The notes under the pieces: model-generated | Database searches by the model: none | What the model was told of the DNA's origin: nothing | The model's input: the letters and a program-made list of their open reading frames with translations, nothing else | From: an uncultured Gammaproteobacteria bacterium | GTDB lineage: Bacteria > Patescibacteriota > Microgenomatia > Levybacterales > UBA12049 | Length of the DNA: 64,000 bases | Direction: 5' to 3' | Assembly: GCA_964637955.1 (NCBI GenBank) | Contig: CAZWXQ010000004.1 | Coordinates: 81,296-145,295, forward strand | Made by a program: the position numbers and the translations under genes | In this document: one piece after another, positions 1-64,000 of the stretch | How positions within the stretch are numbered: position 1 is the first letter of the stretch | Layout: every line of letters begins with the position of its first letter

Positions 1-192
1 TCGGTCATAAAATTAGTTATCTGTTCACCTGAAACACATTCAGCAAATTGATGTAAAGATAGGTCAATATCTATTTTTCCTAAATTTTCAGACACGTTTG
101 GGTATGATGTTGAAAAATATGCAAGATCTTTTTCTAATACTACTCCTTGCCTAAAATCTAGTCCTTGTGGAAGCAATAATTCACTGCTCATA
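1..192 (-). CDS. partial CDS (N-terminal part; gene continues beyond window edge), hypothetical protein
   Basis: Minus-strand ATG at 190-192 (MSSELLLPQGLDFRQ...) reading out of the window with no stop; not in ORF track because it is open-ended. Confidence 0.35.
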
Positions 193-260
193 ATTGAAGG
201 AAAATTCTATCATATTTATTCTTCCAATTCAAACTATAGGATAAATATTCATGTCTCAAC

Positions 261-289
261 TTGACTTTTGAAGCTAAATTTGGTATTAT
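261..289 (+). promoter_or_regulatory. sigma70-like promoter for ssrA (TTGACT-17 nt-TATTAT)
   Basis: TTGACT 261-266, 17-nt spacer, TATTAT 284-289, about 9 nt before the tmRNA 5' GGGG. Confidence 0.45.
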
Positions 290-298
290 ATGAGCCTT

Positions 299-707
299 GG
301 GGATGCATTGCATCGACAGACTAGTACATTAATAAATTGCAAGCTGACTTTGATTTACAGTCATAAAACAGAGATCAAAAACTAAATGCTAAAGCATTTA
401 AGACTGAGGCTCTAGCTTTTGCTAGATTCCTAAGTGGTCAACCAGTAGGTACTGGGGTAAGTAGTTACCTTCAGGCTTAAGGCTTTGACCTGTTCATTAC
501 ACCCTTCTCTTGGTGAGGAGTTTTGAGCATAAAATCAGCCAAGAAAACTGTAAGAAAAACGGTTAGGTTCTTATTGTATTTATAACCTCGACTTTATTTA
601 TGGATGTTAATTTTCAAAGAATAGAGTGATCAAAAAAATAATTAACTAAGCTTGTAGATGTTTAAAAATAAACTTTCTGGACTCGGGATCACTTCCCGAC
701 ATCTCCA
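299..707 (+). ncRNA. ssrA: tmRNA (SsrA)
   Basis: 5' GGGGATGCATTGCATCGACAG (compare E. coli GGGGCUGAUUCUGGAUUCGACGG). 3' GGACTCGGGATCACTTCCCGACATCTCC-A mirrors GGACGCGGGTTCAACTCCCGCCAGCTCC-A. Acceptor stem GGGGATG/CATCTCC includes the G3:U70 wobble (alanine identity). About 409 nt. Tag reading frame uncertain; the only long frame ends ...SSYLQA*. Confidence 0.75.
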
Positions 708-718
708 CAATTTAAAAA

Positions 719-742
719 CCCTCCATAATTGGAGGGTTTTTT
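719..742. terminator. bidirectional rho-independent terminator (ssrA / comFC)
   Basis: CCCTCCA-TAAT-TGGAGGG hairpin followed by T6 on + strand and by an A/T run on the - strand. Sits between the tmRNA 3' end and the comFC stop (751). Confidence 0.7.
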
Positions 743-750
743 ATTATGTC

Positions 751-1455
751 TTAATCTTCCTTTGCTAGTGCAACTGCCCAAACTTGCCTAACATTGCTGT
801 GTTTAAGAACACTAGCCGCTTCAGAAAAAGTAGAGCCGGTTGTTAAGACATCATCAACTAATACTACTCGCGTATTCTTAAAATTCGCTGAATGTTTTTT
901 TAATGTAAAAGCACCTTTTATATTTTCTCGTCTTTCTTTCTTATTTAATCCCACTTGAGACCTGGTATCGCGAGTTCTTTCGAGGCAATTTATAACTTTA
1001 ATGTCAAACTTTTTCCCTAGCTCCTTTGCCAATATTTCAGCTTGGTTATATCCTCTCTTTTTTAATTTTTTAGAGCTGAGCGGAATAGGAACCAAAATTA
1101 AATCCTTGCTTTCCTTTTCTATAATTTTTTCAAATTCTTCATAGTGGACTAACGATTCATAAAACAAATCGCCAAGAAGTGGCTTAAGGCTTGTCAAATG
1201 CTGATTATATTTAAATTGGTAAATTAACTTTTTAACAATTGGATTAAAAACAAGTGCAGTAAAAGAACCTTCAGCGCTGTATTTATTTAAACATCTGGGA
1301 TGCGTTAAGCCGTTGTAGCTTGGGGCGGTACAAACAAGACAAATATTTTTAGTGTCAAAAGAAAGCCTTGAAAAACAATCTGTACACAAGAATGCTCCAT
1401 ATTTCTTGCAATTTATGCAATATTTTGGAAAAAGCAAATCTAGTAAATTAGCCAT
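751..1455 (-). CDS. comFC: ComF family protein (double zinc-ribbon + phosphoribosyltransferase domain)
   Basis: N-terminal CxxC...CxxC pairs (CINCKK...CTDC...CLVC). C-terminal PRTase PRPP motif VVLVDDVLTTGST. Confidence 0.75.
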   Translation of the reverse strand: MANLLDLLFPKYCINCKKYGAFLCTDCFSRLSFDTKNICLVCTAPSYNGLTHPRCLNKYSAEGSFTALVFNPIVKKLIYQFKYNQHLTSLKPLLGDLFYESLVHYEEFEKIIEKESKDLILVPIPLSSKKLKKRGYNQAEILAKELGKKFDIKVINCLERTRDTRSQVGLNKKERRENIKGAFTLKKHSANFKNTRVVLVDDVLTTGSTFSEAASVLKHSNVRQVWAVALAKED

Positions 1456-1584
1456 AGGAAAATTTGTAATTAAAAATTTTCAATTTTTAATGAATTTTTA
1501 AAGATTTAATTTTAAAATTAATACTTCATTTCAAATTTCAAATTATAAATTTCAAATTTATTATAGATCATCTATAATATTGCT

Positions 1585-2142
1585 ATGGCAAAAATTTTTA
1601 TTTTCAGACATGCTCAAAGCACTGATAATGTAACTCATACTTTTTCCGGCAAGAGAGACCCTGAGTTAACAGAAGAAGGAATTGAGGACGCAAAAAAAAT
1701 TAGAGATGAATTAAAAAATGAAAAAGTCACAAAAGCATACTGTGCCACAAATCAACGCACCAAACACACACTTGAAATAACACTCGAAAATCATACGGGA
1801 GTAACCATAATTGCAGATCCAAGAATTAGAGAGCGTGATTACGGTGATCTGACTGGACAAAATAAAGATGAGATCGCAAAAAAATTTCCGAAAGATTTCC
1901 CCCTTTGGCATAGAAGCTACGACGTTCCTCCACCAGGAGGAGAAAGCATAAAACAAGTTGAAGTAAGAGTTATGGAATTCTTAAATGAAATGATTCAAAA
2001 TCTAAGACAAAATGATATTGTATTCATTTGCGCAAGCGCAAATTCCATTAGACCTATGAGAAAACATTTTGAAAAAATGACTGATATTCAAATGGCTTCA
2101 TACGAAAACGAAAAAGGGAAAATCTATACCTACGATTTGTAA
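1585..2142 (+). CDS. histidine phosphatase family protein (phosphoglycerate-mutase-like)
   Basis: N-terminal IFIFRHAQS (RHG-type catalytic His motif); size and fold pattern of the PGM/histidine phosphatase superfamily. Confidence 0.65.
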   Translation: MAKIFIFRHAQSTDNVTHTFSGKRDPELTEEGIEDAKKIRDELKNEKVTKAYCATNQRTKHTLEITLENHTGVTIIADPRIRERDYGDLTGQNKDEIAKKFPKDFPLWHRSYDVPPPGGESIKQVEVRVMEFLNEMIQNLRQNDIVFICASANSIRPMRKHFEKMTDIQMASYENEKGKIYTYDL

Positions 2143-2225
2143 CATTTAGTCAAGTGTAAACTTTTTTCCATGCTTAATATTTTAATATCATCAAAAAAGC
2201 TGTCTTAAGCTACAATAATTCTATA

Positions 2226-3447
2226 GTGAAAACCATTTTTTGGCTTTTAATTATTGCTCTCATAGGTATTATTGTCTACTGCAATTCTTTATCTCTTGTT
2301 TTTAGATGGGACGACACATATCAGATAGTTAATGCGCCCTTTATCCATAAAGTAACAAATATCCCTTATATTTTTTTAACCAGCATTCACCACGTAGATA
2401 GCACCAATATTTTATTCGGATATTATTACAAGCCAATCATGTATAGTGCCTATGCTGTTCTTTACGCTATTGGAAACGGACACGTAGAAGCTTTTCACCT
2501 CACCCAAATTAGCCTGCATATTATAAATAGCATGCTGGTTTTTCTTATATTTAAAAGGTTCTTCTCTGAAAAAATTTCAGTATTACTTGCTCTCGTATTT
2601 CTGGTTCATCCAATCAATGAAGAGACCGTAGTCTATATTGCAAATCTGCAGGACACCTTATATTTCTTCTTCGGAACCGCCGCAATATATCTTATCCTCA
2701 AATGGAAACAAGAAAAACTTGGTCATGCAGTAATTGTGGGCGCACTTTTACTTCTATCTTGCTTGTCCAAAGAAGCGGGCGCGCTCTATCTCCTACTGGC
2801 CTTTTCATCAATCCTGCTTTTTATAAATAAGAGAAATGAAAAACGCTCTATTGGCATGCTCGCGATCGTAGGAGGAATATATCTAACTCTTAGAATGCTT
2901 GCTTCTACACATTATTTCACGCAGATGGAAATGACCTCAGCTTCGACACTTGCGCGATTAAAAAGCACCCCCTACGTACTAGGATTTTATATTCGAGAAG
3001 GTTTTATTCCAACAGATTTAATAACCCAACCTAAGCATTTTATAATCCCTCACATAAGCGGACAAGAATATTTTATTTCGGCAATTACCATTTTAGTCTT
3101 TTCATTATTTTGGATCGGTCTTGGGATATTTATTTGGAAGAAAAATAGAGAGAATTTTAAAGTTTTTCTTTTTTTTCTCAATATGGTTTTTACTTGGGAT
3201 TAGCTTGTATTTACAAATTTTTCCACTCGATCAATTTATTGCCAAACGCTGGTTTTATTTCCCACTGGCCGGACTCCTTGGTTTAGTTGGAATCGCTCTT
3301 AATTTATTGTCTGGAAGAATAAAAATTTCCAAAATTTTAACAGCAGCTCTTATCTTTATAATATTTATTTTTGGATTAAAAACTTACACTATGAATACTT
3401 ATTGGAAAAGTGATAATGTGCTAAAAGAGCATCTTTTACAAAAATAA
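2226..3447 (+). pseudogene. polytopic membrane protein (GT39/TMTC/DUF1736-like, FHLTQISLHIINSMLVF motif) split by a frameshift in a T6-C-T8 tract
   Basis: ORFs 2226..3203 and 3121..3447 are consecutive pieces of one multi-TM protein. The frame switches inside the homopolymer at about 3160-3176. Could equally be a sequencing error. Confidence 0.5.
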
Positions 3448-3612
3448 ACTTTATATGTAAGCTTTAGGCTTCAAATGATATAATACTCAAACGTTCCAAC
3501 ATCCTAGTAAAAATACGCAGTAATTTTAAAAGGAAAGTCCAATTTTTAGCTAATGGCTAATAACAAACGTGGAGGAGTCTCCCACAGGGATTCCTGCTAT
3601 TTATAGATATTT

Positions 3613-3702
3613 GGAGGAGTCGCATAGCTGGTCCATTGCGGTGGGTTGCTAACCCGCTGAGCGTGAATAACGCTCACATGAGTTCGAATCTCATCTCCTC
3701 CG
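3613..3702 (+). tRNA. tRNA-Ser (anticodon GCU), type II
   Basis: Acceptor GGAGGAG/CTCCTCC, anticodon stem GTGGG/CCCGC with loop TTGCTAA, long variable arm, T-arm ATGAG-TTCGAAT-CTCAT, discriminator G. Confidence 0.85.
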
Positions 3703-3804
3703 CACTTCGAAAGCAACAGCTCAAGCTGAGGCTCTTGAAGTGGAGAGATGAGACGAGAAGTCAGGCGCTACAAAGTAGCGGCAATCCTGAGTGAAGACGA
3801 AGGA

Positions 3805-3821
3805 AATCTCATCTCCTCCGC
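3805..3821 (+). repeat. 17-bp direct repeat of the tRNA-Ser(GCU) 3' end (AATCTCATCTCCTCCGC), att-site-like remnant
   Basis: Identical to 3687-3703 inside the tRNA, 118 bp downstream. A 5' tRNA-like fragment (GGAGGAGTCTCCC) also sits upstream at about 3572-3584. Confidence 0.6.
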
Positions 3822-3958
3822 CAAAATTGAAAATGATATAATTCCTCTACGTTCTCATCGTTCTTGCTGAAATTCTGAAAGAATTTCAAGACGAAAATCC
3901 AATGAAAGGCTGAAATTGTAAGCAAAGCGAGCAATGAAGGCGCGAAATTGTGATTTGA

Positions 3959-4043
3959 GGAGGAGTCGCATAGTGGCCTAGTGCAGCGGTTTACTAAACC
4001 GCCAAATCGCAAGATTTCGCGAGTTCAAATCTCGCCTCCTCCG
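3959..4043 (+). tRNA. type-II Ser-like tRNA with non-canonical anticodon loop TTACTAA (apparent anticodon ACU)
   Basis: Acceptor GGAGGAG/CTCCTCC and D-arm identical to the Ser(GGA) copy. Perfect 5-bp anticodon stem GCGGT/ACCGC. Variable-arm hairpin AAATC-GCAA-GATTT. T-arm GCGAG-TTCAAAT-CTCGC. Discriminator G. Confidence 0.65.
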
Positions 4044-4066
4044 CAAATTGATATAGTTTATACCTA

Positions 4067-5119
4067 TTGACTAACACCAACATTTGGATTATACCAATAT
4101 TAAGTGTTATGAAAAGGTATCTGCCTCTTTTCATAGGAATTAGTGCCACTTTAATTGTAGCTTTTGCTTTTCTACTTCATTCGAAAAATGTTTCCGCAGC
4201 ATCAGCCCACATTGTCATTTCTCAAGTTCAAGTATCAGGAACTACCGCTAATGACGAATTCGTAGAACTTTATAATCCAACTTCGAATCCAGTAGACTTA
4301 ACCGGATGGAGATTAAGACGCGAAAGCTCATCTGGCGGATCACCATCAAATCTTGTATCAGCCATGTCTGGGATAATTCCTGCCCATGGATATTTTCTAA
4401 TAGCATTTCCCGCAGCCTACACTGGATCTGCAAATCCTGACTTAGTATATTCAGCGACATCAAGCGCAATTGCTGCCAACAACACGATTCTTCTTTATAG
4501 CGATGCTGGCATCACATTAGTTGATAAGGTAGGCATGGGAACAGCTCTAGATAATGAAACGTCGCCAGCCTTAGGACCTGACGCTGATGGCAGTATTCAA
4601 AGAAAATTAGATGACACCAACGGGCACGGACAAGATACAGACAATAATAGCGTAGATTTTGAAGTGCTTTTGGCTTCAACACCAAGAAATTCTAGCGTTT
4701 TGGCCCCTACTCCATCAGTAGCTCCAACCGATTCACCCACCTTAACGCCAAGTCCTACTCCTACCACTAGCCCAACAGCTACGCCAACCGTAACTCCCAC
4801 ATTAGCTCCAAGCGCTACGCCTTCACCCACAAATACACCATCTCCAACACCAACAATGACTCCTATGCCAACAGCTACGCCTACTATGACCCCTTCTCCA
4901 ACGGTTACAATGGCTCCAACCAGTACGCCAACTGTATCACCTACTACAGCGCCTGCATCTCCTACTCCAACAATGATTCCATCTCCTACTCCTACTAAAG
5001 GCGGCAAGGTTATAGCATATGGCCCGCTATTCACTTGTACTGTTAATTACAGAACATGGAACATCTTTGGCAGGACTCATTACTTCCCATATATAAACTG
5101 CGCTAGAACCTCAAATTAA
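4067..5119 (+). CDS. secreted/membrane-anchored lamin-tail-domain (LTD) protein with long Pro-Thr linker
   Basis: N-terminal hydrophobic anchor. LTD signature [25 protein letters not shown]...DLTGWRL. About 100-aa PT-rich repeat region (4690-5000). Start may be the internal M at about 4112. Confidence 0.6.
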
Positions 5120-5256
5120 GCTCGAGTTTTGATATAATACTTCCACGTTCAACTGTACTTTCTCAAAATTCGAAGAATTTTGAAGAGGAGAAACCGATTC
5201 AAAAGTCAAAGTTTTAGCAAAGCGACAAACGAAGACACGGAATCGTGTTTTGACGA

Positions 5257-5343
5257 GGAGAGTTCGCATAGTGGCCTAGTGCGTTCGCTTGGAAAGCGGA
5301 TATATTCGTAAGGATATCGGGAGTTCGAATCTCCCACTCTCCG
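5257..5343 (+). tRNA. tRNA-Ser (anticodon GGA), type II
   Basis: Acceptor GGAGAGT/ACTCTCC, anticodon stem TTCGC/GCGGA with loop TTGGAAA, long variable arm, T-arm GGGAG-TTCGAAT-CTCCC. The roughly 130-bp leader is homologous to the leader of the tRNA at 3959. Confidence 0.85.
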
Positions 5344-5361
5344 CACTTGAGTAGGCCCAGC

Positions 5362-5790
5362 TTAAGCTGAAATTAACAGCTCTTTGGCTTCGCGCCAAAC
5401 CTTTTTATCTGAAGAATAAGTAAGTCTTTTTTCTACCTCCTCTGGAGAGATCCATTCCACATTTTCCATTTCGTGGTCATGAATAGTTATATCTCCTCCT
5501 GTATATTCCATAATAAAGTAATAAACAGTCTTTTTTACTTTCTGCCCTTCCCAAGCAAACCAAAAAGTAACCGGCGTTAAGGCCGATAGAATCTTAGCAT
5601 CTGCCCCTGTCTCTTCTTTCACCTCACGGACAGCAGTGGCTTCTTTAGATTCTTTTTTATTATCCTCTTTATCGCCAATCAAGCCCTTTGGGAAAACCCA
5701 ACCGTGATGTTGTGAATGTTGGCTTACGAGAATTTTAAGATCTGGATCTTTTTTAAAAACTACTCCCCCTGCAGAAAATTGAAAAACCAT
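5362..5790 (-). CDS. NUDIX hydrolase
   Basis: Nudix box Gx5Ex7REVKEETG (GDKEDNKKESKEATAVREVKEETGAD). Confidence 0.8.
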   Translation of the reverse strand: MVFQFSAGGVVFKKDPDLKILVSQHSQHHGWVFPKGLIGDKEDNKKESKEATAVREVKEETGADAKILSALTPVTFWFAWEGQKVKKTVYYFIMEYTGGDITIHDHEMENVEWISPEEVEKRLTYSSDKKVWREAKELLISA

Positions 5791-5802
5791 GGGGAAATTA
5801 TA

Positions 5803-5967
5803 TCACTTCGCGAGCTCTTGCAGTATTTGCCTCGCAGTTCTACCTGAAACAATTAAGCTTTCAACAGTCATGGCTTCTGCCTCAACTACAGCCTCTGGGA
5901 CCTGAGAGAAATCAACAACTAAATTTTCTACAGCTTGTGTTTGAAATTTTTTAATTTCCTGTTGCAT
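5803..5967 (-). CDS. small hypothetical protein (54 aa), not in ORF track
   Basis: ATG preceded by a strong SD (AGGAGG, 8-nt spacer) on the minus strand. MQQEIKKFQTQAVENLVVDF...QELAK*. Confidence 0.4.
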   Translation of the reverse strand: MQQEIKKFQTQAVENLVVDFSQVPEAVVEAEAMTVESLIVSGRTARQILQELAK

Positions 5968-6295
5968 AATATATCCTCCTACTTATACTTATCGCTTTTT
6001 CTATATCTTTTTCATCCATTGCCTGTCGAAAATTTTTTAATACAAAATCTTTTTTTGCTTCAAAATAGCTAGGTGCATGCTTCACATAAATCTTCCTTAT
6101 TATCCTATGCTTATTACTTAAATCAAACATTTTTCTAAACATATCTTCGTAGTTTTCAAAAGGAAAGCTTCCCATAAAGTCCTTTGCGATTACTTTTGCT
6201 TCATCAAAGCTTATTTTTTTACTTTTATTTAAGACTGCAAGATTTGCTACTAAATCAATTTCAACTTCATTTACGAAATCATCAAATTTTTTCAT
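5951..6295 (-). CDS. hypothetical protein
   Basis: 114-aa ORF with coding-like composition in an operon-like minus-strand series; no recognisable motif. Confidence 0.45.
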   Translation of the reverse strand: MKKFDDFVNEVEIDLVANLAVLNKSKKISFDEAKVIAKDFMGSFPFENYEDMFRKMFDLSNKHRIIRKIYVKHAPSYFEAKKDFVLKNFRQAMDEKDIEKAISISRRIYYATGN

Positions 6296-6316
6296 ACATT
6301 TTCCTTCCTGTTGCAG

Positions 6317-6541
6317 CTATGAACCTGCAACTTCTGCTATCTGCTCGCTTATTTCACGTCCATTATCAATCTGCTCTTGTTCATTTTGAGCTGCTAACTC
6401 CGCTGACATCAATTGCTGCCTTAAGTCTTCTACCTGAGCTTCCTCTTGTTCAACTGTCATTTCTAGCTCTCTTACAACTTGAGGTGCTTCTTCAACTTCT
6501 GCTTCTAATTCTTCTTTTTTAAATTGTTTATCTGGTCTCAT
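6317..6541 (-). CDS. hypothetical acidic coiled-coil protein
   Basis: 74-aa E/Q-rich ORF immediately upstream of 5951..6295 on the same strand. Confidence 0.4.
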   Translation of the reverse strand: MRPDKQFKKEELEAEVEEAPQVVRELEMTVEQEEAQVEDLRQQLMSAELAAQNEQEQIDNGREISEQIAEVAGS

Positions 6542-6624
6542 TTATTTCTCCTTTCTGAAAACATTTTAGGACTTGAGGATCAATTGAGCTTGACATCAAC
6601 CTTACAGGAAAATTACAAAAATGA

Positions 6625-7302
6625 TTATTTTTTCTTCAAAACAAGCAGATGATTATCATAATGTATGTATTTATTCGGGTTTGAATAAATCTCAAAAGGA
6701 AACTTTTTATCTTCAAATAAAATTTCCCATTTTTCTTTTGGAAAAACATCTTTAATATCTTTAATCCATCTTTTAACCGGCGTGAAAGAAGGCTGCCAAT
6801 CGTATGGACAACAAATTATTAAAATTCCATTTTTTTCTAAAACTCTAAAAATCTCATCGACGATTTTCTGCGGATTTGAAGACCTATCAAGTAAATTCAG
6901 AGAAATAATTCTATTAAATTCACTGCTTGAAAAAGGCAATTTTGAAGCATCGGCAACCCTAAAATCTAAGAAACTTCCTTTTTTATAATCATATTTCAAA
7001 AATTCACTTTTATTTTCTCTAATTTTTTTGCACTCAGCTATGCAATTTTTGCCCTGATCTACTCCCATTCCCCTTCTTATATCAAAACTTGCGCTGTCAA
7101 AAAGAACCCTACCGAGCCCGCAGCCTAAATCTAAAACTGTTGAATCAGAGTTCAAATATTTTTTGAGCAACTTTTTTATATTTAAGTAGAAAGGCTCTGA
7201 TAAATATACTTTCTCAATATTTTTTAGATAAGGGCCGAATTGAATTTCGTAGTAAAATTCAATAAGTTCATTTTGACTATAGTAGTTTGATTTGAAAAAC
7301 AT
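6625..7302 (-). CDS. class I SAM-dependent methyltransferase
   Basis: Motif I VLDLGCGLGRVLFD; acidic residue after beta2; overall MTase-fold spacing. Confidence 0.75.
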   Translation of the reverse strand: MFFKSNYYSQNELIEFYYEIQFGPYLKNIEKVYLSEPFYLNIKKLLKKYLNSDSTVLDLGCGLGRVLFDSASFDIRRGMGVDQGKNCIAECKKIRENKSEFLKYDYKKGSFLDFRVADASKLPFSSSEFNRIISLNLLDRSSNPQKIVDEIFRVLEKNGILIICCPYDWQPSFTPVKRWIKDIKDVFPKEKWEILFEDKKFPFEIYSNPNKYIHYDNHLLVLKKK

Positions 7303-7370
7303 GCTTAGATTGCGGATTGCATCTCGCTAAAACCTAACCCGCCTTCGCAAAGACCTCAGCGAGGCGAAAG

Positions 7371-7455
7371 CGGAGGGTACAGGATTTGAACCTGTGAAGG
7401 ACTTGCGCCCTCGGGTTTTCGAAACCCGTGCAATTGGCCACTATGCGAACCCTCC
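7371..7455 (-). tRNA. tRNA-Ser (anticodon CGA), type II
   Basis: Reverse complement reads GGAGGGT-TC-GCATAGTGGCCAATTGC...GGGTT-TTCGAAA-ACCCG, long variable arm, ACAGG-TTCAAAT-CCTGT-ACCCTCC-G. Confidence 0.8.
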
Positions 7456-7507
7456 CCATTTAGCTTATAACCCTTAGCAACTAACCGTTAGCTTTCTAAA
7501 GATTTTG

Positions 7508-7580
7508 CGCGTCTGAGAGGAATCGAACCTCCAACCTCAAGATCCGCAATCTTGTGCTCTATCCTTTGAGCTACAGACGC
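7508..7580 (-). tRNA. tRNA-Arg (anticodon GCG as read; most bacteria use ACG)
   Basis: Reverse complement reads GCGTCTG-TA-GCTC...GAGC-A-CAAGA-TTGCGGA-TCTTG-AGGTT-GGAGG-TTCGATT-CCTCT-CAGACGC-G. Canonical 73-nt cloverleaf. Confidence 0.75.
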
Positions 7581-7768
7581 ATTTTCCAGCTGACCCGCCT
7601 GCCAAACGCATTAGCATCAGCTTTGCGGGCAGGACTACGAGGGCATGTTATGAAACAAGTTTATATATTTTAAGGGATTTGAGGCAAGATCGCAAACTAT
7701 GAGTTCTTTTCCAAAGGAAATTTCCAAATTTATTGACAGCACCTAACTATTGTGCGAATATTTAGGAA

Positions 7769-8089
7769 ATGGATCTTGAATCTGTAGAAAAAGAGCTCCT
7801 GGAACTGATAGTAAAACACCTGAAGGATAATAAAATAACTGCTGTTGATGCACAGAATCAAGCAAAAGAGTTTTTAAATCTGCTTCCCGTTACCGACCAA
7901 GCAGATTTACTTAATAAATTAAAAGTGTTGGGCGATAAATATGAAGAGTCAAATGAAGTTTATTTGGATGAACTTCAAAAACACTCCGCAAATGAAAGAG
8001 ATAAAGCTCTTGACCAAATGCGAAGCCACATAAAATCAGGAAATATTGAGGAGGCGATAAATGCAGCTAAATCAATTCAAAAAAGTTGA
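7769..8089 (+). CDS. hypothetical protein
   Basis: 106-aa helical ORF preceded by TTGACA...GAATAT promoter-like elements (7733-7762). Confidence 0.5.
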   Translation: MDLESVEKELLELIVKHLKDNKITAVDAQNQAKEFLNLLPVTDQADLLNKLKVLGDKYEESNEVYLDELQKHSANERDKALDQMRSHIKSGNIEEAINAAKSIQKS

Positions 8090-8121
8090 CAGAGCCTGGA
8101 TATTTGTTATTAGATTAAATC

Positions 8122-9858
8122 ATGCAACCAACTCCTGAAGGAACACCAGCTCCACCAATTACACCTGAAGCGCAACCAGTAACTGCGCAAACTGCTCATC
8201 TCCCCGAAGCAAAAAAGCTGGGAACAGATGCTGCGAAGATGAGAGTTTCTGTTGATAGGAGAGTTGTAGATGCAGGAAACACGAGTGCAATTGATAAAAA
8301 AGCCGCAGAAGAACAAGTTTATGAAGAAATATTTAGAGAACAACAGACAGCAATAGAAGCTGCGCTCGAAGCAGACCCAGTCATGATTGATGCGCGAGCC
8401 AATGGCTGGTCACCTGAAGCAGAAAAAAATGCCTTATTAGACCCAGGAGATAGAGTTGGGGCAAAATCCTTGTCTGAGGCGGGAGCTCGTGTCAACGAAG
8501 CGCGACAACGACATGCTGTAGCAAAATGGGGCAAATTTGCCCAAGAAAATCCTCAAACAGCTCAAAAATATGCAGAACAGAACCCAGATGTTAGACATTT
8601 TATAGATACATACAAAGTACAGAAATTGGCAGAAGCCAGAATATTTGTGGATCGAGCATATCAACGATTAAAAAGCCTGGATCCTGAGTACATAGCGGCA
8701 CAACAACTTGGTGGAAAAATTGGAGCAGCTGAAGCTCAATTAAGACCTGCGCTAGAAGCTAAGGCTTTTGATGAATTAGTTGAAGCAGATCCAGATGCAA
8801 CAAGATTTCTTTTAGATTACGGCGATGAACCTGGCTTAGCAGAGATACCCAAAATAAAAGCAGCCTACGAGAGATATTTCGTTAGGCAAGAAACCAGAAA
8901 AGCAGAAATTGCAACCGAAACAGCTAGAATAGCGCAGGAAAAGGGTGCTGAAGAAGCTCTAAAAGCTTTAGCCTCTGACGAAGCAAAAAAGAAAAGAAGC
9001 GAGGCAGCAAAAAAAGGAGCAGCTACAAAAGCCGCGAATAAAGAAGCAGCCAAAAGAAGGGCTGAGCAAGAAGACCCTAGAAACATACCAATTGGTCCTG
9101 ATGGAAAACCTATGACATGGGACGAGGTAGATATAGCCTTGGGATTTAAACCTCCAAAACAAGAAAATTTACCAATTGGTCCTGATGGAAAACCTATTTC
9201 ATGGGACGAAGCAGCAAGAGTTTTGGGATACGGAGCTGGTGCAGACGGATCAAAACCTGGCATAGCTCCAGCTGAAGTACAGCCTGCTGCAGCGGCTAAA
9301 ACTCCAGAACCTCCTACAACTGTCCGCCCAGATGCAGGAAGAAGAATCGAACCTAAAATAATAAATGGTGTGGCATATCATCCAGACCATTTACCGGATG
9401 CGCACTCAAGGCCTGATGGAACAATTGAGTTTAGAGGTGGAGTAAAATTTATAGGTGAAGCTCCAACTCCCATAGACTCAAGAAGAGAAAAACCGCAAGC
9501 TCCCGCCAGTGAAAGATCTCTTCAGGTTGCAGTCACAATAGCAAATTTAGAGCGAAACTTACTAACAGCAAAAGACAGGAAACTTTCTAAGCCTCAAATA
9601 GAGGCACTTTCAAAAAAGCTCCAAGAAGCAAAATCAGCGTTTTTTGCCTTACAAAATGAAGTCGCCACTGAAGGAATTATCGCAAATGTTTCAAGTGAGC
9701 AAAATCTTGAAAAGCGAGCGACAACAGCTAAGAGTATCGTTGCAAATGAAAGAGATCCTAAAAAAAGACTTAATTTATTAAATGCATTTATCGCAGCTGG
9801 AGTTCTTATAGCAGGAACTACATTTGTAGGAGCAAGCGAAGCCAGAAGAGTCGCTTAA
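8122..9858 (+). CDS. Ala/Glu/Lys-rich coiled-coil protein with C-terminal TM anchor and internal tandem repeat
   Basis: 578 aa. Tandem 16-aa repeat LPIGPDGKP(M/I)(T/S)WDE at 9075-9215. C-terminal hydrophobic helix LLNAFIAAGVLIAGTTFVGA. Looks GC-richer than flanks by eye. Confidence 0.6.
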   Translation: MQPTPEGTPAPPITPEAQPVTAQTAHLPEAKKLGTDAAKMRVSVDRRVVDAGNTSAIDKKAAEEQVYEEIFREQQTAIEAALEADPVMIDARANGWSPEAEKNALLDPGDRVGAKSLSEAGARVNEARQRHAVAKWGKFAQENPQTAQKYAEQNPDVRHFIDTYKVQKLAEARIFVDRAYQRLKSLDPEYIAAQQLGGKIGAAEAQLRPALEAKAFDELVEADPDATRFLLDYGDEPGLAEIPKIKAAYERYFVRQETRKAEIATETARIAQEKGAEEALKALASDEAKKKRSEAAKKGAATKAANKEAAKRRAEQEDPRNIPIGPDGKPMTWDEVDIALGFKPPKQENLPIGPDGKPISWDEAARVLGYGAGADGSKPGIAPAEVQPAAAAKTPEPPTTVRPDAGRRIEPKIINGVAYHPDHLPDAHSRPDGTIEFRGGVKFIGEAPTPIDSRREKPQAPASERSLQVAVTIANLERNLLTAKDRKLSKPQIEALSKKLQEAKSAFFALQNEVATEGIIANVSSEQNLEKRATTAKSIVANERDPKKRLNLLNAFIAAGVLIAGTTFVGASEARRVA

Positions 9859-10418
9859 GATTTTTCCAAAGGGAAATTTTTATATAGCCAATCCCCAAGA
9901 TTCTCCTGGAAATTTGGCTTTACATATTCTCTGAAAGGCAAATATGGAAGTATTGCATGTTTTAACTGGTCTCTATGAAGCTCCCCGAGAGTCAGAATAA
10001 TTTCACCAGGCAAAAATGACTGGGTACGAATATGAAGTGTATCTTGTCCATCATATCTTCTGAAATAAAAGTCATAAAGCTCCTGCCAAAGATAAAAATG
10101 ATCTTCTATCGTTACTCCTTCTGTAGAAATCTTATATCTAAAAGTTTTTGGCTCAATTGAAGTAAGAGCAAATCCTGCAAAAACAAGAGAGACTATTAAG
10201 ACCATAAAGAGATATTGAGAAAATAAAAACAATATCACTTCAATAAGAAGCGTAATGAGAAGAGCAGTCGTATAAAACTGCTTACTTCTTTTTCGAAATG
10301 GTCTTCCTGGAGCATCCCAAGATAAAAGTGTTCTTACGTCGTGATATGCATGCTCAGTGTGATGAGAGCTTTCATGACTTCGCATTTCAGAGGATTTTTC
10401 GACAACTTCTTTCTCCAT
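9855..10418 (-). CDS. hypothetical membrane protein (2 TM + soluble domain, bacterial-PH-like)
   Basis: Two adjacent hydrophobic helices followed by a roughly 100-aa domain; His-rich N-terminus. Confidence 0.5.
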   Translation of the reverse strand: MEKEVVEKSSEMRSHESSHHTEHAYHDVRTLLSWDAPGRPFRKRSKQFYTTALLITLLIEVILFLFSQYLFMVLIVSLVFAGFALTSIEPKTFRYKISTEGVTIEDHFYLWQELYDFYFRRYDGQDTLHIRTQSFLPGEIILTLGELHRDQLKHAILPYLPFREYVKPNFQENLGDWLYKNFPLEKS

Positions 10419-10551
10419 AATTTAACTGTAACCGAAGATTAATTCTTCGTCAAGCAAAGTAATAGCGTTAGCATCATTTGTTTGATAAAATATACTCCTG
10501 ATAAAACAAGGAGAAGTTCTAAAAAAAACTCCCTATTTATCAAAATGTTGT

Positions 10552-10638
10552 GGAGAGGTCGCATAGTGGACTAGTGCGGCTGTCTTGAAAACAGCTGTGG
10601 GTGCAAGCCTACCGCGAGTTCGAATCTCGCCCTCTCCG
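10552..10638 (+). tRNA. tRNA-Ser (anticodon UGA), type II
   Basis: GGAGAGG-TC-GCATAGTGGACTAGTGC-G-GCTGT-CTTGAAA-ACAGC, long variable arm, GCGAG-TTCGAAT-CTCGC-CCTCTCC-G. Confidence 0.85.
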
Positions 10639-10691
10639 CATTCCCTAAATCCTTGACTTCTTTTTTAAAATAAAGCAAACTTAAATTAGCT

Positions 10692-12272
10692 ATGATTTCT
10701 GCCCGATCTACCTTGCTTGATTTTAGCTTGTTTCGAAATAAGTTAATTCTAGGATTAATTTTCTTTGTAACACTTTTATTTATATTTTCTTTCCAAATCG
10801 CACATAAATCATTCGCATACGAATCGCAGAATACTTATTCAGATTCAACTTCAGATGTAAACGTCGGAAATTCATCTGAAAACGCACTGGGAACAAGTCC
10901 CGATGTTCCAAATAACTTAAGCAGCTTCGTTCAAATTCTCATGATAGAAAGCTTATCCGCAGCAAACTGCCAACTCGCAGGATTTGATCCCACAAGACCA
11001 AATCAAAAATGTCTTGGCATAAATCCCCGCACTGGAAGAATTGGATACGTCGAAAATGGCGGTGGCGTAATAGGTTTTATGGGAAAAGCGATCGACTCTA
11101 CTCTTGTTCCTCCGATTAATTCAACTCAATATGTAGCATATCTAAAAAATAATTTTGGGATCGTAAAATCAACATATGCTGCAGATGAAGCATCAGTCAA
11201 TCCATGTATAAACAGTAATCGCGGATTGGGCTTTTGCTCTATTCTTCCCATCCTAGACTTATGGGTAGCAATGAGAAACATAGTTTATCTGATTCTTATT
11301 CTTATTTTCATAGTAATAGGAGTCGGAATTATGCTTAGAATTCATATTGATCCTAGAACTGTAATGACAGTCCAGAATCAGATTCCGAAAATCATAGGCG
11401 GAATCATCGTAATTTCCTTTTCCTTTGCCATAGCAGGATTTCTCATAGATATAATGTGGGTAACTACATACTTATTTGCAAGCGTCTTAGGCGGAGCCAC
11501 GGGACTAAACAATGAATCTATGGTAAGTATAGTTAGGGCGGCAAATCCTATTGATGCAGCCAACGTAATTGGAAACGGCGGAGTAATTGACGTAGCAGCA
11601 AAAGCCTCTCAAGCCTTGGCAGAGCTTGTCTCCATGGCATTTACGAACCAGGATTTAGGAGTTCTTGATGACATAGTCCATCCTCTTGTAAGCGCAGCTG
11701 CATTTTTCGTATTTGTTATTGCTATTATCGTAGCTCTCATGAGACTTTGGGTATCATTAATTATTACTTATGTGATGATAATTTTAGATATAGTGTTTGC
11801 GCCGTTTTGGATTCTTGCTGGAGCACTTCCAGGCTCATCTGCAGGAATCGGCGCATGGTTTAAGGATATGCTTGCGAATTTAGCAGTATTTCCTGTAGCA
11901 ATTGCTTTCTTTATTCTTGCAAACTTCTTTGTGGATGCATTCTCTAACACTAATTTCCCTCAAAACGAAATGGCTCCTCCGCTTCTTGGCGGAACCAATT
12001 CTTCAGCTGTTGCCGCCATAATTGGCCTTGGATTTTTACTCATGCTTCCAAATTTACTAACAACTACAAAAGGATTCTTTAAGGCTCCAAAGATTAACTT
12101 CGGAAACATCATGGGACCAGTGGGAGTTGGAACAGGAGTAGTCTTTGGTTCACCAAAGAGATTTAGTAGCGGAGTACTTAATGAAACAACTAGAATGAGA
12201 TATGTAAATGGTCATCCTACTGAGCCAGGTGGAGTCAAGAGAGTAATTAGAATTTTCCGCGGCGGCCACTAA
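10692..12272 (+). CDS. polytopic membrane protein, candidate VirB6/TrbL-like T4SS channel component
   Basis: 526 aa with about 7-8 hydrophobic helices and Gly-rich loops after an N-terminal secreted domain. Placement at the edge of the T4SS island. Assignment is by architecture only. Confidence 0.5.
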   Translation: MISARSTLLDFSLFRNKLILGLIFFVTLLFIFSFQIAHKSFAYESQNTYSDSTSDVNVGNSSENALGTSPDVPNNLSSFVQILMIESLSAANCQLAGFDPTRPNQKCLGINPRTGRIGYVENGGGVIGFMGKAIDSTLVPPINSTQYVAYLKNNFGIVKSTYAADEASVNPCINSNRGLGFCSILPILDLWVAMRNIVYLILILIFIVIGVGIMLRIHIDPRTVMTVQNQIPKIIGGIIVISFSFAIAGFLIDIMWVTTYLFASVLGGATGLNNESMVSIVRAANPIDAANVIGNGGVIDVAAKASQALAELVSMAFTNQDLGVLDDIVHPLVSAAAFFVFVIAIIVALMRLWVSLIITYVMIILDIVFAPFWILAGALPGSSAGIGAWFKDMLANLAVFPVAIAFFILANFFVDAFSNTNFPQNEMAPPLLGGTNSSAVAAIIGLGFLLMLPNLLTTTKGFFKAPKINFGNIMGPVGVGTGVVFGSPKRFSSGVLNETTRMRYVNGHPTEPGGVKRVIRIFRGGH

Positions 12273-12285
12273 TCTTTTAGCTTTA

Positions 12286-15200
12286 TTATACGTCTTCTGA
12301 TTTTAATCCTTCTCCTACTGTCTTTGTGGTAGCATTATATCCTTCAAAGAATATCCAGAGCATGAAGAAAAGAAGTCCTCTGTAAACCTGAAACCTTGTT
12401 CTGTCTTTAGTTCTGGTACGGGACAACTCCTTCATCTCTTCCCAAAGTTCCTCCCCATGGCTACCCACAAAATCTGTCTTGTGATGATCTAAAAACAGGA
12501 GCATGTCATCGTTATTAAACGCTGGGGCTTCAGGTCCGAAAATTTCTTGGAGCTCATTAACTGGCCCTTTATTTGGCTTTCTTTTCCAATCCATCATTTC
12601 ATACCAAGTCCTAGCTACGCCTTTATCTTTTTCTGTTAATGTTCCCATCAGCTTATAACTTCCAAAAGTATGACGGAATACTAAGGCTGCAACTCCCGGA
12701 TCTCTATATGCTTTAACTGTAGCTGCAGCTGCTAGGGCGGCTTTTAATTTTTCTTCTTCAGACTCGGCTGTTAAAAATGTTATATAGCTTTTATGAGTTT
12801 CGGCTGCAGCAGTCGCATCATTAAATGTTCTCTTATATGCGTCTCCCCCGCTTTCTGGCGAAAGCTTTTTAGATAGTGCAGTTAGTCCCATTTCTAAGTC
12901 TTCAAACTCCATCCTGTCCAATAGCCCATCATCGACTGTAAATGTACGTAAGTTTACTTGTGCAAATCTAGAATCCTTCATTAATTTCTTAATCGTATCT
13001 GGATTTCCCGCAAATTGTTGTAATTTACCAAATAAAGTCGCTATTTTCTGAGCCTGGTCTGGACCTTTTGAAGCAAGCATGTTATCAAGAAGCTTTGCAT
13101 ACTCAGGGCGAGACATTATTTGGGAAAAATCTATTTGCTCAGGAAGCCTATTATCTTTACCGCTATACCCTAGCTCTCTAATAAGCCTTAGTGAGGCTCC
13201 ATAATCTCTTTTAAAAACATCATATAAAGTCAAATGATTTGCCTCATCAGCAGCTGTTAATTTTATTCCAGCCTCTGTAAACGCTCTGTTTGCAGCTTCT
13301 ATCTCATGCTGATGATGATCTCCATGCTCCCTAAACATTCTTACAACATCCTCTGGTTTGTATCTAGCAATCTGCTTCCATACCTTAACTCTTTCTTCGT
13401 CTTTATACTTATCCTTATCTCCTTGACTCATTCCTTTCCACCCTGGCGTATTGTAATAAGTACCATTCTGAAGAACTCTAAGCCTCATAAATAATCCGAA
13501 TTCTTTTGCCCTATCCAGTGCTTGCTGCCTATCTGCTTCGCTCAATTGACTTATGTGGGTGAGATTTCTTTGCTTTGCTATGCGATATTGCATATTTTGG
13601 TCAATTTGCTTCATAAACTCATCAAGTTTCCATCCAGATGAATACCAGTCATTTACCTGCATAAGATCTTTCATAAGCTCAGATCCATAATCCTCAAGAG
13701 CAGCCCTAGTATAATCTGGCTTAGCATCACTTCCCTTAACATGCTCATCCTCATGCTGTTTAATATGTGGATCTATTTTTATTCTCTCTTGTGCCCAAGT
13801 CTCAAAATTAATTCCTTTTTTTCTCAATGTAGATTCTGCATATCTTCTTTTTATTGCATTAAAAAATAACTGTTGTTCATGATTTAACGTTCCAAATTTA
13901 TCAATAAGAAGCTCTTCCATATTAAACATCTGAAATAGTGCTGAAGGATCTGCTAAAATTCCCTGAAGGTTAACGCCATTATCAAGAGCATTTCCACGAG
14001 CTACTATTACAGCCTCTCTCTGAGATGCTACGAAATGGTCATAAGCCGTTCTAACTGCTCTTCGTATATTTTCTTTAGCAAGAGTATTCATTCTTGAATC
14101 ACTCATGACTCCCATGTCTATTGAGGCTGGGTTTAAACCTATTTCTGCATACAAATCTTGATTTCCTGAAGCCATTATTAGCTGCGCATATTCGTCTATT
14201 ACTCTTGACTGAATTTTTGAGTGCTCTACGGGGGTCATGTGCTGATTTGCTAAAGTTATTCTTGTATCATCATATATTTCATTTATCCTGTTATGCATCC
14301 TGTTAACTAAACCACCCTCAAAACTAAGAGTATTCATGATTCCATGAGTACCAAGCGTTCCTGCAATTCCCCCTATACCTTCAAGGTTCTTCTGCTGAAC
14401 AGCTGAGCGGGCAAACATGGTATAAAGTCTATTTGTAAATTCTTCAGCAAACCTGTTAAGCTCTTTTGGATTTCTACGTCCATATTCAGTATTTGTAAGC
14501 CAACTTAAAGCTCTTTCATGAAGCTGCTGCGCACCCTGAACCAGAGGAGAACTCTGCTCCATTCCCTCTGCTGAAAAGTTGTAAATTTTATTCATTTGGC
14601 CCTCAAGCCATTTCATTGGATCTTCTGAAAGTTCGTCAAAATCCTTAGTAGTAAGATAAAGCCTAAAAGTATCTCGACTATCAAAATCTGATTGCTTAAT
14701 CTGTTCACCTATTGCGTCTTCTAGTAACTTCAATTCCTGAGATAATTCAGTTGCCTGTCTTTGCTTATCTCCTGAAGAAGTATCTATTATTTTTTGAACC
14801 GCCTTATTATACTCACCTATTAATACGGGGTCGTGGATTAAATTGTTTTTTGCAAAAGCCAACTTAACAACCATATTTTTTACCTCAGGATCGGAGTATT
14901 TATCTGCATCAAAAATCTGTATTTGTTGCGCATCAGGAGCCTCTTGCTCTGGATTTCTAGGCCTTCCCCCAGCCTGCTGTCCCTGAGGCCTTTGCTGCTT
15001 TTGTTGTCTTGGATTAAAAATGCCCTTTAACCTATCTTCTGCTAAGCGCTTAATAGTAACATCGGGATTCTGAAGCAATTTCGTGAGCTCAGCGACTTCT
15101 GCAACCTGCTCGGGAGAAAGATCAGCCACATCTGATGAACCTGCCCTTGCTGCCTCTCGAGCACGTATTTGATCCGCGGCCTGTCTTAATTCAGCCGTAC

Positions 15201-15351
15201 TACCAGACTCAGCATTTCTTAAAATTTGAGCTGAATGCTCGTCTCCTGTAATAAATTCTGGGCCCATTCCGCTTCCATCTGGCATACTATTAGGATAGGG
15301 GTTTTGGCTTGCGCCTGTCAATTGACCTGGATTAAAATTATCTCTTTCCAT
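12286..15351 (-). CDS. large hypothetical protein (1021 aa) with C-terminal TM anchor
   Basis: Long uninterrupted ORF with coding composition. C-terminal helix VYRGLLFFMLWIFFEGY. His-rich patch HGDHHQHE. No confident enzymatic motif. Confidence 0.6.
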   Translation of the reverse strand: MERDNFNPGQLTGASQNPYPNSMPDGSGMGPEFITGDEHSAQILRNAESGSTAELRQAADQIRAREAARAGSSDVADLSPEQVAEVAELTKLLQNPDVTIKRLAEDRLKGIFNPRQQKQQRPQGQQAGGRPRNPEQEAPDAQQIQIFDADKYSDPEVKNMVVKLAFAKNNLIHDPVLIGEYNKAVQKIIDTSSGDKQRQATELSQELKLLEDAIGEQIKQSDFDSRDTFRLYLTTKDFDELSEDPMKWLEGQMNKIYNFSAEGMEQSSPLVQGAQQLHERALSWLTNTEYGRRNPKELNRFAEEFTNRLYTMFARSAVQQKNLEGIGGIAGTLGTHGIMNTLSFEGGLVNRMHNRINEIYDDTRITLANQHMTPVEHSKIQSRVIDEYAQLIMASGNQDLYAEIGLNPASIDMGVMSDSRMNTLAKENIRRAVRTAYDHFVASQREAVIVARGNALDNGVNLQGILADPSALFQMFNMEELLIDKFGTLNHEQQLFFNAIKRRYAESTLRKKGINFETWAQERIKIDPHIKQHEDEHVKGSDAKPDYTRAALEDYGSELMKDLMQVNDWYSSGWKLDEFMKQIDQNMQYRIAKQRNLTHISQLSEADRQQALDRAKEFGLFMRLRVLQNGTYYNTPGWKGMSQGDKDKYKDEERVKVWKQIARYKPEDVVRMFREHGDHHQHEIEAANRAFTEAGIKLTAADEANHLTLYDVFKRDYGASLRLIRELGYSGKDNRLPEQIDFSQIMSRPEYAKLLDNMLASKGPDQAQKIATLFGKLQQFAGNPDTIKKLMKDSRFAQVNLRTFTVDDGLLDRMEFEDLEMGLTALSKKLSPESGGDAYKRTFNDATAAAETHKSYITFLTAESEEEKLKAALAAAATVKAYRDPGVAALVFRHTFGSYKLMGTLTEKDKGVARTWYEMMDWKRKPNKGPVNELQEIFGPEAPAFNNDDMLLFLDHHKTDFVGSHGEELWEEMKELSRTRTKDRTRFQVYRGLLFFMLWIFFEGYNATTKTVGEGLKSEDV

Positions 15352-15426
15352 AATGAGCGTAGTGTAAAGGAGTTAGCCCAAATAGGCTTGATATTAGAAT
15401 TACAAGCGCCTAACAATTGCCTTATA

Positions 15427-15500
15427 TTTACCATTTACCATTTATGATTTATGATTTATGATTTATGATTTATGATTTACTAAATACCATTTATGATTTA
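15427..15500. repeat. tandem heptamer array (TTTACCA x2, TTTATGA x5, then TTTACTA/TTTATGA variants)
   Basis: Read directly: ccatttaccatttatgatttatgatttatgatttatgatttatgatttactaaataccatttatgatttac, immediately upstream of a four-helix-bundle gene. Confidence 0.8.
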
Positions 15501-15548
15501 CTAAAAATTATTTACTATTTTACATTTACGATTTATCATTTAAATAAT

Positions 15549-15914
15549 GTGAATTCTCAAAAAGAAAAATTAGAATTACGACTGAAAAATTTTGGAATTG
15601 AGATCATTAAATTAGTTCGAGTATTACCCAAATCAGAAGAAAATAAAATTTTTGCAAATCAGATCATTAGATCCTCAACATCAATTGGTGCGAATTATGC
15701 TGAGGCAATCTATGGCCAAACAAAACAAGAATTTTTCCACTGTCTTAATATCTGCAGAAAAGAAACAAACGAAACACTTTACTGGCTGGAAATGATTTTA
15801 CTTACAAATCCAAGCTACAATAAGCAAATTGATATTTTAATTCTCGAGAACAAAGAATTACTTAGAATATTTATAAGCTCTGTTAAAACAATTAGCACAA
15901 AAAATGATAAATGA
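15549..15914 (+). CDS. four-helix-bundle protein (23S rRNA intervening-sequence protein family)
   Basis: KNFGIEIIKLVRVLPKSEE...IRSSTSIGANYAEA signature. Likely GTG start at 15549, in frame with the longer track ORF 15465.. whose N-terminus is repeat-encoded. Confidence 0.7.
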   Translation: MNSQKEKLELRLKNFGIEIIKLVRVLPKSEENKIFANQIIRSSTSIGANYAEAIYGQTKQEFFHCLNICRKETNETLYWLEMILLTNPSYNKQIDILILENKELLRIFISSVKTISTKNDK

Positions 15915-15938
15915 TATTTGGTATATAATAATTGATAT

Positions 15939-17276
15939 ATGAACGAAAACGAACTTGTGTTTGAGCGGTTTGAAGCTCTTTATCCTCCAGAAAGCTGGGA
16001 AAATGAAATTAAAAAGTTAGTTGGATTTATTTACTCAGGGAATTCAACTGAAATCATTGGATTTCCAGGTGTTGGAAGATCAAATTTACTTGGAGTACTT
16101 TCCTACAACAGAGCCTGCCGAGAACATAACCTTGGAGACAAACAAACTCAATTTCATTTTATACTCATGAATTTTACCGAAATGAGGAAAAAGAGCGAGC
16201 TTGAAGTCTTAAAATTCTTTTTTATCTCGATCGTTGATTCCTTAAAAGAGAGAAAAATGACCGAAGAAGCCCAGAGAGCCCAGGCGCTTCTTAAAGAAAG
16301 CTTTGAGATCCAGGATCAACAAGTTATCTTGCAAGGCTTAAAAAAGCTCGTTGATTATATTTCAATTGAAAAAAACTTAACCCTAGTATTCTTAATCGAC
16401 AGATTTGAAGAATATATTCCATATGTTACTCCGGAATTTTTCACTGATCTTAGGGCTCTTAGAAATAGAGCAAAATATAAATTTTCCGTAGTCTTCTCGG
16501 TGAATAGACCGTTTCAAGAATTACTAGATCCTGCTACTTATATTGATTTTAATGAATTCCTAGATGGTAATGAGATATATCTTCCCTTAAAAGACAATGC
16601 AAGTTTAAATTTTAGAATCGGCTTTCTGCAAATGAAAGCAAATGAAAATATTTCTCTGGAAAAAATAAACGAGGTATTAACCTTAACATCTGGACACGGA
16701 AAGCTAACCAGACTTTCTATCGAAGCTTTAATGGAAACAGAAGATGTTGACGACTTAAAATCACTTCTACTTAAAAGGCAAAAAATAATTTCTCTTTTTA
16801 ATGAAATCTTAAAAGGCCTAACTCCTTCAGAGCAAAATTATCTTAAAGATTTTGATCCTAAATATAAATCTGAATATCTTGAAAAAATTCATCTTATAAC
16901 TGAGGGTAAAATTTCAATTCCTCTTTTCGAAAGCTTCATAAATGAGCAAAAAAATAATCCTACAGAAGTAAAATCAGAAAAAATTACTTATAATCCTGAT
17001 ACTAACGAAATAAAAGATGGGGAAACTGTACTTTCTGATTCTCTAACATCTTCTGAATATAAATTATTAAAATTTCTAGTAGAAAACGAAGGAAAAATCC
17101 TAGAAAGAGATGAAATAATTAATGCTGTTTGGAAAGATCTATCCTCTACTGCAGGCGTGAGCGAACAAGCGCTTGACCAGCTAATCTTTAGGGTCAGGAA
17201 AAAAATTGAAGAAAATCCGAACACTCCAATCCATCTCCAAACCATAAAAGGGCGGGGATTTAAATTTACCACATAA
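15939..17276 (+). CDS. P-loop (AAA-like) NTPase fused to C-terminal OmpR/PhoB-type winged-helix DNA-binding domain (transcriptional regulator)
   Basis: Walker-A-like GFPGVGRSNLLGVL (Lys replaced by Arg). C-terminal trans_reg_C-like segment SSEYKLLKFLVENEGKILERDEIINAVW...LIFRVRKKIE...IHLQTIKGRGFKF. Confidence 0.65.
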   Translation: MNENELVFERFEALYPPESWENEIKKLVGFIYSGNSTEIIGFPGVGRSNLLGVLSYNRACREHNLGDKQTQFHFILMNFTEMRKKSELEVLKFFFISIVDSLKERKMTEEAQRAQALLKESFEIQDQQVILQGLKKLVDYISIEKNLTLVFLIDRFEEYIPYVTPEFFTDLRALRNRAKYKFSVVFSVNRPFQELLDPATYIDFNEFLDGNEIYLPLKDNASLNFRIGFLQMKANENISLEKINEVLTLTSGHGKLTRLSIEALMETEDVDDLKSLLLKRQKIISLFNEILKGLTPSEQNYLKDFDPKYKSEYLEKIHLITEGKISIPLFESFINEQKNNPTEVKSEKITYNPDTNEIKDGETVLSDSLTSSEYKLLKFLVENEGKILERDEIINAVWKDLSSTAGVSEQALDQLIFRVRKKIEENPNTPIHLQTIKGRGFKFTT

Positions 17277-17314
17277 ATCTAAGATGAATGATTTAAGATT
17301 AATGAATAAAGAGC

Positions 17315-17767
17315 ATGAAAGACGGAAAGATTGAGTCATTTACCGATTTAGTGGTATGGCAAGAGGGTCATAAGCTTGTTGTTGAAATCTACATGATTAC
17401 CAAAGACTTTCCAAACGAAGAAAAATATTCCACAACTGATCAGATGAGAAGAGCTTCTTCATCAGTCACAGCTAATATTGCAGAAGGATTTGGAAGACAA
17501 GGTATTAAAGAAAAAATCCAATTTTATTATCTTTCCAAAGACTCCCTTTCTGAATTAAAAAATTTTCTCTTCATTGCAAGGGATGTGGGATATTTATCAG
17601 AGGTCAAATTCAATTACTTATTGGAAAATTCAAACACAGTTGACAAACTTTTGCAGGGTCTTATTAGAAAAGTAAAACCTTCATCAATCCTTAATCTTAA
17701 ATCATCAATCTTCATAGAGGTTGCAATCTTTTCAACTCTATTCGGCTGTAGCTTTATGAAGAATTGA
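17315..17767 (+). CDS. four-helix-bundle protein (23S rRNA IVS protein family)
   Basis: DLVVWQEGHKLVVEIYMITKDFPNEEKYSTTDQMRRASSSVTANIAEGFGR signature. Confidence 0.75.
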   Translation: MKDGKIESFTDLVVWQEGHKLVVEIYMITKDFPNEEKYSTTDQMRRASSSVTANIAEGFGRQGIKEKIQFYYLSKDSLSELKNFLFIARDVGYLSEVKFNYLLENSNTVDKLLQGLIRKVKPSSILNLKSSIFIEVAIFSTLFGCSFMKN

Positions 17768-17998
17768 AGAAGCAAGCGTCTGATAAGGAATGCCCTCTTC
17801 TATTGCTTTTCTTTTTAACCTTGAGAGATCACGTTCTGTTAATCGAATATTTATGTTTCGTGTTTTATTAAGAGTATTACGAGCAATATCCATAGCTTCT
17901 TTTTTCTCTTTTTCTTGATTTTCTAAAGGAATCCACTCGCCTCTTTCGACTTCATCCAAAAGCTTTTGCTCCTCATCTGTTAGCTTAAAATATTTCAT
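17738..17998 (-). CDS. brnA: BrnA-type antitoxin (RHH/CopG-like)
   Basis: C-terminal NIRLTERDLSRLKRKAIEEGIPYQTLASSILHKA, typical of BrnA. 3 nt downstream of the brnT-like gene. Confidence 0.7.
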   Translation of the reverse strand: MKYFKLTDEEQKLLDEVERGEWIPLENQEKEKKEAMDIARNTLNKTRNINIRLTERDLSRLKRKAIEEGIPYQTLASSILHKATAE

Positions 17999-18001
17999 AT
18001 T

Positions 18002-18277
18002 TTAATTTTTGATTATATATTTTTTTGTCATTTTTCTACTTGGAAATATTGTTTTTAAAAATCGTTTTTCTTCGTCATCGACGAATGGCACTAAAAATAC
18101 GTATTTATTTATATTTACTATGTACATCTTTTGATTTGGATAACGTTTTTTATTTGGATGATCAATAGTTTCTAATAAATTTCCATCATCAATTGCCTGA
18201 ACAACATCCTCAAAACAAACCCCTCTGTCCTCTTTTAACCATTCATTTTTCTTCTTATCCCAATCAAAATATTTCAC
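18002..18277 (-). CDS. brnT: BrnT-family toxin (DUF497 ribonuclease)
   Basis: N-terminal KYFDWDKKKNEWLKEDRGVCFEDVVQAI matches the BrnT motif (FEWDxxKxxxNxxKHGIxFEEA). About 90 aa. Own promoter TTGACA-17-TAAAAT at about 18290-18320 (minus strand). Confidence 0.75.
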   Translation of the reverse strand: MKYFDWDKKKNEWLKEDRGVCFEDVVQAIDDGNLLETIDHPNKKRYPNQKMYIVNINKYVFLVPFVDDEEKRFLKTIFPSRKMTKKYIIKN

Positions 18278-18339
18278 AACTTTCTTAAAATTATTTTATG
18301 ACAAATGATATTATATGTCAATAAATATATGCTTACCAC

Positions 18340-18478
18340 AGACCATAAAAGGCCAGGGATTTAAATTTAGCTCGTAAATAAAGCAAAATTCAAAAGTCAA
18401 AATGCAAAATTGCAATTCAAAAAGTCCAAATTTTTTATTTTTTACTATATCTTTTGACTTTTAATTTTTGAGTTTTAA
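18340..18478. repeat. repeat copy 1: 3' end of regulator gene (CCATAAAAGGCCAGGGATTTAAATT) plus about 100-bp element with inverted arms CAAAAGTCAAAA...TTTTGACTTTT
   Basis: About 97% identical to 19117-19260. First 30 nt match the last codons of the 15939..17276 gene (...TIKGRGFKF). Confidence 0.7.
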
Positions 18479-18501
18479 GTTTAATTATAGCGCAAATTCT
18501 A

Positions 18502-18530
18502 TTGACACTTGTATATTTCTGTAATATACT
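18502..18530 (+). promoter_or_regulatory. sigma70 promoter TTGACA-17 nt-TATACT driving a leaderless brnT transcript
   Basis: -10 ends 4 nt before the TTG/GTG start codon (18534/18537). Predicted TSS coincides with the start codon. Confidence 0.5.
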
Positions 18531-18533
18531 TAT

Positions 18534-18848
18534 TTGGTGACAAGAATATTACCAAAGCCCATTTCCTTTGAATGGGATAAAGGGAATATTGAAAAGAACT
18601 GGAACAAGCATAACGTCACACAAAAAGAAGCTGAAGAAACATTTATCAATAAGCCATTTTTTGTGGTAAATGACAAAAAACATTCTTCTAAAGAGGAGCA
18701 GAGATTTCAAGCATTGGGTAAATCAAAAAGTAACAGAAAATTATTTTTAGTTTTTACAATAAGAGAAATTAGCATTAGGATAATTTCTGCAAGAGATATG
18801 AATAAAAAAGAAAGGAGCATGTATGAAAAAATTAAAACCAATACCTGA
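18534..18848 (+). CDS. brnT: BrnT-family toxin (DUF497)
   Basis: ISFEWDKGNIEKNWNKHNVTQKEAEETF motif; 104 aa; overlaps downstream antitoxin by 26 nt. Confidence 0.75.
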   Translation: MVTRILPKPISFEWDKGNIEKNWNKHNVTQKEAEETFINKPFFVVNDKKHSSKEEQRFQALGKSKSNRKLFLVFTIREISIRIISARDMNKKERSMYEKIKTNT

Positions 18849-19095
18849 ATTTAAAAATGAAAACGAAGAAAGAGATTTTTGGGCTACTGCTGACTCGACT
18901 GAATATATCGATTGGTCTATGGCTGAGGAGGTAATTTTCCCAAATTTAAAATTTTCAACAGAATCAATTTCCCTCAGGCTCCCTTCTTTTTTACTAGCCA
19001 GGATTAAAGAGCTCGCTAACAAACAAGACGTACCATATCAATCTTTAATGAAAATTTATCTAAGTGAAAGGGTAAATAAAGAATTAAATAGTTAA
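18823..19095 (+). CDS. brnA: BrnA-type antitoxin (RHH)
   Basis: C-terminal ISLRLPSFLLARIKELANKQDVPYQSLMKIYLSERV. Confidence 0.7.
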   Translation: MKKLKPIPEFKNENEERDFWATADSTEYIDWSMAEEVIFPNLKFSTESISLRLPSFLLARIKELANKQDVPYQSLMKIYLSERVNKELNS

Positions 19096-19116
19096 AACGC
19101 CTTAATATCCTACCTC

Positions 19117-19260
19117 ATCTCCAAACCATAAAAGGCCGGGGATTTAAATTCACCTCTTAAATAAATCAAAGTTCAAAAGTCAAAATGCAAAATTGCAATT
19201 CAAAAAGTCCAAATTTTTTATTTTTTACTTTATCTTTTGACTTTTAATTTTTGGATTTTA
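19117..19260. repeat. repeat copy 2: regulator-gene 3' remnant (encodes ...LPHLQTIKGRGFKFTS*) plus about 100-bp inverted-repeat element
   Basis: 35/36 nt identical to 17233-17268 of the regulator gene, followed by an element 97% identical to 18378-18475. Confidence 0.7.
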
Positions 19261-19408
19261 ACTTAAAATATTTGCAAAATATTTTCATTTATTCTACGCT
19301 AAATCCAGCACCTAATAATTACATTTGATGTTTGTAAATCTGACAGCTATTAGGCTTAGATTTAATTAAAAAGTTTGAATTTTCTTAAATAGGTGCTAGG
19401 ATAAAATC

Positions 19409-20590
19409 GTGAAGAGAAAATTAATTTATTTTATATTTAGTCTTTTTATATTAATCTCTCAATCATTAATCTTCGCTCCCGCCTTTTCCCCAAAAGCACA
19501 TGCTCTAAACGATTTATGGGACTGTAAAATTTCCTACATAGAGCCAAATCCCCTTACAGATAGCGATAAAAAAATTGACAAGATAACCATAAGCACAGGT
19601 GTTTCAACCCCAGGAAAATACAATGTTTATATAGATGATAAAGGAGGGGACGGCGATATTCATAGAATTAAATCACCCGTCAAATCAGGAGATCATCAAA
19701 TTACAATTGATACCCCATTTGATAAGGAAGGAAGAAGCGTAGATACTAACGACCCAACATTTAAACCTAACTCAACCCTTGATTTTTGGGTGACTCCAAA
19801 ATCAATGAACTCAGACATTTGGCCCGGCACACAGCTTAGCGAGATGGATAAAAGATCTTTTTGTAGAGTCAGTATAGATATTGGGGAAGGAATAGGGGGA
19901 AATGTAAACGAAAGCGAATGTAAAATTCTTGCATCTGGAGAAGGGGTTGGCAAGCCAGTACATCTTAATGTCACCTTTAAAGAAAACTCTGAATACTTAA
20001 ATAATAACTTTCTAATTATAGTTAAAAGCCTTACATCAGGCCAAGAAGTGGAAAGATACAGCCCATATAGCGCTAGCGATCTGCAGAATCCAGGAGTTGA
20101 ACTAAGTAAATTTGACGGGGTTAATCATGTACCCACTATTTTCGATGTTGATGGATATCAAGTAGATCTTCACACCAACGCCGGTCCTCCTTTATGCTCT
20201 TCAATTTTTACAGTAACAGAAACTGGAATTAACAATGCGAAAAGCGCATTCGATGCAGGACTTGGGTTTTTTGCCTGCTCCCCAGACGATCCACTAAATC
20301 CAAAAGAATACACTTGCCACACTGCTATTGGCGACGTTTCCACAGATCCTGAAGGGTTTATAAGAACAGTTTTGGCTTTAATTCTGGGACTAGCAGGCGG
20401 CATACTTCTGATAGTAATCATCTTAAACGGATACAAATTCATGGTTTCCCAAGGAGACCCTGAAAAAATTAAAGATGCCAGGGAAGGCATAGTAGCAGCC
20501 ATTATGGGAATCTTTCTTATCATATTTTCGCTTACTCTCCTAACCATAGTGACTTCAAATATTCTTGATATACCGGGATTTGGAAGCTAG
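19409..20590 (+). CDS. secreted protein with large N-terminal ectodomain fused to a C-terminal T4SS-pilin-like two-helix module
   Basis: Signal peptide MKRKLIYFIFSLFILISQSLIFAPA. C-terminal LILGLAGGILLIVIILNGYKFMVSQGDPEKIKDAREGIVAAIMGIFLIIFSL matches the module shared by the three downstream pilins. Confidence 0.6.
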   Translation: MKRKLIYFIFSLFILISQSLIFAPAFSPKAHALNDLWDCKISYIEPNPLTDSDKKIDKITISTGVSTPGKYNVYIDDKGGDGDIHRIKSPVKSGDHQITIDTPFDKEGRSVDTNDPTFKPNSTLDFWVTPKSMNSDIWPGTQLSEMDKRSFCRVSIDIGEGIGGNVNESECKILASGEGVGKPVHLNVTFKENSEYLNNNFLIIVKSLTSGQEVERYSPYSASDLQNPGVELSKFDGVNHVPTIFDVDGYQVDLHTNAGPPLCSSIFTVTETGINNAKSAFDAGLGFFACSPDDPLNPKEYTCHTAIGDVSTDPEGFIRTVLALILGLAGGILLIVIILNGYKFMVSQGDPEKIKDAREGIVAAIMGIFLIIFSLTLLTIVTSNILDIPGFGS

Positions 20591-20719
20591 AATAGCGACT
20601 AAATGGTAGCGTTTAGGGCTTAGTTAAGAGTAATAAGCAGATATAATCATTTTGGTTCAATTTTCAATTTGAAATTTAAAATTTGAAATAAAACCTGTTT
20701 GCCGACAGGCAAAATTTAA

Positions 20720-21074
20720 ATGATAAATGAAGTTAAATATGACCTAGAGGAAAGAACTACATTATTTTCTGAGGAAATTATTAATCTTTGTAAAAAAAAC
20801 TCCTAAAAATATTGTTACTATTCCCATCGTCAATCAGCTTATCAGATCTGGAACTTCAATTGGAGCAAACTATATGGAAGCGAATGGTGCCAGCAGCAAA
20901 AAAGATTTTAAGAATAAAATATTTATTTGTAAAAAAGAGTCCAAAGAAACAAAATACTGGATAAGGCTACTTGCAAATACCTCCAAAGAAGTCGAAAATG
21001 ACTGTAGACTACTTTGGAAAGAAGCTCAAGAATTGACTTTAATTTTCTCTAAAATTGCAGTAAACACGAAATAG
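20720..21074 (+). pseudogene. four-helix-bundle protein gene disrupted by a frameshift in an A8 tract (20792-20799)
   Basis: MINEVKYDLEERTTLFSEEIINLCKKNS* then +1 frame continues ...IVTIPIVNQLIRSGTSIGANYMEANGASSKKDFKNKIFICKKESKETKYWIRLL. Removing one A restores a full-length protein. Confidence 0.55.
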
Positions 21075-21145
21075 TTTTAAAATTAGTGAATTAACATTTG
21101 ACTGAAAATTAAAAATTTTAAATTTTAAATTCTGATTAACCTAAA

Positions 21146-21463
21146 ATGAAACTAATTTCTTATAAAATTCCAGGTGGCGAAGTGACCGGAGTAGAGGGCA
21201 TGCCAGATAAAGGCTGGGACAGCTTTCAAGGCCTTGTTACGTGGGGTATGACCGTTATCATGATCGGCGCTTCTCTACTTTGCCTTTTTCTTCTTATCAT
21301 GGGTGGGATTCAATGGATCACCTCAGGCGGAGACAAATCTGGGATTGAGGGTGCCAGAAAAAGAATAATTTATGCTCTAATCGGCCTCGTCATAATATTT
21401 TCGTCCTATTTTATAATTAATTTTGTGGGAGATTTTTTTAATTTAAATTTGCTAGGAATCTAA
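21146..21463 (+). CDS. T4SS pilin-like protein (CPR-type, two TM helices)
   Basis: TM1-IMGGIQWITSGGDKSGIEGARKRIIYALIGLVIIF-TM2 module, about 105 aa. Resembles the T4SS_pilin family described from Patescibacteria / VirB2-TrbC-like. Confidence 0.65.
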   Translation: MKLISYKIPGGEVTGVEGMPDKGWDSFQGLVTWGMTVIMIGASLLCLFLLIMGGIQWITSGGDKSGIEGARKRIIYALIGLVIIFSSYFIINFVGDFFNLNLLGI

Positions 21464-21492
21464 AGAAACTGCCCTTCTCTAGAACTCCCCTC

Positions 21493-21942
21493 TTGACAAA
21501 CATTTTAAAACTCCTTACGATCATATTATCTATGAAAAAAGTATCTGCTCTTATTTTTTCCGGAGCTACTTATCTTTCCCTAGCTACGCATGCTTTTGCA
21601 GAAACTCCTATCAACCCTTGTCCAGAAGCCAATCCTGACGGAGCAAATTTTAACATACTTTGCACATTAGCTCCGGGCGGTAGCCTCATATCTTTTCTCG
21701 TTACTGTTGCATTTATTGCAGCCTCTCTCATAGCACTGGGTTTTCTTATTTTTGGGGGAATAAAATGGATAATGTCAGGTGGCGATAAGTCTGGAGTAGA
21801 AGCAGCAAGAAACATGATAGTTGCCGCTTTAGTTGGACTTGTAATTACGTTTTTAGCATATCTCATAATAAACGTCGTATTTACATTCTTTAATTTAGGG
21901 AGCATTACTGGCCTTGTACTCCCTACAATTCCTACGCATTAA
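21493..21942 (+). CDS. T4SS pilin-like protein
   Basis: Signal-like N-terminus, then IFGGIKWIMSGGDKSGVEAARNMIVAALVGLVITF module. Probable true start at internal MKKVSAL (about 21532). Confidence 0.65.
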   Translation: MTNILKLLTIILSMKKVSALIFSGATYLSLATHAFAETPINPCPEANPDGANFNILCTLAPGGSLISFLVTVAFIAASLIALGFLIFGGIKWIMSGGDKSGVEAARNMIVAALVGLVITFLAYLIINVVFTFFNLGSITGLVLPTIPTH

Positions 21943-22019
21943 GAGATTAGATCTAAGCCTGCATTAAGTTAGCTCTTGTTGTTTTTTAATAATTACTCTG
22001 TTACGCTTTATTTAGATTT

Positions 22020-22829
22020 ATGAGAAAAGTTTTCTTATTTTTTTTGGTTTTAATTAGCTTCGCATTATCCTTATATATTTCAAATCCTAAAATAGTCCTT
22101 GCCGAAGGCCCAAACGAAGGAATAAAACTTAGGGAACTTGAAGATACTGGCTGCTTGTATAAGGATGATGATTCTGCGGTAAATGCTGACATCGTTAAGA
22201 GCGTAAATGAAGAAAATGGATATGTCCTCACCTTAGACTGCGTTCCCGTACTTTTCTTCAATTTAGTATTCTGGGCGCTTACTTTTGCTGGACTAGTAGC
22301 ACTACTCTTTGTAATCTTTGGTGGCTTTAAATATATGACCTCTGGAGGCGATCAGAAAGCCGTAGATGGGGGGAGAAAGACTATCACCTGGGCTATCATA
22401 GGGCTTATCGTAATTCTCTTCTCATTCGCGACCGTGAGATTTATTGCAGATATAACTGGCATGGAGTGCTTAACTAGATTTGGATTTATAGGAACTTGTG
22501 GAACAGCAAATGGTGGAGGCGGTGGTGGTGGTGGTGGTGGAGGCGGAGATGGTGGCTGGTGTAGTGATGTTAATCCATCAGGCAGATGTCACACAGAAGG
22601 ACAGGTGTGTAGGATTGAAGGCGGTACACCCACTTGTAGATTTGATTGCGACAACAACCACAGAAATGGCTGGTGCGCTTCCCCTGAAAAATGCAAGAGA
22701 TTCAACGATAATGTTAATATTTATAAATGCCAACTAAAATGCGACGGAATACAAAACGGATACTGTCCAAATGGACAAATTTGCACGTATAATTCCGTGG
22801 ATGGACTTTATCAGTGCCAAAGTCACTAA
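22020..22829 (+). CDS. T4SS pilin-like protein with C-terminal poly-Gly linker and Cys-rich (knottin/EGF-like) domain
   Basis: IFGGFKYMTSGGDQKAVDGGRKTITWAIIGLIVIL module, then G13 run, then about 90 aa with 16 Cys (CSDVNPSGRCHTEGQVCRIEGGTPTCRFDCDNN...). Confidence 0.65.
   Translation: MRKVFLFFLVLISFALSLYISNPKIVLAEGPNEGIKLRELEDTGCLYKDDDSAVNADIVKSVNEENGYVLTLDCVPVLFFNLVFWALTFAGLVALLFVIFGGFKYMTSGGDQKAVDGGRKTITWAIIGLIVILFSFATVRFIADITGMECLTRFGFIGTCGTANGGGGGGGGGGGGDGGWCSDVNPSGRCHTEGQVCRIEGGTPTCRFDCDNNHRNGWCASPEKCKRFNDNVNIYKCQLKCDGIQNGYCPNGQICTYNSVDGLYQCQSH
22511..22555 (+). repeat. GGT/GGA/GGC triplet repeat encoding poly-Gly
   Basis: ggtggaggcggtggtggtggtggtggtggaggcggagatggtggc inside CDS 22020..22829. 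Confidence 0.8.
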
Positions 22830-23038
22830 TATTACACATCTGCCGAGAACACAAAGAATATATTATACAAAATAGATCAGAAGAAAATTAAGAGAATTGT
22901 AAATAAACTATTTGATGAAATAAAAATTGCGCAGACCCTAATTCGCCAAGTTAATAAGCATTTAAATTAAATTTAAATCTAGTACATTAAATGAGCTTCT
23001 GCTATGGTTTTGTAGGAACCTTCGGATCATAATTGACT

Positions 23039-24334
23039 CTAGCGCTGCCCCCCGGGAGTAATCGCGCCACCTGCAAAATCCTTAAATGCACTTGCTGCCA
23101 CAATCGCTACGATTGCAAAAAAGCTCATGCCCTTTAACTTTTTATATTTTTCCTGTTCAAGCTGGCCGAAAAGCTCAGTCATAAATTTAGTTGCTTCTTC
23201 TTGATTCTTAAATTCCCTACCTGTTATCAGCTGTGCAACATTTTTTACCTTAAATACGTCAAAATTCTTTAACATTTCTTCCATATTTCCTCCATCGCCA
23301 AGATCTAAAATAGCATCTGCCCGATGCCTCGGCATTCCGGCCGCCTCCATATTTTTTAGGAGTAAATCTCTAGATGCTGTTCGAGCAGCTTCTACGCGGG
23401 CGGCTTCAACTGGCGAAAGCTGCAAGCCCTCTGCTTCTGGAATATCTTTATAATATGCATTAAGCACCCTTATAGCGTCTCCCATCACATAATCCGCTAA
23501 AGGCTTACCTGTATACGTCTTTGCTCCTCGTACAAGATCAAGCATATTCTGTAATTTTTCAACATCAGCCTTAGGATCTTTATCTTGTATATCCTTAATG
23601 TCTTGGGCTAATCTTGCTTCATATGCATCCATACTCTTTTTTTGAATCTCGGTGACTACTGTGGCATCTGCTTCTGGAGCAGGGTCGTAGCTGGTCGTAT
23701 ATTTACCATCCCTAATTAATCCTTCGATAACAGCTTTCCTGTCTGGAGTTAAAGTAGGAGACTCTAACTCTATTTCTAAGTCAGAGAGATTTCCCGCTTC
23801 TCCATTCTGACCAATTAGCTGCATGTCTTTACTTATTTCTTCATAAGTGGATTTAGCAACCTCATAATCTGGACTATCGCTGGGGACAGTTTTAAGTAAT
23901 CTTAATAAATTTCTCCTATTTTCTGTTATCGCAACTGAAGGATCTGCTGAAGTTGATGAATCATATTCTATACCTGATCTTTCCAAAATTTGTTTCGCTG
24001 AAGTAAATAAACGACCTATTTGTTCTGCTCTGGGTATATTCAAAAATTCCTGAATAGCTGAGTCTAAAATCTCAATGTTAACATCCGCAGATGCTCCAGA
24101 CTGAGCATCAGAAGTAGCCGACTCGGGTCCAACATCGGCACCATCAACAGACTGATCTTCTGGTAATTCAGCAACTGGAACATCGCCTACGGGTGGCACA
24201 GCTTCAGATGGAGGCTTAGGATCTGGCGACACAACCGAATCTGTAACGGGTGCTGGATTAACTTCTTCAGGACCGGCAATTTCTGCTGGATCTAATCCCA
24301 TTTCGACTGCGCTTGGACCACCATCTATAGGCAT
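23039..24334 (-). CDS. hypothetical acidic protein with C-terminal TM anchor
   Basis: 431 aa. P/A/E-rich N-terminus. C-terminal MSFFAIVAIVAASAFKDFAGG hydrophobic tail. Looks GC-richer than flanks by eye. Confidence 0.55.
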   Translation of the reverse strand: MPIDGGPSAVEMGLDPAEIAGPEEVNPAPVTDSVVSPDPKPPSEAVPPVGDVPVAELPEDQSVDGADVGPESATSDAQSGASADVNIEILDSAIQEFLNIPRAEQIGRLFTSAKQILERSGIEYDSSTSADPSVAITENRRNLLRLLKTVPSDSPDYEVAKSTYEEISKDMQLIGQNGEAGNLSDLEIELESPTLTPDRKAVIEGLIRDGKYTTSYDPAPEADATVVTEIQKKSMDAYEARLAQDIKDIQDKDPKADVEKLQNMLDLVRGAKTYTGKPLADYVMGDAIRVLNAYYKDIPEAEGLQLSPVEAARVEAARTASRDLLLKNMEAAGMPRHRADAILDLGDGGNMEEMLKNFDVFKVKNVAQLITGREFKNQEEATKFMTELFGQLEQEKYKKLKGMSFFAIVAIVAASAFKDFAGGAITPGGQR

Positions 24335-24387
24335 AAATTAATACTATATTCATTGCGACCCAATTTCAAGTGTGCTAATCTTAAATT

Positions 24388-26523
24388 ATGTCTGAAGTTA
24401 ATCCGGCAATTCAAGCAGCTGCACATGTCACTCCGCCTGCAACAAACGAATTTATGCCTGCTGCTGCGGCAGATACACATGGTACTGCAGATACTCATGG
24501 AGCGCCTGCGACTGGAACCCATGGCGAAGCTCCACCGGCTCAGCCCAAACAAAGCCGTATGGATAAATTATTTCGGAGAGCTCCAGAAGCTCCAAAGCCT
24601 CCCTCTAATGAAGGCGCAAACGCTAGGCAATCCAGTGTGGTTGAGGGTGGAAAAACCACAAAAACCATACAATTTGATCCGGAAACAAAAGCCAAGATCA
24701 CAGACATCTTGACTGCAAGAATTACTAAAGCAGAGCTTTCAAAAACAAGAGAACCCATCTCCGAAATAGACCAGCGCCTGATTGAATCAGGAATTATGGG
24801 GAGGCTTGCAGATGGAACATATACAGATAAGGACATTTTTACAATTCAAGCTGTTATCACCGACGACTATCTTGAAGGCTCGGCTTACATAGGCAGAATA
24901 GGTGTTTATGATAAAAGACAAGGCAGAGATGTAGGCATTCGCCAAGATGGCAAGATAATGACTCGGATGGATCCAGATCGCAGATATAACCAGCCTACAG
25001 AAGAAAAATTGGCTGCCTTAAACGCTCTAAGAATAAAAGTAAATGAAACTTTACTGGGAAAAGGAGCTAAGGATCCTCTTATTGACTATAATTCATCTAT
25101 TTATCCATATGATCTTATGCGAGGATCTGGCCTAATTTTTAATCAAGAGCTAGCAAAGCAAATTGATGCTTTAGTTACCCAATATTTCCCAGGTGAATCT
25201 GTGAAATCTATATGGAAAAAGGATAGGCCAAAAATGGCAGAAATTATGATCCAGGCAAATGAAAATGCTTTCAAATTCCTAATCGAGGGTAGAGCAGATT
25301 CCATACTTCGGGATCCACCTGACATCAGCGTCGATGCCATAAGACAAAGAGCGACAGAGGCAGGCGGGCCTCCTTCTCAAGAAAAAATAGCACAACTTAC
25401 AAAAGAGGTTGCTGAAGCAACAGAAGCAGAATTAAATGCTCAGCAAGCATACGACGCCCTAGAAGCTAAATATAAGTCTTTGAAGGTATTAAAAAGAACA
25501 AAAGATGATGCCGATGCTGCAGTTAGAAGCTTTAACACTAGCGCAACAGGCCCTGGTGGATTAATAGAAACTGCAAGACAAAATTTATTCGATACAAAAG
25601 CTCGACAAGCTGAAGCTGATCCAAAACAAAAATCTGCTCTCCAGACTAGCGTAGATAGGTATGCTGAGGAGTTAAAAGCATTATTAACAAAACAAGAGCA
25701 GCTTCTAAATGCTCAAGCAACAGCAGGACTCAATTTTACAAATGAAGAACAAGCAGAGCTAGATGAGATCTATAAAGCTGCTGACGGTACTAATCCTGCA
25801 ACCGGAAAATTAAAAGATGCAGAAGAAGCATTAGGAGATGATACTAGGGGAAGAAAGAAAGATACAATTGACAAGCAAAAGGCTTTAAAAGCAGCACAAG
25901 AAAGTGGACCAAAGCCATCAAAAGAGGCTGTGGCAAAATCCGAACAACTTACCTCTTGGGCAGATAGTTATGAGAAAAAAGGGAAAATAACAGAAACTAT
26001 CTGGAAGCAAGGCGATTCAGATCCTTATTCTATAAAAAGCATAAAAGACATCACCATTACGCCGGACGGAACAGTGAAGGGATACGATGCGCTTTTAGAG
26101 CTCATGTTTATTGCAGCAGACCCTAAAGGAGCAGGAAAACACTCGCTGGATCATTATAGACAAATGATGCGTCCTGAGGTTTTTGCCCAACGAGTTCTTA
26201 AAGAGTTTCCAGTCAGAGATCCAAATGAGCCTATCAGCCCACTCACACATAGCTCACTAAACGCTTTAATACATGAGATTGAGCAAGGTGCTCCTGAGAT
26301 AAATGCATTAATGGCTCAACCTTCAAGAACTAATGAGGTAGAATATAGACTCAGGACAATTATGGAAAGCAGAAGAAGAGCCGTAGCTGAAATTACCCAA
26401 ATCGCATTAAATCAATTACCATCAGCCAATAAAGCTGGGTTTGCAAGCTTTGTAAATGAATTAATGATTGAAGGTGCTAGGTCTGCAATGAGAGGAGACC
26501 CACAGTTAAAACTAAACTACTAA
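24388..26523 (+). CDS. hypothetical protein (711 aa)
   Basis: Long ORF, helical/coiled-coil-rich middle, no recognisable catalytic motif; within T4SS island. Confidence 0.55.
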   Translation: MSEVNPAIQAAAHVTPPATNEFMPAAAADTHGTADTHGAPATGTHGEAPPAQPKQSRMDKLFRRAPEAPKPPSNEGANARQSSVVEGGKTTKTIQFDPETKAKITDILTARITKAELSKTREPISEIDQRLIESGIMGRLADGTYTDKDIFTIQAVITDDYLEGSAYIGRIGVYDKRQGRDVGIRQDGKIMTRMDPDRRYNQPTEEKLAALNALRIKVNETLLGKGAKDPLIDYNSSIYPYDLMRGSGLIFNQELAKQIDALVTQYFPGESVKSIWKKDRPKMAEIMIQANENAFKFLIEGRADSILRDPPDISVDAIRQRATEAGGPPSQEKIAQLTKEVAEATEAELNAQQAYDALEAKYKSLKVLKRTKDDADAAVRSFNTSATGPGGLIETARQNLFDTKARQAEADPKQKSALQTSVDRYAEELKALLTKQEQLLNAQATAGLNFTNEEQAELDEIYKAADGTNPATGKLKDAEEALGDDTRGRKKDTIDKQKALKAAQESGPKPSKEAVAKSEQLTSWADSYEKKGKITETIWKQGDSDPYSIKSIKDITITPDGTVKGYDALLELMFIAADPKGAGKHSLDHYRQMMRPEVFAQRVLKEFPVRDPNEPISPLTHSSLNALIHEIEQGAPEINALMAQPSRTNEVEYRLRTIMESRRRAVAEITQIALNQLPSANKAGFASFVNELMIEGARSAMRGDPQLKLNY

Positions 26524-26524
26524 T

Positions 26525-26878
26525 ATGGTAAATAAAGATAATTTAAAAAACTTACTTTCAATTGCGCCAGTCCCTACTAACCTAAAGCCTCAGTTTTTGG
26601 CGCTTATCGACACAGCAAACGAAGACAAGCTTCTCGAGATAGAGTCATTTTGCTGGGAAGCTCTTTTCGCTGAAGCAGAACTGAAAAAACAAAAAATGGA
26701 ATCGGAATATATGCTTAAAGTAGAAAAAGGGGAGATTACTTACTCTGTAGAAGAAATGAATAAATTTGGAGAAATAGTTTCAAACGAGCTAAAAGCAAAG
26801 ATAGATAGCACGCAAACAGCTGGGCAGTTAAATGATATTAGAGAAAAACTCCAGGCCCAAACACCAAACTCAAATTAG
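26525..26878 (+). CDS. hypothetical protein
   Basis: 117-aa ORF starting 2 nt after the upstream stop (operonic). Confidence 0.5.
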   Translation: MVNKDNLKNLLSIAPVPTNLKPQFLALIDTANEDKLLEIESFCWEALFAEAELKKQKMESEYMLKVEKGEITYSVEEMNKFGEIVSNELKAKIDSTQTAGQLNDIREKLQAQTPNSN

Positions 26879-27013
26879 TTTTCACAACTGAGGCTAAAAC
26901 GTCTTAAATTTGATCCACTTTGATTTCTTGAATTAGGATTTTTCACGGTCAATACTTATATACAGTTGCTAGATAATAGTTTCTAGTTATTAGTGTTTTG
27001 AATATAAACTGAA

Positions 27014-27394
27014 TTGATGAGCAACATTAAATCACATAAAGACCTAATTGTATGGCAAAAAAGCATACTTCTCGTAAAAGAGATCTTTATTTTAACTGAT
27101 TCTTTTCCTCAATCTGAAAAATTTGGTATCACAAATCAGATGAGAAGGGCTGCAGTTTCTATTCCTTCAAATATTGCTGAGGGCTATGGAAGGAAATCAA
27201 CTAAAAGCTTTAATCAGTTTTGCTCTATAGCATATGGTTCAGCCTTAGAATTAGAAACTCAAATGATAATTTCTAAAGAACTTGAACTTGGTACAAATAA
27301 TTCTTTTACACTTTCAGAAGATTTATTGCTAGAAGTATTAAAGATGCTTAATAAATTAACAGGAAGTTTTAAAAGTATAACTACTAGTATCTAA
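27014..27394 (+). CDS. four-helix-bundle protein (23S rRNA IVS protein family)
   Basis: HKDLIVWQKSILLVKEIFILTDSFPQSEKFGITNQMRRAAVSIPSNIAEGYGR. Flanked by near-identical 12-13-bp direct repeats TCTAGTTAYTAGT (26982-26994 and 27398-27410). Confidence 0.75.
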   Translation: MMSNIKSHKDLIVWQKSILLVKEIFILTDSFPQSEKFGITNQMRRAAVSIPSNIAEGYGRKSTKSFNQFCSIAYGSALELETQMIISKELELGTNNSFTLSEDLLLEVLKMLNKLTGSFKSITTSI

Positions 27395-27419
27395 AATCTA
27401 GTTACTAGTTACTAATTTT

Positions 27420-28766
27420 ATGGACAATCATCCAATTCCACAAGACATTACAGGATTTCAATTTAAATTAATCGGAAACATGACGGTAAAGCAATTTGTG
27501 TACTTGGCTATTGGCGCAGTTTTAGCCTGGCTTTTCTTTTTCATCATAGATTTCCCCACGATTATTAAATGGCCGCTATCTATTCTCGCAATTACTACTG
27601 GAGCCATTTTCGCATTTGTACCCATAGATGGAAGGCCAATGGATCTTATGCTTACCAATTTTATAAGAGCACTTATCTCACCTACGGAGTTTATCTATGA
27701 AAAAGAAGGAATGAAAATGGAAAACCAAAACATGCCACAGTCTCAGCCATTAAATCTCCCAAGAGTTCATATCGCAATGCCTCAACCAACCGCAAGCGTA
27801 TCTGGTTTTAATCAAGCCTCAATCAATCCAGCTCAATCTGCAATTCCCCAGCCTACCCCTCTTCCAACCCAGCCTCAACTCACAACTCCTGCGACTTCAT
27901 TTCAGCCACCAGTCACAACGCAGCCAATCCCAGCTCTTGCTCAAAGTCCAGCTCCTACTCCTGTTCTAAATATGCAACCTCAAGCACCTGCTCCAATTCC
28001 AATGCCAAGCCCTGCTCCCATTATTCCACATATGACTATTCAAGAAATCGATGAGCCAGAGGACTCAAAGAATCATCACAAAGAACTCAATAGTCTCAAG
28101 GAGGAAAACCAAAAACTTGAGGATGAGCTTGCAAAATTAAAGCTACAATTTGAAGAGGCTCTAAAAGCAAAAGATGAAGCTGCAAAGGTCGAACCACAAG
28201 CTCCTGCGCCTGCGCCTTTAATCATGCCTACTCCTGTTCCACAGCCCACGCCTGACCAAAAAGAGCTAGAAAAACAGCTTATTGAAGCAAACAGAGAAAG
28301 AGAAGCTCTTCAACGACAAATTCTGACACAACAAGCAAAGGCTCAAGCTCCAACTCAAGGAGTTGCTCCACAGGTCGCCACCCCGCCTCCTGTCCAAGCC
28401 ACGCAGCGAGTAAGAAGTATTCCTACCGGGATGGAGAAAGCTGCTGGAATACCAAGTATACCTGAAGCGCCAAACCTCATAACTGGAATTGTTAAAGACC
28501 CGAGAGGAAATCCATTGCAAAACATTTTAATTGAAGTAAAAGATCAGGACGCGAATCCCGTTAGAGCATTTAAAACAAACGGGCTTGGAAAATTTGCATC
28601 AGCCACTTCTCTTTCGAACGGAAAATACCTAATAACTTTTGAGGATGCAAAGGAAGTAAATAAATTTGACGCTGTAGAAATCGAACTCACAGGAGTCCCA
28701 GTCATGCCGCTTGAAATAATATCAGTTGATCCTAGAGAAGAACTGCGAAGGGAGCTTTTTAAATAA
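27420..28766 (+). CDS. PrgI-family (VirB3-like) T4SS membrane protein with long Pro/Gln-rich and coiled-coil C-terminal extension
   Basis: N-terminal QDITGFQFKLIGNMTVKQFVYLAIGAVLAWLFFFII...PIDGRPMDLMLTNFIRAL matches the PrgI/VirB3-like two-TM pattern. About 350 extra residues are rich in P/Q/A with a coiled-coil stretch (LKEENQKLEDELAKLKLQFEE). Confidence 0.55.
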   Translation: MDNHPIPQDITGFQFKLIGNMTVKQFVYLAIGAVLAWLFFFIIDFPTIIKWPLSILAITTGAIFAFVPIDGRPMDLMLTNFIRALISPTEFIYEKEGMKMENQNMPQSQPLNLPRVHIAMPQPTASVSGFNQASINPAQSAIPQPTPLPTQPQLTTPATSFQPPVTTQPIPALAQSPAPTPVLNMQPQAPAPIPMPSPAPIIPHMTIQEIDEPEDSKNHHKELNSLKEENQKLEDELAKLKLQFEEALKAKDEAAKVEPQAPAPAPLIMPTPVPQPTPDQKELEKQLIEANREREALQRQILTQQAKAQAPTQGVAPQVATPPPVQATQRVRSIPTGMEKAAGIPSIPEAPNLITGIVKDPRGNPLQNILIEVKDQDANPVRAFKTNGLGKFASATSLSNGKYLITFEDAKEVNKFDAVEIELTGVPVMPLEIISVDPREELRRELFK

Positions 28767-28803
28767 TTTTCAATTTGAAATTTTAAATTTAAAATCAAAA
28801 AAA

Positions 28804-28959
28804 ATGAACAAAACAAATAAAAATAATTACGACCTAGAAGAAAGAACTACTGTTTTTACAGTAGTAACAAAGAGGCTTAGAAATGACTATAAAGTGCTTT
28901 GGCAACAGGTTCAAAAGCTAACCTTAGTTTTTTCCAAGATAGCTGTAGATATTAAATGA
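28804..28959 (+). pseudogene. internally deleted four-helix-bundle gene remnant
   Basis: Encodes N-terminal NYDLEERTTVF joined directly to C-terminal LWQQVQKLTLVFSKIAVDIK. Compare the 20720 copy YDLEERTTLF...LLWKEAQELTLIFSKIAVNTK. The middle roughly 60 codons are missing. Confidence 0.5.
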
Positions 28960-28982
28960 AAATTAAAAATTATATATAAATT

Positions 28983-29630
28983 ATGAGAAAAACTGTCCAA
29001 AAAACAAGCCCAACAACTCAACATTTCACTGGTATTGAAGACATTGTTGAAAATATTGTAATTCTCCCAGGCAAGCAGGCTGCCCAAATCATAGAAGTAG
29101 TTGCGACCAATTTTTCACTTCAATCCGCAGACGAGCAGCAGGTAAAAATTCTGTCTTACGCTTCTCTTCTTAATTCACTCTCATTCCCAATCCAGATCGT
29201 AATAATAAGTCGCAAGCTTGATATTTCTTCATATTTAGCACTTTTAGACAATCAGGCAAGAGTCATAAAAAATCCAAAGCTCTCAGAGCATATTGGCCAT
29301 TATAAAGACTTCATCTCAGATCTTGTTAAGAATAACGATGTTTTAGATAAGAAGTTTTATGTAGCAATTTTATACTCCTTCCTTGAAAAAGGTCCGGGAA
29401 TGCCCACGCAGACCAAAGATAAAAATGCTTTTGCGGCTGAAGCCAAAAACATTCTCGATTCCAAATCCCTTTCTATAGTTCAAGAGCTTGCCAGAGTTGG
29501 ACTTAAATCAAATGTTCTTGGAAAAAAAGAATTAATCAGAGTTTTTTATGAGCTGTTTAACCAAGAAAAACCAGACGAAAGAATTCTTGAAAACATCCAT
29601 GAAACTCACGTTCAGGGAGGAAAAAGATGA
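28983..29630 (+). CDS. VirB4-family ATPase, N-terminal domain encoded as a separate ORF
   Basis: HFTGIEDIVENIVILPGKQAAQIIEVVATNFSLQSADEQQ..ILSYASLLNSLSFPIQIVIISRKLDIS resembles the N-terminal region of VirB4/TraC/PrgJ-type proteins. Stop overlaps the next start (ATGA). Confidence 0.55.
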   Translation: MRKTVQKTSPTTQHFTGIEDIVENIVILPGKQAAQIIEVVATNFSLQSADEQQVKILSYASLLNSLSFPIQIVIISRKLDISSYLALLDNQARVIKNPKLSEHIGHYKDFISDLVKNNDVLDKKFYVAILYSFLEKGPGMPTQTKDKNAFAAEAKNILDSKSLSIVQELARVGLKSNVLGKKELIRVFYELFNQEKPDERILENIHETHVQGGKR

Positions 29631-31879
29631 ACCTACTTAAAAAAAATAAAAATCAGGATCAAAACATAGGCGTTCATAAGGTACCACAGTCGAGCTGGGA
29701 TCCAACGCCAAACCCTAATTCACATCCAAATCAAAAATTTGAGAGAGGAATGAATTCAGTAACTGACATTATCGCTCCTTCTTCTGTTGAAGTTGATTTT
29801 GGCCACATACGAGTCGGAGACAAATTTCATAGAACATATTTCGTGGTTGGATATCCCAGATTTGTTTCGGCAAACTGGCTCGAGCCATTAATAGACTTTG
29901 ATGAATCTTTAAACATCTCAATGTTCGTTTATCCTGCTTCTTCAAGCGATGCCCTTGATGACATAAAAAGGAAAATTGCTGAAATGCAGGCAACGCTTGA
30001 ACAGCAAGAACAAGACCATAAAGTCCTTGATCCCCGTGTAAGCGCAGCTCTTGAAGATGCAATGGCTGTACAAGAAGAATTAGCAAAAGGAATTGAAAGA
30101 TTTTTTCAGTATAGTCTATATATCACGCTTGTTGCAGATGATGCTAAAGCAATCGCTGACGCAAGTAAGCGGTTAAAAACCCTGCTAGCCTCAATTTTAA
30201 TTATGGCCAAACCTGCCACTCTTCAAATGGAAGCTGGTTTTAAAGCATCAATTCCGCTTGCCCAAGACCAATTATATTTGAGTAGAAACATGGATACTAC
30301 TAGTCTTGCTTCTACATTTCCTTTCACTTCAGCAACGCTTACTCAAGACAAAGGCGTTATGTACGGCTTGAATCAGCTTAACGGCTCGTTAATAATTTTT
30401 GATAGGTATTCCCTTGAAAACGGCAATGAAGTAGTTTTTGGAAAATCAGGAGCCGGAAAATCATATTTAATTAAGCTTGAGATGATGAGACAATTCATGT
30501 TTGGAACTGAAGTAATCGTAATCGATCCTGAAGGAGAATATGGCTCAATCACAAACGCTCTGGGAGGAGAATATCTGGAATTTACTCCGGCTTCCCCAAT
30601 TAAAATCAATCCATTTGATTTAAGCGGAAGATATGAAGAAGGACAAAACGAACTAGGCCTGAAAATTCTTTCTCTCCATGCACTTTTAAGAATTGTCTTG
30701 GGAGAAATCGATGCACAACACGATGCTATTCTTGATCGGGCTCTTGTCGAAACATATAAGCTTCGTGGAATTACCACAGACCCAAGTACACAAAATAGAC
30801 AGCCTCCACTTATGGAAGACCTCTACAAGGTCCTACTTGGCATGGAGGATGAAGTTTCCCGCGATCTTGCCCTACGACTGGAGAGGTTTATAAAAGGCAG
30901 CATGGCAGGTATTTTTAATCAACAATCAAACTTTGACATTAAAAACCCTATGACTGTATTTTCAACAAGAGGCCTTGAAGATCAGCTCCGCCCTGTAGCT
31001 ATGCAGATAATTTTGGATTTTATCTGGACTAGAGTCAGAAAAGATTTGAGAAAGCGACTACTTATTCTTGATGAGGCATGGTATTTGATGAAATATCAGG
31101 ATTCAGCTTCATTTATTCACGGCATTGCGAAACGCGCTAGAAAATATTATCTTGCTTTAACTACTGCAACTCAAGATGTTCAGGATTTCCTTTCAACCGA
31201 TTATGGCAAGGCAATATTATCTAACTCCTCTATTCAAATGCTTTTAAAACAAAGCCCTACCGAAATCGATCTTGTTTCTCAAATCTTTTATCTTTCTGAG
31301 CAAGAAAAGCAACTTCTTCTATCAGCAAATGTGGGCGAGGGTCTTTTCTTTGCAGGCCAATCTCATGTGGCCATGAGAGTCGTTGCTGCTCCGTTTGAGC
31401 ATAATCTAATTACTTCAAACCCCGAAGAACTTTTAAAAAGACAGGAAAAAGATCGAATAATGAATTCAAATACTTTTGGTGCACCTCAAAATCTTGGAGA
31501 AGCAAAAAATGTTAGTGATCCTATGGATTCAGTTAATCAGAATCAAGCATCTCAAACTCCCGAACAGGCTGCTCCACAATTTATAACTTATCAAAACCAA
31601 CCAATGATAAGTAATGCTTCTCCTTTAATCGCTCAAAACCCAGGCCAGGCTGCTTCTCAACCTCAAGCAACACAACCAATTTCATCTATTCATCAACTTA
31701 CTGCTCAACAGCCGGTTTCGAACCTTCAATCAACGCCCTTACAAGCTCCTGCGCCTGCTCCTGAGCAATTCAATCCAAGCATGTTAGTTGAGCCAGGCGT
31801 TAATCCCCCACCTCCAATTCAATTTCCAACCCAAATAACGAATCAGCCAACAAACCAAAATGACCCAAATATTAAATAA
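29627..31879 (+). CDS. virB4: VirB4/TrbE-family T4SS ATPase (ATPase domain) with C-terminal Q/P-rich tail
   Basis: Walker A VVFGKSGAGKSYLIK, Walker B RLLILDEAWYLM. Conserved IAPSSVEVDFGHIRVGDKFHRTYFVVGYPRFV block. Last roughly 130 aa are low-complexity Q/P/N-rich. Confidence 0.8.
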   Translation: MNLLKKNKNQDQNIGVHKVPQSSWDPTPNPNSHPNQKFERGMNSVTDIIAPSSVEVDFGHIRVGDKFHRTYFVVGYPRFVSANWLEPLIDFDESLNISMFVYPASSSDALDDIKRKIAEMQATLEQQEQDHKVLDPRVSAALEDAMAVQEELAKGIERFFQYSLYITLVADDAKAIADASKRLKTLLASILIMAKPATLQMEAGFKASIPLAQDQLYLSRNMDTTSLASTFPFTSATLTQDKGVMYGLNQLNGSLIIFDRYSLENGNEVVFGKSGAGKSYLIKLEMMRQFMFGTEVIVIDPEGEYGSITNALGGEYLEFTPASPIKINPFDLSGRYEEGQNELGLKILSLHALLRIVLGEIDAQHDAILDRALVETYKLRGITTDPSTQNRQPPLMEDLYKVLLGMEDEVSRDLALRLERFIKGSMAGIFNQQSNFDIKNPMTVFSTRGLEDQLRPVAMQIILDFIWTRVRKDLRKRLLILDEAWYLMKYQDSASFIHGIAKRARKYYLALTTATQDVQDFLSTDYGKAILSNSSIQMLLKQSPTEIDLVSQIFYLSEQEKQLLLSANVGEGLFFAGQSHVAMRVVAAPFEHNLITSNPEELLKRQEKDRIMNSNTFGAPQNLGEAKNVSDPMDSVNQNQASQTPEQAAPQFITYQNQPMISNASPLIAQNPGQAASQPQATQPISSIHQLTAQQPVSNLQSTPLQAPAPAPEQFNPSMLVEPGVNPPPPIQFPTQITNQPTNQNDPNIK

Positions 31880-31893
31880 ACTAATTTACACTT

Positions 31894-34383
31894 ATGGACG
31901 ATAAAGATACGCTTTTAAGAGGCGCCAAAGCATTTGCCAGCAGATATACTCATCTCTCTGCAGAAGACCAAAGGACCGCACTATCAGCAAGACATCCGCG
32001 AGATTTGCAAAGAATCGCAGGAGACGGCGCAGAAGAATTATTTCAAAATCTTGAGGCCTTTAGACAATTAGAATCTGAGGGTTTTAATTTCACTCTTACA
32101 CAAGCTTCAGCGCAAAACAACAAGCCAAGTGCCGCTAGCAACAGAGCGAGTGGCGCCATTGCAGGTGCTGGCCTTGTGGCAGCAGCAGGGGCACAAAGCC
32201 TCATGGAAGATAAAAGCTATGAAGGATATAAAAAAAGTTTTAAAAAAATGGCAGAGGACGCTGGAAAGCAATGGGAAAAGGAAGAGGAAAGATTAAAAAA
32301 AGAGGAAGAAGAGTTTAGAAAAAAAGGTAAAACTCCACCAGAGCGCGATCCAAATAGGTTTACTTCGAAAGAAGAATATATGGATAGTCACTTGCGAACT
32401 TCTCATGACTACTTGGCGTCAACTGATCCTAAAAAGGCCAAGAAATGGGCACAGGAACATCCTGAAGATATGCATCTCTCTAGAGCAATAGATCGAATGG
32501 CTGTTTTTGATAAAAAGCTAACTTTTGAAGAGTTTAAACAAATAAGACAGAGGTATATAGAAAAAGCTGCCATAGCCGGCGCGACACCTGAGCAAACAAT
32601 TGAACTTCAAGCAAGAGCGGCAAGCGAAATGAACAATCTTTTAGTCAGTGCAAATCCCGAGCTAGCTAAAAAGGGAGCAACTTTACATGGAGATAGAGGA
32701 CTAACTACAGCTCATAACGCAAACAGACAGCGCCAAATTGATTATGCCAAGAAGAATCAAAGCAGAATCTCAAAGCTCTTAGGCAGAGATCCAATTAAAG
32801 AGTTCGGGGAAGAAATAAAGCTTTCTGAAGAAAGTGGTGCATCAGCAGCTCAGTCTCAACAATCCCCAAGCGCTCCACAAGTGGCTCAAGCGGCTGCTGT
32901 GGGAGCAGCGACTGCAAATTATAGCAATGGCGATGAATCCATGGAAGAAATGGAACCTGACGTTCCTCCTCCACCACCTCCAATGTCAACAAAACCAATG
33001 CCCAAAATGCCGCCCTATCCATCGGACACTAAGCCCACGCCCCCTCCACCATCGCCAACCAGAGGAAAACCGAGAAGAGGAATCTCTGCTGGTGCACTTC
33101 CAGGTGCTTCTGGAGCAAAAAAAGCGATGAAAGCAGCCGGATTTTTAGCCAAGCTTGCGGCAAATGATCCAAGGGCATGGGCTAAGCTAATTGGCGCATT
33201 TATAGGAGCTTTTTTAATAATTTTCTTATTTATGCTTGCATACATTTGGGTAAATGCATGCGAAATCGCTGGCCAATATCCTTGGGGGCAAGATCTACTT
33301 CAGGCATTAGCTAAAAGAGACTGTGCAAGCGACAATCCAAGCGGCGTCCCACCGCCCCCAGAAGGAGTTACGATTATCAAAGAGGCTGTTGATGAAAACG
33401 GAGATAAGATAGAAAGTATTGCAAACCGCAAGCCAATTACCTATGTAATAAAAGTTACATATAATCCCGATGAAGCTACTGTTCCGTTAAATGATCTTAT
33501 ACTCTTTGATCGTCCTGATTTTGATTTTGACTTAGTGTCAGCAACTGAACCATATACTCCCAGGACTGATGCAATCGGCCCAATAATAAGCTGGGGCCTC
33601 TCTGACCACAATTCAGATGGAGACAATAATTTCGAATTCAGATTAGTGGTACTGCCAAAACAAGAGGACTTTAAGGCAATTAATCGTGCTTTTTTTAACG
33701 AAGAGGCGGCACCCTCAGGAGATTTAATGGTAGGAGCAGATGCTGCACCTTCAGACAATACATGCGGTGGCAAATATAACACGAAAAATAATCTAAATTT
33801 CGGAGATCCTGTTTGTTCATATACTCCTGCCAAATTTTCTGCGTACATAAAAGAGGTTGACCCAAATGCGAATAATTGGGAGTTCTGGGAAGACATCAGT
33901 ATTTCTGAAGGCTCAAGTCCGAACATAGGAGGTAATATAAACTCTCTTGGAGGAGGTGGTTCAGGAACATTCCAGATGTATCCATCCGATACTATTGACA
34001 ACCATGGGCTAAATGGAAAATCCTGGCCTCCTCCATCTAATGTCTCAAATCCGCCCCACGGAGATGTGACTTGGCAAAGGCAAATTCAACAAGCTGTTGG
34101 CTGGAATAACTACTTAAGTCGGGTTAATAGAAAATTTGTGTATTGGGGAACAGCATATTGTCTTTGCTATTTTGATAGTTATAGAAATAGCCATAAAGGC
34201 TGGTGCAATGACATAATTAGACTAAAAGCAACAAGATGCCCATACCAATGCGACCCTAACAGCTGCAGTATCTACACTGATCGGCTAGCAAAAAAGAGGG
34301 GAAATGCAGTCAATTGCAGACAATATAGATGCAATATAGGAAAAACAGGAAGAGATGCCAACACCGATAAGCCATGGAACTGA
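31894..34383 (+). CDS. bitopic membrane protein: charged/Pro-rich cytoplasmic N-domain, single TM, extracellular domain ending in Cys-rich region (possible VirB8/VirB10-like scaffold)
   Basis: TM WAKLIGAFIGAFLIIFLFMLAYIWV. PPPPPPMSTKPMPKMPPYP proline tract. C-terminal 10+ Cys. Function unassigned. Confidence 0.5.
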   Translation: MDDKDTLLRGAKAFASRYTHLSAEDQRTALSARHPRDLQRIAGDGAEELFQNLEAFRQLESEGFNFTLTQASAQNNKPSAASNRASGAIAGAGLVAAAGAQSLMEDKSYEGYKKSFKKMAEDAGKQWEKEEERLKKEEEEFRKKGKTPPERDPNRFTSKEEYMDSHLRTSHDYLASTDPKKAKKWAQEHPEDMHLSRAIDRMAVFDKKLTFEEFKQIRQRYIEKAAIAGATPEQTIELQARAASEMNNLLVSANPELAKKGATLHGDRGLTTAHNANRQRQIDYAKKNQSRISKLLGRDPIKEFGEEIKLSEESGASAAQSQQSPSAPQVAQAAAVGAATANYSNGDESMEEMEPDVPPPPPPMSTKPMPKMPPYPSDTKPTPPPPSPTRGKPRRGISAGALPGASGAKKAMKAAGFLAKLAANDPRAWAKLIGAFIGAFLIIFLFMLAYIWVNACEIAGQYPWGQDLLQALAKRDCASDNPSGVPPPPEGVTIIKEAVDENGDKIESIANRKPITYVIKVTYNPDEATVPLNDLILFDRPDFDFDLVSATEPYTPRTDAIGPIISWGLSDHNSDGDNNFEFRLVVLPKQEDFKAINRAFFNEEAAPSGDLMVGADAAPSDNTCGGKYNTKNNLNFGDPVCSYTPAKFSAYIKEVDPNANNWEFWEDISISEGSSPNIGGNINSLGGGGSGTFQMYPSDTIDNHGLNGKSWPPPSNVSNPPHGDVTWQRQIQQAVGWNNYLSRVNRKFVYWGTAYCLCYFDSYRNSHKGWCNDIIRLKATRCPYQCDPNSCSIYTDRLAKKRGNAVNCRQYRCNIGKTGRDANTDKPWN

Positions 34384-34427
34384 TTTCCTAAGCTTGACTT
34401 AAATTTCAATGTTGCTACTATAAATTT

Positions 34428-35228
34428 ATGCCCAAGAATAAACTCCTCCTTATCTTATTTCTTTTAATATTTACTTTTTCATTTACTCGAAAAGCAAACG
34501 CAGAAATAAGTCAACAAATAGTAAATGTTATTGTTGGAAATTTTATAGATGATGGGGAAAGCGGGGTTGGAGGTGGACCACTTCCGTCATGTGGAGAAAT
34601 CGATCAAAAACTTAAAGAAGATTTTGGAGTCATAATTCAAGAAGGTGGAGGCGGATGGGAGAGCTCTGGAAACTCAGATGGAACAGAAAGAGTTAATTGT
34701 GATACGAGACAAAAAATCTACAGAGCCTATTCTATTCCGGGACGGTCGTCCAGCTGGATGCGGTTACTTAAGCCTAATATTACATTTCGAATAGAGTGCT
34801 ATAGAGACAGTAGCGATCCTGAAAGTTCAGCGGGGTTTGTTAACCAACGAAACAGAATGCAGTTTAAAAACTGTTCAAATATCTCAATTAGAGATTTCGA
34901 ACCTTATGCGTTTTTATTTCTCCACGAAACAGGACACATAATAAAACATAGAAATTATCGAGAAATTCAAGATGGGTTTCCAAGAACTGCACTTTATAAT
35001 TCTGATAGAAACTGTTTTGCGGCTGAAGAACCGGTAATTAAAACCTACAACAGACGAGATCTTACGGATTATTCTCTTACGAGCGAATCTAGCGCAGAAG
35101 CTATTGCCTTATATGTATATAATAAAAAGAGGGGGCGCTATGCAAGTATTTCAAATTTTAGAAATGAATGTCCTGAAATTTATAATTGGGCTAGAAATAA
35201 AGTATACGGAGGATATACTTTTAATTAA
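34428..35228 (+). CDS. secreted protein with HExxH zinc-metallopeptidase-like motif
   Basis: Signal peptide MPKNKLLLILFLLIFTFSFTRKANA. FLFLHETGHIIKH (HExxH). Confidence 0.45.
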   Translation: MPKNKLLLILFLLIFTFSFTRKANAEISQQIVNVIVGNFIDDGESGVGGGPLPSCGEIDQKLKEDFGVIIQEGGGGWESSGNSDGTERVNCDTRQKIYRAYSIPGRSSSWMRLLKPNITFRIECYRDSSDPESSAGFVNQRNRMQFKNCSNISIRDFEPYAFLFLHETGHIIKHRNYREIQDGFPRTALYNSDRNCFAAEEPVIKTYNRRDLTDYSLTSESSAEAIALYVYNKKRGRYASISNFRNECPEIYNWARNKVYGGYTFN

Positions 35229-35230
35229 AA

Positions 35231-35797
35231 ATGCAAAAGTTTAATTTATCAACCAAAACTCTTTTAATCATCTCTGTATTACTATTTATTGGTTTTAATC
35301 TGGCTGCGTTTATGGCTATATCTACTAATATTTTCAAAAGTGTTTTTAAAAGTTCATATAGTTTTCAACTTCTCCAACCCGGGATTTCAACATCTGAGGA
35401 CATTGAAAAAACATTAGGCAAACCGGAAGCTACAGAAAATATTAACGGTGAAACTAAGCTAATATACTCCACAAAATCATTAGACCATAAAGACACTATT
35501 GTCTTAGAAAACAATAAGCTTAAGTATTCCATTGAAAAAATTTTTGATTCTAGTATGGGTACACTCTCAAGCTATAAAGCTAAATATGGTAATCCCAATT
35601 TAGTTCTATTTGATCCCGAAGATGATGTACTTGTATGGAGTATTTTCCTAAATGCTGGAATAGGTATAGCTACATTTGATGGTAACGAAATAGCTAAAAT
35701 TCTATATTTCAAGCCCCAAGAATTAGACGAATTTATGATTAACGTTGCCTCGCCTATTGGGTTATCAAAAGAAAAAGTGATTCATTCCGACGAATAA
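35231..35797 (+). CDS. hypothetical membrane-anchored/secreted protein
   Basis: 188 aa, N-terminal TM/signal (LLIISVLLFIGFNLAAFMAI); last gene of the island before dnaN. Confidence 0.5.
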   Translation: MQKFNLSTKTLLIISVLLFIGFNLAAFMAISTNIFKSVFKSSYSFQLLQPGISTSEDIEKTLGKPEATENINGETKLIYSTKSLDHKDTIVLENNKLKYSIEKIFDSSMGTLSSYKAKYGNPNLVLFDPEDDVLVWSIFLNAGIGIATFDGNEIAKILYFKPQELDEFMINVASPIGLSKEKVIHSDE

Positions 35798-35801
35798 TAA
35801 A

Positions 35802-36917
35802 CTATCCCTGAATCCTTATGGGCATAATTAGGTGAAGAAAAGAATCATCCCCTACTGTTTTGAAAACTCCTGGATTTAATGGCCCTGTCATTTCAAATGA
35901 AATCATCTCATCATCAATATTTGTTAAAAAATCTAAAAGATATCTAGAATTAAAAGCTATTTCATTTTCTTCGCCTTTTACTTTTGCTTCTACTTCCACC
36001 TCATTCTCCCCTGCTCCGGATGCAGAAGCGGAAAAAACCAACTTATCTTTACCAATTGAAATTTTTATAATGTTTGCAGCCTCTCTAGCGAACACAGAGC
36101 AGCTTCTTACAGCATTCAGAGCGTCTTGCCTGTCAAACTGCGCAATCGTATTTGAATCCTCTGGAATTATCTTCTGATAATCAGGGTATGTTGCTTCAAT
36201 AAGTCTTCCGACGATCACATTGTCAGCTAGTTCAAATAAAACCTGATTGCTTGATCCAGATGTAAAAAGCGTTATGTTTTCGTCATCTGATTTAGCACTA
36301 ATTACCTCTTTAATCACTCTTGCAGAAACCAAAAGCTGACTAGATTCGTCCGGTGTCAAATCCTTAGAAGCAACATCTTTTTTCAATGACAACCTATAAC
36401 CATCGGTTGCTACTATGCTAATGCCCTTTCCTTCAGGTTTAATCAATACCCCAGACAAGGCAGGTCTAGTCGAGTCCTGCGCTGCGGCGAAAACAATTCT
36501 TGAAACTACACTATCAAATGTTTTCTTCTTAAACTCTGCCTGTTTTACGCCTTTGTTTTCATAAAGCTTCGGGAATTCTGTTGCGGCTAGAATTGGAAAT
36601 TGGGTTTTTAAATGCGTTCCTGAAAGCATTAGCGAGCCTTCCTTCTCTTCAAGTGTTACTTTGTCTGCACTTACGCTGTTTATTAGGTCCAAAAAGGTTT
36701 TTGCAGGAATTGTAACTTGACCCTCACCTTCTACCTTAGCTGGAACGGTGCACTCTATTCCTATTTCTAAATCTGTTGCAGAAATTGTCAAGTTTCCATC
36801 TTTTGCTGCTAATAAAAAGTTTAAGAGAATTGGCAATGGGCTTCTAGAAGAGATTGCATGGTGGGAAAAAGATATTCCAGTTTTTAGATTCTCTAAAAGA
36901 ATAGTGGTTTTTAACAT
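35802..36917 (-). CDS. dnaN: DNA polymerase III beta subunit (sliding clamp)
   Basis: 371 aa; position immediately downstream of dnaA; N-terminal LKxxxxxLxxxL...ILLxxxxxxLxLxATDLExxI pattern. Confidence 0.85.
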   Translation of the reverse strand: MLKTTILLENLKTGISFSHHAISSRSPLPILLNFLLAAKDGNLTISATDLEIGIECTVPAKVEGEGQVTIPAKTFLDLINSVSADKVTLEEKEGSLMLSGTHLKTQFPILAATEFPKLYENKGVKQAEFKKKTFDSVVSRIVFAAAQDSTRPALSGVLIKPEGKGISIVATDGYRLSLKKDVASKDLTPDESSQLLVSARVIKEVISAKSDDENITLFTSGSSNQVLFELADNVIVGRLIEATYPDYQKIIPEDSNTIAQFDRQDALNAVRSCSVFAREAANIIKISIGKDKLVFSASASGAGENEVEVEAKVKGEENEIAFNSRYLLDFLTNIDDEMISFEMTGPLNPGVFKTVGDDSFLHLIMPIRIQG

Positions 36918-37084
36918 AATATATATATTTGTTGTTGTAGTAGGTTACCAGGAAAAGTGGAAAAAAGCAACGCACTAGCCGTGAGAAATGGTGGATAACT
37001 TGTTGAAAAATAAAGTGTATATCTTGTGAATTGCTTTCTTTAAGAATTGATGTGTAAAAGATAAGAATACTTACCCACAAAGGC
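36918..37084. promoter_or_regulatory. dnaA-dnaN intergenic region with DnaA boxes (candidate oriC segment)
   Basis: GGTGGATAA at 36990-36998 (8/9 to TGTGGATAA) and TTACCCACA at about 37066-37074 (8/9 to TTATCCACA, opposite orientation), flanked by AT-rich tracts. A perfect TGTGGATAA also lies at 38433-38441 at the dnaA start. Confidence 0.45.
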
Positions 37085-38455
37085 TTATTGTAGCTTTATG
37101 CCAAGTGCTTCTTCTGTGTATTTCTTAGATTCAATAAGCTCTTCTATTTTTCCAACCCCATGCATAATTGTAGTGTGGTCACGTCCTCCTAATAAATTTC
37201 CTATCTCAGAATATGTTAGTCCTCCCTGAGTTTTAAAAACATACATACAGACTTGTCTTGCTCGAACTAGCTTAGCATCTCTTTTAATTCCTTTTAATTG
37301 GGTTGGTTTAATATTATAGAACTCGCAAATGCTTTTTATAGTCTCTTCGGGATAAAAAGCTTTTCTGATTGGCTCATTCCTGCTTAATGCTTTTGAAGCA
37401 ACATCTGGACTCGCGTTTGTGTCTTGTGAAGAGGCTTCAGTCATAACTCTTAAGAGAAGCCCTTCAAGCTCTCTTGTATCTTGGGTTTTTTCAGCAATTA
37501 TTTTTGCAGTCTCAATATCTAAATCGAAGTTAAACTTTTTTGCCTTGGTTAAGAGAATCGCACACCTGAGCTCAAAGTCAGGGCTATCTATATCTACCGT
37601 AAGCCCTCCTGAAAACCTGGAAAGAAGCCTTTTTTCTACTTTCCTTATCTCTTGAGGAGGTCTATCAGAGGTTAAAATTATTTGGGCTGTTTTATCAACG
37701 AGAATGTTAAATGTATGAAATAATTCTTCTTGCACTCTTTCCTTCCCGGCTATAAATTGAATATCATCAATCATTAAAAGATCAAGATTTCGAAACCTTC
37801 TTTTCATGTCCCCTGTCGTGTTGCCTCTAATCGCCTCAACTACTTCATTTGTAAATTCCTCACTAGTTATGTATAGAATTTTTTTATCAGGGGTTTTTAG
37901 ATAAAGTTCATTTGCAATGGCGTGCATAAGATGAGTCTTGCCTACTCCTACAGGGCCATATATAAAAAACGGATTATACGCGGTTCCTATTTTTTTGGCT
38001 ACTGTAGTAGCGCTTACAAAAGCTAGTTGATTGCTCCCAGACACAGCAAAATTTTGAAAGACATAATCTGGCCTTATTCTTGGGAGGTGACCGACAACTG
38101 CTCTTGGTTTTTCTGATGTTTGGAAAAGTGGGCCTTCATCTCTGGCCGCTGGAGTCGGTGTTTTTGGGACGAATATTATTTTTGTGTCAACTTTGGTTTC
38201 TAGGTCGACTGCTTTTTTGATTACCTCATAAAACCTTTTGTTTAAAAGATCGATTACGATTGATGAGGGAGCGGCTATGGTTGCAACATTGTCCTCAAGA
38301 GATAGAAGTGCGGTGTTTTTGAAAAGTGTTAAAAAGTTCGCTCCTGACACCTCGAGCTGAATCTGAGCTAGAATCCTTTTCCACATTTTCTCTAAGTCTT
38401 GGCTTTGCATAGTAACAATGAAGTTTAACAAATGTGGATAACTTTTCAATATCAT
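37085..38455 (-). CDS. dnaA: chromosomal replication initiator DnaA
   Basis: Walker A GPVGVGKTHLMHAIANE, AAA+ domain, C-terminal DNA-binding helix-turn-helix region (...LGGRDHTTIMHG...). Confidence 0.9.
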   Translation of the reverse strand: MILKSYPHLLNFIVTMQSQDLEKMWKRILAQIQLEVSGANFLTLFKNTALLSLEDNVATIAAPSSIVIDLLNKRFYEVIKKAVDLETKVDTKIIFVPKTPTPAARDEGPLFQTSEKPRAVVGHLPRIRPDYVFQNFAVSGSNQLAFVSATTVAKKIGTAYNPFFIYGPVGVGKTHLMHAIANELYLKTPDKKILYITSEEFTNEVVEAIRGNTTGDMKRRFRNLDLLMIDDIQFIAGKERVQEELFHTFNILVDKTAQIILTSDRPPQEIRKVEKRLLSRFSGGLTVDIDSPDFELRCAILLTKAKKFNFDLDIETAKIIAEKTQDTRELEGLLLRVMTEASSQDTNASPDVASKALSRNEPIRKAFYPEETIKSICEFYNIKPTQLKGIKRDAKLVRARQVCMYVFKTQGGLTYSEIGNLLGGRDHTTIMHGVGKIEELIESKKYTEEALGIKLQ

Positions 38456-38527
38456 GAAAATGGATATAAGTAGATCAATATTCTTGAGGATTTAAAAAAG
38501 ATTAAGTTTTTGCTATAATTGCACTCA

Positions 38528-38663
38528 TATGGAAAAATTTAGAAAGCTTAAAAAACTTAAAAGAGCAAGAAAGCACGGCTTTTTATCAAGAAGTAAAACT
38601 TCAGGTGGTCAAAAAGTGTTGACTGCTCGAAGAGCAAAAGGTAGAAAAAAGCTCACCGTTTAA
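38528..38663 (+). CDS. rpmH: 50S ribosomal protein L34, reading frame broken by one extra T in a T6 run (38579-38584); probably a sequencing error
   Basis: [18 protein letters not shown] | (frameshift) | [26 protein letters not shown] matches the L34 consensus end to end. As written the first frame stops after 22 codons. Stop overlaps the rnpA ATG (TAATG). Confidence 0.7.
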
Positions 38664-38983
38664 TGTTAAAGAAAGTAAATAGACTTCCCTCTCCAAGGTT
38701 ATTTAATTCAAAAAATTCCAGTACCCCCCTTTTTAACATAAAAATTGCCAGTAATAATCTTAAAACCAAGAGGTTTGCTTTTGTAATTTCAAAGAAAGTT
38801 GATAAGAGAGCTGTGGTTAGGAATTCCCTTAGAAGAAAGTTCTCCTCGTGTGTTGAGGAAATTTTTGATAGAATAGAGGACGGATTTGATTTTGTGTTTT
38901 ATCCAAGCCCTCAGGCAGTAATTGCTCCCAGGGAAAAAGTCCTAGATGAAATAAGTAAAATACTTAAAATAAAAAATGATTAA
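38663..38983 (+). CDS. rnpA: ribonuclease P protein component
   Basis: Position after rpmH; basic 106-aa protein with RNR/KRAVVRNSLRR motif. Confidence 0.8.
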   Translation: MLKKVNRLPSPRLFNSKNSSTPLFNIKIASNNLKTKRFAFVISKKVDKRAVVRNSLRRKFSSCVEEIFDRIEDGFDFVFYPSPQAVIAPREKVLDEISKILKIKND

Positions 38984-39185
38984 AAACGCCTCAATTACTT
39001 CTATTAATGTTTACCAGATTTTTGTGTCCCCTACTCTGAAAAATTTACTTGGCGTAAATGCTATGTGTAGATTTGATGAGACCTGTTCTGCATATTCAAA
39101 GAGAATGATTATAGAGAAAGGAGTTATAAGAGGAATTGGCTTAGGGCTCGTAAGAATCTTAAAGTGCCAGCCTTTTACAAGTTAA
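38976..39185 (+). CDS. yidD: membrane protein insertion efficiency factor YidD
   Basis: CRFDETCSAYS motif (CRFxPTCSxY), 69 aa, between rnpA and yidC. Confidence 0.75.
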   Translation: MIKNASITSINVYQIFVSPTLKNLLGVNAMCRFDETCSAYSKRMIIEKGVIRGIGLGLVRILKCQPFTS

Positions 39186-39186
39186 T

Positions 39187-40005
39187 ATGGAGATTTTTAA
39201 TCAGTTTGTGGTTTACCCATTAATAAATGTTCTTGTTGCAATTTATGACGTTTTCTATTACATCCATATTCCTTATGCTTTAGGATTTTCTATCATTGGG
39301 CTTACGATAATAATTAGATTTATTCTTTATCCTTTAACCAATTCTCAGCTTAGAGCAAGTAAAAAAATGCAAGCACTTTCCCCTCAAATTTCAGCTATAA
39401 AAGCTAAGTTTAAAGGAGACAATAAAAAAGTTCAGGAAGAGACGATGAAGCTTTATAAATCTAACGGCGTAAATCCAGCAGCTGGGTGTTTACCTACCTT
39501 GGTTCAGCTTCCTATTCTTTGGGGTCTTTATAATGTGTTAAATGGCATAGTACATAAAACCCCTGAGCAAGCTATGGTATATGTAAACAGTATTGTTATT
39601 GAGCCTTTGCAGTTAACTCAACCTTGGGATCCAACTTTCTTTGGAATTCCTTTAGGGTTAAGTCCGCATCAGCTTTTAAGCACACTTCCCTTAGTCGCAA
39701 TTGCAGTCCCAGTAGTAACAGGTGTATTCCAATTCCTTCAATCAAAGATGATGTTCTCAACTCCTGCAAGTAGTGCACCGGCGGTTAAAGGTCAAAAGGA
39801 TGATTTCGCAACAGTATTTCAGAAACAATCCGCATATTTGTTTCCAATTATGATCGGTTTCTTCTCTTGGAATTTTCCTTTCGGATTATCTTTGTACTGG
39901 AATACGTTCTCGATTTTTGGTATCATACAGCAGTACAGGGTTACAGGCTTAGGAGGGCTTGAAGATTTATGGCAAAAGATCAGAAAAACACAGAAGAAAA
40001 AGTAA
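39187..40005 (+). CDS. yidC: membrane insertase YidC (short form)
   Basis: 272 aa, 5 TM pattern, conserved position in the rpmH-rnpA-yidD-yidC-jag cluster. Confidence 0.8.
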   Translation: MEIFNQFVVYPLINVLVAIYDVFYYIHIPYALGFSIIGLTIIIRFILYPLTNSQLRASKKMQALSPQISAIKAKFKGDNKKVQEETMKLYKSNGVNPAAGCLPTLVQLPILWGLYNVLNGIVHKTPEQAMVYVNSIVIEPLQLTQPWDPTFFGIPLGLSPHQLLSTLPLVAIAVPVVTGVFQFLQSKMMFSTPASSAPAVKGQKDDFATVFQKQSAYLFPIMIGFFSWNFPFGLSLYWNTFSIFGIIQQYRVTGLGGLEDLWQKIRKTQKKK

Positions 40006-40418
40006 AAGAAATTTTTGAAACAATCGGAATCACCGATTCATTTGAGGTAATCGAATCCGATGAATCAGTTGAGATAGTTTTAAATTCAGAAGACCCTGGA
40101 ATGATTATTGGACACCACGGCGATACTCTTGATTCTCTTCAGCTCATGTTATCTCTAATGCTCGCAAAAGAATCAGGCGAATTTAAAAGAGTACAACTCG
40201 AAGTTGGAGAATATAAAAAGAATCGCTCAGATTATCTTAGAAATCTTGCTGAGCAAACAAGACAGCGTGCTCTTTCAGAAGGAAGAGAAATATATTTGCC
40301 AAGTCTTAAGCCCTGGGAAAGACGCGAAGTTCATATGTATTTAGCAGAAGATGAAGAGGTAATTTCAGAGTCAGTTGGTGAAGGAAAAGAAAGAACCTTA
40401 GTAGTAAAACCTCGATAA
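39969..40418 (+). CDS. jag: Jag/KhpB-like RNA-binding protein (KH + R3H)
   Basis: Follows yidC; C-terminal R3H-like EVGEYKKNRSDYLRNLAEQTRQRALSEGREIYLPSLKPWERREVHMYL. Confidence 0.7.
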   Translation: MAKDQKNTEEKVKEIFETIGITDSFEVIESDESVEIVLNSEDPGMIIGHHGDTLDSLQLMLSLMLAKESGEFKRVQLEVGEYKKNRSDYLRNLAEQTRQRALSEGREIYLPSLKPWERREVHMYLAEDEEVISESVGEGKERTLVVKPR

Positions 40419-40499
40419 TACCCGCCCCTTTTTTTTATTGTAACGTTTATTTTTGTATTAAAGTACAAATCTTATGAGATGTTATAATTTGAATAAAGC

Positions 40500-40991
40500 T
40501 TGTTTAATCTTATGATAATAATTGTGACTGGTGCCCCTGGCTCAGGAAAAAGTAAAACTTGTAAGCATCTATTAGAATTAACTGAAAATAGTGCTTGGAT
40601 TGATGGCGATTCTCTTCTCGCAACCAATCCTTTTAATAGATCCGAACAACGTTTAATTAGATATAAAAATATTGCATTTCTTGTTAAGAATTACTACGAA
40701 GGCGGATTTAAAACAATATATATTTCATTTGTTTATGCAAGACAGGGAGATCTTGAAACTCAAATAAATTTATTTGAGGACATGGATAAAATGAAAGTTT
40801 TTGCACTAATTCCAAATAATAAATCTTTATCAAAGCATCATTTAGGGGACGCTTATAATAGAGTGGACATTAAATCCTCAGTAGAATTAAATAATAAAAT
40901 CGCACTACTTGATAACTTAGAGATAATTGATAATTCGAATTTGTCTATTGACGATGTGTCTAATTATATCTTAAAAACAATTTTCCAATAA
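40500..40991 (+). CDS. P-loop NTPase / kinase-like protein
   Basis: Walker A MIIIVTGAPGSGKSKT near the N-terminus; 163 aa. Confidence 0.5.
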   Translation: MFNLMIIIVTGAPGSGKSKTCKHLLELTENSAWIDGDSLLATNPFNRSEQRLIRYKNIAFLVKNYYEGGFKTIYISFVYARQGDLETQINLFEDMDKMKVFALIPNNKSLSKHHLGDAYNRVDIKSSVELNNKIALLDNLEIIDNSNLSIDDVSNYILKTIFQ

Positions 40992-41076
40992 AATATTTTG
41001 CTCCTTATTATAACAACCTCTCCTTCCCGATTATAGTTGAATAAATTAATAATCTTAAATGTTATAATTCTTAGTA

Positions 41077-41697
41077 ATGATAATTGATTTAACTCATGTT
41101 TTTGATAATGACGTGCCAGTTTATCCGGGAGATCCAAAGGCCTCACTTTCCCAAACAGCGTTTATTGATAACGACACTTACAATGATCACAAGCTGGTTA
41201 CTCAAATGCATGTAGGGACTCATATGGACGCTCCACGACATATGATAAGTGGTGGCAAAAGAATTAATGAATTGTCTACTGATAGTTTCATTGGAAGTGG
41301 TTTTCTTATAAACGCAATTGGCAAAAAAGAAATTGGATTAGAAGTTATAAAAGAAGTTGAATTAAAAAGTGAAAGTATCGTTTTAATCTACACAGGATTT
41401 GATAAATTTTATAGAGAAGAAAAATATTTTAATGACTCCTCTTTTCTTTCAGTAGAATTCGCAAAATATTTGGTGGAGAAAAAAGTGAAAATAGTTGGAT
41501 TGGATTTTCAGGGACCCGATGTTGATTCATCTTGGCCAGTTCATAAAATATTACTTAGTAATGATACTCTAATTATTGAAAACTTAAAAAATCTCGAAAA
41601 GTTAGTTGGCGTTAAAGAGTTTGAAATAATTGCACTTCCTATGAATTTAAAATCCGATGGTGCTCCTGTCAGAGTTATTGCAATAGTTTATAAATAA
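41077..41697 (+). CDS. cyclase family protein (kynurenine formamidase-like)
   Basis: HVGTHMDAPRH (HxGTHxDxPxH) metal-binding motif typical of the putative cyclase family. Confidence 0.75.
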   Translation: MIIDLTHVFDNDVPVYPGDPKASLSQTAFIDNDTYNDHKLVTQMHVGTHMDAPRHMISGGKRINELSTDSFIGSGFLINAIGKKEIGLEVIKEVELKSESIVLIYTGFDKFYREEKYFNDSSFLSVEFAKYLVEKKVKIVGLDFQGPDVDSSWPVHKILLSNDTLIIENLKNLEKLVGVKEFEIIALPMNLKSDGAPVRVIAIVYK

Positions 41698-42073
41698 TTT
41701 CTATTTAGTTTCCTGCTCTTTAGTTTAATCTAATATTATTAAAGAGTTTATTAAAGCACTTCAGGTAAATGTTAATTCTTTTAAGATACTATTTGGGTAT
41801 TATTGATTGTTAGAATTACAAAAGATTATGTCTTGCCTAAGATGTAGAGTCTAGATTTAGTTATTCAAGAAAATATATATTAAACAATGCAAACGTAAAT
41901 GTAGCCAATATGTTTTCACGAGGTCTAAAGTCTGGTAGAATGGTTTTAAGTTACGTTCCTTTAATTTTAATCAAACGCTATGCACTGTTATTTTGCGACA
42001 TTCGGTATTTTACTCGAACGCAGATAGATTGATATAGCAATCTAATAAAAATTATCCGAATAGTAAGTCAAAA

Positions 42074-42505
42074 ATGTATAATCTAGCCTCAATTAACATA
42101 TTCACTGATGGAGGAAGCCGGGGAAATCCTGGTGAGTCTGCATTAGGCACGTATATAGAGACAGATGATCAAAAAGAAATTGTTTCTATTGGAAAAAGAT
42201 TGGGAATTGCTACAAATAATGTTGCTGAATATAGTGCAATAAGAGAAGGTCTGTCTTGGGTGCTTGAGCATTTGGGAGAATTTGAATCTCTTAATAAAAT
42301 AAATTTTTACATGGATTCAAATCTTGCAGTACAGCAATTAAACGGCGTTTATAAAATAAAAAATGCTGGACTTAGAGAAATCTTTTTTGACATAAAAGGA
42401 TTGGAAAACCAAATAAAAATTCCTATTTACTACACGCATATTCCAAGAGAAAAAAATAAAAAAGCTGATAGGCTTGTAAATCTTGCTTTAGATTATTTAA
42501 TATAA
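42074..42505 (+). CDS. rnhA: ribonuclease HI
   Basis: FTDGGSRGNPG catalytic motif, AEYSAIREGL, YMDSNL..., C-terminal ADRLVNLAL. Confidence 0.8.
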   Translation: MYNLASINIFTDGGSRGNPGESALGTYIETDDQKEIVSIGKRLGIATNNVAEYSAIREGLSWVLEHLGEFESLNKINFYMDSNLAVQQLNGVYKIKNAGLREIFFDIKGLENQIKIPIYYTHIPREKNKKADRLVNLALDYLI

Positions 42506-42506
42506 A

Positions 42507-45092
42507 ATGCAAAATAATTCCTTCACTGCTCAAGAAAAAAAGCCCAATCAGGCAATTTTAATAGTTGATAAAGTTGGTGTAATCGGAGGAAGATTGTCAC
42601 AAGAATTATCAAAAGACTTTGTAGTTTTTTTGTTAAGCAATAGGCCGCTTTCTGAATTTAGTAAAAATATAATTCAATCTCCATTTAAAAATAGTGTCCC
42701 AAAGGTAGTCAAAAATAATTACACTAAGATTTTTATAATTGATGACGGAAACGATATTACTAGAAAATCTGTTTTTTCTTTTATCGATAATGCAAGGCAA
42801 ATAAATGCCGAAGTTTATTTTTTGGGAAGTATCAGAAATATAGATCTAAAATATTCAGACGAAATACTGGGAAGATATGGAAAAGTAAAAGTCTTAGTTT
42901 TCGGAGATTTATTTGATAATAAATATCTTTTTGATAAAAATTCATCAATCACAAAATTCATTATTCAAATAAGAAAGAATAAAAAAATAGAAGTAAGAGG
43001 AGATGGTCTTTCTTTAAATTATCCGATTAATTTTGAAGATACAATTAAATTAATAATCAAATCAATTTATATTAAGATTCCGAAAAAATCTATACTTCTT
43101 TTTTCTCAACACCCAATCACTGATATTTCACTGGCTAATACTTTTAAAAAAATAGATCCGGATATAGATGTGGATTTTGTAAATGCTCAAAATGCTCAGA
43201 AATTGTATTTTCCAAATAGCAAAGAATTTGCTTTGGCAAAATATGATTTAACAAAAAAATTAAATGAAATCGACTTAAGCTCCAGCGACAACGATTTAGT
43301 GGAATATAAAGAAGACAAAAATAATTTCAGTTTTATTAAGCCAGTTTTATTTTTCTTCTTGGCTTGTTTATTTTTACTGTCGCTTCCTTTGTTGTCGACC
43401 TATGCATACTCATTCTTGGGATTTTCTCAAGTTAATTCAGCTAAACGAGCGGCAGATAAAGGAGATTTTAAAAAAGCACTTGGAAAAATAAATAATGCAA
43501 GTATTTTTTTTAATTTTGCTAAACAAACTAGCGGACCACTTATTTATGAAGCAGAGCTAATTGGTTTAGAGAGCAGAGTAGAGCCAGTAATTAAAAATAT
43601 AAATTCTGGAAAAAATCTTTCTAACGCATCAGTTAGTCTTTTAAATGGTTTAATAAAAATTCAAAATATTCAAACAAAAGGAGATTTAAATGAATCAATA
43701 AATTATCTTAAGAATGCAAATATTCTTCTGCAGGAATTAAAAGCTACCAACCAATTCCCAAAACAAATGTCAGAAGAATTTCAAAATATAATGCCACTTG
43801 TTGAGATCGTTTCCAATTCCTCAGATGTTGCAGGGGATATTCTTGGTTTTGATAAAGAAAAAAAATACTTAATTCTTTTTCAAAACAATTTAGAATTAAG
43901 ACCAAGCGGGGGAGTTGTTGATGTCGTCGGAGTTTTGAAAGTTAAGAATGGAAAAATGGTTGGATTTGATTTGCTTGATGTAAATGACTTAGACAAAAAG
44001 CTTAATGTTTATGTTGAACCCCCATTTGCGCTTAGGAGATACTTGCCAACAGACAACTTTTATTTGAAAGATAGTGCTTCAAATTCAGATTTTGTTAATA
44101 GTGCAATTGATGCATCAAACATTTATCAGATAATTTCAGAAAATGAAATAGATGGAATAATTGATTTAAATTTAGGTTTTTTAAATAAGTTACTAGCTCT
44201 ACCAAATACTAATTTTAATTATTCAAATAAAAAAATCTCAAATGATAATTTTCTTGAATATGCTGCAAATGATAAGAGTCCATCAAAATTAAATTTTTAT
44301 AAAGAGCTTTTTTTAAGCTTGTCTATGAATTTTAATAATAACACTCCATATTCTTCGTTGTCAGAAATAGTTGGGGGTTCTATTGAAGAAAAGGAAATCC
44401 TATTTGCGTTTAAGGACTCTAATATACAAAATATTTTTACAGTAAATTCGCTTTCAAATGCTCTTGTTGAAAGTAGAAAAAATGAAAAAAATTTAATAAA
44501 TGATTTCTTTGGAATTAGTGAGTCAAATCTAGGGAATAATAAAGTAAATTATTATATATCAAGAAGTGTTAGTAGAGAATTAAAGATTAATGAAAATAAT
44601 GAATTTATTTCTACTGCCAAAATTTCATTTAAAAACAATAGCCAGAATTTGAATTATAAAAATTATCTTCAAATAATTTTGCCAATTGGATCAAAGCTTA
44701 CAGAGGTTTCAGTTGGTGGAAGAATCGTAGATTTAAAAACTGCTATTATTGACCCAAATATTTACGAAAAGGATAATTTTAAATCTCCTGAAGGTTTGGA
44801 AGTCGAGCAAGTGATTCAGAAAGATAAAATTATTTATGGGTTTCTTGTTAATATTCCGAGTCAAGCGGTTAGGGTAGTTTCAGTTTCATATTCTTTGCCA
44901 TTCAAATTTGACACTAGAGAAAATTTTGAAAAATATTCTTTGCTTGTTTATAAACAACCAGGAATCGAGTCTTTTCCTTTCGAACAAATATTTAAATTGC
45001 CAAGTGATTTTAAGGTATTGCCAAACAGTGCAATTTCTGTAGAGATAAAAAAAGATGAGATATTTAATTCAATTATCTCGCAAGAAAAATAA
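42507..45092 (+). CDS. large membrane protein: N-terminal Rossmann-like domain, TM segment, long extracellular domain (DUF4012-like), hypothetical
   Basis: ILIVDKVGVIGGRLSQEL (GxxGxxG-like); hydrophobic helix FFFLACLFLLSLPLLS at about residue 280; 861 aa N/K-rich. Confidence 0.5.
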   Translation: MQNNSFTAQEKKPNQAILIVDKVGVIGGRLSQELSKDFVVFLLSNRPLSEFSKNIIQSPFKNSVPKVVKNNYTKIFIIDDGNDITRKSVFSFIDNARQINAEVYFLGSIRNIDLKYSDEILGRYGKVKVLVFGDLFDNKYLFDKNSSITKFIIQIRKNKKIEVRGDGLSLNYPINFEDTIKLIIKSIYIKIPKKSILLFSQHPITDISLANTFKKIDPDIDVDFVNAQNAQKLYFPNSKEFALAKYDLTKKLNEIDLSSSDNDLVEYKEDKNNFSFIKPVLFFFLACLFLLSLPLLSTYAYSFLGFSQVNSAKRAADKGDFKKALGKINNASIFFNFAKQTSGPLIYEAELIGLESRVEPVIKNINSGKNLSNASVSLLNGLIKIQNIQTKGDLNESINYLKNANILLQELKATNQFPKQMSEEFQNIMPLVEIVSNSSDVAGDILGFDKEKKYLILFQNNLELRPSGGVVDVVGVLKVKNGKMVGFDLLDVNDLDKKLNVYVEPPFALRRYLPTDNFYLKDSASNSDFVNSAIDASNIYQIISENEIDGIIDLNLGFLNKLLALPNTNFNYSNKKISNDNFLEYAANDKSPSKLNFYKELFLSLSMNFNNNTPYSSLSEIVGGSIEEKEILFAFKDSNIQNIFTVNSLSNALVESRKNEKNLINDFFGISESNLGNNKVNYYISRSVSRELKINENNEFISTAKISFKNNSQNLNYKNYLQIILPIGSKLTEVSVGGRIVDLKTAIIDPNIYEKDNFKSPEGLEVEQVIQKDKIIYGFLVNIPSQAVRVVSVSYSLPFKFDTRENFEKYSLLVYKQPGIESFPFEQIFKLPSDFKVLPNSAISVEIKKDEIFNSIISQEK

Positions 45093-45224
45093 ATTATTTT
45101 TCAAAAAGCTCCCTAAAGTTCGTCTCTATGTTTTTTAAATATAGCCGATTTTAAATTATTGATTTATTGTTTTGTTTATTTCCTCAGCTGTTATTAATTG
45201 TTAAATAGGTATTGTGCAGGATAA

Positions 45225-46214
45225 TTGCTTCAAAATTTGATAAAATCAACTGGTATGGAAATTTTTGCAATTATTTTAACCATTCTCGGTCTAAGTCTTT
45301 TTGAAATTATTACTTCAATCGACAATGCAGTTATAAATGCTGAAGTCCTTTCTACTATGTCGCAAAAAGCTAGAAGATGGTTTATGACATGGGGATTTTT
45401 TATAGCAGTAATTTTGGTAAGAGGTCTCTTGCCATTTGTTATTATCTGGGCAGCAATGCCAAGCCTTGGTCCTTTTGAAGTTTTGGGTGTTTCTTTCGGA
45501 GGAAGTGAAGCTGCGGCTCATGCCGTAGAAAGAGCAGCGCCAATTCTTCTGATGGGTGGAGGAGTATTTTTAATTTTTCTATTTCTTCATTGGCTTTTTC
45601 TAGAGCCAAAGAATTTTGGACTTCGTCCAGAAAGATTTTTTCAAAAGCAAGGTGCGTGGTTTTATGCGATAGTTTCTGTTTTTCTAACAATTGTCACTTG
45701 GTTTGCTCTTCAGATTGATAAGGAGATGGCATTTGGAGCAATAGTTGGTTCTACGGCATTTTTTATAATTCATGGTTTTAGGCAATATGCTGAGTCTCAG
45801 GAGGAAAAATTGTTAGATAAGAAGAATAGTATGTCAGATTTTTCTAAAATTGCTTATCTTGAGGTTCTCGATGCAACATTTTCAATAGATGGTGTGATCG
45901 GAGCATTTGCTTTTACGTTCTCTGTTCCTTTAATTCTTCTTGGAAATGGTCTTGGAGCGCTAATTTTAAGAAAGCTTACGATAAGCAATATTGATAGGAT
46001 CAAAAGTTATAAGTTCTTGAAAAATGGCGCAATGTATTCTATTTTTGCCCTTGGTATTATTATGATTATTGATAGTTTTGGAGTTCATATTCCTCCATAT
46101 GTATCTCCAATAATTACATTTTCGGTAGTTGGTATTTTCTTTTACAAATCAAAGGTAGAGCTTAATAAAATGAAAGGTGATTTCTCAGCTGCAATTAAGA
46201 AGCCCTCTAAATAA
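45225..46214 (+). CDS. TerC/DUF475-family integral membrane protein
   Basis: EIITSIDNAVINAEVL motif near N-terminus, about 8 TM helices. Confidence 0.6.
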   Translation: MLQNLIKSTGMEIFAIILTILGLSLFEIITSIDNAVINAEVLSTMSQKARRWFMTWGFFIAVILVRGLLPFVIIWAAMPSLGPFEVLGVSFGGSEAAAHAVERAAPILLMGGGVFLIFLFLHWLFLEPKNFGLRPERFFQKQGAWFYAIVSVFLTIVTWFALQIDKEMAFGAIVGSTAFFIIHGFRQYAESQEEKLLDKKNSMSDFSKIAYLEVLDATFSIDGVIGAFAFTFSVPLILLGNGLGALILRKLTISNIDRIKSYKFLKNGAMYSIFALGIIMIIDSFGVHIPPYVSPIITFSVVGIFFYKSKVELNKMKGDFSAAIKKPSK

Positions 46215-48373
46215 TGGATAAAGCATATAATCATAAAGAAGTAGAAGACAAGATTTACCAAAAATGGGAAGAATCAGGAAGTTTTAAACCAGAAGTAAAT
46301 CCTGATGGAGAACCATATTCCATAGTTCTCCCGCCACCTAATGTTACTGGAACACTACACATAGGTCACGCCCTAATGCTTACGATTGAAGATATTCTTA
46401 TTCGCTACCACAGAATGAAGGGAGACAAGACCCTTTGGCTTCCTGGAACAGATCACGCCGCTATTGCAACTCAATCTAAAGTAGAAGAAAGACTTTATAA
46501 AGAAGAAGAAAAAACTAGACACGATCTTGGTAGGGAAGAGTTTTTGGAAAAAGTTGAAGCCTTTGCTTTAGAGAGTCACGATACAATTGTTTCTCAAATG
46601 AGAAAAATGGGAGCCTCTGTTGATTGGAGTAGGGAAGCCTATACGCTTGATGAGGCAAGAAGCTTGGCGGTTCGTACTGCATTTAAAAAGATGTATGAAG
46701 CGGGACTTATATATCAAGGTGAAACGATTGTTAATTGGGATCCTAAGCTTCAAACCACTGTTTCAGATGATGAAATAGACTGGCGCGAAGAATCAACAAA
46801 TCTTTATTATCTTAAGTACGGGCCTTTTGAGATTGTTACAGCTAGGCCTGAAACTAAATTTGGCGATAAGTATGTAGTTATGCACCCAGACGACATAAGA
46901 TATAAAGACTATAAGGATGGTCAAGAGATAGAGTTAGAGTGGATAAGCGGAAAGATTAAGGCAACCGTCATAAAAGACGAAGCAATAGATATGGAGTTCG
47001 GAACTGGAGTCATGACCATAACTCCATGGCATGATAAAGCAGATTTTGAAATAGCTAAAAGACATAATTTAGACTCAGAACAAATTATTGATTTTAATGC
47101 AAAGCTTCTTCCTATCGCAGGAGAATTATCCGGCCAGCACATTAAAAAGGCGAGGCCGATGATTGTGGAAAAATTAAAAGAAAAAGGGCTTCTAGTAAAG
47201 GTTCAAGAGAGTTATGTGCATAAAATTGCAACAAATTATAGAGGAGGAGGCATAATAGAGCCTCAAATAAAAAAACAGTGGATGGTAGGAGTAGATAGGG
47301 AATTTGTATTGGAGCATTCGGAAATAGAAGGAGTAGAATCGGGATCTAAGACGACTCTTAAGAAGATAATGAAGCATGTCGTTGATAGTAATCAAGTGAA
47401 AATTGTGCCAAGTCATTTTTCAAAGACATATTATAATTGGATTGATATTTTGCATGATTGGGTAATTTCTCGACAAATTTGGTATGGGCATCAAATCCCC
47501 GTTTGGTATAAAGGCAGCGAGATATATGTTGGGATCCAGGCTCCTCAAGATGAAGGATGGGAGCAAGATCCAGATACTTTAGACACTTGGTTCTCATCTG
47601 GTCTTTGGACATTTTCAACTTTAGGTTGGCCGAATGAGACACAGGATTTGAAGACATTTCACCCAACGTCTGTTTTAGAAACTGGCTACGACATCCTTTT
47701 TTTCTGGGTTGCTCGCATGATTCTTATGACCACTTTTAATTTAGGACAAGTTCCATTTAAAACAGTTCTTTTGCATGGCTTGGTAAGGGACGCAGAAAAA
47801 CAAAAAATGAGTAAAAGCAAAGGGAATGTAATTAATCCGGTTGATATTATCGATAACTATGGAACAGATGCCTTGAGGCTCGCATTGGTATTTTCAACTG
47901 CTACCGGGAACGACATCCCTATGTCGGAAGATAAAATACGTGGAATGAAATACTTTACAAATAAGCTTTGGAACATGGGGAGATTTATAAATGATTTTAA
48001 GCCTGAAGTTTATAGTCAAGAGATTTCGGAAAAAGATCGGGAAATAATCGGTAAAAGTGAAGCTGTTGCAAAAGAGGTAACGAGTATGATTGAGGCTTTT
48101 AGGCTTCATGACGCAGCTCAGCTTTTATATGATTTTGCATGGCATGAATTTGCAGATGTTTACATAGAAGAGGCAAAAGGGAGAAGGGAAGAGTCTCAAA
48201 TGGCGCTTGAGATAGTTTATCTGACAATTCTTAAATTACTTCATCCTTTCATGCCATTCGTGACAGAAGAAATCTTCGGTAAAATATCGGGAAATAATCG
48301 GTTATTAATTACGGAAAAATGGCCCGCCAGCCTCGCAAGCGAGAGCGTTGCGGGCAGGCCCGATGAAAAATAA
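46214..48373 (+). CDS. valS: valine--tRNA ligase (reduced form lacking C-terminal coiled coil)
   Basis: PPPNVTGTLHIGHAL (HIGH region diagnostic for ValRS); KMSKSKGN; editing-domain segments. Confidence 0.85.
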   Translation: MDKAYNHKEVEDKIYQKWEESGSFKPEVNPDGEPYSIVLPPPNVTGTLHIGHALMLTIEDILIRYHRMKGDKTLWLPGTDHAAIATQSKVEERLYKEEEKTRHDLGREEFLEKVEAFALESHDTIVSQMRKMGASVDWSREAYTLDEARSLAVRTAFKKMYEAGLIYQGETIVNWDPKLQTTVSDDEIDWREESTNLYYLKYGPFEIVTARPETKFGDKYVVMHPDDIRYKDYKDGQEIELEWISGKIKATVIKDEAIDMEFGTGVMTITPWHDKADFEIAKRHNLDSEQIIDFNAKLLPIAGELSGQHIKKARPMIVEKLKEKGLLVKVQESYVHKIATNYRGGGIIEPQIKKQWMVGVDREFVLEHSEIEGVESGSKTTLKKIMKHVVDSNQVKIVPSHFSKTYYNWIDILHDWVISRQIWYGHQIPVWYKGSEIYVGIQAPQDEGWEQDPDTLDTWFSSGLWTFSTLGWPNETQDLKTFHPTSVLETGYDILFFWVARMILMTTFNLGQVPFKTVLLHGLVRDAEKQKMSKSKGNVINPVDIIDNYGTDALRLALVFSTATGNDIPMSEDKIRGMKYFTNKLWNMGRFINDFKPEVYSQEISEKDREIIGKSEAVAKEVTSMIEAFRLHDAAQLLYDFAWHEFADVYIEEAKGRREESQMALEIVYLTILKLLHPFMPFVTEEIFGKISGNNRLLITEKWPASLASESVAGRPDEK

Positions 48374-48436
48374 AATCTTCACAAGCTCTTTTTTTAGATT
48401 TAATTTTTAATCTATAATTTTGACCGAAAGGAAAGT

Positions 48437-48850
48437 ATGGCGAAAAAGAAAAAATTTTATAAGAAAGCAAAGCCAAAAGAAGAAAAAAAAGAATTCCCGA
48501 TTAATTCCCGAAAAATAACCGAAATAATCCATTCCGACCATTTAGTATTTTTGACTGGGTTAATTTGTTTAATTGCAGCCTTGGTGGTAATTGGCATTGA
48601 TTTAAATTCGAATTACAAATTAGATAAACAGTTTGAGAAAGAAAAAGGAGAGTCAGCCTCAAACTTGGTATTCTGGCAAAATCAGGTTAAAGAAAAGCCA
48701 AATTATAGAGATGCTTACTTTAGTCTTGCTTTAGTATATTATCAAATAAAAGATTTTAAAAGTTCTTCGGAAAATCTAGAAAAAGCAATGGATTTAGATC
48801 CAAATTTTGAAAAAGGGAAAGAGTTAGAGGAAATACTTAAAAATTACTAA
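48437..48850 (+). CDS. TPR-like repeat protein with N-terminal TM anchor
   Basis: Basic N-terminus, TM LVFLTGLICLIAALVVIGI, TPR-like YRDAYFSLALVYYQIKDFKSSSENLEKAMDLDPNF. Confidence 0.5.
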   Translation: MAKKKKFYKKAKPKEEKKEFPINSRKITEIIHSDHLVFLTGLICLIAALVVIGIDLNSNYKLDKQFEKEKGESASNLVFWQNQVKEKPNYRDAYFSLALVYYQIKDFKSSSENLEKAMDLDPNFEKGKELEEILKNY

Positions 48851-48851
48851 A

Positions 48852-49550
48852 CTATTCTTGAGGCTTTGATTCTTCAGAAGGAGCTTCATCTGATGATTCT
48901 CCAGTTTCAGATCCTTCACTTTCAGCACCAGCTTCGCCTTCGGCACTTGCAGCTTCAGCTGCTGCAGCATCAGCTTCTGCTTGTTCTTGTGCCTCTTTAC
49001 TTACTAGCTCACCAATTTTAGCTAGAACTAGGGTTTGATCTGAAATAATTTCAACTCCAGCTGGACGATGAAGCATCTCAACCGTTATTTGATCGCCAAC
49101 ATTTGCAAGTGGTTCTACGTTAAGTTCAAATTTTTCTGGAAGTTCGGTAGGTAATGCTTCAACTTCAACTTCATTTGTGATTTTTTCAAGGAGTCCGATT
49201 TTTTCTGTTTCTGCTTTTGCTTCGCCTGTGAATTCAACAGGGATCATGGCAGTAACTTTTTCTTTAAGATTTACTTTGAAAAAATCTGCATGGAGAGGAG
49301 TTCTTCTGTAGTCGGTGTGAAGATTGTGGATAAGAACTGGAACTGTGTCTTTTCCGTACGTAAGGTCAATGACTCCAGTTTCTCCTGCTTCATCAAAAAC
49401 TTTCATGAAATCAGTTAAGGGAAGTTGAAGAGATTGAGATTTAATATCCTTTCCGTAAACGTTTGCTGGAAGGATTCCATCTCGTCTTAGTTTCTTGACT
49501 TGTTTTCCTGTAATTTTTCTAGGCTCCGCTGTTAGTTTAAATCTTTTCAT
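48852..49550 (-). CDS. rplY: 50S ribosomal protein L25 (Ctc form, acidic C-terminal tail)
   Basis: MKRFKLTAEPRKITGKQVKKLRRDGILPANVYGK N-terminus; C-terminal E/A-rich extension. Confidence 0.8.
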   Translation of the reverse strand: MKRFKLTAEPRKITGKQVKKLRRDGILPANVYGKDIKSQSLQLPLTDFMKVFDEAGETGVIDLTYGKDTVPVLIHNLHTDYRRTPLHADFFKVNLKEKVTAMIPVEFTGEAKAETEKIGLLEKITNEVEVEALPTELPEKFELNVEPLANVGDQITVEMLHRPAGVEIISDQTLVLAKIGELVSKEAQEQAEADAAAAEAASAEGEAGAESEGSETGESSDEAPSEESKPQE

Positions 49551-49643
49551 TTGATTAAAAAAGTGTTGTTTTTAACTACAACTGTGCAATTATAGCAAAT
49601 AATTAATACATAAACAAATTTAGTGGTGTTATAATTTAAACCT

Positions 49644-50132
49644 ATGATCATTCTTGGTGTGGATCCGGGCATTGGTAGGTGTGGATGGGGAGTTGTCGAA
49701 GTTAGCTCTGGTAAGGCAAAAGCTTTGGATTTTGGATGCATAGAAACAACGCCTAATGGAAAGATTGAAGAAAGACTTTCTATTATAAACACCAAGATTA
49801 AAAGCCTGATAAAAGATTATAATCCCGACTGCATGTCTATTGAAGAATTATTTTTTGGATCCAATAGCAAGACAGCTTTGGTTGTTGGGCAAGCCAGGGG
49901 AGTAATACTTTTATCAGCGGGAGAAAATAAAATTCCAACAGCAGTTTATACTCCGCTTCAGGTTAAGATGGCAATTACTGGATATGGCAGAGCAGATAAA
50001 AATCAAATTGCCCAAATGGTAAAGATTTTATTAAAGTTAAAAGAGTTGCCAAAAATAGATGACACAACTGATGCCTTAGCTATTGCGCTAACTCATGCAT
50101 TTTCTGCTAAAATGGGAAAACTTAGCGTTTAA
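49644..50132 (+). CDS. ruvC: Holliday junction resolvase RuvC
   Basis: MIILGVDPGIGRCGWGVV N-terminus with catalytic Asp; ruvCAB order. Confidence 0.85.
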   Translation: MIILGVDPGIGRCGWGVVEVSSGKAKALDFGCIETTPNGKIEERLSIINTKIKSLIKDYNPDCMSIEELFFGSNSKTALVVGQARGVILLSAGENKIPTAVYTPLQVKMAITGYGRADKNQIAQMVKILLKLKELPKIDDTTDALAIALTHAFSAKMGKLSV

Positions 50133-50136
50133 AAAT

Positions 50137-50712
50137 ATGATTGCATCTCTTCGAGGAAAAGTAATTTTAAAAGACGGACTATATATAATAGTAGACGTTA
50201 GTGGTGTTGGCTACAGGGTTATTGTCTCCGAAAAAGTTTGGTCAACAGTTCATGTAGATGAATCAATATTTTTATTTATCTATTCCCACATAAGAGAAGA
50301 TGCATTTGAGCTGTTCGGATTTCTAGAAACAGGAGACATAAAACTTTTTGAAAATTTAATTAGTGTAAATGGGGTTGGACCAAAAACCGCAATGTCGGTA
50401 TTTTCATTTTCTAGTCGGGAAGAGATAGTAAATGCTGTTCTTAAGGGCGATGTCCCATTTTTTACGAGAGTGCCACGCTTGGGTAAGAAAAATGCTCAAA
50501 AAATAATAATTGAATTGAAATCTAAGTTTAAAGACACTAACAGTCTTGATTTGACAAATGATGAGTCTGAGGCCAATGCTGATGTTTTTGAGGCATTAAA
50601 GAATTTTGGTTTTTCCCATAAGGAAATTAGCGATTCCCTTAAGAATATTGACCAAAACATAACTTCAACGGACGAAAAAATTAAGGCAGCATTAAAATAT
50701 TTAGCAAAATAA
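50137..50712 (+). CDS. ruvA: Holliday junction branch-migration protein RuvA
   Basis: MIASLRGKV start (ATG 50137, in frame with track ORF 50095); HhH motifs GVGPKTA. Confidence 0.85.
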   Translation: MIASLRGKVILKDGLYIIVDVSGVGYRVIVSEKVWSTVHVDESIFLFIYSHIREDAFELFGFLETGDIKLFENLISVNGVGPKTAMSVFSFSSREEIVNAVLKGDVPFFTRVPRLGKKNAQKIIIELKSKFKDTNSLDLTNDESEANADVFEALKNFGFSHKEISDSLKNIDQNITSTDEKIKAALKYLAK

Positions 50713-50715
50713 AAG

Positions 50716-51753
50716 ATGAGTAAAGATAAAAATATAAAAGAGGAAACGCCAACGCCAGAAGAAGAGGTGATGTTCGTTTCTCTTAGGGCGAAAGACTGGG
50801 GTGAATTTTATGGTCAGGAAAATATAAAAAAATCTCTTCGGATTGCGATGTCTGCAGCCCAAAAAAGAGATGAGCCAATAGAGCATGTTCTTTTGTACGG
50901 ACCTCCGGGTCTTGGGAAAACTACGATTTCTCACATAATCGCAAGAGAAATGAATGCGTCAATTAAAGTTACAAGTGGTCCCGCTATTGAAAGAGCAGGA
51001 GATCTTGCATCTATTCTAACTAATCTTGAAAAAGGTGATGTCTTATTTATTGATGAGATTCATAGGTTAAATAAGATTGTTGAAGAAACTCTTTATCCTG
51101 CAATGGAAGATTTTGCGTTGGACATAGTAATTGGCAAAGGGCCAAGTGCTCGCACCCTTAGACTTGATCTTCCTCAGTTTACGATAGTTGGAGCTACGAC
51201 AAAAATCGGCATGCTTTCTGCTCCTCTTAGAGATAGATTTGGGGTAGTTTATAGGATGAATTTTTATACGCCTTTCGAACTAGAGGAGATAATAAGACGT
51301 GGTGCTGACAAATTAAAAACTCCCATTGACGGTGAAAGTGTAAAAGAGATTTCAATTAGAGCACGCGGTACACCAAGAATTGCCTTGAAGCTTTTAAAGC
51401 GGGTTCGTGATTATGCGCAGGTTAATGGAGATGGAAAGATTACAAAAGAGCTAACAAAAAATGCCCTAGATTTGCTTGAAGTCGATTCGATGGGGCTTGA
51501 TAACAATGACATCAGATACCTTCGTGCATTGATAGAAAAGCATAATGGAGGACCAGTTGGGCTTGAAACTATGGCATCAACTATTTCTGAAGATATCTCA
51601 ACCATTGAAGATGTTATTGAGCCTTATCTTATGCAAACAGGATTTCTTAAAAGATCTCCAAGGGGGCGTGTTGCGACAAAGTTAGCCTATGAGCATTTAG
51701 GCCTTCCGTATCAAGAAGAAGAAAAATCAAAATCTCAACAAAAACTCATATGA
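50716..51753 (+). CDS. ruvB: Holliday junction ATPase RuvB
   Basis: Walker [12 protein letters not shown], Walker [10 protein letters not shown], sensor motifs. Confidence 0.9.
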
Positions 51754-52358
51754 CTAAAGATGAATTATTAGAACAGCAAGATAAGTTACAGAAAGAAGCG
51801 CACAATCTTTTGGAAGAAACAGGATTGCTTGAATTTTTATCGCGGTTTGGAAGAGTTGAAATTGGAGGCTCAGTTGATTCAGGGTTAATGACATGGCCTG
51901 ATATCGATATGGGAGTAATTTCAGAAAATATTGATGATGAAAATTATTGGAAAATTGTTAAGCATCTGTTTTATTTAAAAGATTATTATCACTCTTTGTA
52001 TATTCAAGATTTTAGAGAAAGTGTAAATCCCGATTCTCCAAAAGGCTTGTACATTGGTTTAAAAATAAAATTTAACAATAAAATCTGGAAGGTAGATATC
52101 TGGTATGTAAATCCAAGGAATGGAGATAATAAAAATTTTAATGACTGGCTTAAAGAAAATATCAATAAGGATAATAAGATAATAATTCTGGAAATAAAAA
52201 ATCAAGTTCACGAGAAGCCAAATTATAAAAGCAATAAACCGAAGCCGGGAAAAGAAATTTCTAGTATAGATATTTATAAAGCTGTGATTGAAGATGGAGT
52301 GAAAGATCTAGAAGGTTTTGAAAAATACTTAGTTAAATCTGGAAGAAGTTTGGATTAA
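51750..52358 (+). CDS. hypothetical protein, possible nucleotidyltransferase-fold protein
   Basis: [18 protein letters not shown] (GS...D.D pattern of Pol-beta-like NTases); 202 aa. Confidence 0.4.
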
Positions 52359-53263
52359 TTTTCTAAAGTGTCAAAAATTTTTTTAGAAATTTCTGCAATT
52401 GTTGATTTAGTTTGTTCTTCCTGACCTCCTACATCCGAAGTCAAAATCCCTAAGTAATACACACCTTTATCTGTCTTGATTAGTCCAACATCGTGAACAT
52501 ATCCCTCTTCATCTCCGGTTTTATGATAGACGATGGTATTTGATGGTAAATCTTTTGGAATTCTGTCTTCGAAATCTGTATCTGTCATAAAATCCAATAA
52601 TTCTTTAGTGTTTGCGTTATCAGCGATTTGTCCTTTGTAGATTTTTTCAAAAAGGATACTCATGTCTTTTGCTGAAGTTTTATTTTCTATCATATTCGTC
52701 TGTTTTAATCCCCATGAATTAACCAGTTTTTGAACATTATCTTCACCAATTTTAATTTCTATAACGTGGGCTGCGGTGTTATCAGATTCCTTAAGAGCAA
52801 GTTTTGCCAAGTTTCTAAGTGAATAAGTTTGTGGCATTTCTTGATATCTGATAGAACCTGTTCCGTAATCTTGAACATCATCTTTTTGAATAGTAATTCT
52901 GTCATCAAGATCGACTTTGCCTTCCTTTGCTAACAAATAAAGAGCTGCGACAATAGGAACTTTATTAACTGATGCACCTGTGTTAATTTGATTTTCATCA
53001 ATTCCTAATTCCTTTCCGCTTTCTAGATCTTTGAAGTAAATTGAATAAAATCCTTTTTTATTTTCTGTAGATTTTTTAATTTCTGCTTTTAAGTCTTCTT
53101 CTTTAGTATTAGTAGAAAGATTTATTGTTGGAAGGAAAGTCATATGTCTTCCTAAAAATATAAAGAATACTGCAAATACTATTATTGCGCCAAGTCGTCT
53201 CTTGAAATAATTTGGAGGTTGCTGATCATCAAATCGGTTTTCCATGAATTTAAATTGTATCAA
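52355..53263 (-). CDS. serine hydrolase, class A beta-lactamase-like
   Basis: SxxK (SVNK), SDN (KESDNTAAH) and KTG (YHKTGDE) motifs in canonical order; N-terminal TM anchor. Confidence 0.65.
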   Translation of the reverse strand: MIQFKFMENRFDDQQPPNYFKRRLGAIIVFAVFFIFLGRHMTFLPTINLSTNTKEEDLKAEIKKSTENKKGFYSIYFKDLESGKELGIDENQINTGASVNKVPIVAALYLLAKEGKVDLDDRITIQKDDVQDYGTGSIRYQEMPQTYSLRNLAKLALKESDNTAAHVIEIKIGEDNVQKLVNSWGLKQTNMIENKTSAKDMSILFEKIYKGQIADNANTKELLDFMTDTDFEDRIPKDLPSNTIVYHKTGDEEGYVHDVGLIKTDKGVYYLGILTSDVGGQEEQTKSTIAEISKKIFDTLEN

Positions 53264-54797
53264 TTTTTGGTCGATATTGTAGAGCTTCAGCTATATGATT
53301 TGGTTTTACTTCTTTGGAATTATCTAAGTCTGCGATGGTTCTTCCGACTTTTAAAATTTTACTGTATGATCTGGCTGATAAATTTAGTTTACTAACTGCC
53401 ATTTTGAGAATTTCTGTCGATTCATCAGAAAGAGGGCAATATAGCTTAATAAGCTTTGAGTTCATTTCAGAGTTCGAGACTATTCTGCCTTGTCCTCTGG
53501 CAGGTTGGTCTTTTTTAAATCTTTTGGTTTGCATGTCTCGTGCTTTTTGAACATTGAGCCTAATCTCTTTAGATGATGGTCCAGTTGAGGATTTATTTGA
53601 AACAAGTTTTTCAGTATTGACTGCTGGCACATCAAGATGAATGTCAATTCTGTCCATCATTGGGCCTGAAATTTTTTTCTGGTATCTTAAAATTTCTGAA
53701 GTAGAATCTCGACACTCGTGAGTAGGGTTCCCTAGATATCCGCATGGACAAGGATTTTGAGCAGCAACAAGAATAAATTTGGCTGGAAAAGTTATTCTAC
53801 CGCTTGCTCTTGAAATAGTGACAAATCCGTCTTCCATGGGTTGGCGCATAGCTTCCAAAACTTGACGAGGAAATTCAGGAAATTCATCTAAGAATAAAAC
53901 TCCTCTATGAGCAAGTGAAATCTCGCCAGGACGGGGGATATTGCTGCCTCCAATAAGTCCAATATGAGAAGTGGTGTGGTGAGGAGATCTGAATGGTCTT
54001 TTTATAATTAATTTTTCTTTATCAAGAAGGCCAGAAATACTATAAATCTTAGTAATTTCTATTGCTTCTTCAAATGTGGGTTTTGGCAAGATTGACGGAA
54101 ATGTTCTGGCAAGTAATGTTTTTCCAGCTCCGGGTGGACCTTTTAGCAAGATATTATGTCCTCCTGCAGCTGCAATTTCAAGCGCTCTTTTTGCTTGCTC
54201 TTGACCCTTTATGTCTTTTAAGTCAAATTCAAAATCTTCTTCGGAAATCTTATCTAGCTTAGTGGAGGATTGCTTTTTAATTATTTTAGTTCCCGATAAA
54301 TGATCTAGAAGTTCGTGTAGAGATTTTAGAGGAATAATTTCAGCACCTTTTATTATTGCTGCTTCTTGGGCATTCTCTTCGGGGAGAAAAAAAGTAATAT
54401 ATTTTTTCTCTTTTGCTAAGATTGATTGAGGGAGAGCTCCGCCCGTGCTTCTAAGTTTGCCTTCAAGTGAAAGTTCTCCCATAAATAAAAATTTACTCAC
54501 GTCGACTTTTATTTGCTCGCTTGCGAGTAATATGCCTAGTGCTATCGGAAGATCATAAAGTGCTCCTTCTTTGGGTAAATCAGCAGGAGCAAGATTTATG
54601 GTAATTCTTTTTGCGGGGAATTCTGCGCCGGTGTTTTTAATTGCTGATCTTACTCTTTCCTTAGCCTCCTCAACTGCTTTATCGGGAAGTCCAACTATTG
54701 CTAGGGAAGGTAGTCCTTGAGATGCAACATCCACTTCTACCTCGACGGGAACAGCGTTAAGTCCTATTATGGCCGAGGAATTAACTTTGGCAAGCAT
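53250..54797 (-). CDS. comM: YifB/ComM family Mg-chelatase-like AAA+ ATPase
   Basis: MLAKVNSSAIIGLNAVPVEVEVDV N-terminus, Walker A LLKGPPGAGKTL. Likely start at the internal ATG (54797) rather than the track start at 54899. Confidence 0.8.
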   Translation of the reverse strand: MLAKVNSSAIIGLNAVPVEVEVDVASQGLPSLAIVGLPDKAVEEAKERVRSAIKNTGAEFPAKRITINLAPADLPKEGALYDLPIALGILLASEQIKVDVSKFLFMGELSLEGKLRSTGGALPQSILAKEKKYITFFLPEENAQEAAIIKGAEIIPLKSLHELLDHLSGTKIIKKQSSTKLDKISEEDFEFDLKDIKGQEQAKRALEIAAAGGHNILLKGPPGAGKTLLARTFPSILPKPTFEEAIEITKIYSISGLLDKEKLIIKRPFRSPHHTTSHIGLIGGSNIPRPGEISLAHRGVLFLDEFPEFPRQVLEAMRQPMEDGFVTISRASGRITFPAKFILVAAQNPCPCGYLGNPTHECRDSTSEILRYQKKISGPMMDRIDIHLDVPAVNTEKLVSNKSSTGPSSKEIRLNVQKARDMQTKRFKKDQPARGQGRIVSNSEMNSKLIKLYCPLSDESTEILKMAVSKLNLSARSYSKILKVGRTIADLDNSKEVKPNHIAEALQYRPKIDTI

Positions 54798-54816
54798 ACT
54801 AATATAATAGCACTTA

Positions 54817-56145
54817 TTAATTTTTTGAAGATAATCCAGAACGGTCGAAAGCAATATGAATATTTTTAAGATAAAATTTGGGATCAAAAAGTTCGTCAAT
54901 CTCTCTCGTATTTAAAAGTTCATTAATTTTTTGATCATTTAATACTAATTTTTTAAGTTCTATTTTTTCGTCAAGTGCTTTTTGAACCAACTCTCTTATC
55001 AAATCATAGGCTTGTGTTCTTGAGTATTTTTCAGTCTCAATCAGCGCATTTAGCAAGCGAGAGCTGTAGATTGCCCCATAAGTCATATTTATATTTTCCT
55101 TCATTTTATCTGGGAAAACTTCTAGGTTTTCTATAATAAATATGGTTAACCTCGTGGCATAGGTAAGTGTTTCAAATAGATCAGGAAAGACATAGCGTTC
55201 TGTTGAAGAATGACTTATGTCTCTTTCAAATAAGAGCCTTGAGGATTCAGCCTCTTCATTTATCTTGTTTCGAATTACTCTATCTAGGCCAATAATTCGC
55301 TCAGATAATTCAGGATTTCTCTTGTGTGGCATTGCGCTTGAGCCGGCATGAGTTAATCCCTCGAATGGTTCTTTTACTTCTCCAACCTCGGTCATTGCTA
55401 AGTGTCTAATATTCTCAGCAATTCGGGCAAGCGTACCGCTGTTGATTATCATTAATCCAACTACCTCAATATGTCTATCTCGACTGATGACTTGCGTTGG
55501 TGCTTCATCGGGCTTGAGTCCTAATTTTACAAGAGTTTGTTTTTCTAGGTTTGGTTCCAGGTGAACATGAGTTCCGATTTCGCCTGATAATTTTCCAAAA
55601 GCTATTATTTTTTTTGCCTGTTCAATTCTTTCAATGCCGCGTTTCACCTCAGCGTACCAACCTACAACTTGTCTGCCAAAGGTTTGAGGTATTGCATGTT
55701 GTCCGTGGGTTCGTCCGATTTGAATAGTATCTTTATGTTTTTGGGCAAGTTTTCCCAAAGCTTTCCCCAATTTATTAAAATCACTCTCTGATATTTTCAG
55801 AGATTCAATTATTTGTAAAGAAAGACTTGTATCAAGAACATCATTGCTTGTATTTCCCAAATGAATAAAGTTTCCAATTTCAGGAGAGAGACGTGATTGT
55901 GTTCTCCTAAGTAATTTATTTGTTTCATGCCCTTTTCCTTCCTGGAGAACTGAAATATCCTCATCGGTTAATTTTAAAGCGGATCTAATTAGTTTTAATT
56001 GTTTTAGTGTAGGATTGCCATAAAGCTCATTTCGAGCTTCGCATTCGGCTTCCCAAATTTTAGTTTGAGTTCGAAAATATCCTTCAGGTTCCCAAATCTT
56101 TACAATATCTGGAACTTGTTCGGCATAGCGTATAGGTGCTGGCAT
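54817..56145 (-). CDS. purB: adenylosuccinate lyase
   Basis: Fumarate-lyase signature GSSAMPHKRNP. Confidence 0.85.
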   Translation of the reverse strand: MPAPIRYAEQVPDIVKIWEPEGYFRTQTKIWEAECEARNELYGNPTLKQLKLIRSALKLTDEDISVLQEGKGHETNKLLRRTQSRLSPEIGNFIHLGNTSNDVLDTSLSLQIIESLKISESDFNKLGKALGKLAQKHKDTIQIGRTHGQHAIPQTFGRQVVGWYAEVKRGIERIEQAKKIIAFGKLSGEIGTHVHLEPNLEKQTLVKLGLKPDEAPTQVISRDRHIEVVGLMIINSGTLARIAENIRHLAMTEVGEVKEPFEGLTHAGSSAMPHKRNPELSERIIGLDRVIRNKINEEAESSRLLFERDISHSSTERYVFPDLFETLTYATRLTIFIIENLEVFPDKMKENINMTYGAIYSSRLLNALIETEKYSRTQAYDLIRELVQKALDEKIELKKLVLNDQKINELLNTREIDELFDPKFYLKNIHIAFDRSGLSSKN

Positions 56146-56163
56146 AATTAAATTATAATAATA

Positions 56164-58186
<2,023 letters not shown>

Positions 58187-58244
58187 TTAACCTCTAGGAT
58201 TTTATAACACCTAACTCGCACTTGCAATACTCACGTGGTACAAT

Positions 58245-59999
58245 GTGGTGATCATGGATCAAGCCTCGCAAGTAAGGGAAAAAATTGATATCGTTGCCCT
58301 CATTTCAGAATACATTCCTCTTAAGAAAATGGGTAGGAACTTTAATTCTAATTGTCCTTTTCATAATGAAAACAGTCCTTCGTTTGTGGTTTCTCCGGAA
58401 AGGCAAATCTGGCATTGTTTTGGATGCGGAAAGGGTGGCGATGCATTTTCATTTCTTATGGAATATGAAAATTTGGAATTTATTGAAGCTCTAAGAATTT
58501 TGGGCAAAAAAGCAGGTGTTGAAATAAAAAATACAGGGAGCAGCTTCTCTTCTTCAAAAAAAGAAGCAATATTTTCATTAAATAAATTAGCTTCAGAATA
58601 CTATAACTATGTACTAACAAAGCATAAAGCAGGGGAAAAGGCACTAAAGTATTTGATAGATGAAAGGGGACTTAATGAAAAACTAATTAAAACTTTTAAC
58701 ATTGGTTTTTCTCCAAATGGTGGAGATGGTCTTTCAAGTTATTTAATAAATAAGAAAAAGTATAGATCAACAGACTTAGTCGAGGCAGGATTATCATTTC
58801 AAAAAGGGAGCCGTACAGTAGATTTTTTCAGAGGAAGAATTATGTTTCCATTGATAGATCATAGGAATAACATTGTTGGTTTTTCAGGAAGAAATATCGC
58901 AAGTGATGATTTTGGACCAAAATATATTAATACTAGGGATACGTTGGTATATCACAAGGGAAGTATGTTCTTTGGGCTTGATCTTGCAAAAGATTCGATT
59001 AAAAAAGAAGAGTTTTCGATAGTGGTTGAAGGTGAATTTGATGTAATCTCAGCATTTAAAGAAGGGATTGGAAACGTAGTTGCTCTTAAAGGCACGGCGT
59101 TAACAGAAAATCAAGCTCAGTTGTTGTCTCGTTTTGCCCCAAAAGTTGCGCTTTGTCTTGATCAAGATTCAGCAGGAATAAGTGCTATGAAAAGAAGCTT
59201 ACCGGTTCTAGAAAAAAGAGGACTTCAAATTAGTGTAATTGATCTGAAAGAAAAAGATCCTGATGAGGCAATAAAGAATGATCCGATTGAATTTAAAAAA
59301 ACAGTAAGAGATCAAGTAGAAGTATATGATTTCTTAATAGATAAATTAACATCGGAAAATGATGTTTCGTCTTCGGTAGGTAAAAAAAATATAACTGACG
59401 AAATTTTACCTCTAATTTCTTCAATAAATAATGAAATTATTAAAGAACATTATTTAAAAAAATTAAGTGAGAAGATTGATATTTCATACGATGCAATTCT
59501 TAGGGAAGTAGATAAAAAAGAAGTAGAAGCTGAAGATAAAACATTTATCAAAAAACAAAACCAAAATAGAAGAGAAGTGCTTGAAGAATATTTACTTTCC
59601 TTAGTTCTTCAAAGCACAGATCCTCGTGAATCTATAGTTAAATCAAAAGACATCTTAACTGAATATGCATTTGGAATTCCTTCCATTGGAAAGATTTTTG
59701 CAGAAATAATTTCTGTAATGAATGCTAAGGAGTTTGATATGAAATCAATTGCTAAGAATGTTTCAGCAGAGCTTCTTCCAGTATTTGATAAATGTTATTT
59801 GTCACCTCTTCCAAAATTTGAAAATGCAATAAAATATAATGAAGAAGTAATAAGGGTCTCTAAAGACATAAGAGTTATTTATTTGAAAGAGAGAATTAAA
59901 GAGATAAGTAAAAATCTGAAAATAAAAAATTCTGATGAAGAAATAGAGCGAATGAAAGAAGAGATATCTACTATTACATCTGCCTTGTCTTCCTCTTGA
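58245..59999 (+). CDS. dnaG: DNA primase
   Basis: CHC2 zinc finger CPFHNENSPSF...HCFGCGKGGD, TOPRIM EGEFDV...; upstream of rpoD. Confidence 0.85.
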   Translation: MVIMDQASQVREKIDIVALISEYIPLKKMGRNFNSNCPFHNENSPSFVVSPERQIWHCFGCGKGGDAFSFLMEYENLEFIEALRILGKKAGVEIKNTGSSFSSSKKEAIFSLNKLASEYYNYVLTKHKAGEKALKYLIDERGLNEKLIKTFNIGFSPNGGDGLSSYLINKKKYRSTDLVEAGLSFQKGSRTVDFFRGRIMFPLIDHRNNIVGFSGRNIASDDFGPKYINTRDTLVYHKGSMFFGLDLAKDSIKKEEFSIVVEGEFDVISAFKEGIGNVVALKGTALTENQAQLLSRFAPKVALCLDQDSAGISAMKRSLPVLEKRGLQISVIDLKEKDPDEAIKNDPIEFKKTVRDQVEVYDFLIDKLTSENDVSSSVGKKNITDEILPLISSINNEIIKEHYLKKLSEKIDISYDAILREVDKKEVEAEDKTFIKKQNQNRREVLEEYLLSLVLQSTDPRESIVKSKDILTEYAFGIPSIGKIFAEIISVMNAKEFDMKSIAKNVSAELLPVFDKCYLSPLPKFENAIKYNEEVIRVSKDIRVIYLKERIKEISKNLKIKNSDEEIERMKEEISTITSALSSS

Positions 60000-60016
60000 A
60001 TCTAAAATAGTATCAA

Positions 60017-61132
60017 TTGAGCTCAGAGTATGGTAAAATAAGGTATACTATGAGCAAAACCGACCCCAACATCCTAACAGATATTGTAACCAGTGCAAAA
60101 AAGCGTGGCTATATTACTCAAGAAGAGATTTTATCTATATTTCCTAAGCCGGAAGAGCACATAGAAGAGCTAGATAGCTTGTATGACAAGCTCCTAAAAT
60201 CTGATATTGATGTATTTGAATCTGTTGCTGAGAATCAAGATGGTGAAAAGCCAATTGAAGACCTCGAAAAAGAATTAGAAGCATTAACTGTCTTAACGGA
60301 AGGTACAGTATCTGATCCAGTCAGAATGTATTTAAAGGAAATTGGAAGAATACCGCTTCTTAATTTTGATCAGGAAATTGAACTTGCAAAAAGGGTAGAA
60401 AAAGGGGATGAAGAAGCTAAGAAAATCCTTGTTAATTCAAATTTAAGACTTGTTGTGTCTATTGCTAAGAAATATGTGGGTCGTGGCTTAACTCTTCTTG
60501 ACTTAATCCAGGAGGGAAACCAGGGATTGATCCGCGCAGTAGAGAAATATGACTGGAGGAGAGGATATAAATTTTCAACATATGCCACTTGGTGGATTCG
60601 TCAATCTATAACTCGTGCTATCGCAGACCAGGCTAGAACAATCAGAATTCCGGTTCATATGGTGGAGAATATAAATAGATTTTTAAGAGCTTCTAGAAAG
60701 CTTATGCAGGAATTAGGCCGAGAACCAACTCCCGAAGAGGTGGCAAAAGTATTAGGAATTGATCCTGAGAAAGCTCTTGAAATAATTAAAATTTCACAAG
60801 AACCAGCAAGTCTCGAATCTCCCGTGTCAGATGAAGAAGACTCGCGCTTAGGAGATTTTATTCACGATTCTTCAGCACCAACTCTTTTTGATTCTGCAAG
60901 TAGAGAGCTATTAAAAGAGCAAGTAGACCAAGTTTTATCTACGCTTTCAGATCGTGAAAGAAGAGTGCTTGAGGAGAGGTTTGGGCTTAAAGATGGTAGG
61001 CCAAAGACGCTTGAAGAAGTGGGAAAAATGTTTGCGGTAACTCGTGAAAGAATAAGACAAATTGAAGCAAAATCACTCAGGAAGCTTCGACATCCTTCTC
61101 GAGGGAATAAGCTCAAAGACTACCTAGGTTAA
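60017..61132 (+). CDS. rpoD: RNA polymerase sigma-70 factor RpoD
   Basis: Region 2 [29 protein letters not shown], region 4 [29 protein letters not shown]. Confidence 0.9.
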
Positions 61133-61205
61133 TTATTAGCCTCAAGATAATATTTTTTAGCCTCATTTTATTAATCCAATTGAACGTTAAGTAAAGAGTA
61201 GGGAA

Positions 61206-61213
61206 GGGGGGGG
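61206..61213. repeat. homopolymeric G8 tract
   Basis: gggaaGGGGGGGGcat in rpoD-downstream intergenic region of an AT-rich genome. Confidence 0.8.
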
Positions 61214-61324
61214 CATAATCCTTTTTCAATAATAATTCAAAAGATAGCCCAATAAATCATTTCATGAAAAAAAATACGAATTTTCACAATGTGGATAACT
61301 CACGTCGCACAATAATAAAATAAT

Positions 61325-61333
61325 GGGGGGGGG
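61325..61333. repeat. homopolymeric G9 tract
   Basis: taatGGGGGGGGGattt, 112 bp from the first tract; a perfect DnaA box TGTGGATAA (61290-61298) lies between them. Confidence 0.8.
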
Positions 61334-61569
61334 ATTTGATAAAGTTTAATGAAATTCATGAAATTTAACTCTAATTTATAGAAATTCGGTAATTATTAAT
61401 TTATTTTTATTGATTACTCTATTCTGTTATGTAGATATTTAAAATAATCTAAATAAGAGTGTGTTTTTTTAGAGAAGTTGCATAAATTAGCTTGAGATTG
61501 ATGAATTCTGAGGCTAATATTTCCAATTTTAACCAGTAGATCAAGGCTCTATCTTATTTTTTGCCTAAA

Positions 61570-61716
61570 TTAGCTGCTGGGACTCCATCCGCAAATTGGA
61601 CAATTCGTCAGATTTCCTTTAGATATTTCAGCTGTTTCTTCAGGATTAGCTTCCCATTTACAGTTTCTGCAAATAATTTTATAGCAAATGTCACAATCAA
61701 CAGTTTTTAATTCCAT
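61570..61716 (-). CDS. small Cys4 zinc-ribbon protein (48 aa), not in ORF track
   Basis: MELKTVDCDICYKIICRNCKWEANPEETAEISKGNLTNCPICGWSPSS*; two CxxC pairs; no clear SD. Confidence 0.3.
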   Translation of the reverse strand: MELKTVDCDICYKIICRNCKWEANPEETAEISKGNLTNCPICGWSPSS

Positions 61717-61791
61717 AGCGCATATAGTATATCATTTTTAATTTATTTCTCCCCTTCGTAAATTAGATAATTTATTGTATAGTCTAGATAC

Positions 61792-63360
61792 ATGAGGTTG
61801 AAAAAAGAAGCTGATATATTAAAAAAAATAAAAAATTTTAATTTTCTTATTACTGTTTTAGCATTGCTATTTATAGCGTACTGTCTTTACTTGTCTGCTT
61901 TTCCGGTAATGCGTAGTGATATTGGTTTTAATACCGATTTAGCACGTGACTTTCTCTTGCTGGAAGATATTCAAAAAACACATAAAATTCCTTTAATTGG
62001 CCCAAGATCAGGGGGAATTCCAGGAGTATTTCATGGACCTTTATGGATTTACGTTAACCTTCCTGCATATATATTAGGTGGTCAAAATCCAGTTTCAGTG
62101 GGGTGGTTTTGGATTTTATTAGTAGTTTGTTCAATTGCGATAACATATTTTGTGGGGAGAAAAGTTTTTGGACATGTGGTAGGAATTTTGGCTGCTAGTC
62201 TTGTGGCTGTGAGCTCAATAACTACCTCATTTAGTCTTTTTAATCCTTATGGAGCTGTAATAATTTCCCCCCTATTTATCTACTTTTTCTACAAGTATTT
62301 TACTGACAACAAAGTAATAAATTTAATAATCTCTATTTTCCTATTGGGAATTATTATTCAATTTCAAGTTGCTTTTGGTGCTCCTTTATTAATTCTGGCA
62401 ACAATTATTGTTTCTTATTCGATAATAAAAAAGAGAAAATTTAATCATTTTTTAGCATTTTTAATTTTAGCAGTCCCAATGTCTACGTATGCAGTTTTTG
62501 ATTTGAGGCATAATTTTCTTGAATTAAGATCATTAATAGAATATATATCGGGAAAATCAGGGCACGTAAATGATTTCACATTTTTAAATTTAATTCATAA
62601 TAGATATGACGGCTTTATTAACAGCCTAGTGATCGTTCCCTACCCTTCTAGAATTATTATACTAATTTCGTTATTTATATTTCTGTATATTTTATACAAT
62701 TCAGTTAAGAGTAGAGAAAAATATACAAAATTTATTTTACTATTTACCTATTTTTTTGTAGGATATTGGGCTATCTCATTTATGTTTAAGGGTGTTGTTT
62801 GGAATTATTATTATTGGCCGTTTATGCCAATTTTAGCTATCGTGATTGCTTCAGGATTTAGATTAATAAATAAATATATTTTTACAGTAATTTTTTCAAT
62901 TATTCTATTTTCTTCATTTGTTTATTCAAGTAATTATATGAAATACGTAAGCGAATCATATCTTGGGAGAGACAGTGGGTCATGGCAGTTTAATCTTTCT
63001 CTAGCAAATGCTGTTTTAAGAGATAAGGAAAAAGAATTTAGTTTTTATATTTTTTCCCCTGATCAATTTGGGTATAGTCCAAGATATGCAATGAATTATC
63101 TCATTAATAAAAATCCAAATATAAATGCCAAGCCATATGTAAAATCAAAAATAACTTACTTAATAGTTTCTCCTCCGGGCGGAAAAGGGGGCTCTATTGG
63201 TGGCGAATGGTGGAAAGTTAATAGGGTTAAAATGAATGGCAAGCCAGTAAAAATTATTAATTTTGAAAATGGATTTAAAGTTGAAAAATATATTTTATCT
63301 GAAAGTGAAATGTTAGTTCCTTCAGACCCAAACTTAATTGATTCCCTGATCTTTAGATAA
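61792..63360 (+). CDS. polytopic membrane protein (about 12 TM; glycosyltransferase-39/ArnT-like architecture), hypothetical
   Basis: 522 aa, N-terminal block of TM helices followed by a soluble C-terminal domain. Confidence 0.5.
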   Translation: MRLKKEADILKKIKNFNFLITVLALLFIAYCLYLSAFPVMRSDIGFNTDLARDFLLLEDIQKTHKIPLIGPRSGGIPGVFHGPLWIYVNLPAYILGGQNPVSVGWFWILLVVCSIAITYFVGRKVFGHVVGILAASLVAVSSITTSFSLFNPYGAVIISPLFIYFFYKYFTDNKVINLIISIFLLGIIIQFQVAFGAPLLILATIIVSYSIIKKRKFNHFLAFLILAVPMSTYAVFDLRHNFLELRSLIEYISGKSGHVNDFTFLNLIHNRYDGFINSLVIVPYPSRIIILISLFIFLYILYNSVKSREKYTKFILLFTYFFVGYWAISFMFKGVVWNYYYWPFMPILAIVIASGFRLINKYIFTVIFSIILFSSFVYSSNYMKYVSESYLGRDSGSWQFNLSLANAVLRDKEKEFSFYIFSPDQFGYSPRYAMNYLINKNPNINAKPYVKSKITYLIVSPPGGKGGSIGGEWWKVNRVKMNGKPVKIINFENGFKVEKYILSESEMLVPSDPNLIDSLIFR

Positions 63361-63363
63361 ATT

Positions 63364-63744
63364 TTAAAACTTTTTTTTATTTTTTAAAATTAATATTGAA
63401 ATTGACAATATCGAGAAGATCGATAAGACTATTCCCCATTTAAAACTTGCTGGAAAGTAATAGAAAATTACTTCATTTTTACCTTTTGGAACTATGGCTC
63501 CTCTGAATGTATAGTCTACCCTTAAAATATTTGATTCATTTCCGTTGATTAATAAATTCCACCCAGGATAAAAATTATCGGTTAATATAAGTATTGAATC
63601 TTGATTTGAATTTGTTTCGATAACGACTTTATTATTTGTGTATTTCTTTATAGTAGCAGTGCCACTTGATGAATTATTTTTTTTAAGATTTACTTCATTT
63701 TCTAATATTGCTTTTCTTCTAAGATCAAAATTTTTATCAAGCAT
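63364..63744 (-). CDS. hypothetical protein with C-terminal TM anchor
   Basis: 126-aa ORF; C-terminal WGIVLSIFSILSISILILK helix; further minus-strand coding continues to the window edge. Confidence 0.4.
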   Translation of the reverse strand: MLDKNFDLRRKAILENEVNLKKNNSSSGTATIKKYTNNKVVIETNSNQDSILILTDNFYPGWNLLINGNESNILRVDYTFRGAIVPKGKNEVIFYYFPASFKWGIVLSIFSILSISILILKNKKKF

Positions 63745-64000
63745 TTTATTTATTATTTTTTGTTTTTCATTTTCTAATTCATAATCCCCAACTAGATATG
63801 CCCTGGGAAATACTTGATTGTTTTCAAGTAAAATAAATGCGCTGTCCTCGTAGATTGAATTAAATGTGTTTTTAGGAAATTTATAAAAAGGAAAAATCCA
63901 GGGAGTATTTATGTCACTTTTTTTAATAAGAACATATTTATTGCCAAGGAAATTAAATGCTTTTGGAAAGTATTTAAAACTTGGAGAAAAATCTACGCCA

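Follow-up and report, generated by a model that had tools for sequence, protein, structure and literature searches.

The 64-kb stretch of DNA analysed here (the window) carries five class-II tRNA-Ser genes, with anticodons GCU, ACU, GGA, CGA and UGA, and a tRNA-Arg(GCG). All were called by both ARAGORN and Rfam, in agreement with the initial annotation, which had read five Ser-type tRNAs, one of them with anticodon ACU, from the sequence. The genes and their flanking elements are, in order:

3476..3570, + strand: promoter-like extended -10 TGATATAAT (3476-3484) and an incomplete copy of the Ser-tRNA leader specific to this lineage, both ahead of Ser(GCU); weak model match of 23 bits
3571..3612, + strand: leader element directly before Ser(GCU), made of a copy of tRNA nt 1-9 (GGAGGAGTC), a hairpin TCCC-ACA-GGGA and an A/T-rich tail
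3613..3703, + strand: tRNA-Ser(GCU) with a 'type 2' body (ARAGORN, Rfam); predicted reader of AGC, and of AGU by wobble
3704..3821, + strand: ~100-nt insertion together with a direct repeat, 17 nt long, of the 3' end of the tRNA (3687-3703, 3805-3821)
3834..3958, + strand: promoter-like TGATATAAT (3834-3842) and structured leader (~116 nt) of the ACU gene; model match of 94.8 bits
3959..4044, + strand: tRNA-Ser(ACU), anticodon 3993-3995, loop UUACUAA, G73 at 4043, CCA not encoded
5130..5256, + strand: promoter-like TGATATAAT and the GGA-gene leader, a homologue of the leader before ACU; model match of 122.8 bits
5257..5344, + strand: tRNA-Ser(GGA) (ARAGORN, Rfam)
7370..7455, - strand: tRNA-Ser(CGA) (ARAGORN, Rfam), same sequence in relative L204
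7507..7580, - strand: tRNA-Arg(GCG) (ARAGORN, Rfam), partner of Ser(CGA)
10552..10639, + strand: tRNA-Ser(UGA) (ARAGORN, Rfam), same sequence in relative L204

The Rfam tRNA scores of the four Ser genes other than ACU lie between 50.4 and 55.7 bits, and the Ser(CGA) plus Arg(GCG) cluster is kept in Patescibacteria and Chloroflexota. The mature Ser(GGA) tRNA equals its ortholog in L204; across the ARAGORN calls identity is 97.8%, the sole difference being a 3' CA counted in L204. Ser(GCU) is only 79% identical to its L204 ortholog. The cluster had been annotated as starting at 3572, a position that turned out not to be a tRNA end: it falls inside the leader element 3571-3612, which carries a copy of nt 1-9 of Ser(GCU). 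This element was flagged as terminator-like and is almost invariant between the window and the relatives L204 and L205; the leader region before it (3476..3570) is likewise conserved in L204. Elements analogous to 3571-3612 precede Ser tRNAs in other Microgenomates loci. The insertion at 3704..3821 corresponds to a gap in L204 and L205; no other copy of it was found, and its predicted fold is stable (z=-4.66).

The ACU gene has the structure and identity elements of a serine tRNA

Ser(ACU) scores 51.8 bits against RF00005 (gathering score 29), over its full length and with no non-canonical pair. Its anticodon loop is GGUUUACUAAACC (UUACUAA as RNA), which places A34-C35-U36 at 3993-3995; ARAGORN returned the same anticodon, and the Rfam alignment bears out the perfect stem that had been noted around this loop. 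The other features ascribed to the gene were also found: a discriminator G, a D-arm common to the window's ACU and GGA genes, and a long variable arm, with a 5-bp stem and a GCAA loop. The E. coli Ser identity set, reportedly described by Normanly in 1992 and Asahara in 1994, comprises G73, G1-C72, G2-C71, A3-U70 and C11-G24. In its covariance-model score, long variable arm, identity set and an anticodon matching a Ser codon, the ACU gene has what characterizes a bacterial class-II tRNA-Ser. The A at position 34, for which a check against independent data had been proposed, is identical in a separate Logan assembly (run SRR14271336), which matches the window at 100% over 681-5302.

tRNA-Ser(ACU) is conserved across Microgenomates

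We scanned species-representative genomes with a pattern that held the D-arm fixed; at least 120 loci were obtained, and 8-kb pieces of each were read. The ACU tRNA is present in at least 37 other loci, one of them with two copies, giving at least 38 distinct sequences; 38 scan sequences were aligned with the window's own (n=39). The informatively named ACU loci are, among the matches listed, almost all from Microgenomates (Levy-, Gottesman-, Woese- and Pacebacteria). Standard pairs fill 99.7% of the cells of this alignment and compensatory changes, on both sides, occur at 19 of the 26 pairs, values reached by none of 500 shuffles; slid controls pair in 38-56%. In the variable arm all 5 pairs covary, with 98.5% of cells paired. 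G1-C72, G2-C71, C11-G24, G18G19, G73, the entire anticodon loop and its two loop-proximal stem pairs are invariant in the 39 sequences, the T-loop is the canonical TTC[G/A]AAT in all of them, and A3-U70 is present in 38.

In many ACU loci, among the matches listed, 3-20 nt separate the gene from Ser(UGA) or Ser(GCU), a spacing that suggests co-transcription, and it is found in operon-like arrays alongside ordinary Ser tRNAs. Ser(GCU) coexists with it: 256 nt upstream in the window, and at 16 of the 37 other loci among the matches listed. Comparison with orthologous loci, another check proposed earlier, found the ACU gene identical in L204 and L205, two syntenic relatives from other samples, where the GGA, CGA and UGA tRNAs are also identical to the window's; proteins there show 72-90% identity to those of the window, and flanks ~70%. 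Judged from these alignments, tRNA-Ser(ACU) is conserved across the ultra-small Microgenomates (CPR). We found no published description of a natural Microgenomates tRNA-Ser(ACU) in the literature.

The ACU tRNA is related to GCU tRNAs of other lineages

Compared with the other Ser tRNAs in the same genome, the ACU tRNA shows no more than 70-73% identity; with the ACU tRNAs of four unrelated species it shares 89-94% (three species) or 82% (the fourth). Among G34 tRNAs it comes closest not to GGA but to the Ser(GCU) found in Chloroflexota and in other CPR lineages, and the same tRNA body with G34 occurs in Saccharibacteria, Berkelbacteria, Doudnabacteria and Sungiibacteriota. Mean identity of the ACU tRNAs is 0.76-0.77 to outgroup GCU tRNAs versus 0.68 to GCU tRNAs of the same locus, the D-arm resemblance to the outgroup being partly built in because the scan pattern fixed this arm. 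Some ACU tRNAs have the same acceptor, D, anticodon and T arms as a Chloroflexota or non-Microgenomates CPR Ser(GCU): between the ACU tRNA of locus L004 and the GCU tRNA of the Chloroflexia locus L023, nt 34 and the variable arm are the sole differences. This pair, together with the wider match of the body, points to an origin of the ACU tRNA by an ancient G34A change in a GCU-type tRNA. An ancestral GCU-type Ser tRNA common to Chloroflexota and other CPR would thus have acquired A34, the gene would have passed vertically along the Microgenomates branch of Patescibacteria (CPR), and a second, more divergent GCU tRNA would have been retained beside it.

The initial annotation had proposed instead that a leader of about 130 bp shared with Ser(GGA) betrays a local duplication of that gene followed by an anticodon change. 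The homology of the leaders held, with 87 of 131 aligned positions matching (z=10.2 against shuffles), but the duplication did not, given the 70-73% identity to the paralogs. The motif TGATATAAT-N6-ACGTTC has exactly three occurrences, upstream of GCU, ACU and GGA (0.19 expected), and the leader of 120-130 nt, which precedes three Ser genes, is confined to this genus-level lineage. Local recombination is visible in the flanks of the Ser genes; the shared leader is a predicted promoter/leader module and reflects flank recombination, not the origin of the tRNA.

AGU codes for serine and AGA is the main arginine codon

AGT198 of DnaA encodes the conserved Ser of the ITSEEF motif, and AGA/AGG codons stand at conserved Arg residues (SDRPP, RLxSRF). 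Between orthologs, AGT is freely interchanged with AGC and also replaced by TCN; AGA likewise trades places freely with AGG, and also with Lys codons. As read from such conserved positions, the code is standard (AGU = Ser, AGA/AGG = Arg), and the conserved DnaA site agrees with the earlier prediction that the ACU anticodon decodes AGU as Ser. AGA is the commonest Arg codon, with 410 of the 704 Arg codons in the window and 1696 occurrences versus 717 of AGG in the ACU loci, which upholds the earlier warning that inosine at 34 would endanger AGA. The recommended AGU/AGC codon-usage analysis gave an AGU share of AGY of 0.606 in ACU loci versus 0.506 in other CPR loci of similar G+C, a modest shift obtained on crude ORF sets with kinship ignored.

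A34 is probably left as adenosine in a dedicated AGU reader

Given the observed gene, its structure, its conservation and covariation, the synteny, the kinship to GCU tRNAs and the standard meaning of AGU, AGA and AGG, we think it probable that the locus encodes a functional elongator tRNA-Ser(ACU), vertically inherited and GCU-derived, which reads only AGU with an undeaminated A34. Once expressed, this tRNA would be charged by SerRS, an enzyme blind to the anticodon, through G73, the acceptor pairs, C11-G24 and the long variable arm. It would read AGU through a Watson-Crick A34:U3 pair and AGC would fall to Ser(GCU), so that the AGY half-box would be divided between two dedicated tRNAs. Most likely A34 would escape deamination, since inosine in its place would read AGA, the main Arg codon, as well. 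The loop of TadA substrates, C32-U33-A34-C35-G36-A37-A38, is not matched by that of the ACU family, which is U32-U33-A34-C35-U36-A37-A38 in all 39 sequences. In E. coli, TadA is blocked by changes at positions 32, 37 or 38, and an orthogonal ACU tRNA in a tRNA-Arg2 loop context was not deaminated and read AGU at 9.4% and AGG at 0.36%, with AGC and AGA below detection (PMC11066159). Overexpressed Ser-tRNA(ACU) raised the growth of E. coli (bioRxiv 10.64898/2026.05.15.725136). No CDA-fold deaminase motif or domain was found within the 64-kb window, no Arg(ACG) was seen in any of the Patescibacteria loci fetched, which are genome fragments, and the Arg tRNA near the Ser cluster is GCG.

An unlikely alternative, which nevertheless carries some weight, is that TadA or a relative deaminates A34, giving a tRNA-Ser(ICU) that would be the main AGY decoder, reading AGU and AGC, with Ser(GCU) as an auxiliary and competition from tRNA-Arg(UCU) limiting the misreading of AGA. 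The ancestral body persists in the ACU tRNA, which is unchanged between relatives, and Ser(GCU) diverges fast (100% versus 79% to L204), a pattern that also fits ACU as the main AGY reader, for instance as ICU. In addition, partial conversion of A34 to inosine is seen in E. coli for some two-codon-box tRNAs, Phe(AAA) and His(AUG), and a TadA homologue is present in 88% of the bacteria with non-ACG A34 tRNAs. Set against this, I:A misreading would be costly where AGA is the commonest Arg codon, the loop departs from the TadA substrate at 32 and 36, and the ACU tRNA stayed undeaminated in E. coli; the nearby Arg(GCG), with no Arg(ACG) among the Patescibacteria fragments fetched, is a weak hint of decoding without TadA, and the lack of a deaminase motif in the window, itself a genome fragment, weighs as lightly. 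A related and rather doubtful reading would make the ACU tRNA, not Ser(GCU), the principal AGY decoder, its A34 converted to inosine or to an undescribed modification, which would explain why the ACU body is ancestral and invariant while Ser(GCU) drifts. If true, wobble-adenosine editing would extend into a split codon box in a bacterial lineage, and Ser/Arg ambiguity at AGA would be tolerated, or its suppression would have evolved.

Some Gram-positive bacteria have specialised non-proteinogenic isoacceptors, and the ACU tRNA is redundant next to Ser(GCU); it might hence, once charged with Ser, act mainly off the ribosome, for instance by donating its amino acid to the envelope or to lipids, or in a regulatory or decoy role, its anticodon being tolerated since decoding is rare. 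We consider this very unlikely, since the anticodon loop and its two loop-proximal pairs, which a non-decoding tRNA could change freely, are invariant in the 39 sequences, G18G19 and the T-loop are those of a canonical tRNA, ordinary Ser tRNAs share operon-like arrays with the gene, and AGU usage is not depressed. Reassignment of AGU or another AGN codon, with the ACU tRNA bearing the new meaning, recalls the Arg-codon reassignments that a Codetta survey reportedly found in some CPR and low-G+C bacteria, but is highly improbable here: the tRNA has the complete Ser identity set, DnaA has AGT at a conserved Ser and AGA/AGG at conserved Arg, and orthologs exchange AGT with AGC/TCN and AGA with AGG/Lys codons. 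The ~130-nt homologous leader of ACU and GGA and the recombination in local flanks would suit a recent duplicate of Ser(GGA) or Ser(GCU) whose anticodon mutated by chance, or else a pseudogene or an error of sequencing or assembly at 34. This explanation, to which we give next to no credence, is refuted by the identical independent assembly, the unchanged gene in two syntenic relatives from other samples, the at least 37 further loci with extensive covariation, and the 70-73% identity to genomic paralogs; the perfect cloverleaf, the identity in L204/L205 and the covariation in 38 further sequences in themselves rule out a pseudogene or a recent anticodon-shift duplicate.

Comparison with known A34 tRNAs

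Like bacterial tRNA-Ser(GCU) of the serV type, the ACU tRNA belongs to class II, has G73, a long variable arm, G1-C72/G2-C71/A3-U70 and C11-G24, and would be charged by SerRS without anticodon reading. Unlike Ser(GCU), it has A34 and not G34 and coexists with a second, divergent GCU tRNA; with this A34 it is expected to read AGU only, versus AGC and AGU for GCU. With tRNA-Arg(ACG), the near-universal bacterial A34 tRNA, used as ICG after editing by TadA, it has in common an encoded A34 followed by C35. However, Arg(ACG) occupies a four-codon box, where inosine is harmless, and its loop has C32/G36 versus U32/U36; the Microgenomates lineage, in contrast to this system, has Arg(GCG) beside the Ser cluster and no Arg(ACG) in the loci fetched.

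Unmodified A34 is known from reduced systems, namely Mycoplasma tRNA-Thr(AGU) and yeast mitochondrial tRNA-Arg(ACG) (cited in PMC11066159). The ACU tRNA would resemble these in that A34 stays adenosine in a small A+T-rich genome, but they serve four-codon family boxes, where superwobble leaves the amino acid the same. The ACU tRNA does not fit this Mycoplasma Thr(AGU)-type superwobble class: Ser and Arg divide the AGN box, and the G34 isoacceptor Ser(GCU) is kept. Lactobacillales have extra A34 tRNAs, Leu(AAG) and Thr(AGU), with broadened use of TadA (PMC8007984, PMC13249217), and offer a clade-wide, inherited, non-Arg(ACG) A34 in A+T-rich bacteria; there, four-codon boxes are concerned, the G34 isoacceptor is replaced and Leu(AAG) is inosine-modified, whereas ACU belongs to a two-codon box and exists in addition to the G34 tRNA. 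The engineered E. coli Ser-tRNA(ACU) and orthogonal tRNA(ACU) have the same anticodon and are tolerated or even beneficial, undeaminated and AGU-specific (bioRxiv 10.64898/2026.05.15.725136; PMC11066159). These are laboratory constructs, whereas the Microgenomates ACU is a natural gene kept across a deep lineage.

Significance for decoding in Microgenomates

Since Crick's wobble paper, the near-absence of A34 tRNAs has been treated as a rule. The literature sustains the view of the initial annotation that A34 outside Arg(ACG) is exceptional in bacteria: a 2021 review describes A34 as universally missing from the Ser-Arg split box (PMC8007984), and a 2026 study, reporting fifteen ANN anticodons as absent across bacteria, looked for the reason by engineering them in E. 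coli (bioRxiv 10.64898/2026.05.15.725136). Neither source covers CPR genomes. A tRNA-Ser(ACU) beside a G34 isoacceptor is a natural counter-example in the codon-box class thought least tolerant, and would be a clean example of one decoding job divided by two duplicated tRNAs. It is relevant to annotation and to tRNA-based measures of codon adaptation in CPR genomes. Microgenomates, a deep and species-rich lineage with an inherited tRNA-Ser(ACU), thus provide a natural case for asking why A34 tRNAs are avoided elsewhere, and what in these bacteria lets A34 persist: candidate differences are TadA status, the use of Arg(GCG), codon usage and ribosome features.

A serine tRNA gene with anticodon ACU

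We called tRNA genes in the window with ARAGORN, which reports six, and scored them with the Rfam tRNA model (gathering score 29).

tRNA genes of the window, as called by ARAGORN
3613-3703, + strand: tRNA-Ser(GCU)
3959-4044, + strand: tRNA-Ser(ACU)
5257-5344, + strand: tRNA-Ser(GGA)
7370-7455, - strand: tRNA-Ser(CGA)
7507-7580, - strand: tRNA-Arg(GCG)
10552-10639, + strand: tRNA-Ser(UGA)

The initial annotation had described the second of these genes as a Ser-type tRNA with an adenosine at anticodon position 34 (A34), and both programs agree: ARAGORN assigns it to serine with anticodon ACU (3993-3995), and the Rfam model gives the loop UUACUAA and marks zero non-canonical pairs. The gene scores 51.8 bits, the other Ser genes 50.4-55.7. 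Its serine-type traits include G73, a long variable arm (5 bp with a GCAA loop) and a D-arm that is the same as in the GGA, CGA and UGA copies. SerRS ignores the anticodon, and the sequence of the tRNA carries the serine identity set in full. A tRNA-Sec or an allo-tRNA was rejected, since the acceptor stem has the canonical 7 pairs, the T stem has 5 pairs and the anticodon is not the complement of a stop codon. A34 is also found in a separate Logan assembly, which is 100% identical to the window over 681-5302; it was built from run SRR14271336, of the study that also includes run SRR14271332. This assembly and the ACU gene of two syntenic relatives rule out an assembly error at this position.

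The ACU gene is unchanged in syntenic relatives

The phosphoglycerate-mutase-like protein of the window clusters with a JGI member, which led us to these two relatives, L204 (a 177.7-kb contig of JGI 3300050184) and L205 (Logan SRR35794994), identical to each other over their common region. In both, all six tRNAs of the window are present and their order is unchanged. Orthologous proteins are 72-90% identical between the window and these relatives and intergenic DNA about 70%, yet the ACU tRNA, like the GGA, CGA and UGA tRNAs, is identical, which reveals strong purifying selection on the ACU gene. In contrast, Ser(GCU) is 79% identical (3613-3703 against 10759-10850 in L204) and Arg(GCG) 71% (7507-7580 against 13712-13786), which suggests replacement or relaxed constraint for these two genes alone. 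A separate metagenome scan used the LTD protein encoded between the ACU and GGA genes, a member of a multi-copy family; none of its 80 loci was syntenic or carried an ACU tRNA, and the scan is uninformative on relatives.

Ser(ACU) recurs across Microgenomates

The ACU tRNA of the window is no one-off. We scanned species-representative genomes once with a pattern made of the fixed Ser-type D-arm and the loop TTNCTAA, and at least 120 loci matched. Among the matches listed, 37 loci have the loop TTACTAA, and ARAGORN reports tRNA-Ser(ACU) for each; one of them holds a second ACU gene, whose differing D-arm the pattern missed. The informative names among the listed ACU loci are Microgenomates-group taxa (Levyibacteriota, Gottesmanbacteria, Woesebacteria, Pacebacteria and "Microgenomates group"), and other labels are "Patescibacteria group" (10), Minisyncoccia (1) and Acidiferrales (1). 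Twelve third-party metagenome-assembled genomes with an ACU tRNA among these matches are labelled Gammaproteobacteria or Pseudomonadales. Three so labelled (L028, L043 and L070) have a Microgenomates-like Arg(GCG)-Ser(CGA) arrangement, with Arg(CCG) next in two, and since at least three such genomes share it these labels are doubtful. A34 is absent from the listed matches labelled Saccharibacteria, Paceibacterota, Berkelbacteria, Doudnabacteria and Sungiibacteriota, all of which have G34.

Within the 39 distinct ACU sequences, standard pairs fill 99.7% of cells and both partners have changed in 19 of 26 pairs; these pairing and covariation values were reached by 0 of 500 shuffles, and slid controls pair at 38-56%. 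The anticodon loop, G73, G1-C72, G2-C71 and C11-G24 are invariant. In the 8-kb loci, the ACU gene often has Ser(UGA) or Ser(GCU) as a neighbour at a distance of 3-20 nt, and Ser(GCU) was found in 16 of the 37. A scan of viral contigs for the ACU anticodon arm gave 0 matches, and there is thus no sign of a phage-borne ACU tRNA.

Origin of the tRNA body

The initial annotation holds for the identity of the gene and its expected decoding; its account of the origin, a local duplicate of Ser(GGA) with a changed anticodon, does not. With each of the four paralogs in its own genome the window ACU tRNA shares 70-73% identity, and with ACU tRNAs from species in which no further DNA similarity is detectable it shares 82-94%. 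The ACU tRNA of one locus (L004) and the Ser(GCU) of a Chloroflexia genome (L023) are the same in every arm and differ only at position 34 and in the variable arm. The exact ACU-type context (A26, GCGGT/ACCGC, C45) occurs in seven Chloroflexota GCU tRNAs, and the ACU-type body with G34 occurs in Saccharibacteria, Berkelbacteria, Doudnabacteria, Sungiibacteriota and one Paceibacterota record. In Microgenomates, the GCU tRNAs found alongside ACU are built differently and vary in their body, which resembles that of GCU tRNAs from several Paceibacterota and "Patescibacteria group" records. With outgroup GCU tRNAs picked by the same D-arm pattern, which selects for D-arm likeness and leaves the anticodon stem and T-arm unselected, the mean identity of ACU tRNAs is 0.76-0.77 to outgroup GCU and 0.68 to own-locus GCU, or 0.86 against 0.68 over the first 45 nt only. 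The simplest reading of these comparisons is that the Microgenomates ancestor had two GCU-type genes, that the conservative copy may then have fixed G34A, and that the two copies would thereafter have split the AGY box between them.

Shared leaders and flanks

The local homology that had been noticed between ACU and GGA is real, as is local recombination, though only the flanks are involved and the tRNA body is not. Of 131 aligned positions, the ACU and GGA leaders have 87 in common (z=10.2), and the motif TGATATAAT-N6-ACGTTC is found in three places, upstream of GCU, ACU and GGA, with 0.19 occurrences expected by chance. In the window and L204, an extended -10 box and a roughly 120-nt leader stand upstream of each of these three genes; the leader, unusually long for a bacterial tRNA gene, has a conserved hairpin and a long-range stem.

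Ser leaders, before GCU, ACU and GGA
3476-3570, window: leader before Ser(GCU)
3834-3958, window: leader before Ser(ACU)
5130-5256, window: leader before Ser(GGA)
10602-10716, 10868-10987 and 12193-12310, L204: Ser leaders

The GCU and GGA 3' trailers are also similar, and from these shared flanks we infer that promoter, leader and trailer modules spread among the Ser genes of a genus-level lineage. A covariance model of the leader (R1) matched only the window and L204 in 760 kb of window and loci, with nothing else at E<0.01, and in a permissive Rfam search over 3300-5450 neither the leaders nor the insertion described below gave a credible match. Rather than a widespread RNA family, the leader is a genus-level module.

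Another element, of 45-60 nt, precedes many Ser-tRNA genes of Microgenomates (ACU, UGA, GCU, CGA); it begins with an exact copy of the first 9-11 nt of the tRNA (GGAGAGGTCG) and continues with a short G+C hairpin and an A/T-rich stretch, often with AATCAA immediately before +1. It lies upstream of Ser tRNAs at 3571-3612 in the window and in L013, L028, L035, L040, L071, L075 and L006, as a tandem double copy in L040 and L071. The window copy precedes Ser(GCU) and is near-invariant relative to L204 while the surrounding leader varies. Possible explanations for the element are a small insertion that duplicated its target, a signal for processing or attenuation, and a decoy for the 3' acceptor strand. 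Downstream of Ser(GCU), at 3704-3821, lies an insertion of about 100 nt that L204 and L205 lack. The insertion is bordered on both sides by a direct repeat, 17 nt of the tRNA 3' end (3687-3703 and 3805-3821), and its left part resembles the GGA gene trailer. Within the insertion, the tRNA 3' end recurs in inverted orientation, which explains why 3742-3820 folds like a cloverleaf with a 12-bp closing stem followed by GCCA (z=-4.66). BLAST with the insertion found no second copy in the window or loci.

The chromosome and its genetic code

The window is part of a Patescibacteria (CPR) chromosome around the replication origin; its G+C content is 36%, and it encodes dnaA, dnaN, yidC, ruvABC, dnaG, rpoD, LeuRS and tmRNA, together with a type IV secretion cluster, LTD proteins and several 23S-IVS proteins. 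The origin region, about 30 kb away from the Ser-tRNA cluster, is marked by dnaN and dnaA (35802-38455, - strand) with yidC and a jag/KhpB-like gene (39187-40418). The tmRNA (299-710) scores 91.8 bits with Rfam and is unreported by ARAGORN; in L204, L063 and L101, too, the Ser-tRNA cluster has SmpB or tmRNA close by. Three 23S rRNA intervening-sequence (bAvd-like) protein genes are scattered (15465-15914, 17315-17767 and 27014-27394) in a region that also has type IV secretion components.

Type IV secretion components
19409-22829: T4SS pilin-like
27420-28766: PrgI
29627-31879: TraG/VirB4-like ATPase

The AGN box is read by the standard code. Alignment with the DnaA of B. subtilis and T. maritima places AGT198 of dnaA at the conserved Ser of the ITSEEF motif, and conserved Arg residues (SDRPP, RLxSRF, RELEG) are encoded by AGA and AGG. 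Comparison of the window with a close relative shows free exchange of AGT and AGC (at 6 of 21 and at 11 of 27 aligned codons) and exchange of AGA with AGG and Lys codons. A suppressor or reassignment tRNA was rejected on the grounds of this standard code.

Decoding of the AGY box

On sequence grounds, we expect AGU to be decoded by Ser-tRNA(ACU) through a Watson-Crick pair, and AGC by Ser(GCU). The alternative is that A34 is deaminated to inosine by TadA, the enzyme whose normal bacterial substrate is tRNA-Arg(ACG). This would be costly, since inosine would misread AGA, the commonest Arg codon of the window (410 of 704). The loop also argues against it, with U32...U36 in Ser(ACU) against C32...G36 in tRNA-Arg(ACG), and so does work in E. 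coli, in which a tRNA carrying ACU within the Arg2 loop is undeaminated and gave 9.4% at AGU and 0.36% at AGG, with AGC and AGA below detection; in the same study TadA was blocked by changes at positions 32, 37 or 38 (PMC11066159). The presence of Arg(GCG), with no Arg(ACG) among the Patescibacteria loci examined, is a further argument against inosine. No TadA-like deaminase was found in the 64-kb window, a part of the genome, by motif search or Pfam scans of all ORFs of at least 120 aa.

A larger role for Ser(ACU) is favoured by its invariance, against the fast evolution of Ser(GCU). Codon usage, which the initial annotation had proposed to examine, shows a weak shift: the AGU share of AGY is higher in ACU-bearing loci (0.606) than in other CPR loci of similar G+C (0.506), an excess relative to the other two-fold Y pairs with an odds ratio of about 1.4 when kinship is ignored.

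Arg(GCG) adjoins Ser(CGA), in many cases with Arg(CCG) next in line, in Patescibacteria and Chloroflexota loci (7507-7580, - strand, in the window; L028, L043, L054, L059, L063, L070; many Chloroflexota loci), and among the loci examined Arg(ACG) occurs only in one Planctomycetales and one Omnitrophota locus. A 2021 review lists tRNA-Arg(GCG) as the missing Arg anticodon of bacteria (PMC8007984). There are hints here of CGN decoding without TadA in Patescibacteria and Chloroflexota.

A GtRNAdb survey of 4047 bacteria found A34 tRNAs of two-codon boxes to be rare and leaves CPR unmentioned; the same study reports that overexpressed Ser-tRNA(ACU) improved the growth of E. coli (bioRxiv 10.64898/2026.05.15.725136). 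Our literature search found no description of a bacterial tRNA-Ser(ACU), no use of the term "SerACU" and nothing linking A34 or TadA with Patescibacteria. Within the limits of the literature searched, we regard a clade-wide bacterial tRNA-Ser(ACU) as undescribed. It is an ordinary serine tRNA in all respects but its lineage-conserved wobble adenosine in a split codon box.

What the first reader, a model, noticed from the sequence alone, without database searches (positions are those of the whole stretch)
15400..35800. CPR-style type IV secretion island wedged between a tRNA-Ser cluster and dnaN/oriC
Roughly 20 kb of non-core genes lies within the larger 7.7-35.8-kb accessory region described in the summary. 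It encodes four proteins sharing a two-helix pilin module (FxGG[IF][KQ][WY][IM]xSGGDK...), a PrgI/VirB3-like membrane protein and a VirB4 ATPase. Further out, 10692..12272 is a candidate VirB6-like polytopic protein and 12286..15351 is a giant tail-anchored protein. No relaxase, coupling protein (VirD4), integrase or oriT is visible. This argues for a secretion, DNA-uptake or host-attachment organelle rather than a conjugative element. The same window holds comFC and comM, consistent with the DNA-uptake role proposed for T4SS-like systems in episymbiotic CPR bacteria. Several island genes look GC-richer than the core by eye.
Basis: partly seen in the sequence, partly recalled or inferred. Interest (0 to 1): 0.7.

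Follow-up and report, generated by a model that had tools for sequence, protein, structure and literature searches.

The report
Core patescibacterial type IV secretion locus
This is the chromosomal type IV secretion and pilus gene cluster that Patescibacteria (CPR bacteria) typically carry beside their replication origin: a machine already described in the literature and inherited vertically, not a foreign island.

Summary
Four ORFs carry the T4SS_pilin module, 27420-28766 is PrgI/VirB3-like, and 29627-31879 is a VirB4 ATPase of the Gram-positive CD1110 family. I add two parts. 28983-29630 is the detached N-terminal domain of VirB4 (TrsD-like). 10692-12272 is VirB6-like, by predicted fold and by a TrbL hit in a homologue. 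No relaxase, coupling protein or integrase is present in the 64 kb.

The "island" reading fails. The order regulator, pilins, PrgI, TrsD-like, VirB4, dnaN, dnaA recurs in Levybacteria-like genomes. Its PrgI-to-VirB4 core sits beside dnaN/dnaA in 12 of the 16 related loci, including Shapiro- and Woykebacteria. At long range VirB4 is more conserved than DnaA. GC3 equals that of core genes.

This is the Patescibacteria-clade T4SS already published (Wang 2023; Quinonero-Coronel 2025), including its lack of a relaxase, its pilin arrays and its position near the origin. The DNA-uptake link is weak.

Locus-specific points: IVP and BrnT/BrnA cassettes inserted in this genome only, and hypervariable proteins inside the conserved machine, some surface-exposed (24388-26523 is 33% identical in a relative whose DnaA is 96% identical).

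Verdict: new member of a known kind; modest interest.

The parts
10692..12272 (+). VirB6-like polytopic membrane protein (526 aa, about 6 TM helices plus an N-terminal extracytoplasmic domain)
   Evidence: There are 679 homologues, and every named hit is patescibacterial (Levybacteria, Gottesmanbacteria). Homologue P0092 is 39% identical, and it hits Pfam TrbL/VirB6 at 32 bits (cutoff 25.9) over the region that aligns to residues ~320-450. The AF2 model has pLDDT 71. Its top 7 Foldseek PDB hits are all TrwI/VirB6 of R388 (best E 4e-3, TM 0.22/0.36). The protein itself has no direct Pfam hit.
12286..15351 (-). 1021-aa hydrophilic, Cys-free protein, a conserved neighbour of the VirB6-like gene; function unknown
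   Evidence: A homologue sits at the same position in L008 (25% identity) and in the closest relative (72%). No Pfam, NCBIfam or PADLOC hit. No Walker A motif.
15939..17276 (+). Locus regulator: N-terminal domain with a deviant P-loop (GFPGVGRS) plus a C-terminal OmpR/PhoB-type winged helix
   Evidence: Trans_reg_C scores 65.7 bits. PDB hits fall only in the C-terminal wHTH. The gene is conserved directly upstream of the pilin array in L003, L004, L006, L007, L008 and L019.
15430..15925 (+). Inserted cassette IVP1: a 23S_rRNA_IVP four-helix-bundle gene (15465-15914) with heptamer-repeat flanks; not part of the machine
   Evidence: Pfam 62.6 bits. Absent from the relative's 123-nt spacer. The two ends pair in the minimum-energy fold.
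17279..19115 (.). Inserted block: IVP2 (17315-17767) plus two BrnT/CopG-antitoxin modules (17738-18277 minus strand; 18534-19095 plus strand). Copies of the regulator's last 47 nt follow the first module (18333-18379) and the block (19116-19162).
   Evidence: Pfam. Repeats D2 and D4. Alignment A4. Absent from the closest relative, where the regulator is followed directly by pilin 1.
19409..20590 (+). Pilin 1: signal peptide, a 280-aa variable ectodomain and a C-terminal VirB2-like two-helix module (candidate minor or tip pilin)
   Evidence: PF18895 at 40.8 bits. NF045849 Mbov_0395 pilin-like, E 3.9e-8. Against the closest relative only residues 279-392 align (86%); the ectodomain does not align.
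21146..21463 (+). Pilin 2 (105 aa), VirB2-like
   Evidence: PF18895 at 30.1 bits. 80% identical in the relative.
21493..21942 (+). Pilin 3 (149 aa), VirB2-like
   Evidence: PF18895 at 21.9 bits, below the gathering score. 58% identical to pilin 2 over the module. 63% identical in the relative.
22020..22829 (+). Pilin 4 (269 aa): VirB2-like module plus a Gly-run and a Cys-rich C-terminal extension (16 Cys)
   Evidence: PF18895 at 32.4 bits. The extension is absent from the closest relative, whose protein is 163 aa.
23039..24334 (-). Tail-anchored, Cys-free 431-aa protein; first gene of a lineage-specific hypervariable three-gene module
   Evidence: TM at residues 399-417. Only the C-terminal 60% aligns to the relative, at 54%. 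Absent from L001-L016. No family hit.
24388..26523 (+). Soluble, Cys-free 711-aa protein, extremely fast-evolving (candidate secreted substrate; inference only)
   Evidence: 33% identical to its positional orthologue in a genome whose DnaA is 96% identical. Only 23 cluster representatives among 1.84 billion. No Pfam hit in it or in its relatives.
26525..26878 (+). 117-aa protein, third gene of the module (77% identical in the relative)
27003..27416 (+). Inserted cassette IVP3 (gene 27014-27394), immediately upstream of the PrgI start codon
   Evidence: Pfam 128.8 bits. Absent from the relative's empty site. A 72%-identical copy sits at the same place in L005.
27420..28766 (+). PrgI/VirB3-like protein: two N-terminal TM helices, a P/Q-rich linker, a coiled coil and a C-terminal CarboxypepD_reg-like beta-sandwich
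   Evidence: PF12666 at 46.7 bits; PF13620 at 29.3 bits, below cutoff. Present in all 14 loci that extend far enough upstream.
28983..29630 (+). TrsD-like protein, equivalent to a detached VirB4 N-terminal domain
   Evidence: It matches NCBIfam VirB4_plasma positions 98-285 of 894 (E 2.3e-11). The next gene matches positions 292-893. The two genes overlap by 4 nt. The gene is present upstream of virB4 in all 16 loci. The relative's orthologue carries a weak PF26593 TraC-like hit. hhalign of my shallow profiles against the N-terminus of the window's own VirB4 was not significant.
29627..31879 (+). VirB4 ATPase (Walker A GKSGAGKS at residue 272) with a disordered P/Q-rich C-terminal tail
   Evidence: NF045971 conju_CD1110 at 392.9 bits, above the cutoff of 325. 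P-loop_TraG at 95.5 bits. PDB 4ag5 VirB4 at E 1e-47, against TrwK at 2e-7.
31894..34383 (+). Bitopic 829-aa protein: N-terminal 430 aa cytoplasmic, TM at 433-451, and an ectodomain with an Ig-like beta-sandwich plus a Cys-rich helical domain (candidate wall-spanning adhesin or hydrolase)
34428..35228 (+). Secreted HExxH protein (putative zinc metallopeptidase), occupying a variable 'hydrolase slot'
   Evidence: H166, E167 and H170 are invariant in the 4-sequence alignment. Signal-like N-terminus. No family or PDB hit. The closest relative has a Peptidase_M23 gene at this position instead.
35231..35797 (+). Small bitopic protein (188 aa), function unknown; VirB8-like only in size and topology
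   Evidence: TM at 4-32. Homologues in L003, L006 and L008, plus a partial, contig-truncated match in L005. No hit. Replaced by an 88-aa ORF in the closest relative.
35802..38455 (-). dnaN (35802-36917) and dnaA (37085-38455): the fixed chromosomal anchor of the locus, at the origin
   Evidence: DNA_pol3_beta and Bac_DnaA Pfam hits on the relative's 92-96%-identical orthologues. Cumulative GC-skew minimum at 37-38 kb. Four of the 18 DnaA-box-like sites in the window fall between 36990 and 38441.

Best explanation
The region 10.7-35.8 kb is this genome's copy of the Patescibacteria-clade type IV secretion system. The genome looks like a Levybacteria-like member of the Microgenomates. The system descends from Gram-positive (MPF-FATA) conjugation machinery, is fixed in the chromosome beside dnaN/dnaA, and is inherited vertically.

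Shown by sequence:
- A split VirB4 ATPase (TrsD-like N-domain protein plus VirB4).
- A PrgI/VirB3 membrane partner.
- A VirB6-like polytopic protein.
- An array of four VirB2-like pilins, two of them with large variable extra domains.
- A dedicated OmpR-type regulator.
- Downstream of virB4, a bitopic protein with an adhesin-type Ig-like ectodomain and a secreted HExxH protein.

Inferred mechanism: the VirB4/TrsD hexamer docks on PrgI and the VirB6-like platform in the single membrane. It extracts pilins from the membrane and polymerises them into a short pilus that crosses the wall. The downstream proteins may open or span that wall. Variable pilin ectodomains contact the host cell, and the channel moves protein or other non-conjugative cargo between epibiont and host. 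The direction of transfer and the cargo are unknown.

The locus is not mobile. Only small cassettes (IVP genes, BrnT/BrnA modules) and a few hypervariable genes, several encoding surface-exposed proteins, differ between close relatives.
For: Component identities: VirB4 is in the CD1110 family above its curated cutoff; g28983 covers VirB4 model positions 98-285 and g29627 covers 292-893; PDB 4ag5, E 1e-47; VirB6-like.

Vertical inheritance and a fixed position:
- The order regulator, pilins, PrgI, TrsD-like, VirB4, g31894, (g34428, g35231), dnaN, dnaA, with the optional genes varying, recurs in L003, L004, L007, L008, L018 and L019, and in L005 and L006 up to the contig end.
- PrgI, TrsD-like, VirB4, dnaN and dnaA are kept in Shapirobacteria and Woykebacteria.
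- VirB4, DnaA and DnaN identities are 78-80, 75-81 and 60-64% in Levy-like loci, and 55-60, 37-46 and 31-39% in distant ones.
- One relative (L016) carries an intein in the VirB4 P-loop.
- GC3 matches core genes.

No relaxase, T4CP or integrase in 64 kb, nor among the called genes of the relative's 22-kb loci.

Literature: the same architecture, absence of a relaxase, pilin arrays and dnaA/dnaN proximity are described for Patescibacteria, Microgenomatia included (PMC12102498). The T4SS genes, pilin array included, are essential for epibiotic growth of S. epibionticum (PMC10633639).
Against: - No function was tested; direction of transport and substrate are inference.
- VirB8-like and VirB1-like roles are not established: g35231 and g34428 have no family hits, and the SLT-like motif in g31894 is unsupported by Pfam or PDB sequence searches.
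- VirB6 support is indirect: Foldseek E is only 4e-3 with low TM-scores, and only 1 of 40 homologues hits TrbL.
- I built no VirB4 tree, so placement inside the published monophyletic clade rests on nearest neighbours.
- A VirD4-like protein or a relaxase could be encoded elsewhere in the genome. PMC12102498 reports many T4CP homologues far from virB4.
Confidence: 0.85

Rival explanations
1. Protein-effector translocator with in-locus substrates. This is a specific version of the best explanation. The hypervariable Cys-free module 23039-26878, and perhaps 8122-9858 and 12286-15351, would encode the translocated effector(s), a membrane anchor and a small chaperone, delivered into or onto the host cell.
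For: - g24388 is 33%, g23039 54% and g31894 47% identical to their positional orthologues in a genome whose DnaA, DnaN and YidC are 92-96% identical.
- The module lies inside the operon, between the pilins and PrgI.
- g24388 belongs to a tiny family: 23 clusters among 1.84 billion.
- The four large hydrophilic proteins have 0 Cys in 2741 residues, against 13 expected (P about 1.6e-6).
- Wang 2023 favours protein export because T4CP and relaxase are lacking.
Against: - There is no secretion signal, effector domain or chaperone fold.
- No T4CP is available to recruit substrates.
- Fast evolution fits surface or structural proteins equally well.
- The module is absent from most related loci, so it cannot be the system's universal cargo.
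- VirB4, PrgI and the TrsD-like protein are also Cys-free.
Confidence: 0.2
2. DNA-uptake (ComB- or Ced-like) machine that imports host or environmental DNA, working together with comFC and comM.
For: - The H. pylori ComB and archaeal Ced systems are T4SS-related importers (PMC12102498; that ComB also lacks a relaxase and coupling protein is my own knowledge).
- VirB4 gives a weak CedB hit: 46.5 bits against a cutoff of 700.
- comFC and comM are in the window.
- ABY1-class T4SS loci co-localise with comF, recG and radA.
- CPR bacteria cannot synthesise nucleotides.
Against: - comFC lies 9 kb from the nearest T4SS-locus gene (10692) and comM 17 kb (35797), with unrelated genes between.
- comFC is split in both assemblies of the closest relative although the T4SS is intact.
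- In S. epibionticum, competence requires ComEC and type IV pili. Deleting comEC abolishes transformation but not viability, while the T4SS is essential.
- The VirB4 family assignment is to conjugative CD1110, far above the CedB score.
Confidence: 0.1
3. A recently acquired genomic island, or a decayed integrative conjugative element inserted at a tRNA-Ser gene next to the origin.
For: - tRNA genes flank the upstream side.
- Total GC of several genes exceeds the window average.
- The T4SS genes ultimately derive from conjugative elements (PMC12102498).
- TA modules lie inside the region.
Against: - Synteny with dnaN/dnaA is conserved across class-level lineages.
- VirB4 divergence tracks DnaA divergence and is slower at long range.
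- GC3 equals that of core genes.
- There is no integrase and no repeat of a tRNA 3' end bounding the region.
- The same tRNA set is present in the relative.
- The TA modules are small insertions specific to this genome.
Confidence: 0.03

Closest known systems
Patescibacteria-clade T4SS (Quinonero-Coronel et al. 2025, PMC12102498); experimentally, SEML1_0006-0019 of Southlakia epibionticum (Wang et al. 2023, PMC10633639)
   Same: - VirB4 of MPF-FATA ancestry.
- A TrsD-like gene directly upstream of virB4.
- PrgI/VirB3.
- An array of divergent PF18895 VirB2-like pilins.
- No relaxase or T4CP nearby.
- Peptidase/hydrolase-type genes just downstream of virB4.
- A position next to dnaA/dnaN.
   Different: - The paper reports VirB6 as 'scarce' in Microgenomatia. 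Here a VirB6-like family (679 homologues) is recognisable by fold and by a transitive TrbL hit, encoded 15 kb upstream of PrgI in this window, beyond the regulator and pilins.
- The paper reports VirB3 as seldom near virB4 in this class. Here it is two genes upstream.
- This locus has a dedicated P-loop plus OmpR-type regulator, a lineage-specific hypervariable three-gene module, and IVP and TA cassette insertions.
- No experimental data exist for Microgenomates.
Gram-positive conjugative T4SS (MPF-FATA): CTn2/CD1110 family, pCF10 Prg/Pcf, pIP501
   Same: - VirB4 meets the curated CD1110-family score.
- A PrgI-type VirB3.
- A VirB6/PrgH-type polytopic protein.
- Single-membrane architecture.
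   Different: - No relaxase, no T4CP (PcfC/VirD4) and no oriT-processing genes.
- Not on a mobile element.
- It has VirB2-like pilins, which these systems lack.
- VirB4 is split.
- VirB1-like and VirB8-like members are not recognisable.
Mycoplasma ICE transfer genes (Mbov_0395 pilin-like protein, Mbov_0397 VirB4)
   Same: Three of the four pilins hit the Mbov_0395 'pilin-like conjugal transfer protein' model (E 4e-8 to 1.5e-4). Both halves of the split VirB4 hit the Mbov_0397 model. A two-helix pilin-like protein beside VirB4 is therefore not unique to CPR among wall-poor monoderms.
   Different: All of these hits fall below the curated equivalog cutoffs. Mycoplasma ICEs are mobile, with a DDE recombinase, whereas this locus is fixed. 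The pilins here form a multi-gene array with ectodomains.
T4SS-related DNA importers: H. pylori ComB and the archaeal Ced system
   Same: VirB4-driven. No relaxase. Chromosomal.
   Different: The CedB match is weak (46.5 bits against a cutoff of 700). ComB has diderm core components (B7, B9, B10) that are absent here. The genetic evidence from Saccharibacteria points away from DNA uptake as the essential role.

Membership tests
Patescibacteria-clade T4SS | VirB4 ATPase with MPF-FATA affinity | tested here: met
   NF045971 conju_CD1110 at 392.9 bits, above the cutoff of 325. PDB 4ag5 at E 1e-47, against TrwK (MPF-T) at 2e-7.
Patescibacteria-clade T4SS | VirB4 falls inside the monophyletic Patescibacteria clade in a phylogeny | not tested
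   I built no tree with reference MPF classes. Indirect support: the 16 nearest genomic relatives (55-80% identity) include all six MAGs labelled as Patescibacteria, and the other ten (records titled 'uncultured Gammaproteobacteria') share the same T4SS gene cluster.
Patescibacteria-clade T4SS | Array of VirB2-like pilins (PF18895) near virB4 | tested here: met
   Four genes at 19409-22829. Three score above the gathering score. One scores below it but is 58% identical to its neighbour.
Patescibacteria-clade T4SS | PrgI/VirB3 homologue | tested here: met
   PF12666 at 46.7 bits, cutoff 27.
Patescibacteria-clade T4SS | TrsD-like (VirB4 N-terminal-like) protein next to virB4 | tested here: met
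   g28983 matches VirB4_plasma model positions 98-285, E 2.3e-11. It overlaps virB4 by 4 nt and is conserved in all 16 loci. hhalign against the N-terminus of the window's own VirB4 was not significant.
Patescibacteria-clade T4SS | No relaxase or T4CP associated with virB4 | tested here: met
   None among 57 ORFs in 64 kb, nor among the called genes of the relative's loci. The rest of the genome could not be examined.
Patescibacteria-clade T4SS | Chromosomal location near dnaA/dnaN (Microgenomatia, Paceibacteria) | tested here: met
   The last locus gene ends 4 nt before the dnaN stop codon. The GC-skew minimum is at 37-38 kb. The arrangement is conserved in 12 of 16 loci plus the closest relative.
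Patescibacteria-clade T4SS | VirB6 homologue | tested here: inconclusive
   There is no direct Pfam hit. One of 40 homologues hits TrbL at 32 bits. The top 7 Foldseek hits are all TrwI/VirB6, but E is 4e-3 and TM-scores are at most 0.36. The evidence is convergent but indirect.
Conjugative T4SS / integrative conjugative element | Relaxase (MOB) and oriT | tested here: not met
   No relaxase domain in the window. oriT is not testable by sequence alone.
Conjugative T4SS / integrative conjugative element | Type IV coupling protein (VirD4/TcpA) | tested here: not met
   VirB4 is the only large P-loop ATPase in the locus. Elsewhere in the genome this is not testable.
Conjugative T4SS / integrative conjugative element | Integrase or recombinase and att repeats at the borders | tested here: not met
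   No integrase. The repeat search found only tRNA paralogues and cassette-level repeats.
Horizontally acquired genomic island | Patchy distribution among relatives and atypical synonymous composition | tested here: not met
   The locus is present in every related locus. GC3 is 0.23-0.39 against 0.20-0.34 in core genes.
T4SS-type DNA importer (ComB / Ced) | Homology to CedA/CedB or ComB components, and functional coupling to competence genes | tested here: inconclusive
   CedB scores 46.5 bits against a cutoff of 700. comFC and comM are distant, and comFC is split in the relative. The function itself is not testable with these tools.

The most novel reading that the evidence does not exclude
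The lineage-specific three-gene module embedded between the pilin array and PrgI (23039-26878) may be the first identifiable in-locus substrate cassette of a patescibacterial T4SS. It consists of a tail-anchored protein, a 711-aa soluble protein and a 117-aa partner. Together with the swappable pilin ectodomains and the downstream 'hydrolase slot', it would be evolving in an arms race with the host: 33-54% identity between genomes whose housekeeping proteins are 92-96% identical. A separate point: the VirB6-like family found here would fill the 'missing VirB6' gap reported for Microgenomatia.
Probability: 0.2. Interest if true: 0.6.

Novelty: new member of a known kind. Interest (0 to 1): 0.3.

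Why it matters
The patescibacterial T4SS is the first T4SS shown to be essential for the bacterium that carries it, and its cargo and direction of transport are unknown. This locus adds nothing categorically new, but it gives a clean Microgenomates example with a fuller parts list: a split VirB4, a VirB6-like protein, a dedicated regulator, an adhesin-like bitopic protein and a variable hydrolase slot. It corrects the 'island' label. It also points to a short list of hypervariable, Cys-free proteins that could be tested as substrates or host-specificity determinants.

Tried and rejected
- **Island or ICE:** rejected on synteny, conservation, GC3, and the absence of an integrase or att repeats.
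- **g28983 against the N-terminus of the window's VirB4:** BLASTP and hhalign with shallow 16-sequence profiles were not significant. The relationship appeared only through the NCBIfam Mycoplasma VirB4 model.
- **g10692 family against PDB sequences:** the profile gave nothing. Only the fold search and one homologue's TrbL hit support a VirB6 assignment.
- **g34428 and g35231 profiles against PDB:** nothing.
- **PADLOC on ten unknowns:** nothing, so no defence-system reading.
- **g24388 as a possible paralogue of the giant protein g12286**, suggested by ~1000-aa relatives: rejected by BLASTP.
- **DGR idea**, prompted by the Avd-like IVP genes: no reverse transcriptase in the window (42074-42505 is RNase H) and no TR/VR-type repeat.
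- **DnaA-box count:** window-wide it is not above chance (18 observed, 17.4 expected). Only the local cluster at 36990-38441 is suggestive.
- **Source contig:** retrieval returned only a 2.9-kb Logan contig, so the rest of the genome could not be screened for VirD4 or a relaxase.

Full report
**What is in the sequence**

The window is a low-GC (about 0.35) chromosome segment. dnaN is at 35802-36917 and dnaA at 37085-38455, both on the minus strand. rnpA, yidC and jag follow on the plus strand. The cumulative GC-skew minimum is at 37-38 kb, so the origin is there. Five tRNA-Ser genes and one tRNA-Arg gene lie between 3.6 and 10.6 kb.

Pfam confirms the core of the observation:
- T4SS_pilin (PF18895) in 19409-20590, 21146-21463 and 22020-22829, above the gathering score.
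- T4SS_pilin in 21493-21942 just below it; this ORF is 58% identical to its neighbour over the module.
- PrgI in 27420-28766.
- P-loop_TraG, AAA_10 and DUF87 in 29627-31879.

**Additional components**

NCBIfam places the ATPase in the CD1110 family of VirB4-like conjugal ATPases, at 392.9 bits against a curated cutoff of 325. CD1110 is the CTn2 prototype of the Gram-positive MPF-FATA class. The best solved relative is the Thermoanaerobacter VirB4, 4ag5, at E 1e-47.

The 215-aa gene 28983-29630 overlaps virB4 by four bases. It matches positions 98-285 of the Mycoplasma ICE VirB4 model, while 29627-31879 matches positions 292-893 of the same model. Together they form a split VirB4. This is the 'TrsD-like' partner that the literature reports as the commonest neighbour of patescibacterial virB4.

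The polytopic protein 10692-12272 has 679 homologues; every named hit is patescibacterial (Levybacteria, Gottesmanbacteria). It has no direct Pfam hit. One 39%-identical homologue passes the TrbL/VirB6 gathering score over the equivalent helices. An AlphaFold model (pLDDT 71) finds TrwI/VirB6 of R388 as its seven best PDB matches, although at weak scores. I accept it as VirB6-like on convergent but indirect evidence.

15939-17276 combines a deviant P-loop domain with an OmpR/PhoB winged helix. It sits directly upstream of the pilins in all Levybacteria-like relatives that reach that far.

Three genes lie downstream of virB4:
- 31894-34383 is bitopic. Its modelled ectodomain contains a confident beta-sandwich that resembles the Ig-like domains of Gram-positive pilins and adhesins, including PrgB. 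It also has a Cys-rich helical domain whose SE...GxFQM...YWG motif recalls lytic transglycosylases. No search confirmed that resemblance.
- 34428-35228 has a signal-like N-terminus and an invariant HExxH.
- 35231-35797 is a small bitopic protein of unknown fold.

**Not an island**

A scan of one genome per species found 16 loci with a VirB4 relative. They include Levybacteria, Shapirobacteria and Woykebacteria, plus several MAGs mislabelled as Gammaproteobacteria.

In the Levybacteria-like loci the order is regulator, pilin array, PrgI, TrsD-like, VirB4, g31894-like, (g34428/g35231-like), dnaN, dnaA, rnpA, yidC. Even the distant classes keep PrgI, TrsD-like and VirB4 next to dnaN/dnaA.

| Comparison | VirB4 identity | DnaA identity | DnaN identity |
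|---|---|---|---|
| Near group | 78-80% | 75-81% | 60-64% |
| Far group | 55-60% | 37-46% | 31-39% |

. One relative, L016, carries a LAGLIDADG intein in the VirB4 P-loop, which fits a highly conserved gene.

The higher GC of some locus genes lies in codon positions 1 and 2, because the proteins are rich in Ala, Gly, Pro and Glu. GC3 (0.23-0.39) overlaps that of core genes (0.20-0.34). No integrase, relaxase or coupling protein occurs among 57 ORFs in the 64 kb. No att-like repeat bounds the region.

**Comparison with the closest relative**

A congeneric genome is available as JGI contig Ga0502760_0000160 (L019) and Logan SRR35794994 (L018, L020). Its DnaA is 96%, DnaN 92% and YidC 92% identical to the window's. 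It has the same layout from comFC through the VirB6-like gene, giant protein, regulator, four pilins, a three-gene module, PrgI, TrsD-like, VirB4 and the g31894 homologue to dnaN. The whole arrangement is more compact.

The following are missing in that relative, and so were gained or lost since the two genomes diverged:
- the five 23S_rRNA_IVP genes or fragments;
- both BrnT/CopG-antitoxin pairs;
- the methyltransferase at 6625-7302;
- the tail-anchored protein at 8122-9858.

Where the window has the HExxH protein plus g35231, the relative has a Peptidase_M23 gene plus an 88-aa ORF. This is a variable 'hydrolase slot', matching published reports of peptidase and lysozyme genes downstream of virB4.

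Identity to the relative varies widely across the locus:

| Gene | Identity to closest relative |
|---|---|
| Regulator | 88% |
| VirB4 | 85% |
| TrsD-like | 84% |
| VirB6-like | 83% |
| Pilin 2 | 80% |
| PrgI | 73% |
| Giant protein | 72% |
| Pilin 3 | 63% |
| g23039 | 54% (C-terminal part only) |
| g31894 | 47% |
| g24388 | 33% |

The ectodomain of pilin 1 does not align at all.

g24388 belongs to a family with only 23 cluster representatives among 1.84 billion. The four large hydrophilic proteins (g08122, g12286, g23039, g24388) contain no cysteine in 2741 residues, against 13 expected. The exposed domains, in contrast, are Cys-rich.

**Relation to what is known**

This system is already described. 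Wang et al. 2023 found an unusual T4SS in Southlakia epibionticum that resembles Gram-positive systems. It has an essential pilin array, no recognisable coupling protein or relaxase, and is essential for epibiotic growth. Its genes, SEML1_0006-0019, also lie at the start of the chromosome.

Quinonero-Coronel et al. 2025 surveyed 3,035 genomes and reported:
- a monophyletic patescibacterial VirB4 clade nested in MPF-FATA;
- TrsD, PrgI and VirB6 partners;
- PF18895 pilin arrays of 2-11 genes, especially in Microgenomatia;
- near-absence of relaxases;
- proximity to dnaA/dnaN in Microgenomatia and Paceibacteria, interpreted as a gene-dosage effect.

A 2025 review repeats this and speculates that the machine is a conduit for exchange with the host.

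The finding therefore matches the published picture point by point. What this locus adds is modest:
- a recognisable VirB6-like family in a class where VirB6 was reported 'scarce';
- explicit evidence that TrsD-like plus VirB4 equals a split VirB4;
- sub-threshold similarity of the pilins to the Mycoplasma ICE 'pilin-like' protein Mbov_0395, which suggests the pilin module need not have been borrowed from diderm systems;
- a dedicated regulator;
- a hypervariable in-locus module.

**How it most likely works**

The components are shown by sequence. The assembly is inferred by analogy with the R388 and Gram-positive systems. In that model the VirB4/TrsD ATPase docks on PrgI and the VirB6-like platform and polymerises VirB2-like pilins through the wall. 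The bitopic Ig-like protein and secreted peptidase help to span or remodel the peptidoglycan. Variable pilin ectodomains mediate host contact.

Cargo and direction of transfer are unknown. I rate protein or small-molecule exchange with the host above DNA uptake, for four reasons:
- competence in the one tested species depends on ComEC and type IV pili, and is dispensable, whereas the T4SS is essential;
- comFC lies 9 kb from the nearest T4SS-locus gene (10692) and comM 17 kb (35797);
- comFC appears split in both assemblies of the closest relative;
- the CedB match is marginal.

**Verdict**

'Island' is wrong, and the DNA-uptake link is weak. It is a new member of a known kind, of modest interest.

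Noticed in passing
window 15430-15925, 17279-17715, 20655-21140, 27003-27416, 28760-28985: There are five 23S_rRNA_IVP (four-helix-bundle, Avd-like) genes or gene fragments. Each sits in an intergenic spot just upstream of a T4SS gene start. Each is bracketed by arms built of 7-nt periodic repeats that pair end-to-end in the minimum-energy fold (17-36 long-range pairs in four of the five; arm-duplex z of -2.1 to -5.0 in those four and -0.6 for the short fragment at 28760-28985). They are precise ~420-470-nt insertions relative to the empty sites in the closest relative. Their positions differ among related loci. They look like intervening-sequence-type stem-loop cassettes outside rRNA, and are possibly mobile.
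   Followed up: partly
window 17232-17278, 18333-18488, 19116-19271: The last 47 nt of the regulator gene recur twice downstream, at 77% and 91% identity. Each copy is followed by a 40-nt-arm heptad-repeat hairpin (18384-18470 and 19167-19253). These repeats delimit two BrnT/CopG-antitoxin cassettes stacked in tandem between the regulator and the first pilin. The closest relative has none of this.
   Followed up: partly
L016 7346-11176: The VirB4 gene of one related genome (MAG CAYIXE01) encodes 1276 aa because an intein (Intein_splicing plus LAGLIDADG_3) interrupts the P-loop region.
   Followed up: partly
window 3959-4044 (also L019 6228-6313): A tRNA-Ser with anticodon ACT (A34) lies next to a normal tRNA-Ser(GCT) and is conserved in the closest relative. 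An A34 serine tRNA is unusual in bacteria.
   Followed up: no
window 8122-9858, 12286-15351, 23039-24334, 24388-26523: Four large hydrophilic, Ala/Glu/Lys/Pro-rich proteins contain no cysteine in 2741 residues (13 expected from core genes; Poisson P about 1.6e-6). Two are clearly tail-anchored. 8122-9858 also has an internal 65-nt tandem duplication (9081-9145 and 9165-9229) encoding N[IL]PIGPDGKP..W[DE]E.
   Followed up: partly
window 6625-10418 vs L019 8090-9721: There is a local rearrangement upstream of the VirB6-like gene. The tRNA-Arg(gcg)/tRNA-Ser(cga) pair is inverted relative to the closest relative, and the window has extra genes there (methyltransferase 6625-7302 and 8122-9858).
   Followed up: no
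window 299-710: Rfam detects a tmRNA gene (RF00023, 91.8 bits) that ARAGORN did not report.
   Followed up: no
L019 4498-5211 and L020 335-751: comFC of the closest relative is called as a 138-aa DZR_2 ORF in both assemblies, with the phosphoribosyltransferase part a separate 67-aa ORF in L019 (not called in L020). The window's comFC is an intact 234 aa. This may be pseudogenisation.
   Followed up: no
window 27900-28010 and 31560-31870: PrgI and VirB4 both carry long Pro/Gln-rich, apparently disordered segments that share a short DNA-level repeat (27975-28001 and 31658-31684, 78%).
   Followed up: no

Follow-up and report, generated by a model that had tools for sequence, protein, structure and literature searches.

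According to our analysis of a 64-kb stretch of DNA (the window), the five four-helix-bundle (4HB) genes found there probably all belong to a single class of small selfish insertion cassettes, that of the ORF-carrying intervening sequences (IVSs) of 23S rRNA. The cassettes sit between the genes of a conserved T4SS locus without reshuffling the gene order. We deem them selfish, as an earlier note on this DNA had suggested, because of presence/absence polymorphism, lineage swaps, the occurrence of the same lineage across positions, lineage-bound arms and a decay series with an ORF-less end stage. Through this class, the uncharacterised family of 4HB proteins is connected with 7-base repeats that occur in many bacteria and have lacked an explanation.

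A tblastn search of the window with all copies returned exactly five PF05635/TIGR02436 loci, all of them in + orientation and confined to the interval from 15.5 to 29 kb (Table 1); a scan-statistic estimate puts the probability that five uniformly placed copies would cluster in 13.4 of the 64 kb at about 0.008. This agrees with the earlier description of five copies in about 13 kb, three of them intact, one frameshifted and one internally deleted. The intact copies c1, c2 and c4 pass both PF05635 (Pfam cut-off, 33.8 bits) and TIGR02436. The c1 ORF starts with GTG, while an alternative ATG at 15465 reads through the 5' heptad array; in c2 the 4HB domain ends at about 17680, the ORF continues across the 3' arm and its tail overlaps a convergent CopG gene; the c4 protein has an exact match on record (P0001). 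Removal of one A from c3 yields a 117-aa protein scoring 77.8 bits with TIGR02436. The frameshift is probably real, since a Logan assembly of run SRR14271332, made independently, shows the same sequence. In c5, N- and C-terminal segments matching the c3 type are joined; with these segments only 53 to 80% identical and no parent copy at hand, the position of the deletion junction is approximate, and the earlier proposal of a deletion between short homologies is conjectural. Together the five copies make up four cassette lineages.

Table 1. Cassettes, 4HB ORFs, regulator segments and ORF-less hairpins in the window
Feature	Position	Strand	Details
ORF-less heptad hairpin beyond the 15.5-29 kb range	1459-1559	.	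TRF, stringent period-7 scan; unit AAATTTG/ATTTCAA, same type as c3/c5 arms; arms 1460-1501/1518-1559, 33/42 match; between two divergent genes
Cassette c1	15422-15942	+	5' heptad array (ATTTATG/ATTTACC)n 15422-15542 (TRF period 7/14/21); 3' arm 15902-15940; arms 15461-15499/15902-15940, 31/39 positions match
c1 intact 4HB ORF	15549-15914	+	PF05635 62.6 bits
OmpR-type regulator gene 3' end, original 47-nt segment	17232-17278	+	Direct-repeat family D4
Cassette c2	17281-17767	+	5' arm 17281-17312; 3' arm 17681-17712; arms 32 nt, 81% complementary; second comparison 22/25
c2 intact 4HB ORF	17315-17767	+	PF05635 121.9 bits
Regulator 3'-end remnant (18333-18379) and ORF-less heptad hairpin	18333-18488	+	TRF, 150-nt repeat D2; arms 18385-18402/18452-18468, unit CAAAAGT type, 17/18 match; fold z = -1.98
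Second regulator 3'-end remnant (19116-19162) and ORF-less heptad hairpin	19116-19274	+	TRF, direct repeats, arm match; 91% identity to the 18339-18488 copy; fold z = -1.95
Cassette c3	20647-21149	+	TRF and arm match; 5' arm 20647-20689 (AAATTTR)n; 3' arm 21101-21149, extending to the next pilin gene's start codon at 21146; closing stem present in MFE and centroid folds
c3 frameshifted 4HB ORF	20720-21074	+	Broken in an A8 run, 20792-20799
Cassette c4	26964-27415	+	5' arm 26964-26997 (CTAGTTA type); 3' arm 27379-27415, overlapping the ORF end; arms 24/31 match, with gaps
c4 intact 4HB ORF	27014/27017-27394	+	PF05635 128.8 bits
Cassette c5	28756-28980	+	5' arm 28756-28795, AAATTTR unit as in c3; 3' arm 28954-28980
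c5 internally deleted 4HB remnant, 51 aa	28804-28959	+	Residues ~1-17 and ~88-117 of c3 type

Each of the five genes lies between two arms of about 35 nt, built of tandem repeats of about 7 nt, the 3' arm being the reverse complement of the 5' arm. A stringent scan of the window found five arrays of period 7, all coinciding with cassettes or ORF-less hairpins, versus none of period 5, 6, 8, 9 or 10. The direct repeats previously reported around the 27014 copy do exist, in that TCTAGTTAYTAGT occurs twice (26982 and 27397, versus 0.17 occurrences expected), but both lie in cassette c4 as parts of nearly self-complementary, CTAG-containing heptad arrays and are cassette arms rather than target duplications. 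Likewise, the upstream motif shared by c3 and c5, TTTTCAATTTGAAATTTNAAATTT (20661 and 28767, versus 0.03 expected), is more specifically part of the heptad arms. Flanking repeats recur at all the other copies, as inverted heptad arrays and not as direct repeats.

The same architecture was found well outside the window. In all 14 cassettes from the window and from the VirB4 loci, the flanks are heptad-periodic (lag-7 autocorrelation, z = 13) and mutually complementary, with units that differ between cassettes. Among 73 non-redundant metagenomic 4HB cassettes, 7 was the best period of the upstream flank in 56 and of the downstream flank in 64, compared with 25 and 29 of 133 control ORFs. When arms were compared as inverted repeats, 88% of cognate pairs had a Smith-Waterman score of at least 30, as did 36% of the non-cognate pairs and 2% of the controls. 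Arms have a median length of 37 nt, or about five units, the unit being a heptanucleotide and in a few cassettes an octanucleotide. The metagenomic and protein-database samples were picked by similarity to the window copies, so that CPR genomes, with their T4SS loci, make up most of them. Cyanobacterial plasmids and plasmids of Riemerella (Bacteroidota) carry the same kind of heptad arms, and in Azospirillum a 4HB ORF with heptad arms lies inside the LSU rRNA, as a genuine 23S rRNA IVS. In 43 of 53 cases the 4HB gene points in the same direction as both of its neighbours, and in none of the 53 is it antisense to both; exceptions are a Nostoc edaphicum copy antisense to its neighbours and, as regards the arms, Pseudanabaena, where the arrays are in direct orientation.

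The window locus is a chromosomal, oriC-proximal T4SS-dnaN-dnaA region, and comparison with its relatives shows the cassettes as discrete, precisely bounded units. One relative (L005) holds cassettes at three junctions where two others (L007 and L003; VirB4 95 to 98% identical) have spacers of 0 to 6 nt. At the pilin/pilin and PrgI/TraC-like junctions these empty spacers are array-free, so that the arms came with the ORF there. No target-site duplication was seen in three filled/empty comparisons, and neither a transposase nor an integrase nor a reverse transcriptase was found in the window. The similarity of heptads follows that of the proteins (Spearman -0.43; none of 500 permutations as extreme): proteins of the c4 type, 62 to 73% identical, occupy the c1, c3, c4 and c5 positions of other genomes, with CTAG-type arms in every one. 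Arm type follows gene lineage rather than site.

These observations bear on an alternative that we consider unlikely, namely that the heptad arrays are the primary hot spots of recombination and insertion, where cargo accumulates and from which rearrangement of the locus is driven. The BrnT/CopG module (18534-19095) indeed has a 150-nt direct repeat on either side, composed of a regulator remnant and a heptad hairpin, and the 3' end of the regulator is present three times (D4 identity of the two repeated segments, 77% and 91%); in L116 the same regulator/pilin junction holds a gene for a HicA toxin together with two other small genes; and outer heptad-like sequence around the pilin-junction cassette of L005 may reflect nesting. 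In addition, L003 and L007, whose sites upstream of PrgI are empty, retain a CTAG-type 5' arm there, which could be a loss scar or a pre-existing landing pad. However, relatives that carry cassettes and relatives that lack them have the same core T4SS gene order, the array-free spacers described above are at odds with arrays that precede the ORF, and arm type goes with ORF lineage across sites. The earlier view of the 4HB genes as recombination substrates has one point in its favour, the BrnT/CopG module, and that of their reshuffling the island is unsupported.

It is improbable, too, that the 4HB genes are vertically inherited members of the T4SS operon, such as small regulators or chaperones, that were lost in some lineages while nothing moved. 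The same junctions are filled in the window, L005, L006 and L011, the copy upstream of PrgI in L005 is 72% identical to c4 and shares its arms, and the arm left at the empty sites is what loss predicts. This reading is nonetheless largely refuted by lineage replacement at the PrgI/TraC-like junction, where L001 and L005 hold different cassette lineages, despite 95% VirB4 identity, and L002 is empty. Moreover, the copy upstream of PrgI in L006 is only about 20% identical to c4, c4-type proteins are found at four different junctions, and c3 is nearer to a copy in an unrelated context of a distant genome (L015_a, 70% identity) than to its counterpart at the orthologous L005 site (42%). Homologous cassettes also occur within housekeeping operons (prfB/ftsE, ftsX/rpsA and gmhA-like/gmhB-like), in cas operons, between ribonucleotide reductase genes and inside 23S rRNA. 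While the gene context in the window is as previously described, a module boundary in practice means any gene junction, and the proposal that 4HB genes mark the boundaries of accessory regions is unsupported.

We regard it as very unlikely that the arrays are slippage-prone simple repeats, acting in contingency or translational control of their neighbours, with an incidental link to 4HB genes. For Beggiatoaceae and Nostoc, a regulatory role has been proposed for heptamers near start codons, heptamer copy number differs among Coxiella strains, and the window and related loci also contain arrays without an ORF. On the other hand, the arms are cassette-specific complementary pairs around an ORF, period-7 arrays number 12 in five 4HB-carrying VirB4 loci versus none in eleven 4HB-free loci (about 190 kb), and 4HB genes are seen together with such arrays in CPR bacteria, Cyanobacteria, Bacteroidota, Alphaproteobacteria and Gammaproteobacteria. 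The cassettes decay in place, from frameshift (c3) through internal deletion (c5) to a final stage, the ORF-less heptad hairpins at 18380, 19166 and 1459.

The ORF and its arms travel together as one unit and enter the few bases separating a stop codon from the next start codon, nearly always in sense with the host operon, and certain CPR T4SS junctions are hit repeatedly by differing lineages. In the co-transcript the arms may pair into an approximately 35-bp stem whose loop holds the ORF; RNase III would cleave this stem, as demonstrated for rRNA IVSs, and would thereby free the 4HB message and render the insertion tolerable. Since the 5' arm ends a median of 6 nt before the 4HB start codon, the ribosome-binding region would lie within the stem. 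However, arm mismatches show no excess of G-U over A-C (88 versus 109), so that an inverted repeat acting at the DNA level explains the arms equally well as pairing in the sense RNA. The stems of the window copies, which are AT-rich, are weak (flank-duplex energy z-scores only +0.2 to -2.7), and whole-cassette folds of the window copies are not significantly stable.

Like the 23S rRNA IVSs of Leptospira and Coxiella burnetii (S23p), the cassettes carry a gene of the same protein family in the loop of a terminal-inverted-repeat stem, are similar in size (about 430 to 550 bp) and are sporadically distributed in a manner suggestive of horizontal spread. In the Coxiella IVS, GACAGAT heptamers immediately precede the S23p start codon and RNase III cleaves a 28-bp stem (PMC4990558); the Azospirillum rRNA IVS has the same heptad arms as well. 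In contrast to the rRNA IVSs, the window copies lie between protein-coding operon genes and not in an rRNA helix. The generality of heptad arms and the ORF-less derivatives are apparently absent from published descriptions of rRNA IVSs.

Free-standing homing endonuclease genes, such as T4 mobE between nrdA and nrdB, are likewise small selfish ORFs between conserved co-transcribed genes, with presence/absence polymorphism at fixed junctions among close relatives, and one cyanobacterial 4HB cassette similarly separates ribonucleotide reductase subunit genes. Unlike them, the 4HB cassettes yielded no nuclease domain with Pfam, NCBIfam or PADLOC, and homing endonuclease genes are not known to have inverted heptad arms.

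It is hardly credible that the 4HB genes encode the Avd accessory protein of diversity-generating retroelements (DGRs) and that their flanks are DGR parts. DGRs are common in CPR genomes, and PF22296 (bAvd; 27.2 and 20.2 bits) and the Avd model of NCBIfam both match weakly. Scores with the latter (16.5 to 21.8 bits), however, are far under its cut-off of 80, none of the 46 larger window products scanned matched a reverse transcriptase in Pfam, no reverse transcriptase or template/variable repeat was found nearby, and short tandem heptads are unlike template/variable repeat pairs. Avd does share with the 4HB proteins a homologous, nucleic-acid-binding pentameric four-helix-bundle fold, and we speculate that a pentameric, Avd-like 4HB protein might be the trans-acting partner that recognises cognate heptad arrays.

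A partnership of this kind, by analogy with REP/REPIN sequences and their RAYTs, is plausible. In both, a single-copy-type gene lies between inverted short repeats that are also scattered gene-free in the genome, and in the 4HB case repeat type co-varies with protein lineage. RAYTs, however, are HUH Y1 transposase homologues with known DNA-cleaving chemistry, whereas 4HB proteins have no known catalytic motif, and REPs are single palindromes whereas the cassette arms are tandem heptads. Orphan heptanucleotide repeats (cyanobacterial STRR, Xanthomonas GGGAATC and Beggiatoaceae TAACTGA) are also intergenic 7-nt arrays near start codons, often in convergent inverted pairs and in the same phyla that are rich in 4HB genes, but they have been published as regulatory or G-quadruplex elements with no partner protein named, and the majority of arrays have no neighbouring 4HB gene. 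One segment of a Nostoc plasmid has eight period-7 arrays, five of which are built of the same unit as the 4HB cassette residing there. Of the 186 GGGAATC arrays of Xanthomonas, one lies between the 4HB gene XCC0516, whose start it overlaps, and the neighbouring bccP gene XCC0517 (PMC4692102 supplement). XCC0516 is the 4HB protein of PDB entry 2gsc, which was matched in this analysis.

According to tblastn searches with every copy as query, the window holds exactly five genes of the four-helix-bundle (4HB) family (PF05635/TIGR02436), here c1 to c5, all on the plus strand and all within 15.5-29 kb. Together with the profile scores, these searches agree with the earlier note, which had counted three intact copies, one frameshifted and one internally deleted. 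The intact copies c1, c2 and c4 score 62.6, 121.9 and 128.8 bits on PF05635 (cut-off, 33.8) and 83.6, 111.8 and 118.1 bits on TIGR02436 (cut-off, 24). The frame of c3 is broken by one surplus A in a run of eight; after repair it encodes a 117-aa protein scoring 77.8 bits on TIGR02436, while its C-terminal fragment by itself gave 28.8 bits, reported as below cut-off. An independent Logan assembly shows the frameshifted sequence unchanged, which makes an assembly error unlikely. The c5 ORF, 51 aa long, fuses the N-terminal ~17 residues of a c3-type protein to the C-terminal ~30; it matched no profile and was recognized solely through tblastn to c3 (E = 1e-8 and 6e-3). Visual inspection and the tblastn segments served to bracket its deletion junction, a global MAFFT alignment of c3 and c5 having been dropped because it misplaced the 5' part.

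Among the five, a deep split separates the c2/c4 subfamily from c1/c3/c5. The only solved structure matching c4 by sequence is PDB 2gsc, the Xanthomonas protein XCC0516 (E = 2.5e-22, residues 6 to 92), and through this match c4 qualifies, at the level of sequence, as a homologue of a pentameric four-helix bundle. At E <= 1e-10, c4 has more than 7,800 matches among database proteins. Neither c4 nor repaired c3 matched the known anti-phage defence proteins in PADLOC, and the phage collection searched contained no homologue of c4.

Features of the window discussed in the text, with the repeat unit of each arm or array
Feature	Position (nt)	Strand	Remarks
tmRNA	299-710
ORF-less heptad hairpin	1459-1559		c3/c5 unit
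tRNA cluster	3613-10639		five tRNA-Ser (GCT, ACT, GGA, CGA, TGA) and tRNA-Arg(GCG)
c1		+	intact; arm unit ATTTATG
Regulator 3' end (last ~47 nt)	17232		first of three copies
c2		+	intact; arm unit a 14-nt AAGATGA-ATGATTT pattern
Regulator 3' end, extra copy	18333
ORF-less heptad hairpin	18380-18482		CAAAAGT-type unit
Regulator 3' end, extra copy	19116
ORF-less heptad hairpin	19166-19274		CAAAAGT-type unit
c3		+	frameshifted in the A8 run 20792-20799; arm unit AAATTTR
Glycine run of the 269-aa pilin	22511-22561		13 glycines, (TGG)n-like tandem repeat
Three-gene block	23039-26878 (region 22830-26900)		431 aa (-), 711 aa and 117 aa
c4		+	intact; arm unit CTAGTTA
c5		+	deletion junction about 28855-28870; arm unit AAATTTR
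215-aa protein	28983-29630
dnaN	35802-36917	-
dnaA	37085-38455	-
Weak period-7 TRF row	48399-48421		TTTAATT; fails the stringent scan, resembles plain AT-rich low complexity
Weak period-7 TRF row	63744-63773		TTTTATT; fails the stringent scan, resembles plain AT-rich low complexity

Each copy is directly preceded by a run of ~7-nt tandem repeats and directly followed by a second run, which is the reverse complement of the first. In the five copies these arms measure 21-42 nt with 77-94% identity; among cassettes in general the median arm length is 37 nt, with a median of 6 nt from the end of the 5' arm to the start codon and of 17 nt from the stop codon to the 3' arm. We refer to the ORF with both arms as a cassette and to the 7-nt unit as a heptad. 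Both short motifs quoted in the earlier note are present in the window above chance expectation, and because the c4 unit contains the palindrome CTAG, the c4 arms resemble direct as well as inverted repeats, which is what that note had seen. A stringent periodicity scan of the whole window returned five arrays of period 7 and nothing at periods 5, 6, 8, 9, or 10; two of the five lie at 4HB copies and the other three are inverted heptad hairpins devoid of an ORF.

All five copies thus have the 4HB ORF between terminal inverted repeats that could pair into a stem of at least 20 bp, and the closing stems of c3 and of a copy in the related locus L005 are present in both the MFE and the centroid folds. 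Whole-cassette MFE z-scores were not significant since the ORF dominates the fold, so the folds inform only on whether the closing stem is there. RNAduplex energies of 100-nt flanks gave z-scores of only +0.2 to -2.7, cognate pairs being not clearly better than non-cognate ones; this test, too permissive for AT-rich sequence, was replaced by Smith-Waterman inverted-repeat scores on a large sample.

The copies lie between the genes of a locus resembling a type IV secretion system (T4SS), with an OmpR-type regulator, four T4SS_pilin genes, PrgI, VirB4/TraG-P-loop and others, whose closest VirB4 homologues (77-80% identical) come from Candidatus Levyibacteriota-like (CPR/Patescibacteria) metagenome-assembled genomes; the window is a piece of the chromosome of a genome of this kind. 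An exact look-up of the PrgI protein gave no record. The locus adjoins dnaN, and beyond dnaA follow yidC, leuS, ruvB, purB, purA, and dnaG, in that order; with dnaN and dnaA directly downstream and the cumulative GC skew minimum near 30-38 kb, we place it beside the replication origin. Since the T4SS-dnaN-dnaA synteny is found in most of 16 related loci (partially in the shortest), the locus is a conserved chromosomal region and not a mobile island. Three genes that gave no curated Pfam match, and no tblastn match (E <= 1e-4) in the 16 related loci, form a block separating the conserved PrgI leader from the last pilin gene; by this comparison the block is specific to the window genome among the loci compared. 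The 215-aa protein is labelled TraC-like in other records; two homologues (L112 4081-4725 and L121 2898-3521) carry a precomputed Pfam hit to PF26593 (TraC-like), which our Pfam scan did not report for the window protein.

Comparison of near-identical relatives reveals insertion polymorphism. VirB4 proteins of the loci L001, L002, L003, L005, and L007 are 95-98% identical, yet L005 carries cassettes at the pilin|pilin, x|PrgI, and PrgI|TraC-like junctions, as inserts of 534, ~393, and 482 bp, and L003 and L007 carry none, the matching sites being spacers of 0-6 nt. At the PrgI|TraC-like junction, L001 harbors a cassette of the type of c3 and of L015_a (a copy in L015) with GAAAATT arms, L005 harbors one of the CTAAATC type, and L002 is empty. 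Relationships among the proteins do not follow the sites: c3 is 70% identical to a copy from L015, where the context differs and VirB4 is only 56% identical, versus just 42% to the copy that L005 has at the orthologous site, and the two c3-type copies inside L005 are more closely related to one another than to any other copy. The proteins nearest to c4 in the databases (62-73% identical) occupy the positions of c1, c3, c4, and c5 in other CPR genomes, and every one of them has CTAG-type arms. Likewise, in the metagenomic sample described below, proteins that are more alike tend to have heptads that are more alike (Spearman, -0.43; 0 of 500 permutations as extreme). From polymorphism, lineage replacement, and arm-protein covariation we conclude that ORF and arms travel, and are inherited, as one, and that certain junctions are hot spots invaded repeatedly. 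The proposal of the earlier note that 4HB genes are selfish units is upheld by these data. Twelve stringent period-7 arrays were counted in the five 4HB-bearing VirB4 loci, against 0 in the eleven 4HB-free ones (about 190 kb). Across three filled/empty comparisons no target-site duplication was consistent, with only AT(G)/ATGGRA microhomology at start codons. No recombinase, integrase, transposase, or reverse transcriptase was found in the window, the last according to a Pfam scan of the 46 larger window products. At the TraC-like|VirB4 junction, ORF-less heptad arrays occur in L005 (6140-6170) and L006 (9816-9979), both carriers of 4HB cassettes, and L086 holds a full cassette there.

All stages of a decay path coexist in the window: intact, frameshifted, internally deleted, and reduced to an ORF-less hairpin. 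The unit of the two hairpins between regulator and pilins is that of an intact cassette in L006. Remnants elsewhere include a 46-aa 4HB ORF in L026 and an N-terminal stub ('NKYDLEERTV') upstream of the second L015 copy. The regulator and the first pilin gene are separated by ~45 nt in relatives versus 2.1 kb in the window, where the insert comprises, in order, c2, a CopG/BrnT module on the minus strand, a remnant of the regulator 3' end with a hairpin, a BrnT/CopG module on the plus strand, and a second remnant with a hairpin. The regulator 3' end is thereby present three times, both extra copies being directly followed by an ORF-less heptad hairpin, and the second of the two BrnT/CopG toxin-antitoxin modules is flanked by 150-nt direct repeats of 91% identity. 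Only here do heptad elements resemble recombination substrates; the claim that 4HB genes drive the reshuffling of the region was wrong. In the related locus L116, the same junction holds a HicA toxin gene and two small genes.

The heptad-arm architecture is general. Over 14 cassettes from the window and the VirB4 loci, lag-7 autocorrelation of the flanks reached z = 13. A metagenome scan queried with an alignment of five c3-type sequences returned 80 loci, the sample analyzed being 73 non-redundant complete cassettes. Seven was the best period in the upstream flank of 56 of the 73 cassettes versus 25 of 133 control ORFs of the same loci, and in the downstream flank of 64 versus 29. Median Smith-Waterman scores between the upstream and the reverse-complemented downstream flank were 40 for cassettes, 24 for non-cognate pairs, and 16 for control ORFs. 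A tblastn search of plasmids with c4 matched 34 records, mostly cyanobacterial, of which 15 were fetched for inspection of the arms. Inverted heptad (in some cases octad) arms were identified in Nostoc edaphicum (GGGAGTA/TCCCTAC), Nostoc C052, N. punctiforme, Geminocystis, Stanieria, Picosynechococcus, Calothrix, Leptolyngbya, Anabaena sp. 90, and Riemerella (Bacteroidota). Gemmatirosa (Gemmatimonadota) has a clear period-8 array on the downstream side only. Exceptions to the rule are two Nostoc PCC 7120 copies with a 3' arm only and a Pseudanabaena galeata plasmid copy (cas6|4HB|cas4), whose arrays, 17 perfect AAAGCTA units upstream of the gene and about 10 AAAGCCA units downstream, are direct and not inverted. 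The PCC 7120 copy on the gamma plasmid directly adjoins an annotated ISL3 transposase gene as its 5' neighbor. The expectation that flanking repeats would recur at other copies is therefore confirmed, in the form of inverted heptad arms in metagenomic and plasmid cassettes.

The cassettes settle mostly in sense within operons. Among 53 metagenomic cassettes with two callable neighbors, both neighbors are co-oriented with the 4HB gene in 43, and in none is the gene antisense to both. The cassette takes up the entire intergenic space, with medians of 56 nt on the upstream side (preceding stop to 4HB start) and of 66 nt on the downstream side (4HB stop to following start). The junctions occupied include prfB|ftsE, ftsX|rpsA, a gmhA-like|gmhB-like pair, a glycosyltransferase|UDP-glucose dehydrogenase pair, T4SS junctions, 23S rRNA, and, in cyanobacteria, cas6|cas4 (as in Anabaena sp. 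90), cmr2|cmr3 (as in Picosynechococcus PCC 7003), and ribonucleotide reductase beta|alpha. With cassettes elsewhere found in housekeeping and cas operons and in rRNA, the association with boundaries of accessory regions put forward in the earlier note does not hold, this being an outcome that the note itself had named as refuting it. On the Nostoc edaphicum plasmid pNe_5, the cassette lies antisense between the ribonucleotide reductase beta and alpha genes, and within 5 kb of it are ORF-less arrays of its own GGGAGTA unit (43210-43251 and 48884-48969), one single and one an inverted pair.

Among known systems, the ORF-containing intervening sequences (IVSs) of rRNA are the closest, as they share an S23p-family ORF inside terminal inverted repeats. 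However, the window copies lie between protein-coding genes and not in a 23S or 16S helix; at gathering thresholds Rfam found nothing inside the cassettes and no rRNA in the window, so they are IVS-like in build and not rRNA IVSs. The element is an IVS-type 4HB cassette that resides in operons instead of rRNA. A copy from Azospirillum lipoferum, situated inside a bacterial LSU rRNA gene, represents a true rRNA IVS and likewise has heptad arms. In the Coxiella IVS, the start codon of S23p is closely preceded by three or four GACAGAT heptamers, and the 28-bp terminal stem is cleaved by RNase III (PMC4990558). For Xanthomonas, a supplementary table of GGGAATC repeats places one array between XCC0517 and XCC0516, where it runs across the start codon of the latter; its authors make no connection with that protein (PMC4692102). 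The REP/RAYT system shares the layout of a gene set between inverted copies of a repeat, further copies of which are scattered on their own, as in the window hairpins (that near position 1459 being of the c3/c5 type), the Nostoc plasmid segment, and the Xanthomonas supplement. It differs in that homology to HUH Y1 transposases is absent here, 4HB profile hits being restricted to PF05635 and bAvd, and the resemblance is one of organization and not of membership. The remaining candidates were set aside: the accessory protein Avd of diversity-generating retroelements (NF033474, 16.5 and 21.8 bits against a cut-off of 80; no reverse-transcriptase hit), a classical IS or MITE (no transposase in the window, no consistent target-site duplication), and an integron attC (no integrase in the window).

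By the precedent of rRNA IVSs, the arms would pair in the co-transcript and RNase III would cut the resulting stem; RNase III excision from the transcript is known for rRNA IVSs only (PMC4990558). The weakness of AT-rich stems counts against taking this step as established, and since arm mismatches show no excess of G-U over A-C (88 versus 109), we do not claim selection at the RNA level. Speculatively, an Avd-like 4HB pentamer might bind about five cognate heptads, an idea drawn entirely from arm length, the pentameric 2gsc, unit-protein covariation, and orphan arrays bearing the unit of the resident cassette. We tentatively extend it, while deeming the extension rather more apt to fail than to hold: PF05635/TIGR02436 proteins and heptanucleotide repeats may form a RAYT/REP-like two-component system in many phyla, in which the pentamer would recognize about five cognate heptads, as RNA or single-stranded DNA, and maintain, spread, or regulate them. 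In that case rRNA IVSs, operon cassettes, and thousands of orphan heptamer arrays, among them cyanobacterial STRR, Xanthomonas GGGAATC, and Beggiatoaceae TAACTGA, would be autonomous and non-autonomous members of one element family.

Heptanucleotide tandem repeats have been known in cyanobacteria since about 1990. A 2022 preprint describes their binding partner as 'yet to be identified', and the mobility of ORF-carrying rRNA IVSs was proposed by Ralph and McClelland (1993), as cited in PMC4990558. No paper found in our literature search states a general association of 4HB genes with heptads, and the heptad-arm architecture as a general rule appears not to have been described before. It suggests a link between 4HB cassettes and the orphan heptamer repeats of many bacteria, and joins three separate puzzles, namely the origin and mobility of IVSs, the function of the 4HB family, and the meaning of heptanucleotide repeats. 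For annotation, 4HB genes within T4SS, cas, ribonucleotide reductase, or fts operons should be read as insertions and not as pathway components, and short heptad hairpins as leftovers of such insertions; cassette presence or absence offers a fast-evolving marker among near-identical CPR genomes.

Two further observations concern the pilins and the tRNA genes. In the 269-aa pilin, the glycine run precedes a cysteine-rich C-terminal domain, and in L003 the C-terminal domain of the large pilin occurs twice (5297-5560 and 6258-6521), which suggests a tandem duplication of the pilin gene. In the tRNA cluster, tRNA-Ser(ACT) stands beside tRNA-Ser(GCT), an unusual pairing.
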